In this document: positions 1-64,000 of the stretch, one piece after another
Layout: each line of letters starts with the position of its first letter
Position numbering within the stretch: position 1 is the first letter of the stretch
Source of the DNA: Euglena gracilis
Lineage: Eukaryota
Length of the DNA: 64,000 bases
Direction of reading: 5' to 3'
Assembly: GCA_039621445.1 (NCBI GenBank)
Contig: CP154954.1
Coordinates: 9,054,634 to 9,118,633, forward strand
The notes under the pieces: generated by a model
Database searches by the model: none
The model's input: only the letters and a program-made list of their open reading frames with translations
Told to the model about the DNA's origin: nothing
Translations under genes and position numbers: made by a program

Positions 1-165
1 GGGGAGCAATTCGTCTAACAACTCCTTCTGCACGTCGGGGACTTCGGGACTGCTGGCAGTGGGCTTGTTCTCGTCACAATGCATTGCAATGGGGTTGTTG
101 TCGTCACAGGCTTGAGAAGCAGGTGTCGGTGGACCAAAAGGGGAGACCTCCCCCTTTCCAGCCAT
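1..165 (-). CDS. Partial ORF running off the window start (MAGKGEVSPFGPPTPASQACDDNNPIAMHCDENKPTASSPEVPDVQKELLDELLP...), product unknown
   Basis: ATG at 165 on the minus strand, 15 nt after a degenerate SL copy. The frame is open to position 1. Its ATACATGGC start context is also found after the + strand SL. Confidence 0.4.
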   Translation of the reverse strand, partial: MAGKGEVSPFGPPTPASQACDDNNPIAMHCDENKPTASSPEVPDVQKELLDELLP

Positions 166-180
166 GTATATGCGGAAACG

Positions 181-208
181 CGAAAAAAATAGACGCGAAT
201 CAGAAAGT
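181..208 (-). other. Degenerate spliced-leader exon copy
   Basis: Minus strand reads ACTTTCTGA-ttcgc-GTCTATTTTTTTCG versus SL ACTTTCTGA-gt-GTCTATTTTTTTTCG. No GTATA intron follows. Confidence 0.7.
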
Positions 209-249
209 AGATTAGGAATCACGCGAAAGTTAGCACATGACATAAAGAG

Positions 250-275
250 ACTTTCTGAGTGTCTATTTTTTTTCG
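250..275 (+). other. Euglenid spliced-leader exon (26 nt) at the 5' end of a retroelement
   Basis: ACTTTCTGAGTGTCTATTTTTTTTCG matches the Euglena SL exon as I recall it. It is followed by CAAAATACATGG rather than the SL intron donor GTATA. Confidence 0.92.
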
Positions 276-345
276 CAAAATACATGGCGGACAATTGAAA
301 GCCCCTGGTGGGGACAAACTAAGCCAAGAGTTCAACTATCATCGC

Positions 346-423
346 AAGTCCTGCTGGTGCAGGCAGAAGAAGTCCTGCTGGTGCAGGCAGAAGCTGAAGT
401 CCTGCTGGTGCAGGCAGAAGTCA
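346..423 (+). repeat. Three copies of AAGTCCTGCTGGTGCAGGCAGAAG
   Basis: Direct tandem copies read from the sequence. Confidence 0.85.
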
Positions 424-508
424 AGTACAAGTACAATACCAGAAGTCAAAGGTACAAGCTCAAGACAAGACATTCAAGAACCCAAGTCCTTGGGCTTCTC
501 AGCCCTTA

Positions 509-3500
509 TTGGTCTTGCTGCTGCAGAACTTCACCATGCTGCTGTTGGCTGTATTGGGCCTGAAAAGGCCCCCCCTGCTACAGGGCCTGAAAAGGCCCCT
601 TCAACCACTGGGCCTGAAAAGGCCCCCCCAGTTTTTGGGCCTGCAAAGGCCCCCCCAGTTTTTGGGCCTGCAAAGGCCCCCCCAGTTTTTGGGCCTGCAA
701 AGGCCCCCCCAGTTTTTGGGCCTGCAAAGGCCCCCCCCTTTGGGCCTGCAAAGGCCCCCCATCTGCCAACCATTAAGTGGAACTTTCAGCTCCAGTGTCT
801 TCTTTTCGGTGTTCTGCATTGCATCCCAAACTTCTGATCAATTGAAGTGGCAAACCCCCAGTTTTCACAGCACATGTTACACCAAAAGCTCTGACACATT
901 TTGCTGCAGTTTTGACTTGACATTGAGAAACATTTTGCCACCCCAACCCCTCAGTGACACTTTTTGCAGCAGTTTTGACTTGACATTGAAAAACATTTTG
1001 CCACCCCAACAGTGTCCTGCAAAGTCACTGGGCCTGCAAAGGCCCCCCTGTGACACCATTTCGGTCTGTTGCACCATTTTGCCCCAGTGGCCTGCAAAGG
1101 CCCTGGGCCTGCAAAGGCCCCCCTGTGACACCTTTTTGTCCTGTTGCAGCATTTTGTCCCAGTGGCCTGCAAAGGCCATGGGCCTGCAGAGGCCCCCCCC
1201 TGACACCATTTTTGCTCTCAGCCTGAAAAGCCCCCGACAAACTGGCAAACCATGTTCCTCCACATTTTGGACATTTTGGACTGCAACAGTGGCCCCCCAG
1301 CCAGACAGCACATCCACTTTTTGGTCTGCAACACTGGCCCCCCAGCCAGCCAGTTCTGCGGGATTCTACTGGCCTGCAACCTTCCCACCTCAGCAAAATA
1401 AACCGGACAACCCCCAGGTTCCGCCTCCGCTGACCAGAAGAAACCACCCAACGTTGGCCAAACAAATAAAAGTGCTGGTGCCTTACGTTTCTGCGAAAGA
1501 CAGCACACAGCCTACCCTACCAGCATCGGGAGGGGCAGGCCGAGGTCGGTCTTTACTGACCTGCGGGGACATTGAGAGTAACCCCGGGCCTCCTACAACC
1601 CCACCATCTGTTCCGGGTGAAGATATTGACATGGCGCCAGCATCACAAACCTCAATAACTCCTGCTGCACCGCCGCCCGCAGAGCACCCTTCGGTGTCGG
1701 GTGAGGACGTTGACATGGCGCCAGCTTCACAAATTTCCATCCCCCCATCCGCACCACCACCCGCAGTGCCACCATTGGAAAGGGGATCTTGGTTCCCAAA
1801 TCTGCCGGGTCCATTGTTCTTTGGCCAACAAGGCCTCCCCTCAATGTGCTCCACGGTCATCATGGAGAACCCAATTGGCACACAAGGACCAGGACCCTTC
1901 CCTCCGTCAGATGTTGGGGCCATTTGGATGCAAGCAAATCAGGCGACGCCCTTCCTGAACTTCTCCAACCTCCCTTTGGGTGCCAGCTCTTCATCCTCAG
2001 TGGCAACGACCGCAGCAGCATCGTCACTAGCCCTCGCGGGACCCCCACCAACCTCGGTGGCAACAACCGCAGTAGCATCGTCACCAGCCCCAGCCAGACC
2101 CCCACCAACCCCCATTGGCCAAAATCACATTGCCGGGGTTACGCCATTCTCTGCTCCATGCCCACCATCCCTTCATCCCACTTTTGAGGAAATTTCTTTT
2201 GATGATCGGGGCACCCTTGTATACCTGCCGCGTGGAGCCCTCCTGAATGTCAATCAAACCTACCTGCAATTGTTGAGGCATTTCAACAGGGAACCCGGCT
2301 GGGAAACCCTGCACGCCTTGTGGGCCTTCCCCAAAGCGGTGCTCTGCCCTTTGCAGCGTGGCGGGCGATCGAACTGGGCGATGGTGGGGAGAAAAATTGC
2401 AGACCGAGCTCGCCTGTATCTCATCCGTCCTGTGTTTGATTCTTGGTTGGACTCCAGTCTCCCACAAAAGCCACAAGGCAGACAGACAAGGCAAAAAACA
2501 GCACTCGCTGCCAAGGCCACCGAAGAACGGTTTCTTTCCCGCATTGAAAGCCTTGTTGGCCACGGGGCTATTTCAAAAGCCTGCCGAGAGCTCACCTCTG
2601 AGGGGGTTCAGAACAGCAATGACCCAAAAGTGATTCAAAGGCTGCGTGACCTTCACCCACCAGAGCCTCCACCGCGCATCCCGGTGTCCGACCCTTCCCA
2701 AACGATCACCTTTCCTTCGGACCCAGAAAGCACAAAAGAACGATTGCAAAATTTGCGCAAAGCCATATTCGGGTTCCCAAAGGAATCCGCACCGGGTCCT
2801 TCTGGCCTGAGACCTGACCACCTCAAGGCCATGGTTGGAGACTACCCAGGGGCTTGTGGAGATGACCTCCTCGAAGGGCTTGATACCTTCATCTGTCGGG
2901 CAATTACAAACGGTGTTCACCCCGGCATGGCCCCAATTCTTTCCTCAGCCAGGTTGACACCTCTGCGAAAACAGAACAAACAAACAGCAATGGAAGAGGA
3001 TGCTTTTGGAAACCTTGTGGAGAACACGGTGTGTGATGAAGACACTCGCCCAATCGCAGCAGGTGAAACCCTTCGCCGATTGGTTGGCAAATGCCTCATG
3101 CGTCATCCCACAGTGGTAAATGCTTTGAAAGAACTGAGTCCTCCACAATGTGGCGTTGGTGTGCCGAATGCTTGTCCACTGATCGCAATGGGAATCCAAC
3201 AAATGGTGGACACTTTGCACGCAGACAGAGACAATCACTGGGGGCTGCTTCAAGTGGATTTCAGGAATGCCTTCAACTCTTTGTCACGGGAAAAAATCCT
3301 GCAATCTATCCGTAGACGATGCCCAGAAGTGTGCCCTTGGCTGGATTCGTGCTACGCCCAACACAGCAAGCTGTATTGTGGAAACCATTGTCTGCCTTCC
3401 CAGAGGGGGGCTCAGCAAGGCGACCCATGTGGACCAGCAGCTTTCGCCTGGGGAGTGCAAGACCTTTGTGAGGGCCTCTCACCGTTGGTTGAATGGCAGG

Positions 3501-5104
3501 GATGGTACTTGGATGACGCCCATCTGCTGGGATCCCCAGCCCAACTGCACAATGCCCTTGCCTTCCTGATTCGCGAGGCAGCCGCGCTTGGGTTGGCCGT
3601 AAACCCTGCAAAATGTCGATTGTGGGGACCAGCGTTCACATCAACAGAAGGCGTCCCTTGCATTCCCCCTGGCACGCCACACGACAGCCCCTTACATCAA
3701 ATACCACTGACCGCCTTTGTTGCTGGTTCTGGTTTGAAAGTTTTGGGGGTCCCTGTCCACCACCCCCAAGATGACCGCTTCTGTGACGAAGTTTGGAATA
3801 AGCGCATTGCAGACATCCGACGTTCTTGCACAGTACTTCAGCACCTACCTCAATCGCATGTGCAATTCACCTTGCTTCGTTTTTGTTTATCTGCTTGCAA
3901 AGTGAATGACCTCTTGCGCGCCTGCAAAATCACCTCTGCAACAGCGGCATGCAAGACATTGTCGGGAATTATTCGGGAAACATTCAGTGGCATGGTCGGC
4001 TCCCCTTGCACTCCAGAAGAATGGTTGCAAGTTTCCCTGGCCATCAGATGCGGTGGACTGGGGATCTCGGATCCACTATTTCAACGTGTGCCAGCCAGAT
4101 TGTCTCAAGTGGTGGACTTCTGTCGAAGAGCTCCCTCTGTCTTGGGCCTGCCCGCTGCCTTGGACATCCTTCCCAAAGACACTGATGATTGTTTACGGGC
4201 AGCCCTCAATGAACTTGGTCAAATAGCCCCACTGCCACAATGGGCCACTGACAAAAATTTGATCCCTCAGGCACAGTCTCCACACAATTCACAACGTTGG
4301 TGGAATCAGCAGAGCATGCTTGCCCGCCAGAAAACACTTCGGGACACATTGAATGGACCTGATGCTGTACGCTTTGCAAGCCAATGCCAACCACACGCTA
4401 TGGCATGGGCCGCTTTGACACCATCTCAAGGACTCCGCACCCTGTTGCCCACGGCTGAATTCCGCTGCACAGTTCGTTGGTCCCTTGGAATGACTCTCAC
4501 ACCAATGGAATCCGATCCCAACCTCTGTCCCAAATGCTTTGGACAATCAGATTTTCTCGGACACCACCTCGTTTGCTGCAAATCAAACTTCATCACCCGG
4601 CGGCACGGGGCGGTACAAGATTTTCTGACAACCACAACACAGAAGGCAGGATTTACAGCCCGTAAAGAACAACGAGCTGATGACCGTTCCCGGCCTGGGG
4701 ATATCTTCATTCCTCGCTTGGACAGTGATGGACCCGTTGCAGTGGATGTGACAATCCGCCACACCCTTGCGCAAAGTCATCCGCTGCGAAGTGCAGTTTC
4801 ACAATGGCAAACACGTCAAGAGGCCGAAAAGCATGCCAAATATGATACAACATGCCAACGACTGGGCTGGCGGTTGACGCCATTCGTCATGCCACCCTCC
4901 TCAAGGCCCTTCTGGGGCAGCGGGAAGGGTGGCAGCGGCGGGCCGCAGAAGCAGACATTTGGCAAGGCCTGTCCTTCACACTTATCAGAGAAATCAGCAG
5001 ACAGCTCGTTTGGAGCTTGTATTCTTCCAAAGATGAGACCCTGTCTTCTGCCCACTCACCCTATTCTGTCATTCTGTCTCAAGGCCTTTGAGCACAAACT
5101 CTGA
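509..5104 (+). CDS. Non-LTR polyprotein: repetitive leader, 2A-like peptide, RT, Zn knuckle, RLE endonuclease (first in-frame ATG at 536; C-terminus shifts frame near 4890)
   Basis: RT motifs RPIAAGETLRRL, QCGVG, DFRNAFNSLSR, GAQQGDPCGP, WYLDD, LGVP and GGLG. Zn knuckle CPKC..HHLVCC. RLE motifs RHGAV, RPGDIF, VDVT and EKHAKY. The typical RLE tail (WQGLSFTLIRE) lies in the 4852-5091 frame, implying a small deletion. Confidence 0.9.
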   Translation: MVLLLQNFTMLLLAVLGLKRPPLLQGLKRPLQPLGLKRPPQFLGLQRPPQFLGLQRPPQFLGLQRPPQFLGLQRPPPLGLQRPPICQPLSGTFSSSVFFSVFCIASQTSDQLKWQTPSFHSTCYTKSSDTFCCSFDLTLRNILPPQPLSDTFCSSFDLTLKNILPPQQCPAKSLGLQRPPCDTISVCCTILPQWPAKALGLQRPPCDTFLSCCSILSQWPAKAMGLQRPPPDTIFALSLKSPRQTGKPCSSTFWTFWTATVAPQPDSTSTFWSATLAPQPASSAGFYWPATFPPQQNKPDNPQVPPPLTRRNHPTLAKQIKVLVPYVSAKDSTQPTLPASGGAGRGRSLLTCGDIESNPGPPTTPPSVPGEDIDMAPASQTSITPAAPPPAEHPSVSGEDVDMAPASQISIPPSAPPPAVPPLERGSWFPNLPGPLFFGQQGLPSMCSTVIMENPIGTQGPGPFPPSDVGAIWMQANQATPFLNFSNLPLGASSSSSVATTAAASSLALAGPPPTSVATTAVASSPAPARPPPTPIGQNHIAGVTPFSAPCPPSLHPTFEEISFDDRGTLVYLPRGALLNVNQTYLQLLRHFNREPGWETLHALWAFPKAVLCPLQRGGRSNWAMVGRKIADRARLYLIRPVFDSWLDSSLPQKPQGRQTRQKTALAAKATEERFLSRIESLVGHGAISKACRELTSEGVQNSNDPKVIQRLRDLHPPEPPPRIPVSDPSQTITFPSDPESTKERLQNLRKAIFGFPKESAPGPSGLRPDHLKAMVGDYPGACGDDLLEGLDTFICRAITNGVHPGMAPILSSARLTPLRKQNKQTAMEEDAFGNLVENTVCDEDTRPIAAGETLRRLVGKCLMRHPTVVNALKELSPPQCGVGVPNACPLIAMGIQQMVDTLHADRDNHWGLLQVDFRNAFNSLSREKILQSIRRRCPEVCPWLDSCYAQHSKLYCGNHCLPSQRGAQQGDPCGPAAFAWGVQDLCEGLSPLVEWQGWYLDDAHLLGSPAQLHNALAFLIREAAALGLAVNPAKCRLWGPAFTSTEGVPCIPPGTPHDSPLHQIPLTAFVAGSGLKVLGVPVHHPQDDRFCDEVWNKRIADIRRSCTVLQHLPQSHVQFTLLRFCLSACKVNDLLRACKITSATAACKTLSGIIRETFSGMVGSPCTPEEWLQVSLAIRCGGLGISDPLFQRVPARLSQVVDFCRRAPSVLGLPAALDILPKDTDDCLRAALNELGQIAPLPQWATDKNLIPQAQSPHNSQRWWNQQSMLARQKTLRDTLNGPDAVRFASQCQPHAMAWAALTPSQGLRTLLPTAEFRCTVRWSLGMTLTPMESDPNLCPKCFGQSDFLGHHLVCCKSNFITRRHGAVQDFLTTTTQKAGFTARKEQRADDRSRPGDIFIPRLDSDGPVAVDVTIRHTLAQSHPLRSAVSQWQTRQEAEKHAKYDTTCQRLGWRLTPFVMPPSSRPFWGSGKGGSGGPQKQTFGKACPSHLSEKSADSSFGACILPKMRPCLLPTHPILSFCLKAFEHKL
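556..1196 (+). repeat. Array of GGGCCT-GNRA-AGGCCC hairpins in 27-bp and 75-bp tandem units
   Basis: Units at 556, 583 and 610 have a GAAA loop. Units at 637, 664, 691, 718, 742, 1030, 1089, 1105 and 1163 have GCAA. The unit at 1180 has GCAG. Confidence 0.9.
1532..1591 (+). other. 2A-like (StopGo) peptide GAGRGRSLLTCGDIESNPGP
   Basis: Canonical D(V/I)ExNPGP motif, very close to T2A (EGRGSLLTCGDVEENPGP), in frame with the RT ORF. Confidence 0.85.
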
Positions 5105-7556
5105 ACCAAATAACCAACCTTGACTTGAACTCTCACCTGCCAAGTTTTTAACCCGTAGTTATCCCCTGAGCAGAGCAGAGCCACACGCCGAGCCAAAGAC
5201 AAATCCATGGATCACATACACACGCAGAGAAGCAAAACACAACAAAAGCCAAAACCCGACACAAACACGCCATTCGGTGGCATCCCCGCCCAATATATAT
5301 TGAAGGTGACCTTTGCTCATCTTCCGCTAACCACTGACCTCCACAACAAGTTCACAACTAGAGTAGGAACGGACGACAAGGGTAGGAAAAGTGAAAACCA
5401 AAGATTTTGTCATTTTACGAATGGAGCTTGAATGTGTCGAATTATCACAAAGTATTCACCAAGCATTGTCTTTATTTTTTCTCAACAATTTCTCGGATTA
5501 GCTTCAGGAGATTTCCAAATCCAAACTTTGAACACGACATTTTTGACAGTTGACACTCAGAAGAACTTCCAAAAAATAGTCGCATTAAACGTCCTTTGAC
5601 GGTTCGAGGAGCTTTTTCTTGGACAACACCGCGAAGGAGGGACTTTGTTTCCCCTCCGATCAGTGGTGAGCCAAGTGGTGGGAAATTGACAGGCGTTGCC
5701 CGTGGCGGAGCGAATAACAGATAAAGCAGGACGGGCGTGAAGGCGGGGGCGCCGAGCCCGCGCCAGCCCCGCCCTCGTGCCCAGGGCACAAGGGCGGGGC
5801 GGGCACGGGGCCTATGCGCTTTCGCTTTCGGGGGAGCGCCGCTACTTGACAGGCGTGTGGTGGCTGCCAAAAACGCTTTTGCCCCCCAGCCGTTTTTTTC
5901 ACCTCTCTTCCGACCCCATGGGGGCCCAAAAAATGGTTTTTCACGGGCGGGGAAGGTCGATTTTACGCACGATGTGCCACCCACTCGGGAAAATTTTTCG
6001 CAGATTTTCCCTCAAGATTCTCTCCGCCGGATGGAGACGTTGGCTGCGCCGGCAGGCACCGTTTTTTTTTCTCCCTCCCTTTGCTATATTTCCCTTTTTC
6101 TGACAGGTGTTTGCGCACAGTTTCTGGAACGCTTTGATTTGGGAAACCACTGGGGGTTTGTCGTGCGATTATTTTTTAGTAAGTTGTTTCGCTGTTGTTT
6201 TTTCGTCTTCCCCTTGCTGTCTTTTTCGGACATAAAACCCTGCAAAGTTCTCAAACCTAGTATGTATGTTCAAAGAAAATAACCCATGAACAAAGCCCCC
6301 CAAAAAACAATCCTGCAGTTCGGACAAAACATTTTAAAAAGCTGCGTTCACTGAGGATGAAAGGAAATGCTATCGCGATAGCCGTTCAAAAGAAACCCAA
6401 TTTGCACAAATAGCGCACACCCCAAAACACACCCAGAATGAAATGCAGAAAAATTCCAACATTTCAAACTTTTTTCCATGTCCAACTGAAAAATGTTTCA
6501 CAAACATTGTGCAGTGAAAACATGAAATTGAACTCTAATTCACACACAAGAAATTTGTTTCGAAAACACTCACACAGGAAAAATGACAGAGACACATTTG
6601 CAAAACACAACAATGCAGCAGAAAAAAAACAGGTGCTGTGTTCAATGCAGCAGTTACAAACAACGTTTACCTGCCTTGCTTCTCCTTCCCAAGTCATCAG
6701 AATTCTCCTGCTTCTCTGTTCTTAGTTTCTCTCAATTCAGCTGAGGAAAAGACATGCATCCAAACACACAATTGCACTGTTCACCCCCCGGCTTTTGACA
6801 ATTGTCAACAATAAACACACTCAATGTGTCAACTGTAATGTGACGTTAGCCACAAATGATGGCACAGAAAATACCCACAGAAAGAGGAAAACATGAACAG
6901 GCTTTGACAGAACCCATGATGCCACAGACATTTGACAGATGCAGATGCAGAGACAGATGCAACACAGACATTTGATGCAACAGCCACAGACATTTCATCA
7001 AAAAGTTTTTTGCTAACAGTGGAAAAGGTCAAAATAGCCAACTTTCACTGTAAATGATCATTTCACCAGAACAAAAACAAGAAGCAACAGGGATCATACC
7101 TTCAACTGCAAAGATGCTCTGCAAAAACAGCACAGTTCGCATTTTCTACAAAAATTCCGGATCTCAATGGTAAAACAAATTTCCATAGTAAAATAGTGCC
7201 TTTTATTGGTTGGGCCTGGATCTAGATGGGAAAAACAATCAGACAATCACAAACCTCTTGCTCTCTCTGACAATCACAAACCTCTGTGTGATTCTGCATC
7301 GCCGGCGGTCGCGGCCGCCCGTCTGACGAATGGGAACCCGATCTCCCGCTACCAGGCGAGTTACAGAGAAATTCAAATATCAGCGGGTGCAGTTTAGGAA
7401 TGCGCATCACATATCTGACGGGCGGCCGATCTGAGGTTTGGAGCCTTGCCCAAAGGCGCCGGAGCCATCAGCAGACGCTCAAGACGATTGGGAATCGGTG
7501 GACAAAGTTTCAGCCGAGTTCATCGATTCCCAACACTACCGTTCCCCAGAACTCGT

Positions 7557-7600
7557 GGATCCGCGAAGCAAGCGAAGACATGGGAATGGACAACACACCC
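7557..7600 (-). repeat. Split direct repeat B2
   Basis: Identical to 7789-7832. Confidence 0.9.
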
Positions 7601-7695
7601 AAAGGTGGCGGCAGCGTTCTTAGCTGGTCAGCTATCGTACAATACCTCAACGGGGACACGATGGAGCATCAGTGGTCAGCTGAGGTGGTGTGGAG

Positions 7696-7832
7696 AGTGT
7701 TCTTCCTTCGTGAAAGGCACTAGAGGGATAGTGGAGGGTATCTTTGATGCCTAATTGCCTGTCGCGGATCTGGCGATCAGAGATCGTAGGATCCGCGAAG
7801 CAAGCGAAGACATGGGAATGGACAACACACCC
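7696..7832 (-). repeat. Internal B1-A2 junction (B1 7789-7832, A2 7696-7792)
   Basis: A2 is identical to 13355-13451 and B1 is identical to 7557-7600. They overlap at GGAT. Confidence 0.9.
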
Positions 7833-7836
7833 GCCG

Positions 7837-9357
7837 TCATCCGTGGAGCATGCCGATGAGGCGGCAGCGGTGGAAGGATTGGCAGAGTGAGGCGAATCTG
7901 TCTTCGACTGATTGGTTTGGGAGTGATAGGTGGGGGGAGAGGTGCCATCGAGAGATTGGGTCGGCTGGTTGAATGGAGGAAGGGCACCATAGGAGATGGG
8001 CAGTGAGTTTGGTACGGATAATGAAGTTTAGCAAGCGGCGGAGGTCCTTACACAGGGATTGGTTTGACAGGGAGGGGGTAAAGTGGGAGAGGAGGTGCAG
8101 GGTGGAGACATTGTCACCAACAATGGTGCAAGGGTGGAGACCAGTGTTATAGGCGAAGTGGACGGCCTGTTCCAGGGCGAGTAACTCGGCACGTTGTTGG
8201 GAGATGGATGGGCAATGAATACGTTGGATGCGGCAGCCGACGGTTGGGCAGTAAAGGCCGATTTGGCAGCCGCTGGCGGAGATGGCGGCGTCGACGAAGA
8301 TCAGCGGGTTGAAGAAGGAAGGGGGGATGGCGTCGACAGCCTGCCATGGCGTAAGGCCTTGCAGGAGGAGGTGAAAGAGGGCCCGTCGGAGTTTGGGGAA
8401 AGCGTGGTCTATACGACCAAGGGTGTACTTTGTGAGGTACCACCCCCGAAGGAGCAGTGTTGTTCCGCGGTGTGGGCGGTGGTACCACAACATAAAGCCG
8501 GTGAGGCGGTCGATGACCTGGGGATGGAGGGGCATAAACGTGCAGAGAAGTGAGAGGGCGAGTGCTTTCTGCTCTGTGGCGGCGGTGTTTCCGATTGTTC
8601 GGTGGCAGAGGTTGAACACCTTTCCCAGCCATGTGATAGCCTGTGTGGGTAGGAGCGAGGATTTGGGGGAGATGAGGAGGTTGCATGATCGAAGGGTGGA
8701 GGTAATGGTATTGGTGACAAGGCTGCATAGGGTGTGCGATGGGGCGAGGATAAGAATGTCGTCATAATAGGTGAAGATGAAGAAGTGAGTGCCGTGGTGC
8801 AACGTGGGAGGGAGGGAGGAAACAGCGCGGTTAATAAGATCTTGGAGTGTGAGTTGGGCAAGTACAGGGGAAAGGTTCCAGCCAAACGGGAGGCAAGGGA
8901 AGTAGAAGGATGCGGTGCGGAAGGCGTATTTGGCAGCGGGGGGGAGTTCGAGGCTCCAGAAAAAGTTGGTTAAGTCGATGGTGGTGGCCCAGAGAGTGCC
9001 AGGGGGGAACCTGGAGATGGTTTCGGAGATATGGGACAGGGATGGGAGGTGGAAGGGGGGAGGCTCGGAAAAGGTGTTAGCCCAACGTAAGTCGGCAATG
9101 AAGCTGACTTTGCTGCTGTTTTTGGGGTGGATAAAGGAAGCAAGGTTGGAGAAGGGGTGGAAGTCCCCGGAGGGTGGTGGTAGGGGGAGGAGGAAACCGT
9201 CCCGTGCCAGGGAGTGAAGGAGGATCACGGTGAGTGGGGATGGGCGTCGTTGAAGGGAGGGTGGCGGCGGGTGTCGGAGGAGGGTGCGGATGAGGGTGGG
9301 GGGCACAACAGAATCCCAGATAGGTGGGGGGATGGCGTATGAGCCGCGTTGGCCCAA
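7837..9357 (-). CDS. Reverse transcriptase / RNase H (DIRS/VIPER type); true start may lie upstream
   Basis: RT motifs IADLRWAN, TIDLTNFFW, LPFGWNLSP, YYDDILIL and WLG. RNase H motifs FVDAA, QRAELLAL, VGDN and PADPISR. Confidence 0.92.
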   Translation of the reverse strand: MGQRGSYAIPPPIWDSVVPPTLIRTLLRHPPPPSLQRRPSPLTVILLHSLARDGFLLPLPPPSGDFHPFSNLASFIHPKNSSKVSFIADLRWANTFSEPPPFHLPSLSHISETISRFPPGTLWATTIDLTNFFWSLELPPAAKYAFRTASFYFPCLPFGWNLSPVLAQLTLQDLINRAVSSLPPTLHHGTHFFIFTYYDDILILAPSHTLCSLVTNTITSTLRSCNLLISPKSSLLPTQAITWLGKVFNLCHRTIGNTAATEQKALALSLLCTFMPLHPQVIDRLTGFMLWYHRPHRGTTLLLRGWYLTKYTLGRIDHAFPKLRRALFHLLLQGLTPWQAVDAIPPSFFNPLIFVDAAISASGCQIGLYCPTVGCRIQRIHCPSISQQRAELLALEQAVHFAYNTGLHPCTIVGDNVSTLHLLSHFTPSLSNQSLCKDLRRLLNFIIRTKLTAHLLWCPSSIQPADPISRWHLSPHLSLPNQSVEDRFASLCQSFHRCRLIGMLHG

Positions 9358-9617
9358 GCCGCGGAGCGCGAGTTCCTTGGGGGGTGGAAGGGTTGGGGTT
9401 ACTGTAGTATTTTAGTATGAGGAGGAGGAGCCAGTTGATGGAGAGGAGGGAGAAGAGGAGGGAGAGCAGGCGGCCAGTTGTCAGTTGTATGAGAGAATCC
9501 GTGCGCAGGTCGGTGAGGACGTGGAAGAGGAGGCGGAGGAGATGGTACAAGCATCGTCGGGAAACGGGGTGGGGTAAGGGGAGTTTTGAGAGTCGACCAG
9601 CGAGGCCCCACAGTGTA

Positions 9618-10727
9618 TTACGAGATGGTGGAAGGTCGCCGTCGTTTGTTGGATGTGGTTGGGGTTTGGGTAGGGAGGAAGGTGGGAGGGAAGAGGTCGC
9701 CCGGGATGATTGGGATGAAGGGTGTTGGTGCTCCGACTGTGGGGGGAGGTTGGGGAAAGAGCCATGGGACAGTAAGTTGGGGTTCGCTGTGTGCAGGTCC
9801 AATGTATTCCCGGGCTTGTCTTGGGTTCCTCCACCTGCACCAATCCATGATGGCTTCGAGGGGAACTCCGGATTGGGACATGATGCGGGCACAGGCCCGA
9901 CGGAGAGAGTGGAAGGGGAACCCAGCAGCAGCACACGTGTGCTGGAAGACCTGTTTGTAGTGGTGGTGGAGTGTGGCCGGCGGGCAGAAGGGTGAGTCTG
10001 TGGGTTCGGCGACTTCGTAGAGGAAGAGGAGCCAAGAAAGGGTGAAGGAGGTGAGGGTTCGGGTGGTGTCCGGGGAGAGTGGGGGGCGGACCTTGGCGGC
10101 GCGGAAGTGTATGGTTGGTGATGGGGAGGAGAAGAGGAGGGAAGAGCGGGAGAGTGAGGCGGCTTCACTGTAGCGCAGGCCGAGGGAAAGCGCCAAAATG
10201 GTGAGGCCGACAGTGCGGACGTCTTGCAGCGTGGACGGCCGTATTTGGGAAAAAGCCGATGGTGGGAACCACAAGCGGTCGGAGGGGACGTGGATGCGGT
10301 CGGCGGCGGAGGAGTACTTCCACCAGGCTGGTGGGAGGGTGAGGTCGAGCCAAGAAAGGGTGGAGAGGGCTTGGAGGGCGGAGAGGACACCGCGGATGTA
10401 GGAGGAGGCGTGGCCGGCCGCGGCAAGGTGCCCCAGGTAGAGCGGGACCAAGACCACGAGGTCAGTGTCCGGAGGATAGGTGTGTGAAAAGGAGAGGAGG
10501 GAATTGATACGGGAGCAGTACGTGCGTAGGGTGGAGGTGGACCAGTGCCATAGGAGGGCGTTTCCTGGCAGGGGGGTGCGGTCGGGCTGTGCGAGGTGGT
10601 CTTTGAGCTTAGTGAGGCTGAGGTGAGGGCGGAGATGGTGCAAGGAGGTATTGGTGGGGGGAGGGGGGCAGTTTGGGAGGGGGGAGGGGTATGCTGGGGG
10701 GGGGGTTGGGTTAGGGGGGGGGGACAC
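9618..10727 (-). CDS. Tyrosine recombinase
   Basis: Catalytic set present: LGLRYSEA (R), AAKVR (K), FHSLRR (HxxR), CRW (W) and REYI (Y). N-terminal STLRTY core-binding-like region. Confidence 0.92.
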   Translation of the reverse strand: MSPPPNPTPPPAYPSPLPNCPPPPTNTSLHHLRPHLSLTKLKDHLAQPDRTPLPGNALLWHWSTSTLRTYCSRINSLLSFSHTYPPDTDLVVLVPLYLGHLAAAGHASSYIRGVLSALQALSTLSWLDLTLPPAWWKYSSAADRIHVPSDRLWFPPSAFSQIRPSTLQDVRTVGLTILALSLGLRYSEAASLSRSSLLFSSPSPTIHFRAAKVRPPLSPDTTRTLTSFTLSWLLFLYEVAEPTDSPFCPPATLHHHYKQVFQHTCAAAGFPFHSLRRACARIMSQSGVPLEAIMDWCRWRNPRQAREYIGPAHSEPQLTVPWLFPQPPPTVGAPTPFIPIIPGDLFPPTFLPTQTPTTSNKRRRPSTIS

Positions 10728-10733
10728 AGCGAG

Positions 10734-11577
10734 TCATTTGTGGGTTTGAAGCTTGGGGCATTGCCAATGCCAGTGCCTGGGGCACGGGCAATTGGAGCAA
10801 TCCTTTGGGGGCGGAGAGGAGGTGGGCCAAAGCGTTCCCTCCCGGGTTTTGTAATACTCTGTTCCTTGGTGGAACGGAAAGTTGATGTGCCGTGTGGGGT
10901 TCGCCTTTCTGGGCGGAGGCTCCCATGAGGCAGGCGTCGGAGGCAGAGAAAGGGGCTGGACTGGACGGGGGCGCATGGGTTGGCTGTTGGGAGGAGGATG
11001 AGGAGGAGCGGTGCATGTGGGGTTGGTGTGGATCTGTGGTGAGTCGTGCGGCCGGTGAGGTGTAAGTGGCGCGGTAGCGAAAATAGGTGGAGATGAGGAG
11101 GCGCCAAACGGCGAGAAGGGTGTCGTCCTCGGTCATTCCCGAGAGGGAGCGCTCCAGGATGTCGCACAAGTCGGTCATCCAGGTCGGTCCGGGGTGGAGG
11201 GAGCGGAAAGCAGTGATGTTGGTTGGGGAGAGTGTGGCGGAGAGGCTTTCAAGGGTTGGGGGAGGTGGGTTTTGTGATGGTGCGGAAAGGGCGGCGACTT
11301 GCCGGCGCAGGGCCTCCAGTTCGTCCTCTTGGAAGGTCCACTGGAGCGCCTCAGGACCACGTTCAAGGGTGGCTCTTGTGAAGAGTTCGTATGCCGAGAG
11401 GTATTGGAGGGCGACATCGTGGTCCGGGGGTTGGCTGGGATCGGGGAAGAGGGAGGCGAACCAATGTTCACCCCAGGAGGCAGAACGGAGGAGAAGGTTT
11501 GTTTTGTGGCGGGCGATGTCTGTGGGGTTGACCCCTGTCATGAAAGGAGTGGCGGGCGGCATTTTGAAGGAATTCAT
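10734..11577 (-). CDS. Gag-like protein with CCHC zinc knuckle (frame change near 10980)
   Basis: Helical ORF from ATG 11577 (MNSFKMPP..QEDELEALRRQVAAL..). CSNCPCPRHWHWQC fits C-x2-C-x4-H-x4-C at about 10758-10799 in the 10734-10976 frame. Confidence 0.7.
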
Positions 11578-12505
11578 GGAAGGAGATGGGCCCGGGGTTC
11601 TGTTCAACGTCACCGCAGAGTAGGATGGGGGTGCCGTGTGGCGAAGTTTGAGGCATGTTAGGGGCGGATATGAGGGCGATGAACACGGGCCAAGGTGCCG
11701 GAGGTGCAGGGGAGCCGTCGGGGAAGAGGAAGCAGGGGGTGGTGTGGATGGTGATGAGCCTTGTGGCGGCGGTGGTGAGGTCGGTGAACCATTGAGCCTG
11801 GCTGAAAGGGAACAGAACCAGCGCGTGCGGTCGTTCGTGCAGGACTTTTTTGGTGACCAGGGGCAAGAGGTAGAAAGGTGGGTTGATCCAAAGGAAGCCC
11901 AGGTGGCTCCAGGTCCTGTTGAGGGCGGAGGAAGCTTCCGAGAAAAAGTTGGTGGTTTGTGCGTTGCTAGCTGAGGCGAAGAGGTCAAGGTCCGGTGGAG
12001 GGAGCGACCAGAAGTCCAGGATGCCCCAGAGGGGGGGGGGGCGGAAGACGAAGTGCCGGCTGGGGGGACCCGGGTTTGGTTGGATGTCTCCGCAGCGGAC
12101 GACCCAGTTCGGACCCCAGGTGACCTTCCAGAGGGTGAGGCCGTAGTTCCCAGGGGTGGCAGCCGGGGGAAAGTCATAGTGGTCGTGGCAGGGATTGGGG
12201 TCGTGGTGCTCGCCCCTTTTTTGGCATGCCGCCGGGGTGGGGGCGGGGGTCCTTCGCTCCCACCCATCCAGCATTTTTGGGAGGAGTCCGGCTAGAAGGC
12301 AGGCACAGAGGAGGTAGATCATTGATCTGGCAGACTGCAGTCCCATCACTGGCGGAGACAGGGCTTTTGCACAGGGTGGGGGGTGGGGGGGGAGGCCGCG
12401 GAGCCACTCCGACAGAAAGGTTGTTTGGGCAGGGGGGGGCCGAAGTTTCGGCAGAATACTTCGCAGGTCTTCCATTTCTTCATCACAAAGGGAAAGGGGA
12501 TCCAA
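11468..12505 (-). CDS. Dam-like N6-adenine DNA methyltransferase domain flanked by two 2A-like motifs
   Basis: DLDLFAS..NA and LWINPPF motifs, as in DIRS-type MT domains. VVRCGDIQPNPGP ends at 12065 and ILLCGDVEQNPGP ends at 11588. Confidence 0.85.
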   Translation of the reverse strand: MDPLSLCDEEMEDLRSILPKLRPPPAQTTFLSEWLRGLPPHPPPCAKALSPPVMGLQSARSMIYLLCACLLAGLLPKMLDGWERRTPAPTPAACQKRGEHHDPNPCHDHYDFPPAATPGNYGLTLWKVTWGPNWVVRCGDIQPNPGPPSRHFVFRPPPLWGILDFWSLPPPDLDLFASASNAQTTNFFSEASSALNRTWSHLGFLWINPPFYLLPLVTKKVLHERPHALVLFPFSQAQWFTDLTTAATRLITIHTTPCFLFPDGSPAPPAPWPVFIALISAPNMPQTSPHGTPILLCGDVEQNPGPISFHEFLQNAARHSFHDRGQPHRHRPPQNKPSPPFCLLG

Positions 12506-12624
12506 GCCAGTGGGGGAGGGGGGGGCGACTGAAATGGGGGAGGGGGGTGCAGAAGGCCCTGGGAGGGGGGGGGGTGGGGTTAGCCTGGTTAGGGAGGAAA
12601 TGATTCCTCAATTGTTCATATAAT

Positions 12625-13347
12625 TCAGCTGTAATTTGGATAGTGGGGGTGGGGTTGGGAGGTGGTGGTCCAGGGGGGGGGAGGGACATCCCGGCCAACA
12701 TCCCCACCGCAGGGGCCCACTGGGCCACAGGGGTGGGGAGGGCCGGGGGGGGGAGGGGGAAAGAAGGTGTGGAATGGCAGTGTGTGTGGTAGGTTGGTGT
12801 TGATGTAAGTTTGGGTGGGAAGGGGTGGTGCCAATTGTCTTTGCAGGGCCCGCAGGGCCTCTGTAATTGGGACAATTGGCACCACAGGTGGGGGGGGGAG
12901 GGGGGGGGGAGGGGGCACAAAACGGGGATGGCGATTGTAATGGGGAATGTGCTGGGGATGGGGGCGGTGTTCGTTTACGTCTCCTTTGCTTCCTTGGTTT
13001 CCAAACTCCGGGTTCTTCTTGCCAGCGCCAGGGTTTTGCTCCACAGCTTGGTTGTCGTGCTTCTTGGCTTGCCTTTGGGCTTTTTGCTTGCACACCTTGG
13101 TCAAATGTGGCTTTTTCTGGGATTGCTTGATTCCGGGTAATCGAACTCGGAGGGGGGCTGGTGCCAGCGCTTGCTTCAGCCGCCTTGCTCGACGCTTCTG
13201 GCTCCTGGTTTGGCCATCCTTTTGCGTGGCTGCCTGCTCTTGTCGCTTTCTCTCCACAATCTCTTCGATGGTCAGACTGGCGACGCTCGAAATGTCGGAT
13301 ATTGTTGAGAGTTCCTCGCTGTCACTTGACTTTCCAGTTTCAGGCAT
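12625..13347 (-). CDS. ORF1 of the YR element: basic/coiled-coil then proline-rich, probably continuing into the MT ORF through frameshifts in C runs
   Basis: ATG at 13347 just inside repeat A1. The overlapping ORFs 12483-12920 and 11468-12505 are separated by homopolymer tracts. Confidence 0.55.
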   Translation of the reverse strand: MPETGKSSDSEELSTISDISSVASLTIEEIVERKRQEQAATQKDGQTRSQKRRARRLKQALAPAPLRVRLPGIKQSQKKPHLTKVCKQKAQRQAKKHDNQAVEQNPGAGKKNPEFGNQGSKGDVNEHRPHPQHIPHYNRHPRFVPPPPPLPPPPVVPIVPITEALRALQRQLAPPLPTQTYINTNLPHTLPFHTFFPPPPPGPPHPCGPVGPCGGDVGRDVPPPPWTTTSQPHPHYPNYS

Positions 13348-13354
13348 CGTATTC

Positions 13355-13451
13355 AGTGTTCTTCCTTCGTGAAAGGCACTAGAGGGATAGTGGAGGGTAT
13401 CTTTGATGCCTAATTGCCTGTCGCGGATCTGGCGATCAGAGATCGTAGGAT
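13355..13451 (-). repeat. Split direct repeat A1 (5' end of element)
   Basis: Identical to 7696-7792. Confidence 0.9.
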
Positions 13452-14015
13452 TCGGGGACCCCTCCCCCAAATCCTACTGAGATTCGCGCCGCAGGAGGCG
13501 GCATCCAAAACAAGTTCACTCAGCTCCTTTGTACATTACACCCACAGTATAATCTACCCGCGACCTGTGGCGGTACAGGGAGTCACAAGGGGGTTCCTCT
13601 TGTGGCGAGGGCCAAAAGAGACGTTTCCCTGGGCCCGGGGCACGGTTTGGGTGAAGCTGTGCTACCCACCGTGTGATCAGACATAAAGAAAAGTTCACCA
13701 CCCCATTTTGAGTCGTTGAATTCTGGGTCCAACCACGCCTCCCATCAGCCGTTATTCCATTTCCAGAATCGGTCAAATTTCACATGCACTGAAATTTGAT
13801 GTTTGATGACAGTTGTTTCAACACTTGGACCAGTCTGGTTTGCAACAGGGGGACCTTGGGGTTTTCTGGATTTCTTTGTTTCAAACCAAAGGGACCAGTG
13901 ATTCTGTTTTTCCCATTCTCAACACTTGCCCATTTTAGCACATATTTGCCCAATATTTAGCACAATTGTTGAAGTTGTCTATGTTAGTTCCAAATTCAAC
14001 TTCTTCGCCAGTGGG

Positions 14016-14025
14016 TTTTTTCCAG
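14016..14025 (+). promoter_or_regulatory. Probable SL trans-splice acceptor
   Basis: Pyrimidine tract TTTTTTCCAG ending 3 nt before the ATG at 14029. Confidence 0.6.
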
Positions 14026-14028
14026 AGC

Positions 14029-14378
14029 ATGATCGGTCACGCCCTGCAAGCCGCCACCGGCCGACGTGAGCACCACCCTGCTTTGGTTATGTACCTTCTC
14101 ACCATCCTTCTCCTCTGTCTTGCCATCCTCCTGGGGTTCATTTCGCTGTTTGTTCCCTGGGTTCAAATGGATGCCGCCATCGGCACCCGTGTCTTTTCGT
14201 ACCCATTCAAGACGTGCTATGTTCAAACCTTCAGCCCTGTGAATCAGCAGACTTGCATGGACAACGACTTCATCGTCGGCCCCAAGGGTGCCCCCTTGAC
14301 CGGAGGAAACAACACGTGCAAGCAATTCCTCCTTGTTGCGATCGCCCTTGGGTTCGTTGGCTTCCTTATTGCACTTCT
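14029..14378 (+). CDS. Exon 1 of a 257-aa four-TM protein (claudin/PMP22/amastin-like topology)
   Basis: Encodes TM1 LLTILLLCLAILLGFISLFVPW, a Cys-containing loop and the start of TM2 FLLVAIALGFVGFLIALL. Joins in frame to 22672. Confidence 0.85.
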
Positions 14379-14981
14379 GACAAGGGTTTCGGCTCTCATA
14401 CTCACACTCTTTCACGCACTTTTCCGTCAGTCGATCCACGCCAAAACCACTCGATTCACACCCTTTCGTCATAAATCACAGATGATGTTGACCTTATGAC
14501 GTCATTCCTCAGCTGCACACTCCTGTATGACGTCACACGGTTCCAACTGAACAAGGCGGAATGGGGTGTGGATGGACTTATGAAATTGATGCACAGGCAT
14601 GAGATATGGAGGTCGGTCTGACCAGGTCGGCCCGTCCTCCACTTTTTCTTTTGATTGGTTCAAAATGTTTTAAAAACTTCCAAAAATGGCCAAAAAAGCC
14701 AGTTCCATAAAACGCAGCACGCTGTGTTTTCCCACTCCAAACAGAGCATTTTTTCTTGGTCCTGGCATCATAAACTGAAAATATTTCGGAAACAAGATTC
14801 TGGGTGATACTGCGGGAACAGATGGGAAATTTTGTTTTTGAACCCTTTTCCGGGAAACCAACCCTCCAGAGCCCAACTCCTCACGGTTCCAGAGCGGCTC
14901 TCGGTGTTTGACCCGGTCCAAAATCCATGTTTCTTTTCCCATCCATGTTTCATTTTAGCTTGTTGTGTGTGGAGCACTTTG

Positions 14982-15144
14982 GGTACCCCTTCGTTAAACG
15001 ACCCCCACCGAAAATTTTCAAGTTGGAAGGGGTTATTTGAAGGAGTAGGGTTAGGGCAACATGGCCATGTTGCCCTAACCCTACCTCCTTCAAATAACCC
15101 AATAATAACCCATTTGGGTGGGGGTCGTTGAGCGAAGGAGTACC
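14982..15144. mobile_element. MITE with GGTAC..GTACC termini
   Basis: TIRs GGTACCCCTTCGTTAAACGACCCCCACC and GGTGGGGGTCGTTGAGCGAAGGAGTACC, flanked by CACTTTG and CACTTTT. Confidence 0.75.
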
Positions 15145-15151
15145 CACTTTT

Positions 15152-16164
15152 GTTACTCCTTCGCTAAACGACCCCCACCCAGAATTTTACAAGTCGGCCT
15201 TGGAAAAGAATAAAAATAAAAACAGGGTTAGGGTTAGGAGTAGGGTTAGGGTTCGGGTTGGGTCAGGGTCAGGGTGGGGTTAGGGTCAGGGTGCATCGCA
15301 CAATGACGTGATAAATTGGCCCCTACAGGGTACCAGCTGCCCCCGGGGGGGGGGGGGGCTGGGACCCCCCCCCCCAAAATCTGGCCCGTTAAAGGCAATT
15401 TTCAAAAATTTTCGGCGCGTCGCGCCGAAAAGGTATACCCAGCGCCTCCGGCGCGCCCCCCCCCCCCCCCCCCCCCCCGGGGGGGGGTTTGGCCCGGACC
15501 CCCCCACCCCCCCCCCCTCCCCCCCCGGGGGGGGGGGGGGGTAAGGTGACTTAAAAAGAAGCCTGATTATGACACTATTTAAAGGAGTAGGGTTGGGGTT
15601 AAGAGTCTCATGCAACCAGTTGAACCATTCCCACTCAGCTTCGTTATATTGGCCTCTAGCGAACCCAAAGAGCCGCCCAACCAGGGTTGACCAACATGGG
15701 TGGACCCGAGCAAGGCGCCGAAGGCAGAGCGAGGGTCCACCCATGTGTATTAACCCTGGTTGGGCGGGTCTTTGGGGGGGTCCCGCGCCACCCTGGGTGG
15801 GTGGGGGGGGACCCCCCTCCCCCCCGGGGGTCTTAAAAAGAAGCCTGGTCATAATACCACATTTTGGGGCTCAAGGGGGCTTCCTTGTCCACATGGGTGG
15901 AACGGCTATATACTGAAAAAAATAGACACTCAGACAGTGTACACAGTACACGGAGCGGGGCGGACAAGGAGCCCCACCGGGCATTCACTGAGGTGGGCGG
16001 GCGGTTTGACGGTTTCGGCACACGGCCACGTACGGGAAAAACGGGTGGCGCGGACTTTACAACCCACAACGGACACACTCTGAAAATCTTCTGCACGGAG
16101 GGTTGTTGGGGGGGAGAACCGGCTTGTCATTTTGGAGGTGGGGGTCATTTAGCGAAGGAGTGCC
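15152..16164. mobile_element. Same-family MITE in tandem, with nested inserts, TTAGGG-like repeats and an SL-gene fragment
   Basis: TIRs GTTACTCCTTCGCTAAACGACCCCCACC and GGTGGGGGTCATTTAGCGAAGGAGTGCC, with CACTTTT on both sides. Confidence 0.7.
15870..15938 (-). pseudogene. Decayed spliced-leader RNA gene (exon plus start of intron); 3' limit approximate
   Basis: Minus strand reads ACTGTCTGAGTGTCTATTTTTTTCA|GTATATAGCCGTT: an SL exon with two substitutions and one T fewer, followed by a GTATA donor. Confidence 0.8.
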
Positions 16165-16216
16165 CACTTTTGAGGGGACTAAGTTCATCAACAGCGTTTG
16201 CCCGTGAACAATAGTG

Positions 16217-16655
16217 GGTACTTGTCTGTTATCGTACGACATACCCCCCCCCTTTTGGTTATGGTACGACACCCATTTTTTGGGTTATTTAGGGTTAATT
16301 AAAGGTATAGGGTTAGGTGCGCACATGCCATGTTGCGCTACATGGCCACGTTGCGCTACATGGCCATGTTGCGCTACATGGCCATGTAGCGCAACATGGC
16401 TGTGTAGCGCAACATGGCCATTAGCGCACCTAACCCTACTCCTTCAATAGCCCCATAATAGCGCTACATGGCCTTGTAGCGCAACCTGGCTGTGTAGCGC
16501 AACGTGGCCGTGTAGCGCAACATGGCCATGTAGCGCAACGTGGCCATTAGCGCCTAACCCTATTCCTTTAAATAACCCTAAAACAACTCAAAAAACAGGT
16601 GTCGTACCATAACCAAAAGGAGGGGGGTTATGTCGTACGATAACAGACAAGTACC
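16217..16655. mobile_element. Foldback MITE with GG..CC termini and 8-bp TSD (Merlin-like)
   Basis: TIR GGTACTTGTCTGTTATCGTACGACATA. TSD CAATAGTG at 16209-16216 and 16656-16663. Internal 18-bp GTTGCGCTACATGGCCA repeats in both orientations. Confidence 0.85.
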
Positions 16656-18485
16656 CAATAGTGTTTACCCCTACAACAGTGTTTACCTAAAGACTTGCAC
16701 ACAAAAAAATTTTTCACAGAGGATTTTTGTGGCAGCCGTAACCCTGGCTGTGCCCTGCGTTGAAGTCCTGAACAAACGCAACATTTATTAACCCCCCAGA
16801 TTGGCAGTTCGGGTTAGGGTCAGTGTTAGGGTTTGGGCTCGTTGCGGGAAATTGGTGTTGGATTTTGGTGGTCGCCAGCGACTGTTGGTGATGGCCTAGC
16901 TACCATTGGTGATTGGGCCGACCAGACGACCACCAATAATTACTCCCCCCCCCAAAACAGTTTCCAGGCCCCCTCCCCCAAAAAAATCAAACAAATATGA
17001 AGGAAAATGACTCAAAACCCACCCAAATGCCTTCAAAAACCTCCATTCGGGGGGTCAATTTGTAAAAAAAAAAATTGGGTAGTGAGTTCTTTTTGGGCTG
17101 TTCTGCTGAAGGCGCCTGTGCAAGCTGCCGCTGCACAACAAAATCCCCTTCTGTGTGCAAGGCAACAATGGCCGAATCGAGCTCCCTGGTGAACTTAGTC
17201 GGCCAACGGTCTCCGCCTCCCCCCCCCCCCACACGGACACCCCCACCCTCCAACAGCAAAATACCCTTGTGTGTGCAAGGCAACGATGGCCAACCATGGC
17301 TCCGTGATGAACTTAGTTGGCCAACGGCCTCCTCCTGCCCCCCCCACGGACGCCCCACCCTCCAATGGCAATATCCCCTTGTGTATGCAGGGCAACGCTG
17401 GCCGAATTGCCATCCCTGATGAAGGGTCAGGGTTAGGCAGCGGTGGGATAGTAACAGTAATAGTAATAGGATAGTAATAGTAAATAGATGATAATGCGAA
17501 ACAGTACCGATGTATTATAACATTCCGATTATTTTCCCCGGTGGAATATTTCCCCCCCACTTTTCGCCCGAAAACAGAAAAGTTGGACCTGGGTGATTAT
17601 TCCCCCCCCCAAATTTTTCAGATGATCCGGATGGTAGACAAACTCAAAGCCAGTACACAGGCTGTGCTTGACTCACTTGCGGCGAGGGCGCAGTTTGCAA
17701 GCTGTGCATCCAGCTGCGCAGATCGGCAGCCGGAGCGTCGTCATGACACTCGGCGTCAAGGCCGTCGTCAATGTCAACCTCCTCCCCCTGCCCCTGCCCA
17801 GAAATTTGGTTAGATGAAGAAGCGGAGTCTGCAGGAGGTAAACCCGGGCGATTATTCCCCCGCCTCCTAGTTTTCGGCTCCGTGGGGGGGGGGGTAGAAT
17901 CAAAAATTGATAGTACCAGGCATGCCCCCTCATGCATGGACCATGCTGCCCGCTGGATGTCACTTTGCGAAAATGGCACCTGAATTTACACCCCCGCCCC
18001 TTCAAAAACCAAATTGTGCCTCTTATCCCTCATCAGACAAAGAAAAATTGGTACTTGTTCGCCACTCGACCGCCACCTCCAAAATGACAAGGCAGTTTCC
18101 TTGAGCCCAGAAACGGGGTGTTATGGTGTTATTTGAAGAACAGGGTAGGGTTGTGACATGCCCAGCCAAATGCTCGGCTGCCGAAGGGCAGGGCAGAACG
18201 GGAATCGGCCAAACAGCCAGGGTGGGGGGGGGTCGACCACCCCCCCCCCCCACCACCTCTTACATCCACCACAGGATTTTCACTGGATTTTGACCAGAAA
18301 ATTTTTTGAAAATCACTTTGAAAAATGAACCCCAAACATGTGATTTTTTGATGGAAAACCACATTTTTTTTCAAAAAAAAATCTCAAAAATTTCAGGGTT
18401 AAAAATTGGTAGTTTTCAGGAGGGGGGTGAAAAAAATGCAGGTCAAAAAAAAGTGGACCAAATTTTGGCACAGTCAAATTTTACT

Positions 18486-18520
<35 letters not shown>

Positions 18521-18792
18521 TTCTCTTTGAATTTTTTTGGACTTTCAATGGCATTTTTTTTTTGCTTCAAAAACCTCTCAAAATCAATGTTGAATTGTTG
18601 AAGGTGTGAAAAAATGGGGTTTTGAGGGGGTTTTGGAGGGACCTCCCATACCATGGTATATACCATGGTATGGGTCCCAAAATGGGTCAAAAAAACACCC
18701 GGCGCCGGAAAGTTTTGGGTCCAAAAATTGGTGCTCCCGGAAATACGGTCAGAATCCGGTGAAAATGCTGTGGTGGGTGGGGGGGTTGACCC

Positions 18793-19133
18793 CAGGGTTC
18801 GACATAAGGAGGGCGTACACGGTTTAGGTGGCGGGGTGTCCCCCCCCCCCCCCCCCCCCCCCCTCCTGGCCCGTAGGGGGGACCGGACCGACCCGGGACC
18901 CCCCCCCCCAAAGGTCAATTTCTTCCTCCGGCGCTTCGCGCCAGAGTTTTTTGGTAATTTTCTGCCATTGACCTGATGAAAAAACACAATGTGCTGCTTG
19001 CTCTTTGATTTCGCTGGATGTCAAATTTTTGGCCCGGCTCTTCGCACCGGGCCGAAAACCGGTCACCCGGACCACGTTTAGGTGGGGGGGGGGGTCCGGA
19101 CCCCCCCCCCACCTGTCCTTATATCGAACCCTG
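18793..19133. mobile_element. hAT-like MITE
   Basis: TIRs CAGGGTTCGACATAAGGA and TCCTTATATCGAACCCTG. Flanks GTTGACCC and GTCGACCC match at 7 of 8 positions. Confidence 0.8.
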
Positions 19134-19208
19134 GTCGACCCCCCCCCACCAGGCCCTCCTGTTCTGCCCTGCCAGAGGGTCACGGTGAGAGGTGCGGTTG
19201 GGGTTTTA

Positions 19209-20581
19209 CCCCCCCCCCTAGTCGTACGACCACCCCTCATTTACGACCCCCCCCGGTCACAGGTTGCAGGTCATGGGGGTGTTATGACCACCCCCCCGGT
19301 CACAGGTTGCAGGTTGCGAAAAACTTAACACCACCTTACCTATGACCACCACCTCATTTACGACCAACCCCGGTCACAGGTTGCAGGTTATGGGGGTGTT
19401 ATGACCCCCCCCCCGGTCACAGGTTCAAGGTTGACGGCTTTTTTTTTGAAACAAAAAAACATGTTTTTTTAAAAAAAAATATGTTTTTTTTAAAAAAAAA
19501 CAAAAAAAAACGTCATGGAGGAGGGTTTGGGGGAAAATTTTTTGCAATGTTTTTTTTTGGGAAAAGTGCATTTTTTATCTCAACAACATTCATTTTTTTT
19601 GGTTGAAAGCATGATTTTTTTGCACCAGAAAACACAGATTTGGAAATACTTTCACACATTTGGAAAAAAAACTTCACAAGGGGTGTTCCCCCCATGACCC
19701 CCCTCCCCCAACCCGACCTAAGACCCGTTTCGGCCATTTTTTCTGAAAAAACTTGGCCGGTGATGCCTAATTTGACAAAATATTCCGGTAGATTTCCTAA
19801 TTTTCGTTTGGGGGATTCCTATTTTGGAGCCTAAAAAGGATTTTTTCCCAAAAATTCGTTTTCGGTGATTTCTAATCTGGCCACCGAAAATGTGACACCC
19901 CCCTCGTGACCCCCCCATACATCTCTCTAAGGTTTTGCGAACCCCCCCCCGGGGGGGGGCGGCTGCAGCCAGCCCCGATTTGGGCCCAGCCCAGCCGCAG
20001 CAGCACCCCCCCCCCGGGGGGGGGTGCTGCTAGCCCAGCTGTCCAGCCCAAATTTTTCGGCGCAAAGCGCCGAAATTTTCTGAAAAACTGTGTTCAAAAG
20101 TGGCCAAAAATGGGGTTTGGGGGGCGTTTGGGGCATTTTTGGGGGGTTTCAGATGCATCATTTTTTCAAAACTGTGTTCTGCAGGTCATTTTTGGGCATT
20201 TTTCCGATTTCAGTCCAGCTCGCCCCGGTTCGGGTCCAGCCGGGGTCCAGCCCCCCCCCCCCCCGGGGGGGGGGGGGGGCGGGCTAGCCAGCCCAAATTT
20301 CTAGCCAGCCCAAATTTCTAGCCCTAGCCCAGCAACCCCCCCCCCGGGGTCCTTACAGAGATGTATGCCCCCCCCTGTGACCCCCTCGTGACCCGAACCA
20401 CCCGCGAAAAATTTTCTTCAAAAAAATGGTCATTTCGCAAGGAAAAAGGTCAATTTTTGCTTTTTCAAAAAAAACATGTTTTTTTGTGTTTTTTTTTAAA
20501 AAAAACATGTTTTTTTTGCTTTTTTAAAAAAACGTCAACCCTGCACAGGTTGCAGGAACCTGGTCATATGACTAGGGGGGG
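19209..20581. mobile_element. TA-flanked (Tc1/mariner-type) MITE with nested inserts
   Basis: TA|C(n)TAGTCGTACGACC ... GGTCATATGACTAG(n)|TA, with subterminal GGTCACAGGTTGCAGGT repeats. Same family as 26644-26877. Confidence 0.65.
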
Positions 20582-22671
20582 TAGTCTTTTTTTGAATTGG
20601 GCCAAATTTTGACAAATTGCCCTGTTTCTCTGTGTTCAGGATAGCAAATCCCCTTTTGGGCCAAAGGGTCGGTGGGCTTTATCTTTCTTCACCCCTGTTC
20701 ATCTGCCGCCTTTGGGTTTCCTTCTGTGTGCCAAGGTACAGCAGGGCCATGTGCAAACCCTACCCCCAGGGTTGGATGGGCAGCCCTTCGGTATTGAGGT
20801 TGGTGGTAGGGGGGGGGTCGCTGAGCTCTTATCCCTTTATGGGTAAGAGCGAAGCTCACCCCTGGGGGAAAACCCCCCCGAACCCCTCCCCCCCCTCGGG
20901 GCCACCTCGGGAACCGGCGGATTATCACCATGATCCCGGCCCGTTCCCGAAATTTTTTTTTCAGTTGCGAGCGACTGGATTTCTAGTTTCCGAATCACCT
21001 GGGTTTGACCCCCAACTCCCCGCCAGGCCCGAGTTATTCACGCACGAAGGGGTCCAAACTGGGTAGGATCGGCCAGCCCCCCTTTTTAAGCCCCCCCCCC
21101 ACCTGCCATTTCTCTGCCATTTCGGCCAAAAAAAATGTCAATTTTCAAAATATCTCCAAAATGAAGCAAAATCAAAGGAAATGTCCGGAGACCTAATTTG
21201 AAGCCCTTGGAACGCCCCATCTACTGGTATTTTGATTTCCCCGCAACTCCCCGCCTAGCCCAAGATACGGCCGGCGCAGATGGCCGTTTTGTACACTTTT
21301 CCCACTGTTCGACCAAGTCGTTTTCGGGGGGTGGGGGGTCAAAAAATCGATGTTTTCAACATTCCTCAAAAATGATGCAAAATCAAAGGATATGTCTGGA
21401 GACCTAAATTGAAGCCCTTGGAACGCTCTATCAACTGGGATTTGGTTTCCCCGCAGCTCACCGCCCAGCCCGAGATACGGGCGTTTTTTGGCCAATTTAG
21501 GCCATTTTGTACACTTTTCCCACTGTTCGACTTACCACCCCCCCCCTTTATTGTCCCTGGGCCCCGGCCGACGGGGGTTTTTTTTGGCCCGGCCAATGAA
21601 ATTCCTTTGGTACCCCTTTATTGTCCCCCCCCCCTTTATTGTCCGGTCGGGCCTCCCGGGGGCAGGTCGGTGGGACAATAAAGGGTGGGGGGGGGTGGTA
21701 GCCGTTTTCGGCCAAAAAAGTCGAAATTTTTTTTGCCCGAAACGATGTTTTTTTAGCCTCCCGGACCCAGAAAAACTGTTTTTGAGCCGAAAACGAGCGT
21801 TTTCCGACCCGCCAGCGCCCCGTTTTGGGCTGCCAACCCATTGACTTTGGGTCAAAACCGGGTCAAAAAAGTGGAAAAAAGTCGAAAAAATTTTTTTTGC
21901 CCGACGCGATGTTTTTGGGCCTCCCGGACCCCAAAAAAAATGTTCAAAAAATTTCAAAAAATGAGTATTTTTGGATCAATTTTCAAAGAAAAATCAGGGA
22001 AAAGAAAAATTGACCGATTTCGACCCGATTTCCGGCCTTTTGCCCGTCCGTGAAATCGAAAAATTTTCGCCCCCCCCCCCCCTCAGTTTCGAGGTAGGAG
22101 GGGGGGTCCGACCCACCCCCCCCCCCCTCAAGGCTTCCCATCCATCCCTGCCTACCCCAGAAATAATTAATTTTTTAGGTAATTTAAGTAATTATTTCTG
22201 TATGTGCGAAATGGGATTTTTCTCGATTTTCGGTATCTTTCTGGTGATACGTTGGTTTTTGAGGGTGGGTGGGCGAGGGCCGCTGGACCTGTTGTTCCAA
22301 AGTTCCAACAGGTCGGTCCGACCTCAGGTTGGCTGGCGGGCAGACCAGGCCAGGGCGTCGCTAAAGCCGAAGGGGACCCCATCCCCCAGGGGGTTCCTCC
22401 CAGCCAGTCTTTTTCCATCCCCGGACCCCCATCCCCCACCCCATCGACGAGAATATTTTCCAGCCTCTGAGCTGGACCCCCTTGGGGAGTCGCAAAGCAA
22501 CGCGGGGGGGGGGGTTGATGCAGGGCATCCTCATTGACCACGAGTGGTCAGCCCAACCACCAAAACCGCCACGGCCAAAAATCCACCCAGGGTGCTCTGA
22601 GACACCCCAGCCTGTCCTCCATTTCCTTGTCTTCTTACCTGGCATTGAAAACGGGCCGAAATTCTTCCACT

Positions 22672-22744
22672 GGTCTTGATTCCACTTGTGTTTGTGATCC
22701 TCAGACTGTGGTCACGCCCTTTGATCCTGGCCATCATTTGCCAG
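22672..22744 (+). CDS. Exon 2 of the four-TM protein (LVLIPLVFVILRLWSRPLILAIICQ)
   Basis: Completes TM2, supplies the basic loop and starts TM3. Both flanks pair with distant intron ends and the frame is preserved. Confidence 0.85.
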
Positions 22745-25700
22745 GTCCAGGCATTTTCTGAAGTCAGGATGTCCCACCCGCCATTGGCAGCACTTTCTCT
22801 GTGCGGATTTCCACGGATCCTCACTGGGTGGGGCGCAAGGTTGACATTTTTTTTAAAAAGAAAGCAAAAAAAGGTTTTTTTCCCAAAAGAAAACACACCA
22901 AAAAGCAAAATGCAAAAATGAAAAATTTCCATTTGAATGCATTTGAAAATGCAAAAATTGTTTGTTTTTTTCCGTTGAAGAACGCCAATCAAAAAAAAAC
23001 CCCTCAAAAATGTGTTTTTTTTTGGAAATTGACAAAAAAATGCTTTTTTGGTCAAATTGGGGAAATTCGCCATTTAGGTCAGTGGATTTCCATTCAGGGG
23101 CCCATTTCGGTCAGTCGATTTCCAAGACACTGAAATCTGTTGTTGGTAAGATTCGGAATTTTAGTGAAATTTTGGATTTCCACCTTTTTTCGACATTATT
23201 TTGTTTCGTGCGGGGTTATGGAAGCGTTTTGGACCAGACAATGGCTAAATCTTGCAGTCAGATGGCCCCAAGCGGATTTCCGGTGGTTGTCCTTGTGGTG
23301 GTCGGCCCGACCTTGTCGACTTGTGGTGGTCGGCCCGACCACCATTTTTTTGCACTACCCCCCCCCTTCTGGAGATTTAAGCCCCCCCCTGAAAAACTTT
23401 TGTCCAAATCACCCCAACACCAGTCAAAACCCACTTAAATGGCTCCAGAACCCCCCAATCGGGGATGAATATGCAAAAACTTGGGGGGAAAATGCCCATT
23501 TTGGGCCACTTTTGGCAAAAGAACACTTCTCCCCATCGGATTTTCAATATAATTGCAAAATTCTGCACAGAAAGGATTTATCCCTCCAAGTATGTTGCCA
23601 ACATTAGGGGATTTTGTTATCTGAGGGGGGGGGGTTGGGGGGGGGCGGAGCCCCCCCGCCTATGCCAAAGTGAGCCACAAAAACGATTTGGCCCCCGAGT
23701 ATGTTGCCAACTCGGAAGGGATTTTGTTATTTGAGGTTTGGATGGGGGTCGAGGGAGGAGTTTCCTGCCTCTCGTGATGCAGAGCAGGGAATTTCTTAAG
23801 CCGGAGGGTACCCTACCCCCCGGGGGGGTCCAGCCAGCCAGCAGCTCAAATCCAGCCAGCAGCCAAATTCGGGCTGGGAGCCCCCCCCCCCGGGGGGGGT
23901 CGAGTGAAATAAAGTTGGGTCCAGCCCGGCCGGGCCAGCCGGCCGCAGACTGGCCAGCCAACTGGGCTGCCCAGCTCACTCATCCTTGCATTTTTTCCCC
24001 CTCATCACAGCCCCTCCATCACAGCCCCCCCAGCCTTGATCTAGCTCCCCATCAAAACGTCGAAAATGGCAAAAATGTGTTAGAAAATTTTGTTTTTTCT
24101 CGACCCAGCCCAGCCCAGCCCCCTCCAGCCCCGGACCCCACCACTCCCCCCCCCCCCCCACCCCCCCCCCCGGGGGGGGTCCAGCCAGCAGCTCAAATCC
24201 AGCCAGCAGCCTTTTTGCCAGCCGGAGGCTGGACCCCCCCGCAAACGAGGCGGTGGCTAGTCGGTGGTCATAAAAATGGTCTGTGGCGGGCCCAAATCAC
24301 CCGGAAATGGTCCGGATGGGTCCAAATAAATGTCTTACACCAACATAAACACCCCCAGATGGAAATCTTTGGTCGGTGGGGGTCGGTGGGCCCTTGATGA
24401 GGGGTAAAAAACCAATGATGAAACAGGGATTACATGAAAATCCTTTAGAAATGCAAGGATTCTGCATCAGGGAATTTCTTAAGGATTTTCTTCACTTAAA
24501 TGTCGGCGGTACTGACCCGTTAGTACATTAGAGTGGGTAGTCGGTAGTAGCCGACCACCCAATACCCCCCCCACCCCGTCTCGCCGACTAGCTCCCGACC
24601 TTTAGTCGGCCGACCCCCCCCCCCCCCCCCCAGTCTACCGCCATGCGCCCCGAAGGCCGCCTGGCCGAAGGCCGCGCAGCGGCCGAAGGCCGCTGCAATT
24701 CAGAACCTGATCAGTTGACAATGTTATTTAAAGGCGTAGGGTTAGGGTCAAGTTTCCATTCCTAACTGTCCCATCCCATCCCCTCAACGTCGTTCAATTG
24801 GTGTCTGCAGGGGACCCAGCGAACCCAAAGAAGCGCCCAACTAGGGTTAAAAACATTGGGGGACCCGAGCGAGGCGCCGAAGGCGCAGAGAGCGGGTCCC
24901 CCAATGTGTATTAACCCTAGTTGGGCGCCTCTTTGGGGTTGCTGGTCCCCTGCAGGCACCAATTTATCACGCATCAGTCACCGACCCCTCAACTGGTCGA
25001 TCGACCCTTCAACTAGTTGGTGGTGGGCTGGAGGGGGGGCTGGCTAGTCGGCTGACTAGCCAATTGGTCGGCCGACCGACCACGCGAATTGGTCGGTCGG
25101 TCGGCCTACAGCGAGTCGGCGAGACAGGGGGGGGAGCCAGTTGGCCGACTAGTCGGCGAAATACCCACTCTAATGTGCTGGTGAGTCAACCGCCGACTTT
25201 TAAGCCCCCCCCATGAAAAAAAACTTCCGATGGGGGTGGAGGGGGGAGTTTTCTGCCTCTCGTAAGAGTCATGGCCAGTTCCCCCCCCCCCAGGACCCCC
25301 CAGGACCCACCGGGGGGCGGTACCCACTTCAAAGTAACCTGAACTTGTGCTGCAAAATTTCTGCCAAAAAGTTGCGGGACCCACCCAGGACCCCCCCCCA
25401 GGACCGCCCCAGGACAGGGTCCTGGGGGGGGGGGAACTGGCCACAAGTGCATTTCCGGGTGACTTGGGCCCGCCACAGACCATTTTTATGACCACCGACC
25501 AGGGGGGGGGGGGGCCTTAAAAGTTCAAAAAGGGGGGGGGTATTGCGGGAAAATGGTGGTCGGCCCGACCACCACGACGGCGACCACCGGAAATCCGCAC
25601 GGAGCCAGATGTCACAACTGGCTAACAGGCCGAAGTTAGGATGTCCGTTTCATTTTCTGGAACTTCAGAATAAGCATTCTGTACAATTTGGCCAGATTCC

Positions 25701-26643
25701 GTTGTCATCGCTGGACGCCTGATCAGGCTGTATTTTAGTCGGGTGCCGACCCCACCCAGGGGTGGGGGGTGCCTGCCTGCGCAGGCACAACCCCGGAGCG
25801 GGGAGCCAAAAATAGCCTGTTTTCAAAGGAATGTGCCTGGGCACAGGCCGAAATCCGACCCCCCCCCCTGGGGGGGTAGTGCCTGCCTGGGCAGGCACTC
25901 CGACCCCCCTCCCCCCCCCCGGGGTTGCTAAAAAGCAGCCTGCGCCTGATGAGAAGCTTTCGATCGGGGGTGTTTTGGCAACTGTTAAAACTCATTTCCA
26001 TAGCCCGACGCCTGTCTTGAAATTCCACTGACATCAACGGATTTCAGGCTGAAATTGTTTATGTTGATCGCTTTCCAAGACGGCGCCCATTTATGTCGTT
26101 TGATCAATTGATTGGCTTCGATTTCAGCAGAGGGCGCCGGGCGGCTTGCTTCGCTCGCTCGCACCCGGAGCCCCTGCTGAAACCGTTGGTGTCGGTCGAT
26201 TTTTGGATGGATACAATCCCGATCGTCTAAATTCAGGAATTTCATCTTCATTGGTCAAGGAATTGGGGAAATCTGGATATTGCCAAAAAGGCACAAAATT
26301 GAAAAAAAACGGCGTTCTTAAAAATGAAAACAAGAAAGGTTGGTCGATTCCCAAGGCATCGGAATCCGTTTACGTCAGTTGATTTCCATTCAGGCGGCTG
26401 TTAATGGGCCAAAAAACCACTTTTTTGGCTATAGTTCCGTCCAGGCGGTTCGGTCGAATGAAATTCAAGAATCAGGCCCAGACAAAATAGCAGGGGCGCC
26501 CGGCGCCCCTGCTGAATCTGTTAGTGTTGGTCGATTTTTTGTATAAAAATCTATTTTGTCTGGGCTCGATGCCTGCCTTGAATTTTGTTTGACCGAACCG
26601 CCTGGACGGAATTATAGCCAAAAAAGTGGTTTTTGGCCCATTA

Positions 26644-26877
26644 CCCCCCCCCCCCAGTCGTATGACCACCCCTCATTTATGACCACCCCCCGGTCACAGG
26701 TTGCAGGTCATGGGGGTGTTATGACCCCCCCCCCCCGGTCACAGGTTGCAGGTTGCGAAAAATTTAACACCACCTTACCTACGACCGCCCCCTCGTTTTG
26801 ACCACCCCCCGGTCACAGGTTGCAGGTTATGGGGGTGCAGGTTGCAGGAACCCGGTCATACGACTAGGGGGGGGGGG
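26644..26877. mobile_element. TA-flanked MITE inserted in one arm of a larger foldback element (about 26200-27040)
   Basis: TA duplicated at 26642-26643 and 26878-26879. The reconstructed empty site GGCCCATTAACAGCCGCCTG is the reverse complement of the other arm at 26391-26410. Confidence 0.8.
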
Positions 26878-27056
26878 TAACAGCCGCCTGCCTGAATGGA
26901 AATCGACTGACCTAAACGGATTCCGATGTCTTTGAAATTGACCAACCTTTTTATGACGTTTTGTTCCATTTTTGGCAACATCTAGATTTCCCCAAATTCT
27001 TGACCAACGAAACTGAAATTTCTGATTTTATTTTAATTTAAGACTGAATTTTGTTC

Positions 27057-27338
27057 GGCAGCCCGAAACTACTGGGCCCCCCCCCCGGGGGGGGCCCAAT
27101 AGTTAATCCGGGGGGTCAAAATAGTTTTTTTGTGTTAATGGTGGAATAGGGTTAGGTGCGACTTAGGGTTAGGGTTAGGCCTAACTTATAGACGGGTGTT
27201 CGGTGTACAAGTTAGGCCCAACCCTAAGCCTAAGTCGCGCACCTAACCCTATTCCATCATTAACGCAAAAAAATTACCTTGACCCCCCGGATTAACTACT
27301 GGGCCCCCCCCGGGGGGGGGCAGTAGTTTCGGGCTGCC
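27057..27338. mobile_element. Foldback MITE with GG..CC termini, 8-bp TSD and telomere-like repeats
   Basis: TIR GGCAGCCCGAAACTACTG. TSD TTTTGTTC at 27049-27056 and 27339-27346. Internal TTAGGG and CCCTAA arms. Confidence 0.85.
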
Positions 27339-27390
27339 TTTTGTTCATCCCAATGGTCAAGGGGTTGTTGCTCAGAAAGGGCCTGGCCGG

Positions 27391-27576
27391 GTGTTCATCA
27401 TCATGGTACCTGCCTCCTGCATCTGCTCCTATTCTGTCTTCATCGCGTATGCCGAAATGACCTGCCACGCCAATAGTATTTTCCCAACGCATGGCTACTC
27501 TTATGGGTTCATCCTGCTTGTCTTCTCCTCTGCCCTTTCGCTTGGAGCCACTGCGACTGGCTTTTTGGGCATCAGG
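27391..27576 (+). CDS. Exon 3 of the four-TM protein (TM3 and TM4)
   Basis: VFIIMVPASCICSYSVFIAY..HGYSYGFILLVFSSALSLGATATGFLGIR. GYSY before TM4 is typical of claudin-like tetraspan proteins. Confidence 0.85.
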
Positions 27577-27799
27577 GATCAGGGAATTAGACAGCATTAA
27601 GGTGCTGCACAGGCCTTTTTTTTGCTCGGCATGCATCTCAGAACATTTTGTTCTGCTGTTGTGTTTTTTTGAGAATTCAAAAATCAATAATTCAAGAATT
27701 TATATTCCCACTTTTTTTTAAAAGGTTGCTTAAATATATTTTTTAAATATTTTTTTTGATTGAGCTCACTAATTGCCAGTTGTCCAGCACCCTGTTGCC
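27577..27799 (+). other. Nonconventional intron 3 (223 nt; an in-frame alternative donor at 27571 is possible)
   Basis: GAT-CAGGG pairs with CCCTG-TTGCC|AAG (CAG +4..+6, CTG -8..-6), with further AATTAG/CTAATT pairing. Confidence 0.75.
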
Positions 27800-27964
27800 A
27801 AGCTGAAGAAGTACCAGCTGCTTGATCTCGATGTGAAGGAGAAGGAGTTCTACGTGGATGGGCAGGAGGTCCCGTTTGACGGGGTGTACGAGGAGTACAA
27901 CCCGCATGCTGCCCCGACCCCCGTTCCGACCACCGACTCTCCGCACCACGTGGTTCTCTACTGA
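27800..27964 (+). CDS. Exon 4 of the four-TM protein (cytoplasmic tail to stop)
   Basis: KLKKYQLLDLDVKEKEFYVDGQEVPFDGVYEEYNPHAAPTPVPTTDSPHHVVLY*, with GC3-rich codons like exon 1. Confidence 0.82.
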   Translation, partial: KLKKYQLLDLDVKEKEFYVDGQEVPFDGVYEEYNPHAAPTPVPTTDSPHHVVLY

Positions 27965-28084
27965 TCAGCTCTCCAGCCTGCTGCTCCACCCTGTGCTTGA
28001 CCAAGCCGCGGTGATGTGTCCTGTGAACGAGGAGTCTCTCAACTTTTGTGTTGTACCAAGAGCTCACGCCACACACTCAGGCGG

Positions 28085-28143
28085 CACGCGCACACACACG
28101 CACACGCACGCACGCACACACGCACACACACACACACACACAC

Positions 28144-28187
<44 letters not shown>
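28085..28187 (+). repeat. Compound (CA/CG)n(GA)n microsatellite downstream of the host stop codon
   Basis: Read directly from the sequence. Confidence 0.95.
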
Positions 28188-28189
<2 letters not shown>

Positions 28190-29218
28190 CACAAAGTCCA
28201 CAAACACACACACAGCACAAAGTCCACAAATACCAACCCAAAGTGCTCAGAAGAAAGAAGAGAAAAAAATGAAGATGGTTGGCGTTTCGTCCCTTGATTT
28301 AAATGCAAAGGAGGATTTGGACTTTTTTTGCGTGTTTTTGGGTCCTCGCCGTCCAGCTGCCGGCCGGACCTGGACCCCCCCCCTCCCCCAGGGGGGGATG
28401 TCCAGCCAGCACCTATTTCCCAGCTGGCGTGCAAGACCCCCTGGTCCTTGAAAAAGCCCCGGTGGCCCGGATTTTTTTGGGTTTGGCCAAAACCCATTGG
28501 TTTTGAGTCATCTTTGGCACAGTGGCCAGAGTGACCAACCCCCCCCCGGGTTGTTGGTGAGCAGTGGACTGACTGGTTTTTTGAAAGTGGACAGTGACCC
28601 CTTGGGGGGGTTACGAAGCAATGGCATGGTTGGAACCGGGCTGTATTTGGGTGCCGACCCCCACCCAGTGGGGGGGGGTGCCTGCCTGGGCAGGCACTCC
28701 AAATCCGACCCCCCTCCGGGGGGGAGGGCACTCGGCCAAAAGTGCCTACCAGCACTCCGGCGCGGAAGGCTCCGGAAGGCTCAAAAAATGCCTATTTTCA
28801 AGGAAAATGGCCTTTTTTCTGAGGAAAGTTCCTGGGCACAGGCCGAAATCCGACCCCCCCCCCCGGAGGGGAGTAGTGTCTGCCGGGTCCCAGAAAATTT
28901 GGAATCCTCACTTTTGGTTACCTGGAGCCTCCAGGGAGGCTCCCTGGAGGCTGGTTACCTGAGCCTCCCTGGAGCCTCCGGCAGGTAACCTCCTCGACAG
29001 GATTCCATTTTTGCGGTTGACCCGTGCCTGCCTGGGCAGGCACTCGAGGGCACCCCGGACCCCCAGCCAGGGGTTGGCTAAACAAACAGCCTGGTTGGAA
29101 CCCCACAAAGCACCAAGATTTTGGGTCCGCCGCACCCTCCCTCCCCAGGTGAAGGGGTGCCCCATTTGGTGGGGCGGGACTGGTCCTCCCACCAGGCTTT
29201 CCAGCGGACCCCCTGGGT

Positions 29219-29622
29219 CAGGGTTTGATATAAGGAGGGCGTACATGGTTTAGGTGGGGGGTGTCCCCCCCCCCACCCCCCCCCCCCTCCTGGCCGGCAG
29301 GGGGGGGGGTCCGGACCACCCCCCCCCCACCTGCCAGGGGGGCCCGGACCGACCCTCGGGGGGGGGGGGGGGGGTCCCCGGACCCCCCCCCAAAAAGGGA
29401 CAACTTCTTCCTCCGGTGCTTCGCGCCAAATTTTTTGCATTTTTGGCACATTTTTTGCCCAAAAAGTGCCCAAAATGGCATTTTTGGTCGTTTTGGGGGG
29501 TCAAAAATTCGGAAACCCAGACCGCGCAACTGTTTAGGTGGGGGGGGGTGTCCCCCCCCTCCTGGCCCGCGGGGGGGGGGGGGTCCGGACCACCCCCACA
29601 CCTGTCCTTATATCGAACCCTG
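29219..29622. mobile_element. hAT-like MITE (family of 18793-19133)
   Basis: TIRs CAGGGTTTGATATAAGGA and TCCTTATATCGAACCCTG. Perfect 8-bp TSD CCCTGGGT. Confidence 0.88.
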
Positions 29623-32600
29623 CCCTGGGTCCTTAAAAAAAACAAGAGTGTGTCGTGAGAGGCTCCTCACCAGGGGCTGATGGTTGACCCCAGCATTATT
29701 TCAAGAAATCATCATCCCACATATGCCGAAGCAGACGCGAAATGCTCTTTGCCCTGGTTTTTTTGAATTTTTTTTTCCACCTGTGAGTTCCATGCCCCTC
29801 CCCCAGGGATGGATGGGAAGCCCTTCGGTATTGAGGTAGGTGGTAGGGGGGTGTCCCGACCACCCCCCCCCCTGGGGGGGTAAGGTGGTAGGGGGGGGTC
29901 CAGCCCACCCCCCCCCCCCTAGATGTTGGGAGGGGCGATCCGGACACCCCCACCACCCCCTCCTTGACAGGTGCCAAAAATAGCAGAAAATTTTCTTCCG
30001 GCGCTGCGCGCCGGAAAATGAGCAAAAAACACCCCTTTTGCTGACTTTTGGCCATATTGCCCATTTTTGGATGTGTTGGTGTTTTCCCCCAAAAACATGT
30101 TCAAAAAAATTCAAAAAATGAGCATTTTTGGATCGATTTTCAAAGAAAAATCAGGGATTTTTGACCGATTCCAACCCGATTTCCGGCCCTTTGCCCGTCC
30201 ATGAAATCGAAAAAAATTTCGGCCCCCCCCCAGTTTCCAGGTAGGAGGGGGGGGGCCGACCCACCCCCCCCTCCCTCCGTCCCGGGAGGGGGGGGTCCGA
30301 CCCCCCCCCCCCCCCTCAAGGCTTCCCATCCATCCCTGCCCTCCCCCCAATAGTGTCCCATACCCCACCCCCACCCCCCGCCTCGGGACCCGAACAGCTG
30401 GTGCTAAAGGAATTTTATTGACCCCCCCCCCCCCCCCGATAGTGTCCATACCCACCCTGTGGTTCAGCCGGGTATGGGACATCATCGGGGGGGGGGGCAC
30501 GGGTGTAGGGATGTTCAGTAAAGGCAAAGCGGCCGTCATGTTGGGTACGAGGCACTAAAGAATCCATACCCCCCCAATTGGAAGCCCTTCAGGTTTCCTG
30601 TCAAAACACCGAACAAGTCCACACAGCAAACAGGGCCAAAATCTGCTGAAAAATTTGCACAAAAAACAGGTCTCATGGAGGGGATATGCGGAGTGCATAT
30701 TTTGCGCGCATTTCGCATATTTTGCATTTTTTATTATTATTTATTATTCATTCATTTATTATTCATTATTTTTTTATTTTGTGTATTTTTTGGCCAAACA
30801 GTGCATATGTCACACACTTTGTGAGGATATTTTGTCTGTTGCCACGTGTGTTTTGACCGCAAAATTTTTGAAATTTTGGGGGCAACCAAAATGGCCCCGA
30901 AATGGCCTGAAATGGTCAAAAACATCTGAAAACGGCATATCAGTGGCCTGAAATGACTTGCCACGTCACCTGAACACAACCAAAAATGATATGCTTTCCG
31001 CAGCTTTTCAGCACAATTTTTCACAAATTTTAGTGCATATTTTGTGGTCCCCCCACCTGAGGTCTCCAAATTTGATTTTTCTTTGCGTATTTTATTCCGG
31101 GGATTTATCAGGCCCAGAGGGTGACCTTACCACACAGTTTTTTTTTAATTTTAAAAAGTCCTCTCTCGTCTGCTTGGTTCAAGTCCAAAAGGTTTTGGTT
31201 GTGGTTGCAGTGGTTCAGTTGGTCATTTCCAGGGGTTTTTTTTAGTCTTGGACCCCCTCCCCCTGGGGGGGGGTCCCTTGGACCCCCTCCCCGGATAGGG
31301 GCTGGTGGGTATATCTTTTTCGGCGCCGGAATTTTTTTGAAAAATGTGCTATTTTTAGCATTTTTTGCGGTGGGTCCCCCGGACCCACCCACCTCCCGGG
31401 TGGCGGGGGTTTTGTCCCAGGGGTGGGGGGGTTGCCGACCCCATCCCCCCGGCCTTACCTCACCCCCCCCCCCTTGTCCAACGACCACCCCCCCCCAGTC
31501 AGTAGCGATCTTTTTCCAGGTGATCTTTTTTTCCAGGTGTTCGCGTTCTTACCTCCAGCCTTTTCTTACAACTTTCATGGCGGATTTATACCTGTGTGTA
31601 TATACCTGCCCCCCCATTGTCTGACCTCCCCCCCCTTGTCGTTGACACGGCGTGTCGTTGACCCCCCCCCCCGCTTCAACGACACTTTTCTGGAACACTA
31701 CCTATTGAATCACAGTGACATTGACATGGCGTGTCGTTGACACACCCCCTGTGTCAACGGCACTCTCCTGGAACATTGACAAGGGGGGGGAGGTGGCACC
31801 CTTGTCTAAGCACCCCCCCGGTTCTTACCCATCTTTTTAAAGGTCACCTTGTTTGGTGGATATCACATATTGTTTTACATCTTACCCCAAAAGTTCCGCT
31901 TGGTGTAGAACAGAAAGCGTAGTTTTACCACGATGCCACTGTAAGACTCCACCGAGTGTGACCATCTGTCTCTGTGCTGCATTGCCATGTTGATGGAACG
32001 TTACAAGGTTTTTTTTTTACCTCTTACGGCGCGAAGCACCGATTTTTGGGGCGGTAATACGTTTTCCCCCCTTGTCTAAGCACCCCCCCCCCAGTTCTTA
32101 CCCATCTTTTCTGGTTCTTAGACAAGGGGGGTACATGTGCTAATGTGATGTGTGCTATAGATGTGATGTTGGGTTGGATTTCTTGTGCATCCAGTACGAG
32201 CGCAATGGCAGTCTTTTGCTCAGCCAGAATCTGAGTGTTGTGGCCATGTCAGGCAAAGGAAACTTTTTTCTTCACCTTGAGGCGAAGCGGGAGAAAGTGT
32301 TTTTGGCCCCGGTCTTGTCTAGCGACCACCCCCCCTGGTCAGTAGCGATATTTGGCCAAAATAGCTACCCCCCCCCAGTCAGTGGCGATATTCAGTGGTT
32401 GTTGGACAGGGGGGGGGGGTAAAAGAACCCCTGGTCAATTCCCTCTGTTCCACAAGAGCATTTCCTCATCATCATGCATATAAAAGCCAAACCAACCGAC
32501 AACACAACTGTACTTGTAGTTTGGTGGCCCATGTTGTCTGCAAATCGGGCCTATTACCTTTCTGTGTTGCTGTCAGCTTTGTTTCTTCACCTGTTCCAAA

Positions 32601-35245
32601 CTCCCACTGATTTGAAAGTGAAGATGAAATGGGAGGCAGAGACGAACTCAGAACCACCAGAACAATCGAATGACTCTGAAAAAAACTTTTCTCCCCCGAA
32701 TTTGGACAAACCCAAAGCATGTTCCTCACAGAAGAACGACGGAATGCCCAAATTGTGCAAAAATAGCAGCAGAGGCACTCTGGAAAGTGAAACAAAAATG
32801 AGGATTTCAGCAAGAAGTTTTTCAAGGATGATCCCCACAAGCATTCAGTAAGGTTGCATCCTCCCCTCTCACCCCCCTGTTCTTCTCAGTCTTTCCTCCT
32901 TTTCTTTTCTTTGCACAAGGGATCAGGTCCATTGTGGGCACATTCACCCCCGTCAAGCAGCGACATGCACCATCCATAGCGCACAGGATTACGGAAGCGG
33001 AATGCAATCCCTTCCGTCCCTTCGCTCTCATTTTGCACGCGACCAAAGTGGGAGTTCAGTGAACCCCCAGGGCGACTGGATCTCCCCTGGCATGTCTTCT
33101 TGTCTTTCTTCTCTTCTGGTCCACGTTTGTGTTTGCAAAAATGTGCCATTGATGGGCTCATTGCGGGAAATTGGTGATGGATTTTTGGTGGTAGCGACTA
33201 GTCGCTAGCGACCATTGGTGGTCGGGCCGACCACCAATAATAAGTCCACCCCCCCCTCTAAAGAAATTTTTAAGCCCCCCCCCCCCAAATTTTTCAGTCA
33301 AATGTGAAGGAAAATGACTCAAAACCCACCCAAATGCCTTCCAAAACCTCCATTTGGGGGTTAATTTGCAATTTGTGCAAGGCAAAGATGGCCGAGTTGG
33401 GCTGGCTCGAGAAGAATTCAAGATAATTCATGGTTTTCGACATGGGATTTGAAGAATTCAAGCAAACACCTGAATTTTTCCCACTCAGGGTTTTTGCCTC
33501 TGCCAAGTGTGAAGTTCGGCTCCCAGTCGCCCTGCTTCGTCTTGCATATATTTCGCTGCGTATTTGTCCAGTCAGCGATTCGGGCCTAAATGGGATCTCA
33601 TCCAATTCTCAGCAGGAAAGGAACTCTGGATGCAAGGATACAGGTGTTGTGAATCTGACTCTACCCCATGTGCAGGGGGGGGGGGGGATGCGCTGCGCAT
33701 TTTTGCGCATTTTTGTCATTTTTTTCAAAAATGCGCATTTTTTTCCATTCTCCCACTTTTTTTTTTTACACTTTTTGGAGGCATTTTGTCAATATTGTCC
33801 ATGTTGTCCACATTGTCCATATGCCAAAAACAACACTTGACATTGATGTTCTTCAATACCGTTCTTCAACACCAACCAAACCACATGCTCACCGAATTTT
33901 GCCCACATTCAACTAACCCATTTCTATAACCAACAAACCCATTTCCGCACTTTTTTCCACCCAAGGGACCCGCCTCAAGAAAAAACCGTTGGGTGATGAG
34001 GTGTGGGTACTCATCCAACGATGATGAGGACACCAGGGTTTTCAGAGACCCCACATCGAATCCTTCTCCCCTCGTCACAAGTAAGGGGCAACCATGGCTG
34101 ACATTGTTGGTTATGGTGGACAGAGAGTGACGCCTTGCTTGTGCATTTTTTTTTTGACCAAAACTGCCTTCATTTCAGCTGTTTTTGGTGATTTTGGTTT
34201 AATTTTGGGTTTATTGTTGGAAATCTTTCCAAGTCTTTTTTCCCTTAGGAATGTACAAACTCAGCGAATTTTTGCACATTTTTTCCGAGGGCCGTCCAGC
34301 GCATTCCCCCCCCCCTGGCATGTGATTGTACCGGATCAGCCCAGCCGGCGCAAAAGGGAATATTGAGCAATTGTCTGGAGTCATTTGAATGTGTGTATTG
34401 GGAAGTTTTTTTTTTGTTTGGGGACCACCCAGGATGGATGTGAAATATTTGCGCAAAGCGATGTACTTGCAGCGATCAATTTGTGTTGGGACTTGGTGTC
34501 GTGCAAGGATGGATGGGTGTGGCCCGCCTATCTCATGCCTTGATTCATATGAGATCAGTGGGAATCTCAGTTCCCCCCCAATCATATTCCATGGATGCCC
34601 ACCTGGCATTATGGGTTGTCACCCCACTTTGGGGACAGAACACCATGCACGCATCAGGCTTCATTACTTCATTATCAAAGTTGCATATTAGATGGGGTCA
34701 TATCATCAGGGATTTCCAAATTAACTGCAGTCAGGGCTTGCCAAAACACATTTGGGTCAAAAATTGATGTTTTTTGCATAATTGGTGGCTTTCGGGGCAT
34801 TCTGGCAGTTTCGGTTTTTTGGACCTTTTTTTGACGGCCCATCTTCACTGGGAACCCCGGTGGGGGGGGGGGGGGGGCTCAGCTAGCAGCCTTCTCCCAG
34901 GCAGCCCAAAACAGGGTTTTTTTTAGTCTTGCACTTGTGGGTGGGCAGGATGGGTGGGTCCGTGTGAGCCCCCCCCCCCCCCCCCCGGGGGGGGTGGTTT
35001 ATGTTTGGCGCCGAAAATTTTTGGGGAAAGTGTTACCCCCCTCCCCTGGGGGGACCCACAGCTTTTACCCGAAAATGGCCAAAATCACGAAAAATGCTTA
35101 AAATAGCCCCTTTTTCAAAATTTTCGCCGAAAAGTATATCCCACCCCCACCTGGGGGAGGGGGGCTCGGCCAGACCCCCCCCCCCCGGGGTCGAAGACTA
35201 AAACAAACCCCTGCACCCATCCAGCCTGGTGAAGGACCCTCCCAA

Positions 35246-35490
35246 CAGGCTTCTTTTTAAGTCACCTGCCCCCCCCCCCCCGGGGGAGGGTGGGTGGGTC
35301 CGGGCCGGACCCCCCCCTGGGGGGGGGGTCCCGCGCCAGAGGCGCTGGGTATACCTTTTCGGCGCAAAGCGCCGAAAATTTTTGAAAATTGCCTTTAACG
35401 GGCCCGATTTTGGGGGGTCCCCCCCCCCCGGGGGGGTCCGGCGCCACCCTGGGTGGGTGGCCCCCCCCGGGGGTCTTAAAAAGAAGCCTG
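35246..35490. mobile_element. hAT-like MITE
   Basis: TIRs CAGGCTTCTTTTTAAG and CTTAAAAAGAAGCCTG. Perfect 8-bp TSD CCTCCCAA. Related ends at about 15550 and 15832. Confidence 0.88.
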
Positions 35491-38346
35491 CCTCCCAAAC
35501 TTGGGCAACCTGAAAGTATTTTTCAAAAAAATTTTAGCACTTTGTGCCAGGGGAAGGGATGTCCGGCACCATCCCAGGCCCCCGGCAATTTTTGGGTATT
35601 AGGTCAAAAAAATTGAAATAACGTAAAAACCCCTCAATGGGGGGTGCCCTCACGATCCAACCAGGGTGTGGCTTGACAAGCCCCCCCCCCCCAGGCACAG
35701 CTGAGAGGCTGCAAAGTTGTGGGCCAGGGGCTTTGGGGTTTTTTTAAGACTGGGGGGGAGGGGGGTCAAATTTTTTCTTTCGCACTGGGGCGAAAATCGG
35801 TCACTGGACTGCCCCACTGTTTAGGTGGGGGGGGGGTCCCCCCCAGGGTTGTCGTTTTTTTTGTTTTTTTTAAACAAAGCAAAAAAACATGTTTTTTTAA
35901 AAAAAACACCAAAAAACATGTTTTTTTTGAAAAAGCAAAAATTGGCCTTTTTCCTTGTGAAATGGCCATTTTTTCGAGGAAAAAGTTCTGGGGGTGGTTC
36001 GGGTCACGGGGGAACACCACATTTTCGGTGGCCAAATTAGGAATCATTGAAAACGAATTTTGGGGGGAAATCCTTAAATTAGGAACCCCCACACCTAAAA
36101 ATAGGGTTTTGCATCCCAAAATTTGCAAAATTTATGCCTCAAAATCAGGAATCTAGCTGAATATTTTGTAGAAAAAAAATTGGCCGAAAAGGATCTTAGG
36201 TCGGGTCACGGGGGGGGGGGGGGTTCGCTGACCCCCCCCCCATCCAAATAACTGGCGGAGTGCCATGTTATTGGCTGAAGTTGACCAATTGACCAGGGGG
36301 GGGTTTTGGAGTTTTTTTTCCAAAAATTTTGTCACTGGAAAAAAAGTCCGACAGCAAGCCCTGCTAAACCCGCCCCCCCCCCCCAAATAACCTGGCGGGG
36401 CCCTGGCAATGGCGGCAGGGGGAGGGGCAATAAAGAAGCTTCCAGTAACTTGGCACCCCCTTTTTAAGGAAAATTCCTTTACGACGCTGAAAAAAGTGCC
36501 CAAATAACCTGGCGGGGGGGGGGCGTTCCATCGGCTGACCGAGTAGGGAGAATACAAATGAGGCCTGAGTTTGACCCAAAGAATTGCAGTTATTCATACC
36601 TATTGGCAGTGCCACGTGCTATGGAATCAGCGAGAACAGCGTTGCCGAACATCCGCCGCTGTTTGCCCTCCAGCTTTGCGAAACTTTGCCATCGCCACAA
36701 AAAAGAATCAAGGTGTTTTCCAGTTTCAAGATCTGATGTCATCATATCAATCAAGACCAGTTTCACTCTGATGTCAACACATGTTGCCATGTCATAGCTG
36801 GCACTTCGTTTAAAACGAAGTCAAAAAAAAAACAGGTTTTTTTAAAAAAAATATGTTTTTTTTAAAAAACAGGCAAAAAATTTTTTTGCCTTTGGTTTTA
36901 GCTTTTTTTGCCCAAGACACCAAATTTGGGATGTTTCAAGTTAGTTTGGAATGGTTTCAAGCCAAAATGGCAGAAAAATGCCCTATTTTGACCATTCTTG
37001 TTGAAGGCAACCAAAAGTATTGGTTTTCAAGCCACTTGAGCTAAGATTGGTTCACCCTTGCGATCAAAGGCAAAATTTGGACCATCATTTTCCCTTTTGT
37101 TTTTTTTGCCGTTTTTTTTGCCCGTTTTTTTTAATAAAAAACAAAAAACGTTTAAAAGAAAACAAAGGAAAAAAAAAAAACGTCAGCTACGCGCCATGTC
37201 CAAGTAACTTCCGCGAAGGGCTGAGTCAACCATACCGTAGGCTTTGTGGGTCCCTGTCGCCGAGCACCTTCGCCGATGCAGCGCGGTGAGGGAGTTTTGG
37301 AGGCCAAAGGTGTGGTGCCGATGCAGGGCGATGCGGGGAGTTTTTTTTGATTTTTTGGAAGCGGGGATTTTGGATGGCTGAAGAGGGGTCCATATTTGGG
37401 CCCCTGCTGCGTGGTGCACCCTCCCTCCCCCGCAGACCACTCCAGCCTGCCCTTCATGTCTGCCCGTGCCTCTGCCTCTGCCGCCGCGCTGGACCTCTCC
37501 GTCCCCTCCGGGAGGTGTGTGACTCCCCTGGAGCCGAAGGTATCGTGCCCTGCTACATACCTGCGTACCGCCTCACATTGGAGCTTGCTTCGTACCTGGG
37601 TCGGCGATGTTCCTCCTTCTTTCCCTAAGTTTCACTCCCTGGAGTGGGTGCACCGCTGGGAGAGGGAGGTTATGGGGGGAATCTTAAGGTGTAAGATAAA
37701 CGGGCGACTGTAGTTGCGGTTGTAGGCATGTGCATGATCATTTGCATCCGTGGATGCTTGTCGGGCATGTGAATCTGAGGATGCTTGTAGGGTGCGCATG
37801 TGCGCACGTGTAGGGTGCGCATACTGCGCCTTTGGAAGGATTGGCATCCAACGAGCCGCAAATTTAGTACACAAAGTCGCGAGTCCCGGGACCCCCGGGA
37901 AGTGTGACCCCCAAAAGCCTTTGCTGATAGTGCCCCTGCTGTATTTGTGTGCCTGATTTCTACACGAGTCGCATGCCGCCTTGTGCACAGGAAACGGCTG
38001 CAGCCAATGGATGCCCTACCCCCCACCTGCGTGGCAGTGTGCCAGGGGTATTTGGACAAGCTCGAGAGGGCAGAGGCCCAGTGACACTGTCATTTTCGGT
38101 GCTGTCACCTTGACCCTGACACTAACCTTCACCTCACCGTGACTGACTCTGTGCTTCCCTGTGTGCTGTATGCTCTTTTTTAGTGTGGCCGATGCAAAGT
38201 GTGCAAAGTGTGAGCAACGAGGATTTTGTGTGGATGTGCCTGATGGTTGCCTGAGGGTTGACTGTAAGGTTACCTGGGGGTTGCCTGAGGTTCGGGCTAG
38301 GAACCTTGGTCTTCGGTTATAGGGCACCATTGGATGGCTCTAGGAC

Positions 38347-38405
38347 GATGCAGGGCGATGCAGGGCGATGCAGGGCGATGCAGGGCGATGCAGAGCGATG
38401 CGGGG
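38347..38405 (+). repeat. 10-bp tandem repeat (GATGCAGGGC)n
   Basis: About six units read directly. Confidence 0.85.
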
Positions 38406-40375
38406 CCCAAAGGGGCGGGTGACTGAAGGTGCGTCTAACTACATGGCTTGCTTGTCGTGAAATCAAATCACCTCCTCGCGCGCAAGGGCTTCCGAGAAGA
38501 AAGAGGCCTCGTTTTACAGTTTTTTTTGGGTGTGGCCACCATGGCGCATCTGCCGCACGTCGCGTCGTAGTCCATTGGCAGTGGCTTGTCGGGCATGTGA
38601 ATCTGAGGATGCTTGTAGGGTGCGCATGTGCGCACGTAGGGTGCGCATACTGCGCTTTTGGAAGGTGCCGTCACCCCCAAAAGGGACACGCGCGGCTCCC
38701 CGCGACAGAAGTATACCATCGAAGATGGTTTGTAGTTCAGTTGCGCCCGCACTTTTGACGATTTTGACCAGCACTTTTTCCGCCATTAGACAATTAGAAA
38801 CAGCCAACTCCGGAAAATTAAGCACTGAAGGGCCTAGCCTTCCCAAAAAAAATTGGCCTTCAAAAACCCGGAGAGCCAGAGAGGTGTTACCCCAAATCAC
38901 CCTGCCGCTTTTTTTTTGTTTTTCAGTCTATTTCAAATTGCGTGCGGAGATTCTAAAGACTCACAGATCCAACGTGCCACGGCCATTTTTTCCCCATGCT
39001 CCTCGGGGGCTTGCGGCGTAAACCCTCGCGCCCCCAACAATTAACTGTTGGGTGACCATGCGGCCTCCCCCAACACCTTCGGCAGATTGCCTCCCCCACT
39101 TTCCAGGCGGCCAAGGGGTGACGCTTTTGAGCCTGGAAGGTCTGCCGGCCCAAATGGCCTGACCAAGCGAGGCACTGAAAAAAATCTACGCTTTTCAAAT
39201 AAGTGTATTTGGACATTTTTTTTAATCGTGGTGGCGTAATTTGGCCAGATCTCCGGCAAGGCGTGGTATTGCAGGGAATGGGGGTGGGGGGAACCGTGGG
39301 ATAGGACGGTTAATCGGGCTTCAATTTTCGGTCCCAGAAGTTTACTTTCTTTCACGGAACTTTTTTGACAATGATTGCGCATTTTTTTTTGCGACCAGAT
39401 ATGGCCAAATTGGCCATCTCCAGCCAGGCGGGTGCGCGAAAACAAATTTCAACAGGGCGCTCTAAGGGCTCAATTCAATGTTCGAACTTTTTTTAAATTT
39501 TTGTTAAAAGGTTTTGGAAGAAGAAAAAAAGCGGGCCAAAATTGGCCAAAAAAGCGTGTCAAAAAAAAACGGGCTGAGGAAAGGTGGCGTTGGCCAAAAC
39601 TTGTTGAGCTCAGACGAGTCCTCCAAACGCTGGTCGGCCAAAGTCCTGGCACCAGAAAATTGGCAGCGGTGGCGTCGAGTGTGTGTGTGTGCAGACAGTT
39701 CCCCGATGGTCACCGCTGCTTGTTCTCTCCGACGAGGCTCTCCATGAAACTGAAGCTGGACATGCTGCCCGTGGCGGCGTGGGCGAAATTGAGGAACGCC
39801 GTGGGGACCTGGAGAGAGCGCAGTGGGGGGACAAGCAGGGCTGGACGGACGGGAAAGCCTGGTGGGGGGTGGACCCCCCCACCTCCAGCAGCTCAAATCC
39901 AGCCAGCAGCCCAAATTCGGGCTGGGAGCCCCCCCCGGGGGGGTCGAGTGAAATAAAGTTGTGTCCTGCCCGGCCGGAGGCCGGGCCAGCCGGCCGCCGG
40001 CTGGCCACCTGTCCCTGGATTTTTTTCGGTAATTTGGCTGTTCCTCCAGTCCCGATCCAGCCTTGTTCCAGCTCCGGCTTAAGAAAACCCCTGATACCGA
40101 CCCCTCGGGATTTCAAGAAACGTAAAAGCGATGTACCGACCCGTTATTGCCAATGGGGCAGGGATTTAACTTAGGCGGCACATCTCGCACTTAAGCTTTT
40201 TTTCTTTGTCGATGTGCGCAATTGCGCAAATCGACATTTTTTACAATTTTCTTGAAGCGCCGAAAGCACCTGGTGAAACAGCAAGGTATGAGGTTCGCAC
40301 CTCACGATACAGGGTAGGAAACACACAGGTTTCAAGCCATGATCCTAACGAGTGTGAAACATCTGGAGTGGACAG

Positions 40376-42051
40376 TGTGAGCGCGGGCCAGATTTGAGAT
40401 TTATTTTTTTAAGAGACGCCAGCAGAAATTAAGCATTGCCTCACAGAGATTTTGGGGAATTACATTTTTCACAGGCAAGCTGGCAAACAGTGTACAAGTT
40501 TGCGTGGGACTCTGAACTGGATTCAAAGTATCAAGTCTTGTCTTCTGGGGTGCTGTGTGGGGAAGTTTGTGAAGAAGACCCCTGAAGGCTGAAAAGTTGG
40601 AATTGGCCAGAAGTCTGATGTAGTGAAATTATCTGGACACACTGGACCATCCACCAACTTGCACAAACTTGTATGAGATTTGCAGTGCAGAAAAGCCCCG
40701 TACAAACGTACCTGTGGAGCCAGGGGACACTCAGAAGTGAAAAGGCATGGAAGTGGCAGGCCAGCTCAGCAGCAAAAGGGGGACAAGGCAGAGGAAGACA
40801 CCAGTTGGCACACAGTGAGATGCTGTGTTGGGCCACCATGATCAACTCTCCAGATCAAGCTAGCAGCAGGTGATCCTGGAGTTGGTGCTGCTGTGGATCT
40901 TGGTTGGAGCCTGGGCTGAAGGACAGACGAATGTCAATCACAGCCCGCCATCATCATCAATAATCTATCACAATCTCCAAAATGTCTGTCAAGATGTCAT
41001 TTCAGGGTCAAGTTCAAGTCAAGATGTCAAGTTCAATTTCAAGATCCCAAGGAATCTGTGGTGGAAGAAAGTTGTCACGTCAAGATTTCAATTTCCCAAG
41101 GTCAACCTGTGAAGGAGTTCTGTCATCATTTCCAAGATTCCAAGTTCCCAAGGTCAATCTGTGGAGGATCCAAGGTGTGATGTTCAAGATTTCAAGTTCC
41201 CAAGTTCAAGATGTCAAGTTTCAACGTCATTGGTCAAGTTCCCCCTGGAGATTTCGGCGCGAGGAGCCTGACCTCGTAAAAAACAGTGATCAGGGTTGTG
41301 CAACAGCCCTACAAATGCACATCTTGTGACCATCTTCGAGTTCGTCTACCTGTTGCTTCTGTGATGGCTGTGGTGTGTGCCGCCTCCCCGTTCGGTGCTG
41401 GGCCGCTTCAAGGGGGCTCTGCTCCGGTTTGGCTCGGCGGGGGTCGCCGAAGCCCCGGCTGGACCCCATGGGGGGTCATGTTGTACGGGGTAGGTCGTAG
41501 GACATGGCTCTCTAAGGTGGAAAGGCTGGGTGGAGGTAGGCGGGCCCCACATGGTATTTATCTGTGGATTTGGACATGTTTACGATTATCTGTGGATTCG
41601 AAGATTTTACAATTTAAATGTGAGAACCGCCATTCGTCACTTTTCCATGTCGCTGCTGCGTGTGTGTGTGTGTGTGTGTGTTGAATTTTTATCTCCCGCC
41701 CGCTCATTTTTTACTTCCGTTTTGGACAATTGCCTGGCAATTGTTTTTTGGGAAAGGGGGTGTGAGCGCGGGCCAGATTTGAGACTTATTTTTGTAAGAG
41801 ACGCCAGCAGAAATTAAGCATTGCCTCACAGAGATTTTGGGGAATTACATTTTTCACAGGCAAGCTGGCAAACAGTGTACAAGTTTGCGTGGGACTCTGA
41901 ACTGGATTCAAAGTATCAAGTCTTGTCTTCTGGGGTGCTGTGTGGGGAAGTTTGGGAAGAAGACCCCTGAAGGCTGAAAAGTTGGAATTGGCCAGAAGTC
42001 TGATGTGGTGAAATTATCTGGACACACTGGACCATCCCCCAACTTGCAACA
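40376..42051 (+). mobile_element. Possible non-autonomous LTR element (LTR 40376-41305; internally deleted LTR 41761-42051)
   Basis: About 290-bp direct repeat starting TGTGAGCGCG, with both copies ending in TGCAACA. Purine tract GGGAAAGGGGG precedes the second copy. No PBS or clean TSD seen. Confidence 0.5.
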
Positions 42052-44712
42052 GGCTGGTGTTGTTGTCTGTGAAACAGGTGGGTTGTACACCCTGGCAGTT
42101 GCAATGACGTATTTTGATGTGTCTGTGCTTCCTTTAACTGCAGGGTGATGCACACCTGTTTGAATGCGACCGACGTTTTTTGGACAATGCGATGTGCAGG
42201 TAAATGGGACGATAATTGTGGCATAAAAAACCAGAACTCTGCCGCTACAAGACGGATCAAAACGTGTGACCAGCGATGGAACACTCACTTGACACATATT
42301 TATGAAATGAGGGTCGATGTGCGCAAATGCACATTTGTATTTTGTGTAAATGGTTGGTGTGCGCATTTGCGCCATTTGTTGATGGTCGATGTGCGCAAAT
42401 GCGCACACCAACCACAAAAGTAAATAAGCGGTCGATGTGCGCATTGCGCACATCGATCACCTACATAAAATACACATGTAGTTGGTGCACACCAACCACG
42501 TCAAATTTGAGAAATATACTCACATTTTTGTATTACCTCACGAAACAAAACACCTGCCTTTTCTTGAATCTAGAAGGAAATTTTGTCCAAGGATTTTGAA
42601 TGGGTACCGATTGCAATGTGTGACAAAGAACGGTGGCTTGTAAATGCTCCTATATTGGACCACCAAATTATGGAGTGCTATTCATCCTTAACAGTTGATG
42701 TGCGAACTTGCGCACACCGACCAATGTGGGCACATCACTTTTGAAGGTGACAAAAGTTCTGGTTTTTTATACTATTCCCTTCTATACTGTTCCCTACATC
42801 GTTTCTGATGGCTAATTACCATTGGTTACCAGATGGGCTAATGGCCATTTTTTAGTCCCTTTGGTAGCATTCTGCCCATTACCCCCTCTGTATGGGCTAT
42901 TAGGCCTGGTACAGTTCAGAGGGCTATAGCGCCATTTCGACTCACTAGAATCATTTTTAGGAGCACTTATGTGCAAATTTTCATTTAAATCATTGATTTT
43001 GGTGATTTTTCCCAATTTTGGCACTCATATCCCTAATGGGAGTGACCATGAGGCACTATGCCGGAGTGGAATGCAAAGAGATATGCTGATAATGGCAATT
43101 TTTTCTTTGCTCAAGATGTCATAGACATGTTTTACTTGTATTTTCAAGCGTATTTTTGCTTTTTTGCGATTTTTTGCACAATTTTACAGCTTTTGGGGTG
43201 ATGTGGTGTTATTAGACCCCCAAATCCCAAAATCTATACAACAGCAAACATGCAGTGTTATTGGACACTCTCAACAAGCACTATGTGCACTTGGCAAATT
43301 TGCAGTCTTAAATGACTCAAAATGCAACAAAGTTGCACTTTTGGTGACAAAAATGCAATTCTCGACGCAGAATCTGCATTTCTGCCCTAAATCCTGATAG
43401 GGATTTCCCTAAAAATATGACAAAAGTCAGTATTTCTCAGTGGCATAGTCACTAATGATGAGATTTTGTCATATTTGCAGTATTTTTTTTGCTTACCACA
43501 CTAACGGCATTCTTGCCCCACCCCCCCCCCCCACTTTATTCAGTGGGACCCCCTTACCGATATAATTCGGAGGACCCAATGGTCATCATGTGCAACACCA
43601 ATGGTGTCATTCTGCAAGGTTTATAAGAACCATAGCTCAAAAATGGTGAAATCCAGCTTTTTGTGATGAATTTCACCGCACTGGAACAATGTTCCATCCT
43701 TTTATGTGCATTCACAGTTCATTTGCGGTTTTCAAAGTGGTATAAGCCACACGAACCGCAGTTGTTCTGTGAATTGGCAGCAGCCTGCCACAATTCCGCA
43801 TTTTTTTTCTGCGGGTGTACACCTCACCATGATTTTGTTGGTAATCTGCCGAATACTTTGATTCGGGTACACACCCAGTAGTATTTTTGTGCCATGCATA
43901 TTCCGCAAGGCAATGTTTCTGGGCGATAAAGCCTACCCCCCATTATTTTTGGCTAATGCCAACAATTCAGCCTACCGGCTGCACACCCAAGGCACAAGAT
44001 GCCAAATCTACATTTTTTAGGGCTATTGCCCACTATTATGAGGTATACGCCTCTGGGGATACCCCATCGACAACATCGTGCTCGCGCTGCACTGTGAAGA
44101 CTTCACAGCGGTATATGCCGCAGTAAGAAGACGCACAGCGTACAGCGCGCACACCGTAATAATAGGGCCAACTTGTTACTTTTCGGCCTTAAGGCCCACA
44201 TAAGACTGCCAGACAGCAAAAATTCTGCCTAAGGTCTTTGACCAGCCCCCCACTTCTCTCCTCTTCCCCCCCCGGGCAAAATATCGCTGTCGCCGGCAGT
44301 TGGTTTTGTAAATATGATTTCCTCCCTGGTCAGGTATGACTGGCCAGGTGCCCCTCCTTCCACACCCTACCCTTCAATCTTTTCCGATAATGGAATGAGA
44401 CCTCCCCGCGTGTCATAGACACACCCCAAACCGGGTGGATGGGACTTTCTGGAATGGAAACCTTCCAGCCCCATTTTCCAACGGGCTCTTCCACTTCCAC
44501 CCCTTTGTCGCAATAAGTAGGCACCGCATAAGCGGTTAACCTCTTTTGCGCGTTATTGCGTTATATCGCACCTTCCTTCCCACACCCCTGGTGACAGGAG
44601 AACCAAAAGCCGCATACGGCTCTGTGACAGATCCCCGTCCCCAGGACTGTGTCCGGCATTCCGACTAGCCTAGTCCAGTAGGGAAATCGGGCATAGCCCT
44701 GGGAGGGGGATG

Positions 44713-45151
44713 TGTACCAGGCAGCCGTAAGGCCATGGTATTGTGTATGTAGGTATAAGCCTACGGCGAGATATAGCTCTGAGCCCCATACACAGTACTA
44801 TGCTAGGTGGTATTCCTAATGATGGCCAACGGCCTGAATTAGGAATACCTCACCCTTATTCTGGTTCTCCTCTCCACAGGTGGTATTTGTATTCCTTTTT
44901 TCTTATTCACTTGAATTTCAAGTTTGATTTGTTTTCATTTGAAGTCCGAAACGGACAGCCAAGTCACCTGACATTTTCTTTGTGTAGCCCATAGGGCTCC
45001 TCCACCTGCCTTGTGCTCTGCATAAGCCCAAAGGCAAAAAACACTAATAGTTAAGTAAAAGACTTTCTTTTTTGTTACTCCCCTGGTTCTGTTCCCACGT
45101 GATGGTGTAAGTAGGCCGACAGGCTGTGGGAATAGAGTCAGGGGACGTACA
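44713..45151 (+). mobile_element. 3' LTR (TGTA...TACA) preceded by a polypurine tract
   Basis: GGGAGGGGGA at 44701-44710. Starts TGTACCAGGCAG and ends GGACGTACA. Homologous to the inverted LTR at 46850-47301. Confidence 0.72.
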
Positions 45152-45249
45152 CTCACCCCCCCCCCCAATTGAACCCCCCCCCTAATTGACCAAAAGGGGA
45201 GCCCCGTGGAGAGGTCCCACGGTCAATTAGGGGGGGGAGGTGGTACCGC

Positions 45250-47301
45250 CGTCCCGTGTGCAATTCATGTCCCTCACCAGTCGATGACCGACCCCCTTGA
45301 ATCTTCGGCTGCTGGACCCCCCCATTTGGAGGAGCCCAGATAACCGTGGTGAGAACAAGACCTTGCAAAGTGGAGGAAGAGTTCAACGTTGTCTTTCAAC
45401 TCACACATACGTGCGGAGGGCAAAACTTTCGTTTGCTTGGGCAAAAAAGTGGGCAGAGAATTCGCGGAATCACCGCTCAATTGGAAAGTGTGCTGTTGCG
45501 CTGCCTGAAATGCAGTTGCAAGTGTGGAGAATTATTCCAATGTGATAAATTGTCCCAAATCGGGATTTTTGATGGTGGGTTTATGCAACTTTTGCTTCAA
45601 CTGTGGAAAAATTGCCCTAGTTGGCTCCAATTGATGGGATAAGGCTTGCAAACTATGTTGTGTGTTGGACAAATTCGCATCATTGCGTGATTGTGTCTCA
45701 CACATGGCTTCACTCACCTTTTGGGAGTGTTGAGGCAAATGTTTCTGCAAATGTGTTGACAAATCTTGACGCAAAGTTGCGAGGTCCACATTGGTGGATT
45801 AAAAGTTCGTTTGGCAACATTCACCAACATCACGCACATAACTCCAAAGGTAATCCAGCTTGTTATCAACAACCTTTGGGTTGATTTCATTAAAATACAA
45901 AACCTTGTTAAGCGGCATAGCGCAATCGGCTACACAAGTATGGACAAGGGAGATTTACTTCATAAGCGGTTGGTCCATGGGAAGATTTGCGACTATGCGC
46001 TGAATCACGGTAACGAGGTGTGGGGAAATATTTTTCAACTCTTGCACATCACTGCTCATGGATGGTGCGGCAGTTGCATAAGCGGAAACCGTCAAGCACA
46101 TCTCCGGGTGCCATGGCAATGCAGGGAAGGAACCCGTATCGGGTGGTGCTGGTAATTGTCCTATCGGACTTGTCGGGGGAAGCATAGGGGGGTGTTGAAA
46201 GAAACATGGTGTTCCTATCCCACCCTCAACAAAACGTTTCCGTGGCGTATTCGCCGCAGAGCCAAATGTGCCTATCGGTACTAGTGCGAGATCTCGCCGG
46301 GGGGAATAGGTGTTTGCCGATCGGCTTTCCAACAGAAGAGGTTGTGCCTGTTGGGCCTTGGGTTGCTCTATAGAGCTTCACACCGATTGGTATGGAAGTG
46401 CCCATTGGGCGCGGGGAGGATTACTGGACACAGATACCGATGAGTGTGACGCACGCGGGGAAGGAGGATTACCTGTGAAATGATTCAATGCTTGATTACC
46501 CCTATGGGGTTGTGAATGCTCAATAGAGCTGGTCAATGATGCCGCAGGTTCATTGCAGCGTAGTCAATTGGCGTTTTGCTCTGCATTTTTTCAGGAAAAA
46601 CAGAAAAACCAAGTGTACATTCCGGTGTAAAATGCAGAAAATAAGTGCAAAAAGAAGGGATAGTATAAAAAGTATGCAGAGACCCGAACTCTGAGGTTGA
46701 AAGCAGCGTATACTGCGAACCGTCGGAGGACGTGTCCGTGCGTACGTCTTTGGCCTGAAACGGCTTGTAGTGCCTGTAGTCGCCTATAGGCGGGGTACCA
46801 CACGGCCGTTTGCGGTCAAAAGGATCGAAAAACCTAAACTGCTACCAAGTGTACGTCCAATACTTCCTTGCTTTCGCCCTTTGGTGCGAAAAGGTAAAAA
46901 GTTGGAGTAACAGAAAAAGAATTAAATAAATATAGCGTTGAAAAGTTGTAAAGCCCTTTTCCCCAATTAAGAGGCAGAGCACAAAGCAGTCGAGGGAGCC
47001 CTATGGGCCACACAAAGAAATGCCAAGTGACTAGGCTGTCCTTTCCAGACTTCAGAAGAACCAATCAAACTTGAAATCAAGTCTTGTAAAGAGTAAAACA
47101 AATACCAAAATAGAATACCACCTGTGGAGAGGAGAACCAGAATAAGGTTTTGCTCTGTAGAGCTGGGTATTCCTAATTCAGGCCGTTGGCCATCTTTAGG
47201 AATACCACCTAGCATAGTACTGTGTATCGGCCCACAGCTATATCTGGCCGTAGGCTTATACCTACATACACAGTACCATGGCCTTACGGCTGCCTGGTAC
47301 A
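45250..47301 (-). mobile_element. 5' portion of an LTR retrotransposon: LTR 47301-46850, PBS 46847-46839, decayed gag-like ORF
   Basis: Minus strand TGTACCAGGCAG...GGACGTACA-ct-TGGTAGCAG, complementary to the 3' end of initiator tRNA-Met. Broken coiled-coil ORFs at 45955-46332 and 45532-45789. Confidence 0.7.
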
Positions 47302-47799
47302 AAATTTTTTTTAGAAAAAAAACACAATACGTCGGGGTGAGGGGACAAACAAACGAAAGGCCAGAGGCTCGATCTGACGCTCGGTCTTCACCTTAGGTAA
47401 ACTTCGACTTCCTTTTTGTCGATTATCTTGTCTTGACCAACGACAATGACCTTGGCCGATGACAATGAATCAAACTCGCAAAAAAAAAAGCAAACTCCCA
47501 ACCAATAGATAAAAAGAACAATTGTAAGTGGGAAACCCACTGTGGGAAAGAAATCAAACGAACACCACTTGCCAACAATTGTGGAAAATCGTTCTTTTTT
47601 CAAACCGCCTTCCAATCCTTGGGGATATGCCAAATACACTTCTGCCACTCTCCCTCCCCCCTCCAAATGCATTCCTTCACTCTCCTACATTTGGGCATCA
47701 GAATTGGAAACCCAAATTACTGATACCCCACTGGTTAGGAAAGGATCCCATCCACACGCGCTTCACATCCCCTGGGGCTTTCTTCCGTCCCCACCTTCC

Positions 47800-48900
47800 T
47801 CGTGCTCCCTCGAGGAAAAAAGACAAGGGAGGAAGAGACAACCAGGGCGAAGCACAAAGGCATTGTGAGGCGATGCCTTGCTCGCCGGCGGTGTTGTGTG
47901 GACTGTTTGCTGCGTTGGGCTAGGAGTCCCTGCTTAGTGCCGCCTCGCCGGAGCTGGCTGATGATGTGGATCCGACGTGGTGACGTGACTTCTTGCCCCT
48001 GGGGGCGGGTTCCCCCCTCTGCCCCCCATTTTCTGACCGAGTGCTTTTGAAGACAAATAATTTCTTACAGGTGGGGGGGTTCGGGCTCACAAGATCTTTG
48101 TGCTTCGCCCTCGGTTTCCCTTCCTCCCTTGTCGGTTTTCCTCCAGGGAGTACGAGACGCCTCGGGCTCCGCACTTTGCCCTTGCGAGGCCTGATTGTGC
48201 ACTTAAATTAGGGCGGCCTGGGCATTCTCCAAGGCACCTTGGGCACCAGGTCGTTGATAGTGGGCTGTAAAAGCCTCCACCCCTCTCCACTGGCAAACTT
48301 CTTGTGCAGAAAGGCCCAATTTTTGAGTAAACCAACTCCTGCCCCTCTGGTGGAGTGGGCCCACCACAGCTGGGTGGGTACCCCATGTTGGATAAATAAA
48401 GTTTAGTTATTGAAGCAACCGTGTCAGCACTCACGGCTTTGAATGGGGGTTTTAGTGAAATCAGAAGGGGACCCCCAGGCTTTACGTTAAATCGGGTTGC
48501 AGCCACGCAAGCCATCATTAAATGAAAGGGACTTATCTGTGGGCACTTTGGAAGTGAAACAACCCTCTCTCATTTATGTAATTTCTGGCCTTTACGCTGA
48601 ATTTTGATGTAGGGCGCCCTGCCAAACACACTGGTTGTTCGTTTGATTGTCTCCAGATCAGAAGATCAATATAAACAGAGAATTCGGGAGCAAAAAACCA
48701 GCTGTGTGCGCAACGTGCATATATCAGAGGGGAAGGGGGCTTGGGCCATCCCCAGGAGGATGGGGAGGGGGTCCCAAAAAGCACCATGTTTTCATATTTT
48801 TCCAGGTTTTGATTCCAAAGCCTCTTGTATGGGGCCAACAGGTTGTGGAATCTCAAAACAGCAAACCATGGAATTAAAAGCATAGTTACGTGTCTGGGCC
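47800..48900 (-). pseudogene. Remnant of a DIRS1-type element: decayed tyrosine recombinase and ICR/ITR-like inverted repeat
   Basis: Frame-broken LRTQLVFCSRILCLY*SSDL..LLISLKPPFKAVSADTVASITK..AHSTRGAG. About 60-bp inverted repeat at 47802-47869 and 48097-48153. Confidence 0.7.
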
Positions 48901-50892
48901 TTGGAAAACTGAAATAACTGTACTAAAGCGTCAGCCACTTGGTGTCGACTGTCGGGGGCGTCCGACAGTCAAAAATGGTAAGGCGGAAGCTTTTGAAAAC
49001 ACGGAATTTTTCATTCTGCGCAGAACGCGCATTCAATAGGAAAAGCTCAATTTGGGGTTCAAATTTAACACAATTTGCTTCCGCAGACCTTTGTGCTTTT
49101 TTTTTGACATTGGCATCAATCAACAATCGAATTGGAGAATCGAAATCAAGAGAAGGTACATTGTTTGCAAGAATAGTCAATTTCAGGTCCCTCTTCCCAC
49201 TTTCACGGTGTGTGCGTGTTTCTGTTGCCTTTTAACACCATCCATTGCAACAAAACACCCACCCTGACCATTTCCAGTGTTTTTGCATAATTAAGAAAGG
49301 GTGGGTGAAATGGCTACGTGGGGACTGAAATTTGGGACTACATTTTTGAAGGAACGGAATTTTGACTTTGTGCAATTTTTCAGGAGAAAAGCAAATTCGA
49401 TCCTACGCACACCCCTCTGGTCGGGGGGTACACCAGTGGGCGAAACGGGGGGTGGCCTGAGCCCTCCACCACCGGAAAAAACACTGGCCCCGGGCCAGGG
49501 AACGGCAACCCCAAGGGTGGGTGTCGGGGACGAGGCAGCCGGCCGGGGGGCTGGGGGCTGGGGTCCGACACTCGCAGGGGGGGCGCCGGGTGTGAACATG
49601 GTTAGCAGAGGTGGCTTCACTGACCCTGTCAGTGAAGAGTTTTCAGAACCCCTGAACATGGTACGCAGAGGTTTCTTCACTGACTCTGTCAGTGAAGAAT
49701 TTTTGGATTCAAATGATGACAAACATGGTTGGCGGAGGTGGATTCACTGACTTCGGCAGTGAAAAGTTTTCGAACTCCTTGAACATGACAAGCAGAGAAT
49801 GTTTTGCCAGCCCTGTCGACAAAACTTTTTTCAGCCCAGAAAACACGGACGAATTTGCTGGCACAGCCAGCAGAAATATTGCTGAAAAGTTTGACATGGT
49901 CACAGAGTTTTCAGAGTCCAAAAAGTTTGCTGAGTCTGTGAACGTGGAATCACAGAATTTCTCAGGTCAGCCACCAGATTTTTCGGAGAGCAGCCCCCGA
50001 AATCAAAATGTCAGAACTGCAGAATCTGTGGAATCTGAGGGGTTGTTTCAATCAGTGGGTCGAAGTCAGCTGGGCGAATGGAATCATTCAGGTTTTTCTG
50101 CAGGGTCTGCCAATCAATTTTCAATCTCAAATCAATCAATTCTCAGCTCCCTGCCATTTACAATCACAGGTTTTACACAATCACAGGTTGCTTCAGGTGA
50201 TAATTTAGAGTTTTTTGTCTGAAAAATCAGGGGATAGCCCTGTAAACTGTTTCCCCGTAAGGATGATAACTGCACAGGGGGAAAATTCACAGCCAGAAGG
50301 GGAAAACCAGCTAGTTCAGTGGGCACAATCCCCCCCGTCGTATCAAAGTGACTGTGAAACGGAGGGGAGGGTGCGCAAAACCCAGATAGGTTTGGAGAAA
50401 TGGATGATTTTTTGATTGCTGCAGGTTGGGTACCACCCAGAAATAAGGTTTTGGAGCAAAATCTGCCAGATTTTTCTGCGAGTTTCAGTTTTATGGTGCA
50501 AACCCCCCAGCTGGAGGAAAGCATAATTCCCCCCCAGGTTGTGATTGAGAATCGGCTGGAAATTTTTGAGAAAAATTTGGCTGAAAAAAATGCTCGAGCA
50601 CAGAGAGGACTTTTGCATTTCATCCACGAAAATTTGGAGAAACATACTGCTGAAATGTGCAGCCAGTTTGAGCACGAAAAGCAAAAAAGTCAGGAGCAAA
50701 TTCAGCAATCAGTCAGCCAATTTATTTTACGATGCCAGGAAGGGGGGAGTGCTGTGGAAAACATTGCAAACTGCCACAAACAACTTTTGGGGATTGAAGT
50801 TCAAAGGCAGATCGAAGGGAAATTTCATGATTTTGAGAAAAAATTACGGGATTTTCTGGGTGGTGAGCTGGCACAACTTGAGAGCCATAGAA

Positions 50893-51400
50893 ACGATGTC
50901 CAAAACAAATTGTTTGCACCAGGTGGGTTGGTCGAGCAAGTTGGAATTTGTTTACATTCTGTCGAGGGAATAAAGTCAGATTTTCAGAAAGAAGTTTTGG
51001 CAATCCGACAAACAAATCGTGAGCTATGCTCTGGGGTGGACAGAAAATTTGCTGAAATCGCTGCTGGGCTGAAAATGGTGGGGGAGGAATCAAAATCAAG
51101 TTTTGGAACCTTAACCCAGGAAATTCAGCAGCGATTGGAAGCAACTAGAAACGAGAGCAAAGCTCTGGGGGGCAGGACCACAGCAATTGAGAAATTTCTG
51201 GGCAGCCAGCAGGTGGGTTGGGATAAGGTGGTTTAAATGCTGGGAAAATATGAAGCAACAATTCAACTGGAAGTTCGTAGGGAAACGGCAGCCCAGGTCA
51301 GAAAAAAATGGAAATTATGATGGTGAAAATGATGGATGAAAACCTGAGGCAAACCCAAAAGGAAGAACATTTTGAAAAATTGCAAACTGACATTGAAAAT
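50893..51400 (+). repeat. 508-bp direct duplication, left copy
   Basis: Matches 58447-58954 with one substitution noticed. Confidence 0.92.
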
Positions 51401-51876
51401 TGGACGTCTCAGAATATTCTTTTGTTTTTATTTAAATCCTCGGATTCCCAATTTTTCTTGATATCCCAATTGTCCCCAAAGACGTAACACAATCAATGCA
51501 ATGACATAACCAGAGCCAGCAGTCTGCACAGGAGGAAAGGTTCGAATTAGGAATACAAAGTTCGGTTCGGGCGGTTAGTAAATAGTCCGCACACGCCCCC
51601 CATGCCGGAGGACGCGGCGCCACAGGCACAGGACGAAACGGCATCACACCACAAACAAAACGGCTTTACTGTGTTCAAGCACTGATACATGGTGTTCAAC
51701 ACGAATTGTCCACAAAAAAGGTTCAGAACGACAAATGTCAACACAAAGGAAGGTAAAAGAGGTTACTTCCGACGTTCACCGTGGTCCCTTCACTTCGTGG
51801 TTGGCTTGCCATTCAAAAGTAACACAAACCTGGGCGAAACTCCTCGCATCAATGGCAGGTTTGTGACTGAAAGCCT

Positions 51877-52944
51877 TCAAAGGTTAGACAACAATCCACC
51901 CATGGCGAGGCGGGTTGGTGTCTCCTGACCCGAAAAACCATCCAAAAGGCCCCCTGGGGGGCTTGACTTTCCTCCCGCGTGACTGAAAGCACGATCAAAA
52001 CATTTGGGGGGAGGCCAGGCTGTCTCTTGCGATGCCAACCCCCATTCGCATTCTGAAACGTCGCAAAACATTCTGAGCGCCTGGCGTAGGATCGATTGTA
52101 AATTGTGATCCACACAATAATTCTTGAAAACCTCATTCATTCTGCCTCCTGGTTGCACAAAGGAAGCCACAGGCTCCCATGTACTGCTGCTTGCCGGAAA
52201 AGTCTCCCACCAAACCAAAAATTTCCATCCCCCTTGGTACTTGTGCTTCAAAATCTTGTAAACATTGTAAAAACCCAATTGTGCTTGTTCTTCTTCTGAC
52301 ATCTGAAGGGGGGGATCCCCTCCCTGGTCTGGCATGGGGGTGTCACCCTCCACTGGGTCTCCCACAACCACTTCACCGGTCAAAAGGTCTGGGTCTTCTT
52401 CCAAAAGGCTTTCTTCATGCAAAGCAACCTCCCACCTTTTGCACAAACCCAAAGAGACATCAATGACCCCTCCCAAAGATGGACTGCTTGCAATTTGCAC
52501 TGAATTGAACCTCGATTTGAGAACCCGAAAAGGTCCTTGCCAGGGGGGGGAAAGCTTGGGCCATGATTTGTTTGGCCATCTTTTGTTGTGCACCAAAACA
52601 TAGTCATCTTCTTCAATTTTTGCTGGTACCCTCCCTTTGTTGGCACTCTCAAAATCCTTTTTCCTCAATTCTTTCAATCTCTGGGAAGCTCTTTCTTGAA
52701 TTTCCATCTGGGTCAAAAGCCAAGAATGGGTTTCTGGATTTGTCACCGGTTCTGGGGGTAATTCCAACCTCCAAGCTGGTCTGCCCAAAAACATTTCATG
52801 GGGTGACAACATTGTTGTGGGGGAAATCTGCGAATTCATCAAAAATGTGCAATACGGGATCAGCTGCACCCAATTTTTGTCCTTGGAAGACAGACTCAAT
52901 GCTCGCATATTCTGCAAGAACATTTTATTGACATTTTCAACCAA
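51877..52944 (-). CDS. Integrase C-terminal half with GPF motif and chromodomain
   Basis: VENVNK supplies the DDE glutamate. SPHEMFLGR and KLSPPWQGPFRV motifs. Chromodomain FYNVYKILKHK..KFLVWWETFPASSSTWEP. Confidence 0.9.
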   Translation of the reverse strand: MVENVNKMFLQNMRALSLSSKDKNWVQLIPYCTFLMNSQISPTTMLSPHEMFLGRPAWRLELPPEPVTNPETHSWLLTQMEIQERASQRLKELRKKDFESANKGRVPAKIEEDDYVLVHNKRWPNKSWPKLSPPWQGPFRVLKSRFNSVQIASSPSLGGVIDVSLGLCKRWEVALHEESLLEEDPDLLTGEVVVGDPVEGDTPMPDQGGDPPLQMSEEEQAQLGFYNVYKILKHKYQGGWKFLVWWETFPASSSTWEPVASFVQPGGRMNEVFKNYCVDHNLQSILRQALRMFCDVSECEWGLASQETAWPPPKCFDRAFSHAGGKSSPPGGLLDGFSGQETPTRLAMGGLLSNL

Positions 52945-53966
52945 ACCGTTTGATCGGGGGTTCCGGGCAGAGAAAACGATAATTTCACGTCAAGAGCTTT
53001 CAGGGCTGTCTGGTAAAAACCACTGGGCTGTCTGAATCGCACGTCGTTGTCAGACCTCACAACAGACGGTTTTCCAAAAACAGAAATCCACCGGTCCAAA
53101 ATAAGCCTCAAAACACCTTCTCCGGTTACCGTTTTCTGTGTGGGGATGAATTGGCAAAAATGGGACAAATTGTCGACCAAAGTCAGAACCAAAAAGTCAT
53201 AGTCAAAACCATTGTAGGGGTCCATTTGCACAAAATCCGAACACAAAACTTCATTGCTCAGTGTTGGAATCGGTAAAGAACCCACCTTTCCACGGTCACT
53301 GGGGCGGTTTTGTTTTGAAAGGGTGCAAGTTTCACATGTCATCACAATGGCACTGCAAATTTCCAACATGTCTTTCTTGGAAACCTTGGACTGAAAATGG
53401 CTCAAAAAGAACAACAAAGTCCTTTCAGCACCAACATGGTTGCTTGCCTTGTGACATTCATCCAAACAAACTTTCAACAAATGAGATGGAACAACCAACT
53501 TTCCTTCACAATACATGGCCTTGGCAGATCTGAACCAAAACTCATTGTCAATGAAACAGGGTTTTGAAACCTCCACTTTTTTCCAAAAATCCTTCAGCTC
53601 TGAATTCAAATAACCTTTTTCTGACACTTGCACTCTGTGGGACAAACTGAAAATCTTCTGCAAAAACAGGTCAAGCTGCACATCCATTTTCTGAAAAGCG
53701 TTCCTTGCTTCTTCCTCAAAATGAATTTCAAATTTGTTCCCAAAATCAGCACGAGACAAAAAATCACACAATTCATTTTTGCAACATGCCACATGAACGA
53801 TATTCAGTTTGAACTGGTGCAAAAACACATACATCCTTCTCAGTCTTTTGTTGAGGGGGGGTTCACCCTTCAGAAAAGAGGTGGCTGCCTCATTGTCTGT
53901 CATCCACACAATTGGCAGATTTTGCAAAATCCTTGTTTGTGAAGCAATGGTCAGCACACCACTCAA
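52896..53966 (-). CDS. RNase H C-terminus plus integrase Zn-finger and core
   Basis: WMTDNEA and NELCDFLSR (RNase H); CHKASNHVG..CETC (HHCC); SDFVQM and RSDND (DDE aspartates). Confidence 0.88.
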   Translation of the reverse strand: MSGVLTIASQTRILQNLPIVWMTDNEAATSFLKGEPPLNKRLRRMYVFLHQFKLNIVHVACCKNELCDFLSRADFGNKFEIHFEEEARNAFQKMDVQLDLFLQKIFSLSHRVQVSEKGYLNSELKDFWKKVEVSKPCFIDNEFWFRSAKAMYCEGKLVVPSHLLKVCLDECHKASNHVGAERTLLFFLSHFQSKVSKKDMLEICSAIVMTCETCTLSKQNRPSDRGKVGSLPIPTLSNEVLCSDFVQMDPYNGFDYDFLVLTLVDNLSHFCQFIPTQKTVTGEGVLRLILDRWISVFGKPSVVRSDNDVRFRQPSGFYQTALKALDVKLSFSLPGTPDQTVWLKMSIKCSCRICEH

Positions 53967-55207
53967 AATTTCCTTTTGTATTTTTTTCTTGCCTCACTCC
54001 ATTTCCAGTTGTAGTGGCCCAAGGGCACCAACCTCATTTTACTGGGGTAGTTGTTTTTCAGGGTTCCATCCACCTTCACACCACTTGTTCGAAAATTCTC
54101 AGGAATTTGTGTTTGTTGGAGGGTTTGCCACTGAAACAATGCTGAACCACCTCCCAAATCCGAACTGTCAGTCACCAAAACAATCTCTCCTGAACTCCTG
54201 GGGGTACCCAAAACATCAAGAGAAGACCACTTCCTTTTCAATGCATTCAAACAACTCTCCTCCTTTTCAGTCCACCTCCATTTCACATTCTTTTTCAGAA
54301 GATCTGTGAGCGGGGCTGAGTCAAAAGTAAAACCTTTCACGTGTCTGCGGTAGAAATTCATGGCTCCCAAAATTCGCCTCAAATCCCTTTGATTCTGAAC
54401 TCGAAAACTCAGAATTGGTTCAATGTTTCTTTTGTTTGCCTGCCACATTCCCCATCCCAACGAGAAACCCAAATAGTCAATGGACTGATTCAGAAAGGAA
54501 CATTTGCTCAATTTGATTCTCACTTGGTTCTTTCTGCAAACTTCAAACCACTTTTCCAAAAGATACAAATGATCCTCCTCAGAGTTTGCACCAACCCCTG
54601 TGTCATCGAAAAAAGAAGCCAGGTGTCCATCCTTCAAAATCTCTCTCACCCTCAAATCCGTTTTGCATTGGGAGGTTAGAATTTCCATCAGCTCCTGAAA
54701 AATACCCGGTGCATTACTTAGGCCAAACATCATCCTTTTGGGACGAAAACACCTCCCAGATGGAATGCAAAATGCAGACAAATTTGCTGCTCTTTTTGTG
54801 ATTGGGATTTGCCAATACCCACTCCTCGTGTCCAGGGTACTTTTCCACCGACATTTGGCCAAACTTTTAATCAAAACCTCCATGCTTGGCAAATAACCTG
54901 CATGTGCCTTGCTTCTGGCATTCAATTTTCCATAATGGATGACCATCCTTCTGGTACTTGACCCTTTTTTGTCCACCAAAAATGTGGGGCTGCACACCTG
55001 GGGGATTTCACCAACTGGGAATTGCTCAATCAACCCTGACTTTAGCAATTCTTCACACTGAAGGTCAATTTCTTTTTCATCCTCCTGGGGCATGGGCCAA
55101 CACTTTTGCCTTAGGGGTTTACCTTGCCATTCAGGCTTCAGCTCAATGTCCATCAAAACAGGCAGGGGGGGAAGGCTCAGAAATTGTGGGCAATGGTCCA
55201 AAAACAT
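53963..55207 (-). CDS. Reverse transcriptase plus RNase H N-terminus
   Basis: SPTFLVDKK, RMVIHYGKLN, LDTRSGYWQI, MFGLSNAPGIFQ, FFDD, YLGF and LVTDSSDLGGG. Confidence 0.92.
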   Translation of the reverse strand: MFLDHCPQFLSLPPLPVLMDIELKPEWQGKPLRQKCWPMPQEDEKEIDLQCEELLKSGLIEQFPVGEIPQVCSPTFLVDKKGSSTRRMVIHYGKLNARSKAHAGYLPSMEVLIKSLAKCRWKSTLDTRSGYWQIPITKRAANLSAFCIPSGRCFRPKRMMFGLSNAPGIFQELMEILTSQCKTDLRVREILKDGHLASFFDDTGVGANSEEDHLYLLEKWFEVCRKNQVRIKLSKCSFLNQSIDYLGFSLGWGMWQANKRNIEPILSFRVQNQRDLRRILGAMNFYRRHVKGFTFDSAPLTDLLKKNVKWRWTEKEESCLNALKRKWSSLDVLGTPRSSGEIVLVTDSSDLGGGSALFQWQTLQQTQIPENFRTSGVKVDGTLKNNYPSKMRLVPLGHYNWKWSEARKKYKRKF

Positions 55208-57801
55208 CAGAAAATTTCACCAAAAGCTCATACAACCTGGGGTGGTCTCTTAATTTCTCAACTTCTTTTTCAAATTCTCCACTCAGATTCTCAGTAAACA
55301 ATTTGCTGCTTTTTTCATCAGCCTTTTTCTGGGCCTCCAAAGTCCAAATCTTTTCATGCAAAACTTGGGAAATGCTTTTGAGTTCATCCATCTTGATTGT
55401 TGCCTTGGGAGTTTTCACAGGTTTTGCAAACTGCACATCTTCCACAGGCTGGGCCAGCTGGAAAAACATCACCTCCACATCTTTTCTCACCTCTTGAAAA
55501 AGACTCAGCTCACTTTCAATGTCTTTTGTCAATTCAGCCAAAAAATTGATGTTTTCATGCTCATTCATTGATTCAAACACCACCACATTGTCCAACCATT
55601 CTTTCATCTTTTCATCTGATTCCTTGGGGGGAACATTCTCCAAAGGAAAACTTGGACTTTCAAAAACTTGCTTGTCTGCAGGTGGACTGGCAGGCTGGGG
55701 TGCCTGCTGCTGGGGGGGAACATCAGGAAGAACTGGGAAATCCACTTGAATTCCATCATCCACTGTGGGATACTTCCTGATCTCACCTCTCAGTTCATCC
55801 AAACTCCAATTCCTTGAAACTTTTCTGAGCCAACTGACAATTTTGGGGTCCAAAAGCTCAAAATCCACTTTGAATTGCACAGTGTCCACCACACTCACAA
55901 AAGTGTTCCACAGGGGGGAGGGCAGCACCTTTTTGCACCTGTCACCCACAAACAAGGGAACCCCACTTGAAATTTTCACCCTGGCCACAGTCACCCTTTC
56001 CAGCAGGGGGGACCAGTACTGGTCCACCCAGTCTGGGTGTACCAGGACCATTTTTGTTTCTTCAATGCACAACTTTGTCACCACTTTGCTTAGTTGGCTG
56101 AAGGGGGGGTTTGCCCACAGAAACTTGGAAGCACCAATGTCACACAACAACCTTTCCCATGAATACCTGTAGGCTGAATTCCCTTTTGTCATGTACAAAG
56201 ACTGGGTGTGGTTCAGGTGGTTTGCAAAAAGATCAATGCAAATCTGACCCTCAGAAATCTTCAATTCATCCAAAGCTTTTGTCTTCACTGGCTTCACCAA
56301 AGTGTAGCTTTCTGTCTTGAAAAGTCTGAAAATTCTTTTGATGGTGTGGTCCCCATCATGGCTCTGAAGTAAAAACTCCTCACCATCAATGATGATTCTG
56401 GGGGGTCTGGTCAGCAACCCACCAAAAAATTCACTTTCAGTAAAGTCAGTCCCCAAAACTGCCTCGAAGGCATTTGTTTCAACAACAACCGCTTTAAGCT
56501 TTAGAATTTTTCGTCCCAACTCCAAACTCACCTCACACACTCCTTCAGAAAAAATGTACTCCCCGTTGCCGATCTGCAGGGGTACCGCAGCACTCCGCTG
56601 AATTTTATTCTCTGGAACACATTTCTTAGAAACTGCAGTAATGGTGGCCCCTGTGTCCAAAATGGCTTGAATTTCCTTTCCATAAACCCTCACTGGCAAA
56701 AGATAAGTTTTACACACCATCTGGAGCAACTGCAAAGCATCAGCCTTTCTCTTTTTGGGGTTCTCACCCTGGGGGGTAACCTGGGTTTGCACTCCCTGGG
56801 GTTGAACCGAAGGGGTCCCTTTGCCTGCCCCCTTCTGGGCTGCTGCCTTCTTTTTCTCAAACTTTTCTTTTGACCAACATCTGTCTTCATAATGCCCTTT
56901 TTTGTGACAAAATCGACAGAAAATTGTGGCTCCAAATCGTGGGGCTTTTCTTTCACCCTTGCCTTTGCCTTTTCCTTTGCCTTTTCCTTTTTCACCAGAT
57001 TTTCCACCTTTTCCAGATTCTGGGACATTTTCACCAACTTTTTCAGATTGATCAGGGGGTCTTTCAATCAATGGTCTGAGATTTTCTTTTTTCAGCAAAT
57101 TCCTCTCCAACCAATCTTCAGAACTTTTCTCCAAAATTGTTTTTCTCAAATCTGTGAATGTCTCAGAACGATGTTTGTAAAATCTGTCTGCCCTGATGTC
57201 TGCATACATTCTGGGGTGTAATTTCCTCAGCAAAACCAAAAACTTTTCCTGTTCACTCATGGCCTGGGGGCTCAACCTGGCCATCAAATTGTCCAACTCA
57301 ATGAAAAGTTTTTTGATGTCTTGGGGTTCAGGGTTCTGGGAAAGTGTTGGCAATTTGTCAATGGCAGACCTCAAAGTCATGTCATTTTCCAATGTTGGGA
57401 ACAAATTTGCAATTCCCAACAGCACTTTTTCAAAATCATCATTCTCATCCATCACTTTTTCAACCAGTTTTTTTCACCTTGGGGGTGCAACATTCCAACA
57501 GCCAATCCTTTTTCTGGACATTTCCAAATGCAACTGCGCCAGTTAACCTCAACCATCTGCCAAAATCTTTCAAAAACTCTGGCCAATTTGTGCCATCAAA
57601 CTCTGGCAATTTCACAGGGGGTAATCTTGAACTTTGGGTTGAACTTTGGCTGGGGTTGCTGGAATTTGGTTCCACAATTTGCTTCAGAAATGTTTCAACC
57701 TGGGTGATGGGGTTCACAGGGGTAAACACAGATTGACTGCTGCTGGCTGATTTCATTTCCAATTCTTGCAACCTTCTTTCCAAATCTTCAATGGAGGACA
57801 T
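55143..57801 (-). CDS. Gag (CCHC), aspartic protease and Dam-like N6-MTase (frame change near 57460)
   Basis: PVKLPEFDG; CRFCHKKGHYEDRC; AILDTGAT. MT domain at about 55880-56315 with IDLFAN..N, LWANPPF and LVHPDW..W, in the same frame as the protease. Confidence 0.9.
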
Positions 57802-58446
57802 TTCTGCAGATCACTTTCAAAAAAACTCAACCACTGGCTCTGAAAACTGGGAGAAACAGAAACACTGGCCAACCCAAAAAGACAAACAAAAACTGAAGAA
57901 ACCAGAACAGAAAACCAACCACTGGGTTCAGGACCAGGTCAGCAAGATGATGAAGATCTTGCCACAACCAGGATCTTGTTCTGGACAGCAAGGTGAACAG
58001 CACCACTTACAAACTTCCTCAACCAAATAACCAATACAACAACTGTTGACAAATTCTCCACTGTGAACTTGTTCACCACAGCCTCAATGTCAACTTCCTG
58101 TTGAAGGTGTTGTTCTGTACCAGCAACTTGGTTAACCTTGCCTTCAGGAACACCAACTTCTGGAACTTCAATAACCAGTGAAACAACGTTGAATCTCCTC
58201 GAAGACGTCTTGGACGATTGGAACAACAAACCTCTGCGACCAACTTTGGACGTCTCAGAATATTCTTTTGTTTTTATTGAAATCCTCGGATTCCCAATTT
58301 TTCTTGATATCCCAATTGTCCCCAAAGACGTAACACAATCAATGCAATGACATAACCAGAGCCAGCAGTCTGCACAGGAGGAAAGGTTCGAATTAGGAAT
58401 ACAAAGTTCGGTTCGGGCGGTTAGTAAATAGTCCGTTAGTAATAGT

Positions 58447-58954
58447 ACGATGTCCAAAACAAATTGTTTGCACCAGGTGGGTTGGTCGAGCAAGTTGGAA
58501 TTTGTTTACATTCTGTCGAGGGAATAAAGTCAGATTTTCAGAAAGAAGTTTTGGCAATCCGACAAACAAATCGTGAGCTATGCTCTGGGGTGGACAGAAA
58601 ATTTGCTGAAATCGCTGCTGGGCTGAAAATGGTGGGGGAGGAATCAAAATCAAGTTTTGGAACCTTAACCCAGGAAATTCAGCAGCGATTGGAAGCAACT
58701 AGAAACGAGAGCAAAGCTCTGGGGAGCAGGACCACAGCAATTGAGAAATTTCTGGGCAGCCAGCAGGTGGGTTGGGATAAGGTGGTTTAAATGCTGGGAA
58801 AATATGAAGCAACAATTCAACTGGAAGTTCGTAGGGAAACGGCAGCCCAGGTCAGAAAAAAATGGAAATTATGATGGTGAAAATGATGGATGAAAACCTG
58901 AGGCAAACCCAAAAGGAAGAACATTTTGAAAAATTGCAAACTGACATTGAAAAT
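58447..58954 (+). repeat. 508-bp direct duplication, right copy
   Basis: Matches 50893-51400 and continues into the outer element's gag. Confidence 0.92.
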
Positions 58955-60983
58955 CAAGTGAGACAGCAATTTTTCACAGTTTTGATGAACATGCAGACAG
59001 ATTTTCAGCCTGAAAAGAGTCAACGGGAGGGTTTGCAAGAACTGTGTCAAGCTTTGCAGACTCGTTTGGCTTTCATGGAGGGGAGGGTTCAGGAAATTTC
59101 AGTCAAAAAATCACAGCAAATTCACCCCAAGGCACCTGAAGTGGCCCAGCCCAAGACAGTAAATCAGCCGAATTCTGGGATTTTTGGCATTAAGGGGGTG
59201 TCACCGGCTCAATCATCTGGGATTTTCGGGGTTAAGGGGGTGACCCCAATGATGCCATGTGAAATCTGGGATGTTGATCTGGGCGGGTGCAGACCATCAA
59301 GTAGTTCACAGGGGGTGCAGTTGCAATAAATCAGGTCAGTGGCAATTGTGCCATTGTGGGGGCACCCCAGCGACCCCCAGTCATAAGTGTTGGTAACCCA
59401 GCGGTGCAGCATGTGTTGAGAAATTTGACCGCACAAAATGTTCAGGGAAATATCAAGATTGGCAGCAATTTTTTGAGGATTGGCAAGCATTTTCACGGAA
59501 ACTGAATTCTGCAGGGGGGGGAAGTGAGTGAAGGTTTGAAAGTTGCTCTGTTGGAGGATTCTCTTGACCAAACGAGCAAAAAAATTTCTGAAGCTCCATC
59601 TCAAGGAAGGGGGGATCAATTTTAATGCCGGGTGGGGTCACCTGCAAATGACATTTTCGAAGAATCAGGAATCTGGGGCAAGGAAAAATTGGCAACAGGT
59701 GAATCTTTTTAATCAAGGCAAAGTTACCCTTGAGCACTGGCTTGAATTTCAGGCAAATTTCAAGATGGCCAAGTGCAAGGTTAAGGATGCCGGGGAGGGG
59801 GAAGCAAAACGACTTTTGTTGCGGAAACTTCCCATTCGTCCTAAAATGGGTTTCAGATGAGGAGGAAAGGAGGCTGAATAATCAGCCAACTTTACGCCTA
59901 AAGATGCCAGGGAATAGGAATTCAGAAACGGTGGCAGAAAGCCTGGGGAAAATGGTTGGGAAAAGACCCACAAAAGTGTCGGAAATTCACAAATACGAAA
60001 TCATTTTCCCTGACATTTCTGCTTATGAAAAAGTCAAGAGTTTTCATGGCAAAGAGTTTGACGATTCAAAAGTTTTGTTTCAGGTTCAGGAAATTGAACC
60101 AATTTTGACCACCGAGGATATTTTCAACCTCGTGAAAACGAAGTTGACACTCGGAAACAAGCATGACGCCTTACTAAGTTCTGTTTCATCCCCAGGATAT
60201 CAAGGGTTTAGGCGTTCAAGGTCGGTGGGTGCTGAAAATCGAGGGGGGAGGCAATCAGGGAGTCGGAAGAGTTCACCATGGTAAACCTCTGGTAGGGCAA
60301 CCACACCTCCCCCAGCCAGAAGCAAATCACAAATCAGCGAAACAGCAAAACCTGATCAATCTGTTGCGGTTTCATCTTCAAATGTGCAGCCATCAAGCAA
60401 TTCTTCAAGGCTTTCAACGGTGGAGAACCCACCCAACGTGCAAAGACCGGTGGTGGGGGTGATGTTGCTAGACAAGCCCCGTGGAACAGAAACAATTTTC
60501 AGCCGTATGGTAAGGGCAGCCAATGGAAAGGGAGGAATAATTCCCAGGGACATGGGGCAAATAACTCCCAATGGTATGGGGGTAACCAACAGGGGTACAA
60601 GGGGAAGGGTGGTAAGGGAAGAGGGAAGGGCAAAGGTTTTGACTAGAATTTCGGTGCCAAAGGGGGGAAGGGCAATAACAATAACCCAACACCAACGGTT
60701 GCCCGCCCTATTCGTCATTAGGGACGCCGTGGTCATTTTTTTGAGGGGTTTACATCCTCGGGCATCGAAAACCCCCAACGTATTTTGCATAACCCAACCA
60801 AATCTTCACATGGAGGATATTACCGTGGTGGAGATTCCAATTTCTTCACCTCAGGTTCAAAATCAGGCAATGAAGAGTGTGCAATATCGAAGACGAGCAA
60901 CGGTGCCAATTCAATGATTTCAATAAGTTCATCCTCGACAGCCAACTCGAGAAGACAAGTGGCCTTGAGCTTTGAGGCCTTGA

Positions 60984-62036
60984 GTGGCCAAATGGCAGCC
61001 TGTGTCGAGGAAGGGCAAACCGTGTACCAGGTGTGCAAGCCAGGAGAGTGCACGGCCCAGGTTCAACAATTATTATGGTTGTTTGAGCGAAAGACGATCC
61101 ATCAAAGGTGTGGGAAGTTGGAAAGTTCCCAAGGCGTTGGATTTGTTTTCGGGAAAAGGGTTTGTTGGGAGGTGTTTGGAGGAAAACGGGTACCAGGTGG
61201 TATCCTTGGATGTGAACCCAAAATTTCACCCAACCCACGTCACGGATATTCTGGAGTGGAATTATCGAAAATACCCCCGTGGATATTTTCAAGTCATAAC
61301 GGCAAGTGTGCCTTGCACGGAGTATAGCCGTGCTAAGACGGTGCGAGAAAGAAATTTGGAATGGGCAGACCAAGTGGTGACAAAAACTTTGGAAATTGTG
61401 GAGTATTTTCAGCCCAAATTATGGTGGATTGAAAATCCTCGAACGGGACTTTTGCCAAAAAGGCATTGTGTGCAAAATTTGAATTTCATTGACGTGGATT
61501 ATTGTCAATTTTCCGACTGGGGATATCAGAAACCCACTCGTATTTGGGGGAGTCAAAATTTGTTGCGTTTGAAGGACAACCTTTGTGATGGGAAAACCTG
61601 CCCCCATTTGATTGTGAGTGAGGGGGGTGGGTTGGTTCTCAAAGAACAATTGGGAGGAAATGGAATGAGGGTGAGCACTCAAATAAAATGGAGAGTACCT
61701 GAGAAGTTGGTCGAGTACCTTCTTTCGACCCTTGATTTTAAGGAGGAGAAATTTTCTTTCAAACGTGAGGACTATGCCGTTCAAAATTCATTTGTGCAAA
61801 TGATTGAGGAGAATTTTCAAAGGAGGGCCGAGGTGGATTGTTTTGCTTCTACACAAAACTCTCAGTGCACGTCATATTTGACCGACAAGGAAAATGCTTT
61901 GGCGGTACCATGGGGAGGGGGAGGCACGGTTTGGTTGAACCCTCCCTGGTCATTGTGGCCAAAGGTGGCAAAGAAATTGCAAAAGACCCTTGTGATGACA
62001 TTTGAATTTTACCCGATTGGAACAGAGGTTGGGTGA
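60984..62036 (+). CDS. C5-cytosine DNA methyltransferase (about 61131-61733) followed in frame by a Dam-like N6-adenine MTase (about 61768-62150; tail frameshifted)
   Basis: C5 motifs: I LDLFSGKG, II VVSLD, III TDI, IV ASVPC, VI WIENP, VIII YCQF..YQKPTRIW, X WRVPEKLVEYLL. Then VDCFAS..N and WLNPPW, with ILPDW..W in the next frame. Confidence 0.9.
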   Translation: MAKWQPVSRKGKPCTRCASQESARPRFNNYYGCLSERRSIKGVGSWKVPKALDLFSGKGFVGRCLEENGYQVVSLDVNPKFHPTHVTDILEWNYRKYPRGYFQVITASVPCTEYSRAKTVRERNLEWADQVVTKTLEIVEYFQPKLWWIENPRTGLLPKRHCVQNLNFIDVDYCQFSDWGYQKPTRIWGSQNLLRLKDNLCDGKTCPHLIVSEGGGLVLKEQLGGNGMRVSTQIKWRVPEKLVEYLLSTLDFKEEKFSFKREDYAVQNSFVQMIEENFQRRAEVDCFASTQNSQCTSYLTDKENALAVPWGGGGTVWLNPPWSLWPKVAKKLQKTLVMTFEFYPIGTEVG

Positions 62037-62042
62037 AAGAAC

Positions 62043-62783
62043 TTGTTCGGAAGGCAACAAAAAAGTTGTATTTTACACCTGGAAAAGCTTTTTGAGGTCG
62101 ATGGGAAACCAATGGGGGGTGTGATGTGTGGAGTTTGGGCCTTGTTGATAGAGGGTAATAAGCCCCCCGCCAACACTAGCAACCCGAAGAAACCAAAGGT
62201 GGTACATTTGAAATCACGGATGGTTAAAAAGAGATACCCAACCACAGGTATTGAGAAATTTTCCAAGGACCGACAACTTTTGATTCGGACAAGGGTTGTT
62301 TTGGGAAACGGGGAAGAACAAAACATGGACGTTTTGGTAGACACCGGTGCGGAGGTTAACCTCATAAGGCAAGGGTTGGTGAGTGAGCACCTAATGTATT
62401 CGGCCGAACACCCCTTGAGGTTTGAAACCGCTGACGGTCAAGCCTTGAGTGGTGGGTGGAGGTGCACTAAGGTGATCATGAAATTGCAAGGGGAGGTGAA
62501 CGATAATACCCCACCCACAGATTTTGGGTACGATGTGGAATTTTATGAAGCCAATATCAAAGTGGACGCAATTTTGTCATACCCATGGCTTGTGCAAACA
62601 AAAATTGGAATTTTTCCACATCATCGTGCTTTGGTAGTGGAGGAACCCAAGTTGACTTTTTTTTTCGGTGTGAGAGATCAAAGGAGAAAACGACAAGGAA
62701 AAGTCCCTAACACACTACCCCAAAGGGGGGGGGGTGACAAATTTGGAAAAGTTTGGTTTCCAACTTCCTATGGAGGGTTTTGA
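62043..62783 (+). CDS. Retropepsin-like aspartic protease (preceded by the MTase tail)
   Basis: MDVLVDTGAEVNLI, FETADG and DAILSYPWL. Confidence 0.85.
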   Translation: MFGRQQKSCILHLEKLFEVDGKPMGGVMCGVWALLIEGNKPPANTSNPKKPKVVHLKSRMVKKRYPTTGIEKFSKDRQLLIRTRVVLGNGEEQNMDVLVDTGAEVNLIRQGLVSEHLMYSAEHPLRFETADGQALSGGWRCTKVIMKLQGEVNDNTPPTDFGYDVEFYEANIKVDAILSYPWLVQTKIGIFPHHRALVVEEPKLTFFFGVRDQRRKRQGKVPNTLPQRGGGDKFGKVWFPTSYGGF

Positions 62784-62823
62784 TCAAAGGGGCCAAGCCT
62801 TGGACGAACACTCGCTCTAAATT

Positions 62824-64000
62824 TTGGGAAACAATTTGGAGATTGCAAAGGAAAACCCCCTACCAATTCACAAAATGATTATTGCAAGGGAGGGGGAGGG
62901 GAATAATGAAACGGAATCCAAAGAGGAAGAGAGAATAAGTGAGCTAAGAGAGGATATTTTTGGAAGGTATGGTGGAAGCGTATTTCGGTCTAAGGTACAA
63001 CCCGACCCACCCGTAAGAGGACCATATGGTTATGTATTCATACCTTTGCAAGAAGGAGCGCGGTCCACCCGACAAAAACCATTTTTCATGCACGGGGAAC
63101 GAAAAGAAGCTTTGGAAAACATCACTGAAGATTGGATCGATGTCAAATAATCGAGCAAGCCACAACAAAAAATTCAGAATGGCTCTCACAAACTTTCCCC
63201 GTGCCCAAAAAGTCAGCCGATTTTCCTTGGAGGGGGGTTTTTGACATGACGGGACCCAACAGCCAATCCCGTAGATGCAACTACCCTCTTCTGAAAATCG
63301 AAGACATCCTGGTGAAGCATGGCGCAAACCAAATGTTCTCCATTTTGGATTTAAAACAAGCCTTTCACCAACAGCCGCTTCACCCGGATAGTAGGCCTAT
63401 AACTTGCTCCTTCTCACCAAAGGGTCTTTACCAATGGAGGGTAAATGTAATGGGGTTAACCAATGCCTCACAACAATTTCAACAAATGATGGATGACCGT
63501 ATTAGCACCCGTAAGGGATATTGCTACCCCATACATTGATGACATTTTGGTATGGACCACCTTCGGGGAGGGGGAGGATCTCCTCGAGGCACACAAAAGG
63601 GATTTGTGTAGGGTGTTGGATTTACTCGCGAGGAAATGTTTGTAGTGGACTCAAAAAAAGCGGAATTATTCATCAAAGAAGTGGAATTTTGTGGCCAGAT
63701 TTTGGGGCATGGCATGCGTCGGCCGGCCCCCGGCAAATTACGTGCCATTGAAAAATGGGAGGTTCCAACCACCATAGCGGCCTTAAGGGCTTTCCTCGGC
63801 TTCACAAATTATTACGTGTAATCTCAAGTTGCGGCACCTTTGCAAGATAAGTTGAAGGTGTCTAGGGAGGAAGGCAAGAAAGGGAGCAAAAAATGGGTTG
63901 AATTCGGGGAGGTTGAACGCAAAGCATTTGAGGTGTTAAAGCAACGGTTGTGTTCCGGATTAATTCTTCAAAGGGTAGACCCCGATAAACCCTTTGCTTT
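62824..64000 (+). pseudogene. Ty3/Gypsy reverse transcriptase with several frameshifts and stops; truncated by the window end
   Basis: RQKPF, WLSQTFPVPKK, FSILDLKQAFHQ, MGLTNASQQFQ, YIDDILV, VEFCGQIL and LRAFLGFTNYY. Confidence 0.88.

Follow-up and report, generated by a model that had tools for sequence, protein, structure and literature searches.

Spliced leader copies at the 5' ends of a dispersed family of RT-RLE retrotransposons in Euglena gracilis

Results

An exact spliced leader joined to a retrotransposon

The window analysed here is a 64,000-nt stretch of contig CP154954.1 of Euglena gracilis, and its features of interest are collected in Table 1. On the plus strand at 250-275 it carries ACTTTCTGAGTGTCTATTTTTTTTCG, an exact 26-nt euglenid spliced leader (SL) with the same letters as the printed E. 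gracilis SL (PMC6242988), and element sequence follows directly 3' without GTATA. Such a perfect junction had been reported by an earlier note on this DNA and was confirmed by use of the 23-nt SL core, which was found at two sites of the window (exactly at 250, and with one mismatch at 15916-15938 of the minus strand) and gave no chance match in 100 shuffles of the window.

Table 1. Features of the window related to the spliced leader and the elements that it heads.
Positions	Strand	Feature	Basis or remark
1..180	-	5' end of neighbouring diverged RT-RLE element	runs beyond window
181..208	-	degenerate SL heading second, head-to-head element	not mentioned in earlier note
250..275	+	exact 26-nt SL exon copy, element 5' end	sequence, shuffles, published SL
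276..5361	+	non-LTR retrotransposon body ("family A")	3' ~160 nt absent
284..298	+	four-codon upstream ORF (MADN, then stop)	conserved across family A
302..313	+	short G-C hairpin	similar hairpins after SL in sister families
346..1211	+	internal tandem-repeat region	periods 24-27, 27, 63, 75
398..5104	+	stop-to-stop frame, 1568 aa
1538..1591	+	2A-like (putative ribosome-skipping) motif ending GDIESNPGP	pattern D(V/I)ExNPGP
3116..3625	+	reverse transcriptase (RT)	Pfam RVT_1, E 1.8e-11
4525..4890	+	CCHC knuckle and presumed restriction-like endonuclease (RLE) motif RPGD..D	by eye
15914..15938	-	exon of solitary diverged SL-RNA gene, GTATA next	outside arrays; comparison site, not element part

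By its domains and repeats the element appears to be an RLE-type non-LTR retrotransposon resembling the CRE clade. One homologue (E 6e-47) is named a SLACS protein by its source, and the other homologue matches are mostly unnamed. The motif at 4525..4890, read as that of an RLE, gave no match in a profile search; a Pfam search of the window revealed no APE domain, and no matches were returned by an Rfam scan of the window or by a PDB sequence search. Folding of the element 5' end gave no significant structure, and the hairpin region folded no better than its shuffles (z 0.5 and -0.2). Compared to an intact copy, a 43-nt deletion near 4891 puts the last ~60 codons of the 1568-aa frame out of frame, and the copy ends at 5361, ~160 nt before the family A 3' end; because of these two lesions the window copy is damaged and likely dead. 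RNA at its 5' end is sense-strand and starts near 250, spliced and genomic SL being indistinguishable in these reads.

The two head-to-head leaders are separated by 41 nt, and the neighbouring element (1-208 and locus L120) has its own 2A-like motif and 28-32% amino-acid identity to the family A copy of the window. The solitary SL-RNA gene, the exon of which ends T7-CA, matches the unit of the 5S-SL arrays both upstream (72% over 129 nt) and downstream (83% over 41 nt). By contrast, the flank of the window copy (1-249) has no match to the array unit, as the earlier note had stated in calling the two upstream flanks unlike. Elsewhere in the window, broken frames with a Pfam RVT_1 match mark another retroelement (7837-12291, minus strand), and frames of an LTR-type retrotransposon (51877-57473, minus strand) match aspartic protease, RT, RNase H, integrase and chromodomain, with a weak match to Dam methylase; a 300-nt direct repeat lies around these frames, at 50893 and 58447.

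The SL occupies one junction throughout the genome

The survey was extended to 2.37 Gb of genome on 46 contigs, in which matches to a 22-nt motif of the body start identified 551 intact family A 5' ends. An SL or its remnant was present at the same junction in 30/30 family A loci that were picked by body sequence only, as the first in genome order. In family B, too, the SL was present at the junction of 30 loci; its end is mutated in one of them, and a short restart follows it in three. T is absent at both -4 and -3 in only 11 of the 551 family A ends, namely seven SL variants, one end that follows a duplicated SL start, one inversion and a pair of copies with CAG. The 5' flanks beyond this fixed junction are unlike each other, the variability that the earlier note had proposed to look for among family copies; they often consist of filler, partial SL repeats or fold-backs, and some are 3' ends of other elements or ends of MITEs. 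Outside the SL genes, 2007 SL copies with a run of eight T (T8) are not followed by G. The SL genes themselves form 612-bp arrays with 5S-like sequence, and 459/507 of them are T8.

The copies are dispersed and have no LTRs; many are 5'-truncated, with a fixed 3' end. Full-length SL-headed copies with frames of 1470-1580 aa are found in several subfamilies. An A-run at the start of the 3' flank, as expected of a poly(A) tail, was detected in only 2 of 80 distinct flanks. Inspection by eye found filler at both ends and a short target-site duplication in one or two copies, with no regular one seen. Among 20 SL-headed stretches chosen to represent other 5' types (L430-L449), 17 have same-strand RT-RLE matches (two of these weak and far downstream) and 15 have a 2A-like motif, often two per element.

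Several further arrangements were observed. Similar 5' ends precede RT regions of very different identity (about 90% in L433, 57% in L443), which suggests module swapping or nesting. Many copies lie directly beyond the 3' end of another such element and so form chains (L016, L019, L029, L042, L045, L188, L194 and others), and others are found within MITEs, 60-100 nt from the end and close to a motif resembling TTAGGAAT. A tandem array of ~2-kb units, each an SL joined to a family-A-like 5' end, occupies G000:C10 36149536-36200561.

New leaders joined to old leaders

A tandem-SL pattern gave 48 matches, of which 47 loci were read; 40 fit the SL pattern, 7 did not and 5 rows were duplicates. By this approach, 36 distinct double-SL junctions were identified on at least seven 5' types, and in them an SL has been joined again to a copy that was already SL-headed. 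The new SL follows the internal AG of the old one in 24 of the 36 junctions (plus one with a mutated base) and its TG in nine; none follows the third G, and two are of other kinds. At one locus (L295, G000:C41 near 22475450) three SL pieces stand in a row, which indicates that trans-splicing and reinsertion have happened at least three times. From these double junctions and the triple one, SL-headed copies are judged to be templates themselves. T-runs longer than eight are more frequent in the inner than in the outer SL (13/36 vs 4/36; Fisher p 0.025), as additional cycles of copying would produce, and the share of exact T8CG did not differ (23 outer vs 19 inner of 36, p 0.47). Tandem relics are nonetheless rare (36 distinct junctions from 48 matches, compared with over 2000 SL copies), and the vast majority of elements carry one SL.

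The exact 3' end of the SL is also found joined at other sites. It follows a downstream AAG in 8 of 77 matches and CAT in 6, 6, 7 and 4 of 77 in four 5' types, the matches not being de-duplicated. The joins after CAT remove 3, 7 or 4 bases and show no microhomology. In family F, 95 of 100 listed junctions lie at the usual place, and three of the other five follow an internal CG. The AAG, CAT and internal CG joins have the pattern of alternative acceptors.

RNA reads carry the host letter over mutated relics

A MITE whose inverted ends are 9 nt long (CAGGGTTGG) and which shows an apparent duplication of 8 bp has taken up a mutated SL together with about 1 kb of family A; it has spread this fragment and supplies most RNA reads of the family A 5' end. 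MITE-borne loci include L048, L051, L174, L180, L183, L195, L196 and others, spanning about -140 to +1300 around the SL. In all 26 genomic loci of the MITE body type, C stands at -3 and there is no internal AG, and the same is true of 10/10 loci of a narrower subtype. RNA reads of four runs from two studies (about 5% of each run; runs with a small share were left out) were aligned to one MITE-type locus, where their 5' ends cluster at the beginning of the T-run. The host T, rather than the C of the relics, was present at -3 in 116/133, 162/179, 120/139 and 5/8 reads (86-91% in three runs), figures that are unphased column counts on non-autonomous MITE-borne copies, from runs possibly of another strain and against an assembly that may miss loci. 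After subtraction of every read with a listed non-MITE marker, at least 69, 83, 54 and 1 host-T reads remain, on the assumption that reads reach the markers, across which depth is flat. The reads commonly show each of the A-type, T-type and +6C haplotypes, and thus one missing locus would not explain the host letter. On the plain reading, the SL was joined at the last base of the relic, and it is from these unphased counts that we infer a CG acceptor. Moreover, 16-18 reads per unstranded run have unlike upstream flanks, which indicates that read-through RNA exists; the stranded run is sense only.

Discussion

A proposed route of SL exchange

We consider it probable that the RNA of this dispersed RT-RLE family is trans-spliced to the host SL and copied to its cap, so that the relic SL at the head of each new copy is the next acceptor, mostly by way of its CG. 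Element RNA would arise by read-through or from upstream promoters. Its joining would be spliceosomal, the pyrimidine run and terminal CG of the relic together forming the acceptor, so that the old SL would give way to a new one of the same length. The SL-capped RNA would then be reverse-transcribed to the cap and its insertion repaired with filler. The uncommon variant junctions would stem from minor acceptors, namely CAT, the downstream AAG and the relic's internal AG and TG. Pairing of SL RNA with the relic in trans might guide the choice of site; in a fold prediction of the SL RNA the exon pairs with the intron start.

The earlier note had offered two alternatives: that the element RNA was trans-spliced and reverse-transcribed to its cap, or that the element had adopted the SL as its 5' end. 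The first is supported by the junctions, the unlike flanks and the double SLs, and both appear to hold in part, as the SL is the standing 5' end of the sources and seems to be renewed by trans-splicing in each round.

Dominant use of CG would be surprising, since CG ranks low as an acceptor under the established rules. In Trypanosoma brucei, AG is used at 94% of major trans-splice sites, pyrimidine dinucleotides being the least frequent, and non-AG acceptors are known among the minor sites, 20% of which use them (PMC2916883). Also counting against a CG acceptor are an AG 26 nt downstream of the junction that is seldom used, two relics of type A2 that read AG and the family A locus with CAG. 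The internal AG of the relic is not likely to be the main acceptor in place of CG, because relics would then pile up as they do in dinoflagellate retrogenes, and here they are rare.

Is the SL inherited?

An SL exon can act as an internal promoter element in a nematode. If the euglenid SL likewise belonged permanently to the element and were handed down with it, for example as an internal promoter or cap signal, selection would keep it unchanged, RNA would start unspliced at SL +1 and double SLs would be rare accidents. Consistent with this, most copies have a single SL, and in a few (L204, L379, L377) the SL is still mutated although the flank is new, which means that some SLs have been passed on unrenewed. 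A tree was built from 74 of 122 independent 5' ends, the other 48 having been dropped for excessive interruption or divergence in the region used for alignment, and it revealed several young bursts, all SL-headed. Unspliced inheritance would make T-run variants mark subfamilies. SL variants were found not to track body subfamily (permutation p 0.41, 0.68 and 0.09; 70 copies), in a test of low power of which the nearest-neighbour form of clustering leaned toward inheritance (p 0.09). T8 is the commonest SL form, or tied, in each larger burst, and it stays common across bursts and families despite frequent T-run slips, part of which may be assembly noise since 48/507 SL genes are not T8. Two further observations stand against inheritance: the host letter in RNA of loci with a mutated relic, and the fixed alternative junctions after CAT and AAG, which need RNA joining. 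We thus regard a purely inherited SL as unlikely and retain exchange of SL for SL as the preferred reading.

A set of 66 'CCG' SL variants was at one point taken for inherited SL mutations, an idea that was rejected as many are one captured fragment spread by a DNA transposon; these variants were left out of the tree. Variant SL genes were also rejected as their source, as none of 10 inspected out of 18 matches was an SL gene.

Few AG-bearing copies and none source-like

An AG acceptor at this position in master copies had been proposed in the earlier note as the confirming observation, and here the expectation failed: AG was found at the junction in 3/551 family A copies, none of them source-like. 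One follows a duplicated SL start, and the other two are a segmental duplicate pair, thus a single locus, with CAG exactly at the junction. In family B, AG occurs in 1/172 copies, within junction filler. Type A2 has two independent AG copies (L216, L217), in which the CG of the SL relic reads AG and so resembles a canonical acceptor.

These counts bear on the possibility that all of the RNA comes from a small number of master loci that have an ordinary outron with AG, SL-headed copies being dead ends like processed pseudogenes. The CAG locus would suit such a master, as E. gracilis outrons end in CAG (PMC11170887), and other masters may be absent from the assembly. However, the pair is broken after about 3.2 kb and its alignable copy is a tip in one small sub-clade of the tree, other young bursts are without an AG copy, the A2 and family B cases are mutated SL ends and filler, and the double and triple SLs make SL-headed copies templates. 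After this search in three 5' types an AG master was rejected as the main route, and we hold it to be a rather improbable source of the family.

Template jumping and SL-gene targeting

Enzymes of the R2 type are capable of end-to-end template jumping, and the filler, partial SL repeats and fold-backs at the junctions are what a reverse transcriptase might leave if it jumped from the 5' end of unspliced element RNA to a free SL exon or SL-capped RNA. Such jumps would require near-complete efficiency and leave unexplained both why the AG of the relic is favoured over its remaining G's and why the host SL letter is seen in cellular RNA; this account is very unlikely. Site-specific insertion into SL-RNA genes of the SLACS/CRE1/CZAR type, with the SL as target or derived from an SL-gene master, is suggested by the related architecture and by SL pieces within 200 nt of 26/80 3' ends (a set biased by locus choice) or near the 3' end in 4/29 by eye (loci picked by 3' region), but it is largely refuted and most improbable, as 0/184 family 5' flanks resemble SL-gene upstream sequence, 0/80 distinct 3' flanks contain exon plus GTATA or SL-gene sequence, no SL-gene upstream sequence plus exon is followed by non-G in the genome (T8 form searched), and the SL genes lie in their separate arrays with no family copy among them. 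The SL pieces near 3' ends could have been inserted afterwards, and homing to SL sequence need not be assumed. The same 80 flanks uphold for the family the claim of the earlier note that no SL remainder is seen at the 3' end; for the window copy this absence says little because that copy is cut at 5361.

Relation to known elements

Non-LTR elements need an exact 5' end in each round and are known to obtain it from an internal promoter, by self-cleavage from a host transcript or by insertion behind a host promoter; SLACS, for example, is transcribed from the SL promoter. Elements of the CRE clade (SLACS, CZAR, CRE1, CRE2) resemble the Euglena family in their single RT and RLE frame, internal repeats, euglenozoan host and link to the SL, and they differ in that they insert at a single site of SL-RNA genes, duplicate the target and end in poly(A) (PMC12278014). 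By contrast, the Euglena family is dispersed outside of SL genes, without poly(A) and, in the copies inspected by eye, without a regular duplication, and its SL appears to be RNA-derived. Nematode NeSL elements are also RLE non-LTR elements tied to SL exons, and differ by SL-gene-specific targeting and a protease domain (PMC4640811), neither of which was seen in the Euglena family. L1Tc/ingi and other 2A-bearing non-LTR elements share the 2A-like motif before the enzyme region (PMC3708506); these elements are APE-type, and L1Tc has an internal promoter and unspliced RNA (PMC1874656).

A parallel in RNA processing is provided by the DinoSL-DinoRL retrogenes of dinoflagellates, in which SL-capped RNA is reinserted, expressed and re-spliced inside the relic to give tandem leaders; these are passive host retrogenes, and a relic is left in each round (PMC12014239). 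Joining inside an older genomic SL was likewise found here, in the 36 junctions, whereas a relic left in each round was not. The Euglena elements are autonomous retrotransposons with rare tandem relics, and their main route appears to be replacement of the whole SL at a non-AG site. No report of SL-headed euglenid retrotransposons or of SL-for-SL exchange was found in searches of the openly accessible literature.

If SL-for-SL exchange occurs, it would be another way to rebuild an exact 5' end, and a path from SL-gene targeting to free dispersal. Any full-length copy under read-through would make exact, capped and translatable RNA. Slightly on the likely side, in our estimate, is the broader proposition that a whole radiation of euglenid retrotransposons uses a DNA copy of the SL as a self-regenerating acceptor, with no promoter, ribozyme or master of its own; the trans-spliceosome of this organism would then routinely accept a non-AG site. 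Such exchange would also make 3' splice-site rules readily testable in Euglena. A published survey of E. gracilis outrons exchanged the SL for AG before mapping and for this reason is blind to other acceptors (PMC11170887). Gene annotation and SL-based calling of mRNAs in the Euglena genome likewise have to reckon with the more than 2000 SL copies in its DNA. Two SL-headed sequences (L134/L436 and L142/L437) are without a clear nearby RT and could represent either non-autonomous elements or retrocopies of host RNAs.

Follow-up and report, generated by a model that had tools for sequence, protein, structure and literature searches.

Why retrotransposons should carry a DAM methyltransferase is a question decades old for DIRS elements, and it was revived in May 2026 by a preprint (bioRxiv 10.64898/2026.05.21.726589) describing a single eukaryotic DAM family shared by DIRS and Ty3/Gypsy elements (DAM-LTR, DAM-DIRS and EpiLTR), with incongruent DAM and reverse transcriptase (RT) trees and a conserved NPP motif. 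In Euglena gracilis, two clades that mix DIRS and LTR elements were read there as domain exchange or nested insertion, and the model put forward was 6mA on reverse-transcription intermediates. With that, the core idea of module swapping among retrotransposons is already published. The available main text states one slot for the domain, between RT and integrase (IN), for one clade, with further architectures given in Fig. 2B; it contains none of the terms 'gag', 'protease', '2A peptide', 'skipping', 'Ngaro', 'PCIF1' or 'CAPAM', and same-slot replacement, bracketing by 2A motifs and a link to CAPAM are absent from that text. In the literature we searched, which lay outside subscription journals and the figures and supplements of that preprint, we found neither a retrotransposon DAM flanked by 2A motifs nor a case of same-slot DAM replacement. 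Other precedents, as far as the accessible parts of these papers go, are the DIRS-like elements with a methyltransferase (MT) (Muszewska et al. 2013, PMC3783388; Ribeiro et al. 2019, PMC6681497), in which PF05869 occurs in a tyrosine recombinase (YR) retrotransposon, as here, and the retrotransposons of Symbiodinium and Klebsormidium (de Mendoza et al. 2018, PMC5890265), where LINE, DIRS and Gypsy elements have repeatedly recruited a DNA methyltransferase, as here, but one of other families, the cytosine methyltransferases.

The 64-kb stretch of E. gracilis DNA analyzed here (the window) contains three retroelements, each with a DAM domain (Table 1). None of these is of a new kind, but the window offers natural variants useful for test design. 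The original prediction was that three homologous domains lie at three different positions in these elements. Both parts held, the domain lying within ORF1 of the YR element, after the protease (PR) of the inner Gypsy element, and before the protease of the outer one; what had been called 'pre-gag' for the YR element means, more precisely, within ORF1, as judged from relatives in which this region is a single frame.

Table 1. Features of the three DAM-bearing retroelements in the window
Feature	Position	Strand	Match
YR retrotransposon; order ORF1, YR, RT/RH; split direct repeats A1..B1-A2-B2	7557..13451	-	
Split direct repeat A1, 97 bp; same sequence as A2 (7696-7792)	13355..13451	-	
3' repeat block: B1 7789-7832, A2 7696-7792, B2 7557-7600; B 44 bp, identical	7557..7832	-	
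Putative 2A-like motif upstream of YR DAM, GDIQPNPGP (Q for usual E)	12065..12091	-	
DAM domain 1 (YR), DLFA...NPPF, frame open	11657..12061	-	Pfam Dam E 3.1e-9
Putative 2A-like motif downstream of YR DAM, GDVEQNPGP	11588..11614	-	
Gag-like core ending in a Cys/His knuckle; window copy frameshifted	10752..11587	-	tblastn of P0001, P0153, P0109
Tyrosine recombinase ORF	9621..10733	-	Pfam Phage_integrase E 4e-8
RT/RNase H ORF of YR element	7840..9411	-	Pfam RVT_1 E 7.8e-13
Inner chromodomain Gypsy, gag-PR-DAM-RT-RH-IN-chromo	51401..58435	-	
Inner Gypsy LTRs: 3' (TG..CA); 5' without first 4 bases	3' 51401-51593; 5' 58247-58435	-	
Inner aspartic protease, type I on protease tree	56442..56696	-	Pfam E 2.8e-10
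DAM domain 2 (inner Gypsy, clade A), DLFA...NPPF, frame open	55833..56312	-	Pfam Dam E 3.5e-5
Inner RT core	54461..54937	-	Pfam RVT_1 E 9.3e-22
Integrase and chromodomain of inner Gypsy; single frameshift near 52964	52165..53492	-	
Upstream coiled-coil/gag-like region of outer Gypsy, split by inner element	50358..51400	+	
C5 cytosine methyltransferase, outer Gypsy	61134..61733	+	Pfam DNA_methylase E 4.1e-6; PHROG 757 E 2.2e-12
DAM domain 3 (outer Gypsy, clade B), DCFA...NPPW, broken copy	61761..62156	+	Pfam Dam E 2.8e-12
Outer aspartic protease, type II on protease tree	62283..62606	+	Pfam E 0.0024, weak
Outer RT, several frameshifts, continues past window end	62935..64000	+	

In Pfam scans of the three isolated domains, no family other than Dam (PF05869) was listed for any of them, with bit scores above the cut-off of 28.1 for the outer Gypsy (47.1) and YR (37.1) domains and below it for the inner Gypsy domain (24.0). 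PHROG 111, 'DNA methyltransferase', was likewise the top match for all three. Pairwise BLASTP comparisons gave 26.5% identity over 117 aa (E 1e-10), 32% over 78 aa (E 5e-15) and 27.7% over 83 aa (E 1e-9), and the motif pair D[LCAVM]FA-25..45-NPP[FWY] was found three times in the window compared to 0 occurrences in 100 block-shuffled windows. The DxFA and NPP(F/W) motifs are retained throughout, at 11986 (DLFA) and 11884 (NPPF) on the minus strand in the YR domain, at 56234 (DLFA) and 56111 (NPPF) on the minus strand in the inner domain, and at 61836 (DCFA) and 61938 (NPPW) on the plus strand in the outer domain; the 'ILPDW..GW' originally attributed to the last lies in a different frame. As judged from sequence, homology of the domain across the three elements is virtually certain. 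A viral contig scan yielded 12 loci with phage-type DAM ORFs, which served as outgroup only, and the retroelement DAMs, including those of the window, separated from this small outgroup (6 and 4 viral-contig rows) with support of 100/95-96. Scanning metagenome contigs with the inner DAM gave 82 pattern matches, of which 0 were confirmed, and Rfam had 0 matches within the window.

The YR element has a gag-like ORF, a tyrosine recombinase and RT/RNase H (RH), with neither protease nor DDE integrase, which places it in the order DIRS. Within that order it has the split direct repeats A1-B1-A2-B2 that, in the accessible parts of two surveys (PMC6681497, PMC3783388), define Ngaro, PAT-like and VIPER elements, and it lacks the inverted terminal repeats with ICR and the MT in pol behind RH that mark the DIRS-like superfamily. 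Whereas the DIRS elements of those surveys carry the MT in pol with RT and RH between inverted-repeat ends, here it lies in ORF1 between 2A-like motifs, and the YR precedes RT/RH. The RT of the element formed a long unsupported branch on an RT tree without named reference sequences, and in the DAM trees its methyltransferase grouped with P0001/P0041 at 99/90-92. ORF1 is frameshifted in the window, but in P0001, P0041/P0153 and P0109 a single frame runs from an N-terminal region through 2A, DAM, 2A and the gag-like core to a CCHC knuckle, and the downstream 2A-like motif has an equivalent place in P0001, P0041, P0109 and P0144. The two putative 2A-like motifs would give the YR DAM natural boundaries and thus a likely soluble construct.

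The inner element has the Gypsy-like RT, the order PR-RT-RH-IN, the LTR pair and the DAM in pol of a DAM-LTR; its RT grouped with PR/IN-bearing polyproteins on a tree without a named Gypsy reference RT, and a C-terminal extension of its DAM of ∼35 aa, to ∼55767, accompanies clade A. Around it, the outer element has its segment 50893-51400 duplicated at 58447-58954. Within the window the outer element likewise shows the Gypsy-like RT, protease and DAM of a DAM-LTR, and it joins a DNMT to a DAM in one element, as do the EpiLTRs, which have C5 DNMT and DAM in a Gypsy-type pol (bioRxiv 10.64898/2026.05.21.726589); the chromodomain that defines EpiLTRs would fall past the window end, and the outer copy is broken. 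The C5 cytosine methyltransferase ahead of the outer DAM, absent from the original prediction, shares one frame with it (60984-62033). Because the outer DAM has two frameshifts (near 61983 and near 62080) and a stop codon (TGA, 62003-62005), this copy is a pseudogene; relatives P0019 and P0020 are uninterrupted across the same stretch, and the breaks were absent from the part of the read-alignment indels that was listed. In the bins that hold the inner and outer DAMs, RNA depth was <1.3 (one RNA run, 5% of reads).

We gathered homologues with profiles from the three window domains, mostly from metagenome contigs (120 of 236 and 150 of 3893 matches listed in two of the searches), and a Pfam scan covered 82 of 151 proteins. 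The domain comparison covered 165 of the 167 domains, a short one and a duplicate being excluded, the trees rest on ∼150 columns, the protease tree includes 32 of 35 protease matches after a length and E-value filter, and RT and DAM trees and part of the AU tests include 22 of 91 RT-RH-DAM DIRS proteins (4 chosen, 18 random). In clade A the domain was found in three slots, PR-DAM-RT, DAM-PR and RT-RH-DAM-IN. A DAM domain was also found within three non-LTR polyproteins (P0118, P0161 and P0175). The latter are single-frame proteins, whereas the preprint treated DAM with a LINE-like RT as possible chimeras or artefacts (bioRxiv 10.64898/2026.05.21.726589).

Relatives of the outer element were found to bear the DAM type of the inner element in the outer slot. 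In P0053, a C5 tail of the outer type (46%, E 6e-27) is followed by an inner-type DAM (E 6e-31), which matches the N-terminal half of the outer DAM at E 3e-6 only. In P0047, P0038 and P0058, an inner-type DAM is followed by an outer-type protease (39-42%), and a search of these proteins against the inner protease gave no match. All four proteins cluster at 100/100 within clade A, which is linked to two protease types that split at 100/100 on the protease tree. A single clade of clade-A-DAM elements was rejected on the protease tree (p 0.013) and the RT tree (p 0.032), both modest AU values, and a single DAM clade was rejected for nine C5-DAM-protease proteins of the outer type (AU p 3e-61), the groups for these two constraints having been defined after the trees had been inspected. 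The comparison of MT and RT trees suggested with the original prediction thus found DAM incongruent with RT, as well as with the protease. A single origin of all pre-protease DAMs was rejected as well (p 2e-76; 8 of 32 rows). Since the 11 type-I-protease rows could form one DAM clade (p 0.38, not rejected), the direction of transfer is not fixed.

Taken together, and at the level of sequence, these data show that among Gypsy lineages DAM moved between slots and was replaced by another subclade in one slot, and exchange of DAM among Gypsy lineages is very probable. We lean toward the view that the ∼140-aa DAM behaves as a position-independent cassette. Of the 'repeated capture or exchange' in the original prediction, the exchange stands, between Gypsy lineages; repeated independent capture into Gypsy is not supported by the tests of a single Gypsy DAM clade (see below), and one capture followed by relocation may suffice there. 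Exchange fails among the three window families specifically: their DAMs sit in three separate subclades, so that these families did not swap recently, and forcing them into one clade was rejected (AU p 4.6e-44). On balance, they would be old, separately inherited members of a retrotransposon DAM family with a PF05869-like amino-methyltransferase fold.

We further compared constraint on the domain. Between the inner element and P0157, identity was 63% for DAM, 66% for RT, 59% for the integrase core and 53% for the protease but 33% for the linker, and in P0288, P0155 and P0156 the identity of DAM was likewise far above that of the linker; between the YR element and P0001 it was 50% for DAM and 48% for gag. 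By these identities, DAM is conserved as well as RT. Among Gypsy-context homologues, 51 of 52 retain the presumed catalytic Asn of NPP if NPLF is counted (NPPF/W in 50 of 52), as do 12 of 12 from a 2A/gag context and all 3 non-LTR homologues; among RT-RH-DAM DIRS proteins it is found in 35 of 97, with FPPF in 60 of 97. ApT was not enriched in the elements (observed/expected 0.72-0.90 versus 0.87 between elements), and counts of ApT, GATC and 4-mers gave no target-site signal in the window elements. In the preprint, eukaryotic DAMs gave no rise in 6mA in dam-minus E. coli, and 6mA-carrying insertions were more frequent for DAM-LTR than for other LTR elements in two ichthyosporeans and E. gracilis (bioRxiv 10.64898/2026.05.21.726589). 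We see the chances that DAM is catalytically active on DNA or a hybrid as evenly balanced.

The explanation that we slightly favor as a whole is an old, separately inherited DAM family that acts as a mobile, position-independent cassette, freed from its polyprotein and methylating adenine. In Gypsy elements DAM would be cut free by the element's protease, and in the YR element, which has none, it may be freed by 2A ribosome skipping; its position would be unimportant because the domain is released. Recombination between retroelements that are nested or packaged together could move the modules, in a genome very rich in such elements. The least certain steps are that the enzyme, once released, works in cis within the particle, N6-methylating adenine of nascent cDNA or the RNA:DNA hybrid, and that the new insertion then bears 6mA that the host could maintain as an 'active' mark, as in the preprint's model. 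The host pressure that, in the original prediction, would favor methylated cDNA is conjectural. Sister families that differ only in DAM subclade per slot, and families with an intact motif versus FPPF, provide natural contrasts.

Structure prediction of the inner DAM, the only domain modelled (pLDDT 94.5), bears on the substrate. Every top match of the model in structural searches was a SAM-dependent methyltransferase, and for this predicted fold CAPAM led both searches, with 6irw, a cap-specific adenosine methyltransferase, as the best Foldseek match (E 4.9e-5) and 6irx as the best VIA match (Z 9.6, rmsd 3.2, 128 aligned), ahead of T4 and E. coli Dam (Z 7.6); KsgA/Erm scored Z 8.5-8.8, a tie with CAPAM. 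CAPAM/PCIF1 is thereby the nearest solved fold to the model, and CAPAM also supplied the top two matches in a PDB sequence search, with FASxxN, NPPF and PxW in common, at E-values that are not significant (0.19 and 0.41). It is conceivable, though in our view unlikely, that the same mobile cassette acts on the element's RNA, N6-methylating a cap-adjacent or internal adenosine in the manner of CAPAM/PCIF1. The transcript would thereby be protected or licensed, with 6mA at insertions a by-product of transcription, and the 6mA-mimicry model would then need revision. The presence of DAM in non-LTR polyproteins is consistent with such a role; non-LTR elements are not known to make free cDNA. Also consistent are the negative E. 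coli DNA assay (bioRxiv 10.64898/2026.05.21.726589) and the assignment of DIRS MTases to the PCIF1 clade in the accessible part of Iyer et al. 2016 (PMC4738411), which disagrees with the preprint over where the domain came from. However, KsgA/Erm tie with CAPAM within 1 Z unit, and therefore the fold does not fix the substrate; the window DAM is 17% identical to CAPAM/PCIF1, the window proteins lack its WW domain (none in Pfam scans of DAM-bearing ORFs), and both sequence and profile are far nearer the phage 'DNA methyltransferase' families PF05869 and PHROG 111 than PCIF1. A solved PF05869 structure may be absent from the PDB, which would also count against an RNA substrate. CAPAM has a cap-binding helical domain, for which the 140-aa DAM has no counterpart. 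A joint reading, tentative and improbable to us, is that DAM, rather than being a dsDNA Dam, resembles CAPAM in working on the RNA or RNA:DNA hybrid of its own element, and is carried through YR, LTR and non-LTR elements of one host lineage as a self-releasing cassette, with 2A brackets where a protease is lacking and release by the protease in Gypsy; same-slot subclade replacement would be expected if target specificity turns over in host conflict.

It is quite doubtful that DAM is kept for a non-catalytic job, such as binding nucleic acid, SAM or a host protein, with NPP surviving structurally. The 60 canonical DIRS proteins that read FPPF yet retain the domain fit this idea, as does the negative E. 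coli assay (bioRxiv 10.64898/2026.05.21.726589), and Iyer et al. (PMC4738411), in the part accessible, judged the DIRS1 MTase domains likely inactive and proposed binding roles. The Asn, though, is kept in all three window domains, unlike in those DIRS copies, and in nearly all Gypsy, 2A and non-LTR homologues, and this contrast with the FPPF group suggests selection on catalysis.

One ancient capture per retrotransposon order, followed by vertical descent and relocation with little or no exchange between lineages, is very improbable: relocation alone cannot explain how two DAM subclades came to lie between one C5 type and one protease type, nor does it account for clade A being joined to both protease types, even though a single Gypsy DAM clade was not firmly rejected (p 0.047 under LG+G4; p 0.165 under the mixture model) and the closest relatives of each window DAM (49-66%) come from elements of similar architecture. 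Support for the link between clade A and DIRS, the weakening of which would also suit vertical descent, was 100/93 without the mixture model and fell to 81/92 with it (43 hand-picked rows); we had considered a derivation of clade A from euglenid DIRS, suggested by the sister group P0087, P0107 and P0177, and dropped it on that account. The record of P0177 is labelled Entosiphon sulcatum.

The three adenine-methyltransferase (DAM) domains of the window are real, homologous and modular, and they add one more case to a kind already described. The aligned methyltransferase motifs of the original prediction were borne out at 11986/11884 in the tyrosine recombinase (YR) element, 56234/56111 in the inner Gypsy and 61836/61938 in the outer Gypsy, and this motif pair occurred three times in the window compared to none in 100 shuffled windows. 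All three domains matched PHROG 111 and Pfam Dam (E 3e-9 for YR, 3.5e-5 for inner, under the curated cut-off, and 3e-12 for outer) and shared 27-32% identity with one another, confirming their homology. The predicted structure of the inner DAM (pLDDT 94.5) matched SAM-dependent methyltransferases. The outer DAM, fused behind a cytosine (C5) methyltransferase, retains the motifs, but two frameshifts and a stop interrupt its frame. The YR DAM had been described as preceding gag; as judged from intact relatives with the same ORF1 layout (database proteins P0001, P0041/P0153, P0109 and P0144), its place is within ORF1, with a 2A-like motif on either side.

Elements and repeats in the window (PR, protease; RT/RH, reverse transcriptase/RNase H; IN, integrase)
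Feature	Position	Strand	Description
Truncated non-LTR element	398-5101	+	2A-like motif at 1565, before RT
YR retrotransposon	7557-13451	-	ORF1, recombinase, RT/RH
Inner Gypsy	51401-58435	-	gag-PR-DAM-RT-RH-IN-chromodomain; LTRs ~190 bp
Outer Gypsy		+	C5 methyltransferase-DAM-PR-RT downstream of insertion; continues past window end
Target duplication	50893-51400, 58447-58954		508 bp, 99.8%
Filler	58436-58446		11-12 nt
Direct repeats	40375-40663, 41760-42048		289 bp (98%), 1.4 kb apart
Inverted-repeat arms (example)	15370-15565/35246-35417
Inverted-repeat arms (example)	20383-20532/35865-36012
Inverted-repeat arms (example)	44713-45021/46974-47301

Homologues for the DAM trees were drawn from the best 150 of 3893 cluster representatives and, among longer proteins, the best 120 of 236, all labelled by neighbouring domains. 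The window DAMs occupied three separate subclades: the YR DAM clustered with other 2A-bracketed DAMs (99/90-92), the outer DAM fell within clade B (100/96-99), and the inner DAM fell within clade A (98/91; 94/89 under the mixture model). Forcing the three together was rejected (p 4.6e-44), so they were not recently derived from one another, and the predicted module exchange does not hold as a recent event among these families. Among the matches listed, like-architecture relatives of each were 49-66% identical. The sister group of clade A comprised three DIRS proteins of the canonical RT-RH-DAM type, of which one carries the label Entosiphon sulcatum (support 100/93, and 81/92 in a second tree), a sequence grouping suggestive of a link between clade A and canonical DIRS DAMs.

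Between Gypsy lineages, the predicted exchange of DAM very probably did take place. On a protease tree of 32 rows, the inner and outer protease types separated at 100/100, and clade A DAMs were found on both: the 11 with the inner type are all PR-DAM, and the 5 with the outer type are all DAM-PR. The outer element grouped on the RT tree with the database proteins P0166, P0170 and P0302, whose DAMs belong to clade A, apart from the inner element (90/94). Clade A elements as one clade gave AU p values of 0.013 for protease and 0.032 for RT, the latter in line with the incongruence of methyltransferase and RT trees that the original prediction named as support; these values are optimistic because the groups were named after the trees were viewed. 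An inner-type DAM in an outer-type setting was common to four separate proteins, with an outer-type C5 tail (46%) in P0053 and an outer-type protease (39-42%) in P0047, P0038 and P0058. Three slots hold clade A DAMs: upstream of the protease, between it and RT, and between RH and IN. Uniting nine C5-DAM-PR-type proteins in one DAM clade cost 98 log-likelihood units (p 3e-61, likewise optimistic, as the nine were grouped after trees were viewed); forcing the 11 inner-type-protease rows together on the DAM tree was not rejected (p 0.38). Instead of the predicted repeated capture, Gypsy elements may have acquired DAM once, with relocation and swapping afterwards: the test of a single clade of all Gypsy DAMs gave a borderline p of 0.047 under LG+G4 and no rejection with the mixture model (p 0.165).

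The C5 methyltransferase slot also varies (DAM-PR-C5, PR-DAM-C5 and C5-DAM among P0078, P0054, P0066 and P0053); P0078 is labelled Genlisea aurea (plant) by NCBI, possibly through contamination. P0015 (483 aa) has two tandem DAM-like domains, the first reading NPPH.

Fernandez-Moreno et al. (bioRxiv 10.64898/2026.05.21.726589) reported one eukaryotic DAM family with incongruent DAM and RT trees, at least four DIRS-to-LTR transfers of DAM, mixed DIRS/LTR DAM clades in E. gracilis that they interpret as domain exchange, and EpiLTRs carrying DNMT plus DAM. Agreement with their account of Euglena, together with the Entosiphon sulcatum relative, suggests a euglenid host for the window. The inference of the original prediction and its proposed tree check are already in that preprint, and a passage of PMC3783388 shows that a methyltransferase in DIRS pol was known earlier. 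Terms for 2A, gag, protease and PCIF1 are absent from the preprint's main text, and our literature search turned up neither 2A-bracketed DAM nor same-slot replacement in any paper, though its Fig. 2B may show some architectures. Same-slot DAM replacement and the CAPAM lead (below) are modest additions to print.

In the most likely working model, DAM would be released from a polyprotein and then methylate in cis. The element's protease would cut DAM from the Gypsy polyprotein, 2A skipping would free it in elements without protease, and the freed DAM would N6-methylate the reverse-transcription product, a step proposed in the preprint. Two alternatives are live. The substrate may instead be RNA or a hybrid: the solved structure nearest to the inner DAM model was CAPAM/PCIF1 (Foldseek E 4.9e-5; Z 9.6). 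KsgA/Erm lay at most 1 Z unit away, and T4/E. coli Dam scored Z 7.6. Alternatively, the role may be non-catalytic: the preprint's E. coli methylation assay of DAMs was negative, and a passage of Iyer et al. 2016 (PMC4738411) puts DIRS methyltransferases in the PCIF1 clade and considers these DIRS enzymes inactive. Identity between the inner element and its relative P0157 (63% in DAM, 66% in RT, 33% in the linker) indicates that the domain is under constraint. Among the matches listed, the NPP Asn was retained in 51/52 Gypsy-context, 12/12 2A/gag-context and 3/3 non-LTR DAMs, and 60 of the 97 DIRS proteins of canonical type had FPPF instead. P0118, P0161 and P0175 are single-frame non-LTR polyproteins with DAM.

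A public DNA run (17,466 contigs mapped; summed depth is not copy number) suggested that both Gypsy families are abundant, and other copies in it lacked two frameshifts of the inner copy. RNA over the inner and outer DAMs was about nil in one run (5% of reads used). RNA read peaks at 57939-58405 (inner 5′ LTR/leader) and 60741-61207 (just 5′ of the outer C5) probably derive from related copies, because many read ends were loose.

The inner Gypsy is inserted in the upstream part of the outer Gypsy, flanked by a 508-bp target duplication rather than one of a handful of bases. The first 4 bases of its 5′ LTR are missing, and beyond the LTR lies filler that is a near-copy of the adjoining LTR end; the insertion looks like a one-ended, repaired integration. 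Duplication and filler could possibly be an assembly artefact; the duplication was judged specific to this locus because contig depth in two bins mostly over the copies was about half that of the flanks. With a CpG observed/expected ratio of 0.31, the inner Gypsy (51400-58435) is strongly depleted relative to the YR element (0.72) and to the sequence between elements (0.60), a pattern consistent with CpG methylation by the host.

Split direct repeats occur in the YR element in the order A1..B1-A2-B2 (97 and 44 bp, both pairs identical). Among the matches listed, P0175 was closest to the non-LTR element (52% over 924 aa) and has a DAM upstream, between 2A-like motifs; no DAM was seen in the window copy, where tandem repeats of 27 and 75 bp take the place of the 5′ part. 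The 14000-49000 region is crowded with short inverted-repeat elements that contain runs of G/C, and some of these elements seem to be nested; the 289-bp repeat pair, with no long ORF between, is possibly a miniature LTR element.

What the first reader, a model, noticed from the sequence alone, without database searches (positions are those of the whole stretch)
11588..12120. N6-MTase domain bracketed by two 2A-like StopGo motifs upstream of gag in a YR retrotransposon
Seen: ...VVRCGDIQPNPG|P, then a roughly 150-aa DLFAS/NPPF domain, then ILLCGDVEQNPG|P, all in one frame. Established: D(V/I)ExNPGP causes ribosomal skipping, 2A motifs are known in APE-type non-LTR elements such as trypanosome L1Tc, and in DIRS1/PAT the MT lies after RNase H. 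Inference: this element, in which I see no protease motif, uses two 2A sites to release a free MTase from an ORF1-MT-gag polyprotein, making a portable 2A-MT-2A cassette. The first motif has Q in place of the canonical E and may be only partly active.
Basis: partly seen in the sequence, partly recalled or inferred. Interest (0 to 1): 0.88.

Follow-up and report, generated by a model that had tools for sequence, protein, structure and literature searches.

The report
StopGo-bracketed methyltransferase in recombinase retrotransposon
A jumping gene that lacks a protease carries a small DNA-methylase module flanked by two virus-style "ribosome skipping" signals, and the same layout recurs in many distant relatives, so the element probably releases the enzyme as a separate protein during translation.

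Summary
One open frame (11468-12607) reads VVRCGDIQPNPGP, then a Dam-like methyltransferase (Pfam PF05869, above its cut-off), then ILLCGDVEQNPGP. This sits 5' of a gag-like protein, a tyrosine recombinase and RT/RNase H, within split direct repeats (about 7547-13454).

Chance does not explain it: the full motif occurred in 0 of 500 dinucleotide shuffles. Conservation is the main support. Of 150 cluster representatives found with a family profile, 20 have a methyltransferase next to the gag N-terminus, and all 20 carry GD(V/I)ExNPGP between them. The upstream site is usually present too, but it is looser (Q or H in 8 of 36 sites, against 0 of 34 downstream).

The same 2A-MT-2A unit heads ORFs that match the N-terminal, pre-RT part of the window's second element, a non-LTR-like RT ORF. 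Gypsy and Copia relatives, most with a detected protease, carry the methyltransferase without 2A. One subfamily holds a Euglena gracilis transcript.

The window copy itself is broken by private indels. Recoding and methylase activity are untested. In the papers I could search I found no report of 2A sites in tyrosine-recombinase retroelements or around their methyltransferase. I rate it a new variant of known kinds.

The parts
13355..13454 (-). Terminal direct repeat A1 (5' end of the element).
   Evidence: 100 nt, 99% identical to 7696-7795 (family D14). 97 nt are 100% identical by blastn.
12628..13347 (-). N-terminal ORF segment, in a different frame from 2A-MT-2A in this copy. The candidate start Met is at 13345-13347. 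It holds a near-2A remnant, AVEQNPGAG, at 13021-13047.
   Evidence: Frames; coordinates. Weak positional similarity to the N-terminus of P0011 (pairwise E 0.002, 58 aa). In P0011, P0004 and P0157 a long N-terminal part is in frame with the 2A-MT-2A-gag unit.
12131..12607 (-). Leader region in frame with the first 2A. It includes a hydrophobic stretch, SMIYLLCACLLAGLL, at 12281-12325.
   Evidence: P0001. Mean Kyte-Doolittle score of 1.87 over 19 aa.
12065..12130 (-). Upstream 2A/StopGo-like site, WKVTWGPNWVVRCGDIQPNPG|P. It has Q at the canonical Glu position.
   Evidence: The same GDIQPNPGP occurs at the upstream site of P0002 and P0028.
11591..12067 (-). Predicted released methyltransferase: 159 aa, starting with Pro and ending ...NPG. 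It is Dam-like, with D-x-F and N-P-P-F motifs.
   Evidence: Pfam Dam PF05869, 34.1 bits against a 28.1 cut-off. AlphaFold2 model: pLDDT 89.3, pTM 0.82; the last ~20 residues score about 60. VIA-align gives PCIF1/CAPAM 6irx Z 11.3, E. coli Dam 2ore Z 9.0 and T4 Dam 1q0s Z 8.7.
11588..11644 (-). Downstream 2A/StopGo site, SPHGTPILLCGDVEQNPG|P, fully canonical.
   Evidence: GD.E.NPGP is invariant in 14 of 14 aligned sequences. A 2A is present in 20 of 20 MT-plus-gag representatives.
10734..11590 (-). gag-like protein with a C-terminal CX2C...HWHWxC knuckle (10758-10799). In this copy it is split over three frames, with breaks near 11530 and between about 10909 and 10875.
   Evidence: tblastn of P0002 and P0004 hits three frames; alignment A2. 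The dominant form in runs X1, X17 and X18 differs in length from the window copy exactly at 11551, and in X1 and X17 at 10909 and 10875.
9618..10733 (-). Tyrosine recombinase ORF. It has no Met in its first ~300 codons and, in this copy, follows the gag stop codon in the same frame.
   Evidence: Pfam Phage_integrase PF00589, E 4e-8, 33.7 bits against a 27.1 cut-off. Frames.
7837..9411 (-). Reverse transcriptase (YYDD at 8743-8769) and an RNase H-like region.
   Evidence: Pfam RVT_1, E 7.8e-13; RVT_3 weak, E 0.036. Coordinates.
7547..7832 (-). 3' terminal repeat block: B1 (7778-7832), A2 (7696-7795), a 95-nt spacer, and B2 (7547-7600). This is a split-direct-repeat layout.
   Evidence: The B copies are 55 nt and 94.5% identical.

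Best explanation
The locus is a slightly decayed copy of a multi-copy tyrosine-recombinase (DIRS-order) retrotransposon, probably of a euglenid.

In intact family members the first ORF is a polyprotein: an N-terminal protein, then 2A, then a ~160-aa Dam-like adenine methyltransferase, then 2A, then a gag-like protein with a zinc knuckle.

Inferred mechanism. At each ...GD(V/I)(E/Q)xNPG|P the ribosome releases the nascent chain after Gly and resumes at Pro (StopGo). Three separate proteins then come from one ORF without a protease. The methyltransferase is freed with an N-terminal Pro and a ~20-residue disordered 2A tail.

The MT-gag site is strictly canonical and is probably efficient. The upstream site is relaxed (Q here; Q or H in other subfamilies). 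It may skip only partly, giving both a tethered and a free methyltransferase.

Shown: the motifs, the frame, the Dam-like fold and catalytic N-P-P-F, the element anatomy, the conservation of both sites in relatives, and the same unit ahead of sequence like the window's non-LTR-like ORF.

Inferred: that skipping happens, that the freed protein methylates adenine (substrate unknown, perhaps cDNA or an RNA:DNA hybrid), and the host.
For: Motifs and frame. Dam family above the Pfam cut-off. The confident model has an N6-adenine-methyltransferase-like fold, and its 2A tail is modelled with low confidence.

Relatives P0002 (49% identity) and P0003 (35%) have leader-2A-MT-2A-gag in one frame. A profile search of 1.84 billion representatives gave 2135 hits at E<=1e-3 and listed 150. 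Of those 150, 67 carry NPGP. They hold 102 sites, of which 84 fit xD[VI]ExNPGP.

Of 25 representatives with both MT and gag matches, 20 have the gag N-terminus adjacent to MT, and 20 of 20 have a 2A between them. In the 14-sequence alignment the second site is invariant, and the first has N-P in 13 of 14 and G-P in 14 of 14.

Residue at the Glu position: upstream sites are E27/Q4/H4/A1 of 36; downstream sites are E34 of 34.

The MT occurs without NPGP in the Gypsy and Copia relatives P0110, P0111, P0120, P0132 and P0141. A protease was detected in P0120 and P0141.

The cassette heads proteins (P0028, P0057) whose downstream part matches the pre-RT region of the window's 398-5104 RT ORF.

On the MT tree the 2A-flanked state needs 11 changes, against a mean of 29.9 in shuffles (0 of 500 shuffles as low). 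Kinship inflates this figure.

In three DNA runs the dominant form differs in length from the window copy at the frame breaks, which puts MT-2A-gag-knuckle in one frame.

E-to-Q does not ablate recoding in FMDV 2A (Odon 2013, PMC3708506, section 8). An F2A fusion gave resistant, GUS-positive Euglena (PMC8230907, passages read).
Against: No experiment here shows skipping.

The window copy has at least three frame breaks and cannot make the polyprotein.

In saturation mutagenesis in human cells, no substitution at E14 reached a score of 0.6 except E14H in P2A. The Q site may therefore be weak (Baral 2026, bioRxiv 10.64898/2026.09.24.754024, section 24).

A 2026 screen reports that most retrotransposon 2A-like peptides reduced protein abundance in human cells instead of cleanly skipping (PMC13405545, passages read).

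Eukaryotic retrotransposon Dam domains gave no rise in 6mA when expressed in E. coli (Fernandez-Moreno 2026, bioRxiv 10.64898/2026.05.21.726589, section 9).

The upstream site has decayed in P0006. By a crude flank window, 29 of 54 MT representatives with both flanks assessable have no 2A at all. Most of these belong to other contexts, and that window also misfiled P0004, P0005 and P0059.

No full-length relative's DNA could be fetched. That YR and RT follow gag in relatives is therefore shown only for this family's own copies.
Confidence: 0.72

Rival explanations
1. The 2A-like motifs act mainly as translational attenuators, by ribosome stalling or drop-off that lowers the output of downstream gag, and not as separators. 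The methyltransferase would then work mostly as part of a fusion protein.
For: PMC13405545 (passages read) reports that 70% of ORF1p-associated and 59% of ORF2p-associated 2A-like peptides tested in human cells fell in a 'reduction' class. The relaxed upstream site (Q or H) would fit a tuning role.
Against: The MT-gag site is strictly canonical in 34 of 34 downstream sites. It resembles the efficient viral class. Gypsy and Copia relatives with the same MT dispense with 2A, which fits a processing role. Attenuation and separation are not mutually exclusive.
Confidence: 0.15
2. The motifs are inert relics carried in when a 5' segment of a non-LTR element recombined into a recombinase element. 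They persist by descent and have no function.
For: The same cassette occurs ahead of sequence like the window's non-LTR-like ORF, and the window holds such an element with its own 2A at 1538-1591. Fernandez-Moreno 2026 notes chimeric or nested elements in Euglena.
Against: The motif is kept in 20 of 20 MT-gag cluster representatives. The library holds one representative per 50%-identity cluster, and aligned members are 26-51% identical to P0002, while the flanking sequence has diverged. A nine-residue motif would not survive that without selection.
Confidence: 0.08
3. It is a chance or compositional artefact of a proline-rich, C-rich coding strand, or an assembly chimera of two elements.
For: The coding strand is very C-rich (GC skew +0.46 on the + strand). 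Two or more NPGP arose in 19 of 500 shuffles.
Against: The full motif arose in 0 of 500 shuffles. Single-frame relatives come from independent sources. The stretch is held in 20 runs of 15 studies, with contigs that bridge the MT and its flanks.
Confidence: 0.02

Closest known systems
2A-like sites in APE-type non-LTR retrotransposons (L1Tc, Ingi, CR1, L2, Rex1, Crack; Odon et al. 2013, PMC3708506)
   Same: The same GD(V/I)ExNPGP recoding motif, used inside a protease-less retroelement ORF to split off an N-terminal part. Variation at the Glu residue is also seen there.
   Different: Those elements have, as reported, one site in the N-terminal region of ORF2p (once in ORF1p). Here the element is a tyrosine-recombinase retrotransposon. 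Two sites bracket an enzyme domain in the gag-encoding ORF, and relatives have up to five sites (P0038).
[quoted passage not shown] 2026, bioRxiv 10.64898/2026.05.21.726589)
   Same: The same truncated Dam-like domain with a catalytic Asn-Pro-Pro, in a recombinase retroelement. The window also holds a chromodomain Gypsy element with a weak Dam hit, and a Dam+DNMT ORF, like that paper's Euglena 'EpiLTRs'.
   Different: Here it lies upstream of gag and is flanked by 2A sites. The preprint's main text never mentions 2A, NPGP or self-cleaving.
VIPER-like elements of kinetoplastids (PMC6681497)
   Same: The ORF order gag, YR, RT/RH (the VIPER order is recalled, not read here) and A1...B1-A2-B2 split direct repeats (repeat pattern from PMC6681497 passages). 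The host is euglenozoan, if the euglenid assignment is right.
   Different: No MT and no 2A are reported for VIPER in the passages read. RT phylogeny was not tested here.
Picornaviruses with several 2A(NPGP) sites (for example aalivirus A1)
   Same: Several StopGo sites in one polyprotein release small internal proteins. The family profile hit the aalivirus A1 polyprotein through the motif.
   Different: Those are RNA viruses that also encode proteases. There is no homology outside the motif.
SymbioDIRS-Dnmt3 of dinoflagellates (de Mendoza et al. 2018, PMC5890265)
   Same: A DIRS-like element that has captured a DNA methyltransferase, with shuffled ORF order.
   Different: That enzyme is a C5 cytosine methyltransferase inside pol. 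No 2A is reported in the passages read.

Membership tests
2A/StopGo recoding site, class A: (G/H)D(V/I)ExNPGP | C-terminal motif D(V/I)ExNPG|P, preceded by G. | tested here: met
   The downstream site CGDVEQNPGP fits fully. The upstream site CGDIQPNPGP fits except for Q at the Glu position.
2A/StopGo recoding site, class A: (G/H)D(V/I)ExNPGP | It lies inside a continuous ORF, with functional protein on both sides. | tested here: met
   P0001 is open across both sites. Intact relatives are open from the N-terminus to the gag knuckle.
2A/StopGo recoding site, class A: (G/H)D(V/I)ExNPGP | Co-translational separation of the upstream and downstream products. | not testable with these tools
   This needs a reporter assay or proteomics. 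Only conservation speaks for it (20 of 20).
DIRS-order (tyrosine-recombinase) retrotransposon | RT/RNase H plus a tyrosine recombinase, with no DDE integrase and no protease. | tested here: met
   Pfam finds RVT_1 and Phage_integrase. No rve or protease family appears in the six element ORFs scanned at E<=1.
DIRS-order (tyrosine-recombinase) retrotransposon | Characteristic terminal repeats: inverted repeats plus an internal complementary region, or split direct repeats A1...B1-A2-B2. | tested here: met
   A1 13355-13454 = A2 7696-7795. B1 7778-7832 = B2 7547-7600, with a 95-nt spacer between A2 and B2.
DIRS1-like / PAT-like superfamilies | The methyltransferase domain lies in the pol ORF, after RNase H. 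| tested here: not met
   The RT/RH ORF ends at 7837 with no Dam hit. The only Dam hit of the element is in the 5' ORF, upstream of gag. The defining feature itself is recalled knowledge.
VIPER-like superfamily | ORF order gag, YR, RT/RH. | tested here: met
   On the minus strand the order is gag 10734-11590, YR 9618-10733, RT/RH 7837-9411. That this order defines VIPER is recalled knowledge.
VIPER-like superfamily | The RT groups with VIPER/TATE in phylogeny. | not tested
Eukaryotic retroelement Dam family (Pfam PF05869-like) | A profile match above the curated threshold. | tested here: met
   34.1 bits against 28.1, E 2.7e-8.
Eukaryotic retroelement Dam family (Pfam PF05869-like) | A catalytic Asn-Pro-Pro followed by an aromatic residue, on a class I methyltransferase fold. 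| tested here: met
   WINPPF at 11873-11890. In 48 sequences P64 is invariant, and N62 and P63 are conserved in at least 90%. The model has pLDDT 89.3. E. coli Dam scores Z 9.0 (rmsd 3.4, 109 aligned) and T4 Dam Z 8.7 (rmsd 2.9, 105 aligned). The best match is the N6-adenosine methyltransferase 6irx: Z 11.3, rmsd 2.7, 128 aligned.
Eukaryotic retroelement Dam family (Pfam PF05869-like) | Adenine N6-methylation activity. | not testable with these tools
   The published heterologous assays of relatives were negative (Fernandez-Moreno 2026, section 9).

The most novel reading that the evidence does not exclude
In euglenid genomes StopGo sites may serve as module boundaries for protease-less retroelements. 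On this reading, a self-contained 2A-MT-2A cassette has moved between tyrosine-recombinase and non-LTR-like elements, and the methyltransferase appears without 2A where an LTR-type element supplies processing. The two sites would also be tuned differently: a strict MT-gag site, and a leaky Q/H upstream site that yields both a tethered and a free methyltransferase. That would make recoding efficiency a regulator of how much free DNA/RNA-modifying enzyme the element releases.
Probability: 0.35. Interest if true: 0.78.

Novelty: new variant of a known kind. Interest (0 to 1): 0.64.

Why it matters
2A/StopGo recoding in cellular genomes has been tied almost entirely to non-LTR retrotransposons, usually as one N-terminal site. 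If this reading holds, it extends to the tyrosine-recombinase order. It also shows a multi-site, virus-like polyprotein strategy in which an enzyme domain is excised on both sides.

It offers a concrete answer to how protease-less DIRS-type elements could free individual proteins. It also reframes the unexplained methyltransferase of these elements as a free ~18-kDa enzyme, which can be expressed and assayed in that exact form. Published assays of related eukaryotic Dam constructs were negative.

The family supplies about a hundred natural 2A variants from one lineage, including Q and H variants at the key Glu. It is also a natural test of whether recoding efficiency is tuned site by site.

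Tried and rejected
Genome and earlier notes. No whole genome is held for the window. There are no earlier notes on this genome. The two Naegleria PAT-like notes found by words did not bear on this finding.

DNA of relatives. The search for related loci found nothing in metagenome contigs with alignment A3 or with P0152, and nothing in viral contigs. No relative's DNA context could therefore be read.

Word-indexed protein searches. With the family alignment these were swamped. The 'longer' search gave only a picornavirus polyprotein, matched through the motif. The 'near' search gave only P0002 and P0155.

Other protein resources. The ESM Atlas gave no usable hit for P0011. A PDB sequence-profile search with the MT alignment gave 0 hits at E<=1. 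Foldseek against PDB gave no hit at E<=0.001, although all the top weak rows were methyltransferases.

RNA genes. Rfam and tRNA scans of the window found nothing.

RNA evidence. No RNA holder was listed. When about 5% of one RNA run (X24) was laid, 126 reads laid, almost all on the G-rich low-complexity stretch 12722-12918, and 98% of what was laid ran on into unlike sequence. This says nothing about expression of the coding parts.

Hydrophobic anchor idea. A hydrophobic stretch ahead of the first 2A is not general. It is present in 2 of 17 assessable representatives, plus P0157 and the window copy.

N-terminal ORF homology. Similarity between the window's N-terminal ORF and P0011 is weak (pairwise E 0.002).

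Crude flank window. One search undercounted upstream 2A sites: P0004, P0005 and P0059 were misfiled. I rely instead.

Literature. No paper holds NPGP together with 'tyrosine recombinase' or '2A-like' together with DIRS. In a six-term search the 40 papers listed of 836 had no DIRS co-occurrence. Of the 10 papers listed (13 found) with Euglena and '2A peptide', the titles and abstract starts concern tools or unrelated topics; only PMC8230907 was opened. The supplementary contig tables of Baral 2026 and Fernandez-Moreno 2026 could contain such elements unremarked.
Full report
WHAT IS THERE

The feature lies on the minus strand. Translating window:11468-12607:- gives one open 379-aa frame, P0001. 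It reads ...VVRCGDIQPNPG|P, then a ~160-aa domain with DLDLFAS and WINPPF, then ...ILLCGDVEQNPG|P. Exact coordinates: 2A-1 at 12065-12130, the predicted released domain at 11591-12067, and 2A-2 at 11588-11644.

Pfam assigns the domain to Dam (PF05869): E 2.7e-8, 34.1 bits against a curated 28.1.

An AlphaFold2 model built on a 48-sequence alignment is confident (pLDDT 89.3, pTM 0.82). Only the last ~20 residues, the 2A tail, score about 60.

An all-against-representatives structure search puts N6-adenine methyltransferases on top:
- cap-specific adenosine methyltransferase 6irx: Z 11.3, rmsd 2.7, 128 aligned;
- E. coli Dam 2ore: Z 9.0;
- T4 Dam 1q0s: Z 8.7.

Foldseek alone found nothing at E<=0.001, though its weak rows were all methyltransferases.

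IS IT MORE THAN CHANCE?

The window has three NPGP in six frames, against 0.6 expected from mononucleotide shuffles. All three sit in CGD(I/V)(E/Q)xNPGP. On the C-rich, proline-rich sense strand of the element, two or more bare NPGP arose in 19 of 500 dinucleotide shuffles. The full D[VI][EQ]xNPGP arose in 0 of 500.

THE ELEMENT

Reading the minus strand from 13454 down to 7547, the parts are:
- repeat A1 (13355-13454);
- an N-terminal ORF segment starting at a Met (13347);
- the leader, 2A, MT and 2A frame;
- a gag-like protein ending in a CX2C...HWHWxC knuckle (10758-10799);
- a tyrosine recombinase (9618-10733; Phage_integrase, E 4e-8);
- RT/RNase H (7837-9411; RVT_1, E 7.8e-13);
- repeats B1, A2 and B2 (7547-7832).

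None of the six element ORFs scanned hit a protease or a DDE integrase family.

The layout is that of a DIRS-order retrotransposon with split direct repeats and the gag, YR, RT/RH order. That order I recall as VIPER-like. The repeat pattern agrees with passages of PMC6681497.

The methyltransferase is not after RNase H, as it is in DIRS1/PAT (recalled). It lies in the 5' ORF.

THIS COPY IS BROKEN

The MT-2A frame closes at 11468. gag continues in a second frame from about 11529, and its knuckle lies in a third frame.

I laid contigs from three DNA runs. The dominant form in those runs differs in length from the window copy exactly at these breaks:
- 4 bases at 11551, at all depth in X1, X17 and X18;
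- 1 base each at 10909 and 10875, in X1 and X17.

By frame arithmetic, these differences put MT, 2A, gag and the knuckle into one frame. Further length differences lie at 10610, 9923 and 9378.

The stretch is held in 20 runs from 15 studies, under three coded organism labels. Word depth is high throughout, so this is a multi-copy family.

RELATIVES

A word-indexed search with residues 150-345 of P0001 found two proteins from independent sources: P0002 (49% identity) and P0003 (35%). Both read leader-2A-MT-2A-gag-knuckle in one frame.

A profile built from these and the window pieces was run against 1.84 billion cluster representatives. It gave 2135 hits at E<=1e-3, 271 at <=1e-10 and 22 at <=1e-30; the best 150 were listed. 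Among those 150:
- 67 carry at least one NPGP.
- 102 sites in 65 proteins have at least 5 residues before them. 84 fit xD[VI]ExNPGP and 93 fit xD[VIL][EQH]xNPGP.
- With local HMMs, 122 have the MT domain and 25 have both MT and a gag match. In 20 of those 25 the gag N-terminus adjoins the MT, and all 20 have a 2A between them.
- The other five (P0041, P0045, P0061, P0066, P0082) match only the knuckle part of the gag profile. Four of them carry a 2A further downstream; P0045 has no NPGP. Only P0041 has a detected RT.
- Of 11 gag-only fragments with room upstream, 8 begin just after a 2A.

In a 14-sequence alignment, GD.E.NPGP of the downstream site is invariant. At the upstream site G-P is invariant and N-P is present in 13 of 14; P0006 has decayed there. 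The catalytic D..F and N-P-P columns are invariant.

THE TWO SITES DIFFER

At the canonical Glu position, the 36 upstream-of-MT sites read E27, Q4, H4, A1. The 34 downstream sites read E34. The preceding Gly is kept in 31 of 36 upstream sites and 34 of 34 downstream sites. The window's GDIQPNPGP recurs verbatim at the upstream site of P0002 and P0028.

The literature bears on this as follows:
- Odon et al. 2013 state that E-to-Q is the one point change at this residue that did not ablate recoding in FMDV 2A (PMC3708506, section 8).
- Baral et al. 2026 found that no E14 substitution scored above 0.6 in human cells, except E14H in P2A at 0.85 (bioRxiv 10.64898/2026.09.24.754024, section 24).

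A leaky upstream site and a tight downstream site is therefore a reasonable reading. It is untested.

A MOVABLE UNIT?

Pfam scans of the long hits show the same MT in several kinds of element:
- Copia: P0110 (integrase, MT, RT).
- Gypsy: P0111, P0120, P0132, P0141.
- RT-only ORFs: P0041, P0077.

The Gypsy and Copia relatives have no NPGP. A protease was detected in P0120 and P0141.

P0028 and P0057 read N-terminal protein, 2A, MT, 2A, a short region, 2A, and then sequence that matches the N-terminal, pre-RT part of the window's other retroelement. That element is a 1568-aa RT ORF at 398-5104 (+). I read it as non-LTR-like from the sequence, and it has its own 2A at 1538-1591. The matches are P0028 aa 580-1124 to nt 1520-3157 (E 3e-32) and P0057 aa 751-1025 to nt 2042-2827 (E 2e-15).

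A quick, poorly resolved MT-domain tree of 91 rows gives these results:
- It groups the window's MT with P0002 (support 96).
- It puts P0028, P0057 and P0077 in a supported 26-row clade, 19 rows of which have 2A. That clade lies next to the gag-context proteins P0008, P0009, P0011 and P0033.
- It places most 2A-less, LTR-context MTs elsewhere.
- The 2A label needs 11 changes, against 29.9 in shuffles (0 of 500 shuffles as low).

Relatedness alone inflates such clustering. This is therefore consistent with a cassette that travels with its 2A sites, but it is not proof.

HOST

All close relatives are unnamed metagenome or run-assembly proteins. One exception: the 90%-identity cluster of P0008 holds a EukProt Euglena gracilis transcript fragment (P0156). 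It matches the N-terminus of P0157.

P0157 is an intact 1057-aa polyprotein. It has a cold-shock-like N-terminus (Pfam CSD, E 1.8e-4, below cut-off), a long hydrophobic stretch, 2A, MT, 2A, and gag with a knuckle.

The window's other contents match the Euglena 'DAM-LTR' and 'EpiLTR' elements described by Fernandez-Moreno et al. 2026:
- a chromodomain Gypsy element with a weak Dam hit;
- an ORF with both C5-DNMT and Dam hits.

A euglenid host is thus likely, but inferred.

NOVELTY

Known already:
- 2A sites in non-LTR retrotransposons (Odon 2013).
- Dam-like MTs in DIRS and LTR elements, including those of Euglena (Fernandez-Moreno 2026).
- A recent note that 2A peptides occur in diverse reverse-transcribing elements, about 79% of them non-LTR-like (Baral 2026, section 31).

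I found no report of 2A sites in tyrosine-recombinase retroelements or flanking their methyltransferase:
- Searches for NPGP with 'tyrosine recombinase', and for '2A-like' with DIRS, gave 0 papers.
- The main texts of four 2A surveys mention no methyltransferase and no recombinase element.
- The DAM preprint never mentions 2A, NPGP or self-cleaving.

Supplements were closed, so unremarked examples may sit in their tables.

VERDICT

It is a new variant that combines two known kinds.

Noticed in passing
window 398-5104 (+), 2A at 1538-1591: A 1568-aa RT ORF (RVT_1, E 1.8e-11) that looks non-LTR-like to me, with a cysteine-rich, endonuclease-like C-terminus by eye. It carries a canonical GRGRSLLTCGDIESNPGP about 380 aa from its start, after 27-nt and 75-nt tandem repeats. 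Relatives P0028 and P0057 have the 2A-MT-2A unit ahead of the homologous region.
   Followed up: partly
window 50893-58746 (-): An LTR retrotransposon with 300-nt, 100% identical LTRs (50893-51192 and 58447-58746). It has protease, a weak Dam hit (E 5.5e-4) between protease and RT, then RT/RNase H, integrase and a chromodomain. It has no NPGP. It resembles the Euglena DAM-LTR class of Fernandez-Moreno 2026.
   Followed up: partly
window 60984-62033 (+): An ORF with both a C5 cytosine methylase hit (E 4e-6) and a Dam hit (E 3.5e-11), like the dual-methylase 'EpiLTR' described for Euglena.
   Followed up: no
window 13021-13047 (-): AVEQNPGAG in the N-terminal ORF shares VEQNPG with the second 2A but ends in A instead of P. 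It may be a decayed third StopGo site.
   Followed up: no
window 9618-10736 (-): The recombinase ORF has no Met in its first ~300 codons and, in this copy, follows the gag stop codon in the same frame. In run X1 a 1-base length difference at 10610 would put it in another frame. The RT ORF also lacks an early Met, and a 2-base difference at 9378 in three runs would extend it upstream. How YR and RT are translated is unresolved.
   Followed up: partly
window 12281-12325 (-); P0157 residues ~470-570: A hydrophobic, membrane-helix-like stretch lies upstream of the first 2A in the window copy, P0011, P0134 and P0157, but in only 2 of 17 assessable representatives. It could make the released N-terminal protein tail-anchored in some subfamilies.
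   Followed up: partly
window 15442-30346, several places (e.g. 18841-18907, 29265-29331): Repeated units of long C-runs and G-runs around short palindromes. RNA reads from run X24 laid only on such a G-rich stretch inside the element (12722-12918).
   Followed up: no
window 16317-16571: An array of 18-nt units (GCGCTACATGGCCATGTT-like) in direct and inverted orientation, forming a large imperfect palindrome.
   Followed up: no
P0038 (587 aa), P0014 (997 aa): Relatives with five and three 2A sites respectively in one ORF. In P0014 the MT is reduced to a short C-terminal remnant between two 2A sites.
   Followed up: no

What the first reader, a model, noticed from the sequence alone, without database searches (positions are those of the whole stretch)
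60984..62783. Gypsy-like retrotransposon carrying tandem C5-cytosine and N6-adenine DNA methyltransferase domains in its polyprotein region
Seen: between the gag fragments and the DTG protease, one reading frame holds a compact C5-MTase with all core motifs (FxGxG, catalytic PC, ENP, YCQF..KPTRIW, motif X). A DIRS/Dam-type N6-MTase (DCFAS..NPPW) follows immediately, then protease and RT. Established: Dam-like MT domains are a feature of DIRS-group YR elements, and C5-MTases have been reported in dinoflagellate and charophyte retrotransposons. I know of no LTR element with both chemistries, nor a report from euglenids. Inference: the element may mark its own cDNA with 5mC and 6mA for self/non-self discrimination, nuclease protection or chromatin state after insertion. 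This copy is decayed downstream, but the C5 domain is uninterrupted.
Basis: partly seen in the sequence, partly recalled or inferred. Interest (0 to 1): 0.93.

Follow-up and report, generated by a model that had tools for sequence, protein, structure and literature searches.

The report
Retrotransposon carrying two DNA methyltransferases
This is a decayed copy of a Euglena-type LTR retrotransposon whose polyprotein begins with a small cytosine-C5 methyltransferase followed by an adenine-N6 methyltransferase, a striking design that a 2026 preprint has already described under the name EpiLTR.

Summary
The frame at 60984-62036 (+) passes Pfam's own cut-offs for both DNA_methylase (C5) and Dam (N6). 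A DTG protease and a reverse transcriptase follow. An AlphaFold2 model of the C5 part (pLDDT 94.1) matches the DNMT3, DNMT1 and M.HaeIII catalytic domains.

Metagenome relatives 59-64% identical carry DNMT-Dam-PR-RT-RNaseH-integrase-chromodomain in one open frame of about 1800-1900 aa. The methyltransferases are therefore part of pol, not a nested insertion. The catalytic Cys is kept in 102 of 102 retroelement-borne relatives.

The window copy is dead:
- The Dam part has two frameshifts and a stop.
- The protease-RT part has more breaks.
- The "uninterrupted" C5 domain has Leu where 101 of 102 relatives have His.

The novelty claim fails. bioRxiv 10.64898/2026.05.21.726589 (May 2026) describes Euglena gracilis and Cymbomonas LTR elements with DAM, DNMT and a chromodomain ("EpiLTRs"). 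A Euglena transcript is 96% identical to the window's Dam part.

What may go beyond the main text I read:
- A much larger environmental radiation with at least three domain orders.
- A sister group of stand-alone genes of about 210-220 aa on virus-like contigs.

Function is still untested.

The parts
59703..60917 (+). Decayed upstream coding region of the element (ORF1 or gag-like, with a G/K-rich tail). Its identity as gag is not shown.
   Evidence: Several frames are broken. No Pfam family was found and there is no intact CCHC knuckle. There are two homologues, P0317 (83%) and P0318 (61%), both unannotated. Contigs laid on this part are as numerous as on the rest of the stretch.
61116..61790 (+). 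Compact C5 cytosine methyltransferase domain (about 200 aa). Motifs I, IV (PC), VI (ENP), VIII-like and X-like are present. A Cys/Cys/Cys/His cluster stands where a large TRD would be. There is no stop, but residue 175 is Leu instead of the family's His.
   Evidence: Pfam PF00145 scores 26.9 bits against a cut-off of 22. The AF2 model has pLDDT 94.1 and pTM 0.88. Foldseek finds DNMT3B/3A, DNMT1 and M.HaeIII with prob 1.00. Conservation is shown, and the L175 change.
61791..62100 (+). Dam-type N6-adenine methyltransferase domain (DCFAS ... NPPW). Its C-terminal part is broken: the reading leaves frame 3 near 61985, meets an in-frame TGA at 62003-62005, and returns to frame 3 near 62085.
   Evidence: Pfam PF05869 scores 43.5 bits against a cut-off of 28.1. 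The three-frame reading is compared with P0047 and P0009. Nearly all laid contigs read another letter at 61998 and 62005.
62037..62783 (+). End of the Dam domain, a linker, and the aspartyl protease (DTGAE at 62340-62354).
   Evidence: Pfam hits are weak (18.9 and 16.9 bits, below cut-off). The region aligns with P0009, P0123 and P0125 across the protease.
62746..63998 (+). Linker and reverse transcriptase, with frameshifts (frame 1 at 62746-63264, frame 3 at 63144-63998) and stops, including at the place of the RT active-site motif. The element runs off the window end.
   Evidence: tblastn of P0123, P0125 and P0122 gives 66-68% identity in RT. RVT_1 scores 36.5 bits. Single-base differences near 63500-63502 appear in laid contigs.
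50358..51400 (+). Probable left continuation of the same element (a coiled-coil-like frame), separated from the rest by the nested element. 50893-51400 is repeated at 58447-58954.
   Evidence: Self-comparison shows 99.8% identity over 508 bp. The junctions were read. The frames are listed.
51400..58435 (-). Nested neighbour: a DAM-LTR chromovirus-like element (gag-PR-Dam-RT-RH-INT-chromo) with no C5-MTase. It has 190-bp LTRs at 51400-51589 and 58246-58435.
   Evidence: ORFs are. Pfam finds PR at 41.1 bits, Dam at 20.1 bits (below cut-off) and Chromo at 21.9 bits (below cut-off). The LTRs are 99.5% alike, and PBS-like and PPT-like stretches adjoin them.

Best explanation
The stretch is a dead copy of a high-copy, chromovirus-like Ty3/gypsy LTR retrotransposon of Euglena gracilis or a close relative. 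It belongs to the type recently named EpiLTR. Its pol frame opens with a compact C5 cytosine methyltransferase. A DIRS-derived Dam-type adenine methyltransferase follows directly, then protease, RT and, in intact relatives, RNase H, integrase and a chromodomain.

Shown:
- both domains pass family thresholds;
- the C5 fold is that of a DNMT;
- relatives hold all domains in one frame;
- catalytic residues are conserved across relatives;
- this copy is broken.

Inferred (about 0.4): both enzymes are made as part of Gag-Pol, travel with the particle, and mark the new cDNA or the fresh insertion. 5mC would let the copy match a host genome in which CG methylation is the default state. 6mA would seed the host's promoter-type mark. 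The chromodomain would steer integration. This is the model of the two de Mendoza-group papers, and no activity has been shown for this family.
For: Domain calls:
- Pfam scores both MTase domains above their cut-offs.
- The AF2 model of the C5 domain has pLDDT 94.1 and pTM 0.88. Its best PDB matches are DNMT3B/3A, DNMT1 and M.HaeIII, with prob 1.00 and E from 3e-9.
- A profile of alignment A1 finds DNMT1 chains across motifs IV-VI (E 1.3e-5).

Architecture in relatives:
- P0123 (1911 aa) reads DNMT 166-274, Dam 381-445, RVT_1 855-1021, RNaseH 1119-1239, integrase 1468-1642 and Chromo 1843-1879. P0125 and P0122 have the same order.
- These proteins align to the window from 61101-61134 to 63998 at 53-68% identity.
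- Of the 316 proteins held, 56 carry both DNMT and Dam, and 81 carry DNMT with at least one of PR, RT, RH, INT or CHR.

Conservation:
- Among 102 retroelement-borne DNMT domains: Cys67 in 102, Ser71 in 102, Glu106 in 101, Pro108 in 102, Gly136 in 102.
- Among 57 Dam domains: Asp32 in 53, Phe34 in 54, Asn66 in 53, Pro67 in 55, Pro68 in 53.

Copies and host:
- In three DNA(?) runs of one coded organism, 2993, 3342 and 1642 contig pieces lie on 59500-64000. All 30 bins are covered, the MTase part included.
- P0047, which the source EukProt names EG_transcript_20987, is 96% identical over the Dam part and has an open Dam-to-protease frame.

Prior description: sections 7, 8, 10 and 11 of bioRxiv 10.64898/2026.05.21.726589. 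The abstract of PMC5890265 states that other retrotransposon DNMTs methylate CG de novo.
Against: - RNase H, integrase, chromodomain and both LTRs of this copy are not visible, because the window ends in RT. Its class rests on relatives.
- No gag domain was recognised upstream.
- No activity data exist for this DNMT. The preprint's E. coli assay of representative eukaryotic DAMs was negative.
- The model of the Dam part (pLDDT 78.5) found no PDB match at E <= 0.001. Its best matches are RNA adenine-N6 methyltransferases (PCIF1/CAPAM, KsgA/Dim1), not DNA Dam.
- The C5 domain has only about 50 residues where other enzymes have a target-recognition domain.
- CpG depletion of the element (o/e 0.57) equals the window average (0.57), so it shows no special methylation history.
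- The host name rests on one source label, whose meaning I recall rather than looked up.
Confidence: 0.85

Rival explanations
1. The two domains are conserved but do not write marks on double-stranded host DNA. The Dam-like part, and perhaps both, would act on RNA or on the RNA:DNA hybrid inside the particle, or serve mainly as nucleic-acid binding modules.
For: - The preprint reports no 6mA gain in E. coli. It notes that eukaryotic DAMs lack the CD-1 and TR-1 parts of bacterial Dam.
- The best fold matches of the Dam model are RNA adenine-N6 methyltransferases.
- The C5 domain has a very short recognition region.
Against: - The catalytic Cys, the ENP Glu and the NPP triplet are kept almost without exception. 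A binding-only role would not require this.
- The fold matches for Dam are weak (E >= 1.5e-3, TM about 0.35).
- The preprint reports more 6mA on DAM-LTR insertions than on other LTRs.
- Other retrotransposon DNMTs methylate CG de novo (abstract).
Confidence: 0.12
2. The methyltransferase segment is not part of the retrotransposon. It would be a nested insertion, a chimeric assembly, or a host or viral gene trapped between gag and pol in this copy.
For: - The preprint itself warns of nested insertions and assembly artefacts among Euglena DAM elements.
- The window shows one real nesting next door, at 51400-58435.
- The C5 domain occurs only once in the window.
Against: - Metagenome proteins hold DNMT-Dam-PR-RT-RH-INT-CHR in one uninterrupted frame. 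Three of the 316 held proteins have this exact order, and three more have both MTases plus INT and CHR in another order.
- Contig pieces cover the MTase part as fully as gag and RT in three runs.
- An open transcript joins Dam to the protease.
Confidence: 0.02
3. It is a tyrosine-recombinase (DIRS-group) element, as its Dam domain would suggest, and not an LTR or integrase element.
For: - Dam domains are typical of DIRS elements (preprint).
- A DIRS-like Dam element with a Phage_integrase hit lies in the same window at about 7696-13454.
Against: - Relatives 59-64% identical carry rve integrase, Integrase_H2C2 and Chromo, and no tyrosine recombinase.
- The RT of the window copy is 66-68% identical to theirs.
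Confidence: 0.01

Closest known systems
EpiLTRs of Euglena gracilis (bioRxiv 10.64898/2026.05.21.726589, section 8)
   Same: An LTR retrotransposon with both a DAM and a DNMT domain plus a chromodomain. The host has heavy CG methylation and promoter 6mA. The window's Dam part is 96% identical to a transcript that its source labels EG_transcript.
   Different: Nothing essential differs: this is most likely one decayed member. The main text I read gives no domain order for Euglena. Here the order is DNMT-Dam-PR-RT. The preprint's supplements, which may hold the order and the DNMT tree, were not available.
Cymbomonas tetramitiformis EpiLTRs (same preprint)
   Same: Chromovirus-like elements with DAM and DNMT. 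The preprint says their DNMT groups with the Euglena one, sister to DNMT4.
   Different: There the DNMT is appended to the 3' end of pol. Here it opens pol, ahead of Dam and the protease.
Retrotransposon DNMTs of Symbiodiniaceae (SymbioDIRS-DNMT3, SymbioLINE-DNMT) and streptophyte Gypsy-DNMT3 (PMC5890265; names as given in the 2026 preprint)
   Same: A C5-MTase lies inside a retrotransposon coding region. The idea is the same: self-methylation of reverse-transcribed DNA (abstract).
   Different: According to the preprint these are a separate DNMT acquisition of DNMT3 type, and they have no adenine methyltransferase. I did not compare sequences.
Small stand-alone C5-MTases of phages and archaeal viruses, such as Bacillus phage Deep Blue Blue_145 and Haloferax tailed virus 1 gp60
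   Same: They have the same compact size (CDS of 666 and 657 bases). They align over 88-89% of the domain at 26-29% identity, with E from 1e-8 to 4e-14. The nearest ESM-Atlas clusters are MTases of 210-219 aa with archaeal or viral labels.
   Different: They are free-standing genes in DNA virus genomes, with no RT, integrase or Dam fusion. Their identity is much lower than that of the metagenomic stand-alone group (35-50%).
DAM-LTR and DAM-DIRS elements (same preprint), with examples in this window at 51400-58435 and about 7696-13454
   Same: They share the Dam-type domain with the D.FA and NPP[WFY] motifs inside a retroelement polyprotein.
   Different: They have no C5-MTase. In the neighbour the Dam domain follows the protease, and its RT is only about 23% identical. 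The third element has a tyrosine recombinase.

Membership tests
C5 cytosine DNA methyltransferase (PF00145 / DNMT fold) | Profile match above the curated threshold | tested here: met
   26.9 bits against a cut-off of 22, aa 81-182. P0123 scores 28.2 bits and P0125 26.7 bits.
C5 cytosine DNA methyltransferase (PF00145 / DNMT fold) | Motif I (FxGxG), motif IV Pro-Cys with the catalytic Cys, motif VI Glu (ENV/ENP) | tested here: met
   The window has LDLFSGKG, VPCTEYS and ENPRTG. Among 102 retroelement-borne relatives, Cys67 is kept in 102, Pro66 in 101 and Glu106 in 101. The motif names are recalled from the literature.
C5 cytosine DNA methyltransferase (PF00145 / DNMT fold) | Three-dimensional fold of the catalytic domain | tested here: met
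   The AF2 model has pLDDT 94.1. Foldseek finds DNMT3B 8eii_A (E 3.3e-9, TMq 0.59), DNMT1 4da4_B (rmsd 3.8) and M.HaeIII 3ubt_A.
C5 cytosine DNA methyltransferase (PF00145 / DNMT fold) | A target-recognition domain of usual size between motifs VIII and IX | tested here: not met
   Only about 50 residues lie between KPTRIW and RVPEKL. They contain the conserved C157 and C162 and position 175 (His in relatives), plus C130 in motif VIII. The whole domain is about 200 aa. The Pfam match covers only profile positions 42-136 of 324.
C5 cytosine DNA methyltransferase (PF00145 / DNMT fold) | Methyl transfer to cytosine C5 in DNA | not testable with these tools
Dam-type N6-adenine methyltransferase (PF05869; eukaryotic DAM of DIRS and DAM-LTR elements) | Profile match above threshold, with the D.FA and NPP[WFY] motifs | tested here: met
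   43.5 bits against a cut-off of 28.1. DCFAS lies at 61836-61850 and NPPW at 61938-61949. The motifs are kept in 53-55 of 57 relatives.
Dam-type N6-adenine methyltransferase (PF05869; eukaryotic DAM of DIRS and DAM-LTR elements) | Intact domain in this copy | tested here: not met
   There are two frame changes (near 61985 and 62085) and a TGA at 62003-62005. Relatives and nearly all laid contigs read through.
Dam-type N6-adenine methyltransferase (PF05869; eukaryotic DAM of DIRS and DAM-LTR elements) | Fold like solved DNA adenine methyltransferases | tested here: inconclusive
   The model of P0047 has pLDDT 78.5, and above 90 for residues 41-160. No PDB match reaches E <= 0.001. The best matches are PCIF1/CAPAM and KsgA/Dim1, which act on RNA adenine N6.
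Ty3/gypsy chromovirus-like LTR retrotransposon | RT of RVT_1 type preceded by an aspartyl protease | tested here: met
   RVT_1 scores 36.5 bits at 63129-63539. DTGAE lies at 62340-62354, with a sub-threshold protease profile (18.9 bits).
Ty3/gypsy chromovirus-like LTR retrotransposon | RNase H, DDE integrase (rve) and a C-terminal chromodomain | tested here: inconclusive
   These lie beyond the window end for this copy. They are present in relatives P0123, P0125 and P0122, which are 59-61% identical to the 350-aa query and 66-68% in RT.
Ty3/gypsy chromovirus-like LTR retrotransposon | Long terminal repeats, primer binding site, polypurine tract, target-site duplication | not testable with these tools
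   The 3' end is outside the window and no whole genome is held. No 5' LTR could be defined without a second copy. The metagenome loci with retroelement context are 2.4-5.8 kb and too short.
Ty3/gypsy chromovirus-like LTR retrotransposon | A gag gene upstream of pol | tested here: inconclusive
   Upstream frames give no Pfam family and no CCHC knuckle. The two homologues are unannotated.
EpiLTR (bioRxiv 10.64898/2026.05.21.726589) | DAM, DNMT and a chromodomain in one LTR retrotransposon | tested here: met
   DNMT and Dam are seen in the window. The chromodomain is seen only in close relatives. The definition was read.
EpiLTR (bioRxiv 10.64898/2026.05.21.726589) | DNMT that groups as sister to DNMT4 | not tested
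   No DNMT4 sequence was in hand. The profile of A1 finds DNMT1 best among solved structures. Supplementary Fig. 2D of the preprint could not be seen.
DIRS-group tyrosine-recombinase retroelement | A tyrosine recombinase in place of a DDE integrase | tested here: not met
   Relatives carry rve and Integrase_H2C2. A true Phage_integrase hit occurs only in the separate element at 9618-10733.

The most novel reading that the evidence does not exclude
The EpiLTR cytosine methyltransferase belongs to a distinct family of 'mini' C5-MTases. These are about 200 aa long and have a conserved Cys-Cys-Cys-His cluster in place of a normal recognition domain. The family is shared with stand-alone genes of uncultured virus-like contigs and, more distantly, with phage and archaeal-virus methylases. 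One exchange between such genomes and LTR retroelements would suffice, with the direction open. The module was then shuffled into at least three positions in a large environmental radiation of retroelements, well beyond the two species named in the preprint.
Probability: 0.4. Interest if true: 0.5.

Novelty: already known. Interest (0 to 1): 0.3.

Why it matters
A mobile element that carries writers for both DNA marks plus a chromatin reader could set its own epigenetic state. That bears on how 5mC and 6mA landscapes evolve in protists. A preprint made this point in May 2026, so this window adds one decayed example.

Three things remain worth a specialist's look:
- The DNMT module's compact build and its conserved Cys/His cluster.
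- Its stand-alone virus-like relatives.
- The size of the environmental radiation: 2893 representatives at E <= 0.001. That search used the whole 350-aa DNMT+Dam frame, so the count may include Dam-only matches.

The central gap is still a direct activity test.

Tried and rejected
- Whole-genome route: no genome is held for this window. Copy census, consensus, LTR/TSD and dN/dS could therefore not be done.
- Single-sequence search of PDB sequences found nothing at E <= 1. The profile search did.
- Sequencing runs: no RNA holder is listed. Run X15 is only guessed to be RNA, so its contigs over 61130-61985 say nothing about expression.
- Summed depths are not copy numbers and were not used as such.
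- Only 40 of 406 'other letter' places were shown, and those are places where this copy stands alone. No codon-position test of selection was possible.
- The metagenome scan returned mostly stand-alone genes. Only 5 of 80 loci (L001-L004, L066) have retroelement domains beside the MTase, and none is long enough for LTRs.
- The nature of the stand-alone contigs stays open. Of 21 distinct large neighbouring ORFs scanned (10 against Pfam; 20 against PHROGs, 9 of them the same ORFs), only five gave any family:
  - L038: phage-type primase.
  - L011: tail-fibre-like and Gly-rich.
  - L016: collagen repeats.
  - L006: a second DNA methyltransferase.
- Trees:
  - FastTree on 153 rows puts retro, solo and phage each on one side of a branch, with support of only 33 for retro and 81 for solo.
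  - IQ-TREE quick on a random 57-row subsample supports the solo group (99*), but retro needs 2 changes. The direction of transfer is therefore unresolved.
  - Left out of both trees: about 205 proteins with a DNMT hit only, domains matched over fewer than 170 residues, and loci with stops.
  - Left out of the subsample alone: P0249.
- CpG observed/expected gave no signal specific to the element.
- Earlier notes of this scan: three look-ups, nothing found.
- A bacterial promoter/terminator scan of 60900-61200 was irrelevant to a eukaryotic element and found nothing.
- Whether the Cys/His cluster binds zinc could not be checked, because model coordinates are not exposed.
Full report
WHAT IS THERE

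The stop-to-stop frame 60984-62036 on the + strand (350 aa) scores above Pfam's own thresholds for two families:
- DNA_methylase PF00145: 26.9 bits, cut-off 22, residues 81-182.
- Dam PF05869: 43.5 bits, cut-off 28.1, residues 268-325.

The next frame (62037-62783) holds a DTGAE aspartyl-protease motif with only sub-threshold profile hits. An RVT_1 match follows at 63129-63539.

THE C5 DOMAIN IS A REAL, VERY COMPACT DNMT

I aligned the window's domain (61116-61790) with 50 relatives (A1). The AlphaFold2 model has mean pLDDT 94.1 and pTM 0.88. Its best matches among solved structures are the catalytic domains of DNMT3B/3A, DNMT1 and M.HaeIII, with probability 1.00 and E from 3.3e-9. A single-sequence search of PDB sequences found nothing. 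The A1 profile finds DNMT1 across motifs IV-VI (E 1.3e-5).

The domain is only about 200 residues. Between the motif VIII-like KPTRIW and the C-terminal RVPEKL helix lie about 50 residues, where other enzymes have a large recognition domain. Three cysteines and a histidine (positions 130, 157, 162 and 175, counted from 61116) are almost invariant there. A zinc site is my inference and was not tested.

THE METHYLTRANSFERASES ARE PART OF POL

The word-index search found 186 relatives of 192-613 aa and 79 of 614-2000 aa. The exhaustive search of cluster representatives found 2893 at E <= 0.001, 1441 at 1e-10 and 224 at 1e-30.

P0123 (1911 aa) reads, in one frame:
- DNMT 166-274
- Dam 381-445
- RVT_1 855-1021
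- RNase H 1119-1239
- integrase zinc domain and rve 1468-1642
- Chromo 1843-1879

P0125 and P0122 have the same order. These proteins align to the window from 61101-61134 through 63998 at 53-68% identity, in three frame pieces.

I scanned the 316 proteins held with domain pieces of P0123:
- 315 have the DNMT.
- 56 have DNMT and Dam: 28 in the order DNMT-Dam, 26 Dam-DNMT, 2 with other domains between.
- 81 have DNMT with at least one of PR, RT, RH, INT or CHR.
- 6 have both methyltransferases together with integrase and chromodomain.
- Of the 82 proteins of 614 aa or more, 68 carry a retroelement domain.

These are lower bounds, because one query per domain misses divergent Dam and protease domains. 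A nested insertion or an assembly chimera is therefore very unlikely.

CONSERVATION

In 102 retroelement-borne DNMT domains:
- catalytic Cys67: 102
- Ser71: 102
- Pro66: 101
- Glu106: 101
- Pro108: 102
- Gly136: 102
- Lys139: 101, Thr141: 101, Arg142: 99
- Cys130: 101, Cys157: 101, Cys162: 100, His175: 101

In 57 Dam domains:
- Asp32: 53
- Phe34: 54
- Asn66: 53, Pro67: 55, Pro68: 53
- aromatic residue at position 69: 52

At pairwise identities of 40-65% this argues for purifying selection on catalysis. A proper dN/dS test needs genomic copies that I could not get.

THIS COPY IS DEAD

Compared with P0047 and P0009, the reading leaves frame 3 after KLQK (about 61985). It meets a TGA at 62003-62005 in the shifted frame and returns to frame 3 near 62085. 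The protease-RT linker and the RT hold further frame changes and stops, including where the RT active-site motif should be.

The C5 domain has no stop. Its residue 175, however, is Leu, the single exception among the 102 retroelement-borne domains.

I laid Logan contigs of four coded runs of one organism on 59500-64000. At 61639, 61998 and 62005, nearly all contigs read a letter that gives His, Ala and Cys, as in the relatives. These lesions are therefore private to this copy.

Across the stretch, 2993, 3342 and 1642 contig pieces of the three DNA(?) runs were laid. All 30 bins were covered, and pieces ranged from 99% to under 90% likeness. The family is repeated, and the methyltransferase part is as well represented as the rest. 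Depths there are not copy numbers.

HOST AND PRIOR DESCRIPTION

P0047, which its source EukProt names EG_transcript_20987, is 96% identical to the window's Dam part. It runs open from Dam into the protease. I read that label as Euglena gracilis from memory.

bioRxiv 10.64898/2026.05.21.726589 (Fernandez-Moreno et al., 22 May 2026) is the key prior description. I read the abstract, sections 7-11 and further passages. It reports the following:
- DAM-carrying LTR and DIRS elements occur across eukaryotes.
- In section 8, 'EpiLTRs' in E. gracilis and Cymbomonas tetramitiformis encode DAM, DNMT and a chromodomain. Their DNMTs form one group, sister to DNMT4.
- The E. gracilis genome is CG-methylated by default, with 6mA at a subset of promoters.
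- DAM-LTR insertions carry more 6mA than other LTRs.
- Representative DAMs did not raise 6mA in E. coli.

The abstract of PMC5890265 reports earlier DNMT captures in dinoflagellates and charophytes, and de novo CG methylation by such enzymes. Searches for 'EpiLTR' and for Euglena, DNMT and retrotransposon terms found no other description.

HOW IT LIKELY WORKS

Shown:
- the domain identities;
- the position of the domains at the start of pol;
- conservation of the catalytic residues.

Inferred, at about 0.4: both enzymes are translated as part of Gag-Pol, travel with the particle, and mark the cDNA or the new insertion. 5mC would match the host's default state, 6mA would seed the promoter-type mark, and the chromodomain would guide integration.

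Points against this reading, or still open:
- There are no activity data.
- The DAM assay in E. coli was negative.
- The recognition region of the DNMT is very short.
- The Dam model (pLDDT 78.5) matches at best RNA adenine-N6 methyltransferases, with E >= 1.5e-3. That keeps an RNA or hybrid substrate possible.
- CpG observed/expected is 0.57 for the element and 0.57 for the whole window, which is uninformative.

WHAT MAY GO BEYOND THE PREPRINT'S MAIN TEXT

1. Stand-alone relatives. A metagenome scan with A1 returned 80 loci. Only 5 have retroelement domains beside the MTase. In 53 of the others the match sits in a closed frame of 203-292 codons, on contigs mostly of low G+C. The few neighbours with any family include a phage-type primase and a tail-fibre-like protein.

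2. Named phage relatives. 28 phage records hold a relative at under 60% identity. The 15 listed are 26-29% identical, and 27 of the 28 cover at least 80% of the domain. Examples are Bacillus phage Deep Blue Blue_145 and Haloferax tailed virus 1 gp60.

3. Atlas clusters. The nearest ESM-Atlas clusters are C5-MTases of 210-219 aa with archaeal or viral labels.

4. Trees. In a FastTree of 153 rows, the retroelement-borne, stand-alone and phage groups each fall on one side of a branch, but with weak deep support. In an IQ-TREE quick tree of 57 rows, the stand-alone group is supported (99*) while the retroelement group needs two changes. One exchange is enough to explain the pattern, and its direction is open.

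I could not compare with DNMT4 or see the preprint's supplementary DNMT tree. Whether this conflicts with 'sister to DNMT4' is unknown.

SURROUNDINGS

The element is interrupted on its left by a younger DAM-LTR chromovirus-like element on the minus strand (51400-58435). It has 190-bp LTRs that are 99.5% alike, and PBS-like and PPT-like stretches. It is flanked by a 508-bp direct duplicate of the interrupted sequence rather than by a short target-site duplication.

A third Dam-bearing element, DIRS-like with a tyrosine recombinase, lies at about 7696-13454.

The window thus holds all three Dam-element types that the preprint reports for Euglena.

Noticed in passing
window 50893-51589 and 58246-58954: The nested minus-strand LTR element (51400-58435) has no short target-site duplication. 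Instead, a 508-bp stretch of the interrupted sequence is repeated directly on both sides (50893-51400 = 58447-58954, 99.8%). Eleven extra bases lie at 58436-58446. The cause could be aberrant integration, recombination or an assembly artefact.
   Followed up: partly
window about 7696-13454, minus strand: A GC-rich (0.58-0.62), strongly GC-skewed DIRS-like element. It has Dam (34.1 bits), Phage_integrase (33.7 bits) and RVT_1 (49 bits). On its own strand the order is Dam, then recombinase, then RT. It has 100-bp direct repeats at 7696-7795 and 13355-13454 (99%).
   Followed up: partly
P0169 (metagenome protein, 1965 aa): A relative with DNMT, Dam, RT, RNase H, integrase and chromodomain also carries a histone-mRNA stem-loop binding domain (SLBP_RNA_bind, 81 bits) between DNMT and Dam.
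   Followed up: no
P0146 (719 aa): A DNMT+Dam relative is filed at NCBI as a hypothetical protein of the carnivorous plant Genlisea aurea (M569_12700). It may come from a protist living in the traps or from a transfer.
   Followed up: no
window 59703-60284 and proteins P0317, P0318: The upstream frame of the element has only two database relatives and no known domain. These relatives end in a long Gly/Lys-rich tail, and nothing resembles a retroviral capsid or a zinc knuckle.
   Followed up: partly
loci L005-L080 (metagenome contigs): A large group of stand-alone C5-MTase genes of 203-292 codons sits on densely coded contigs, mostly of low G+C, whose large neighbouring ORFs mostly match no Pfam or PHROG family. 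In L006 a second, unrelated DNA methyltransferase lies about 2 kb away.
   Followed up: partly
window 51400-58435 compared with the whole window: CpG observed/expected is 0.31 in the nested DAM-LTR element. It is 0.57 in the DNMT-bearing element and 0.57 in the window as a whole.
   Followed up: no
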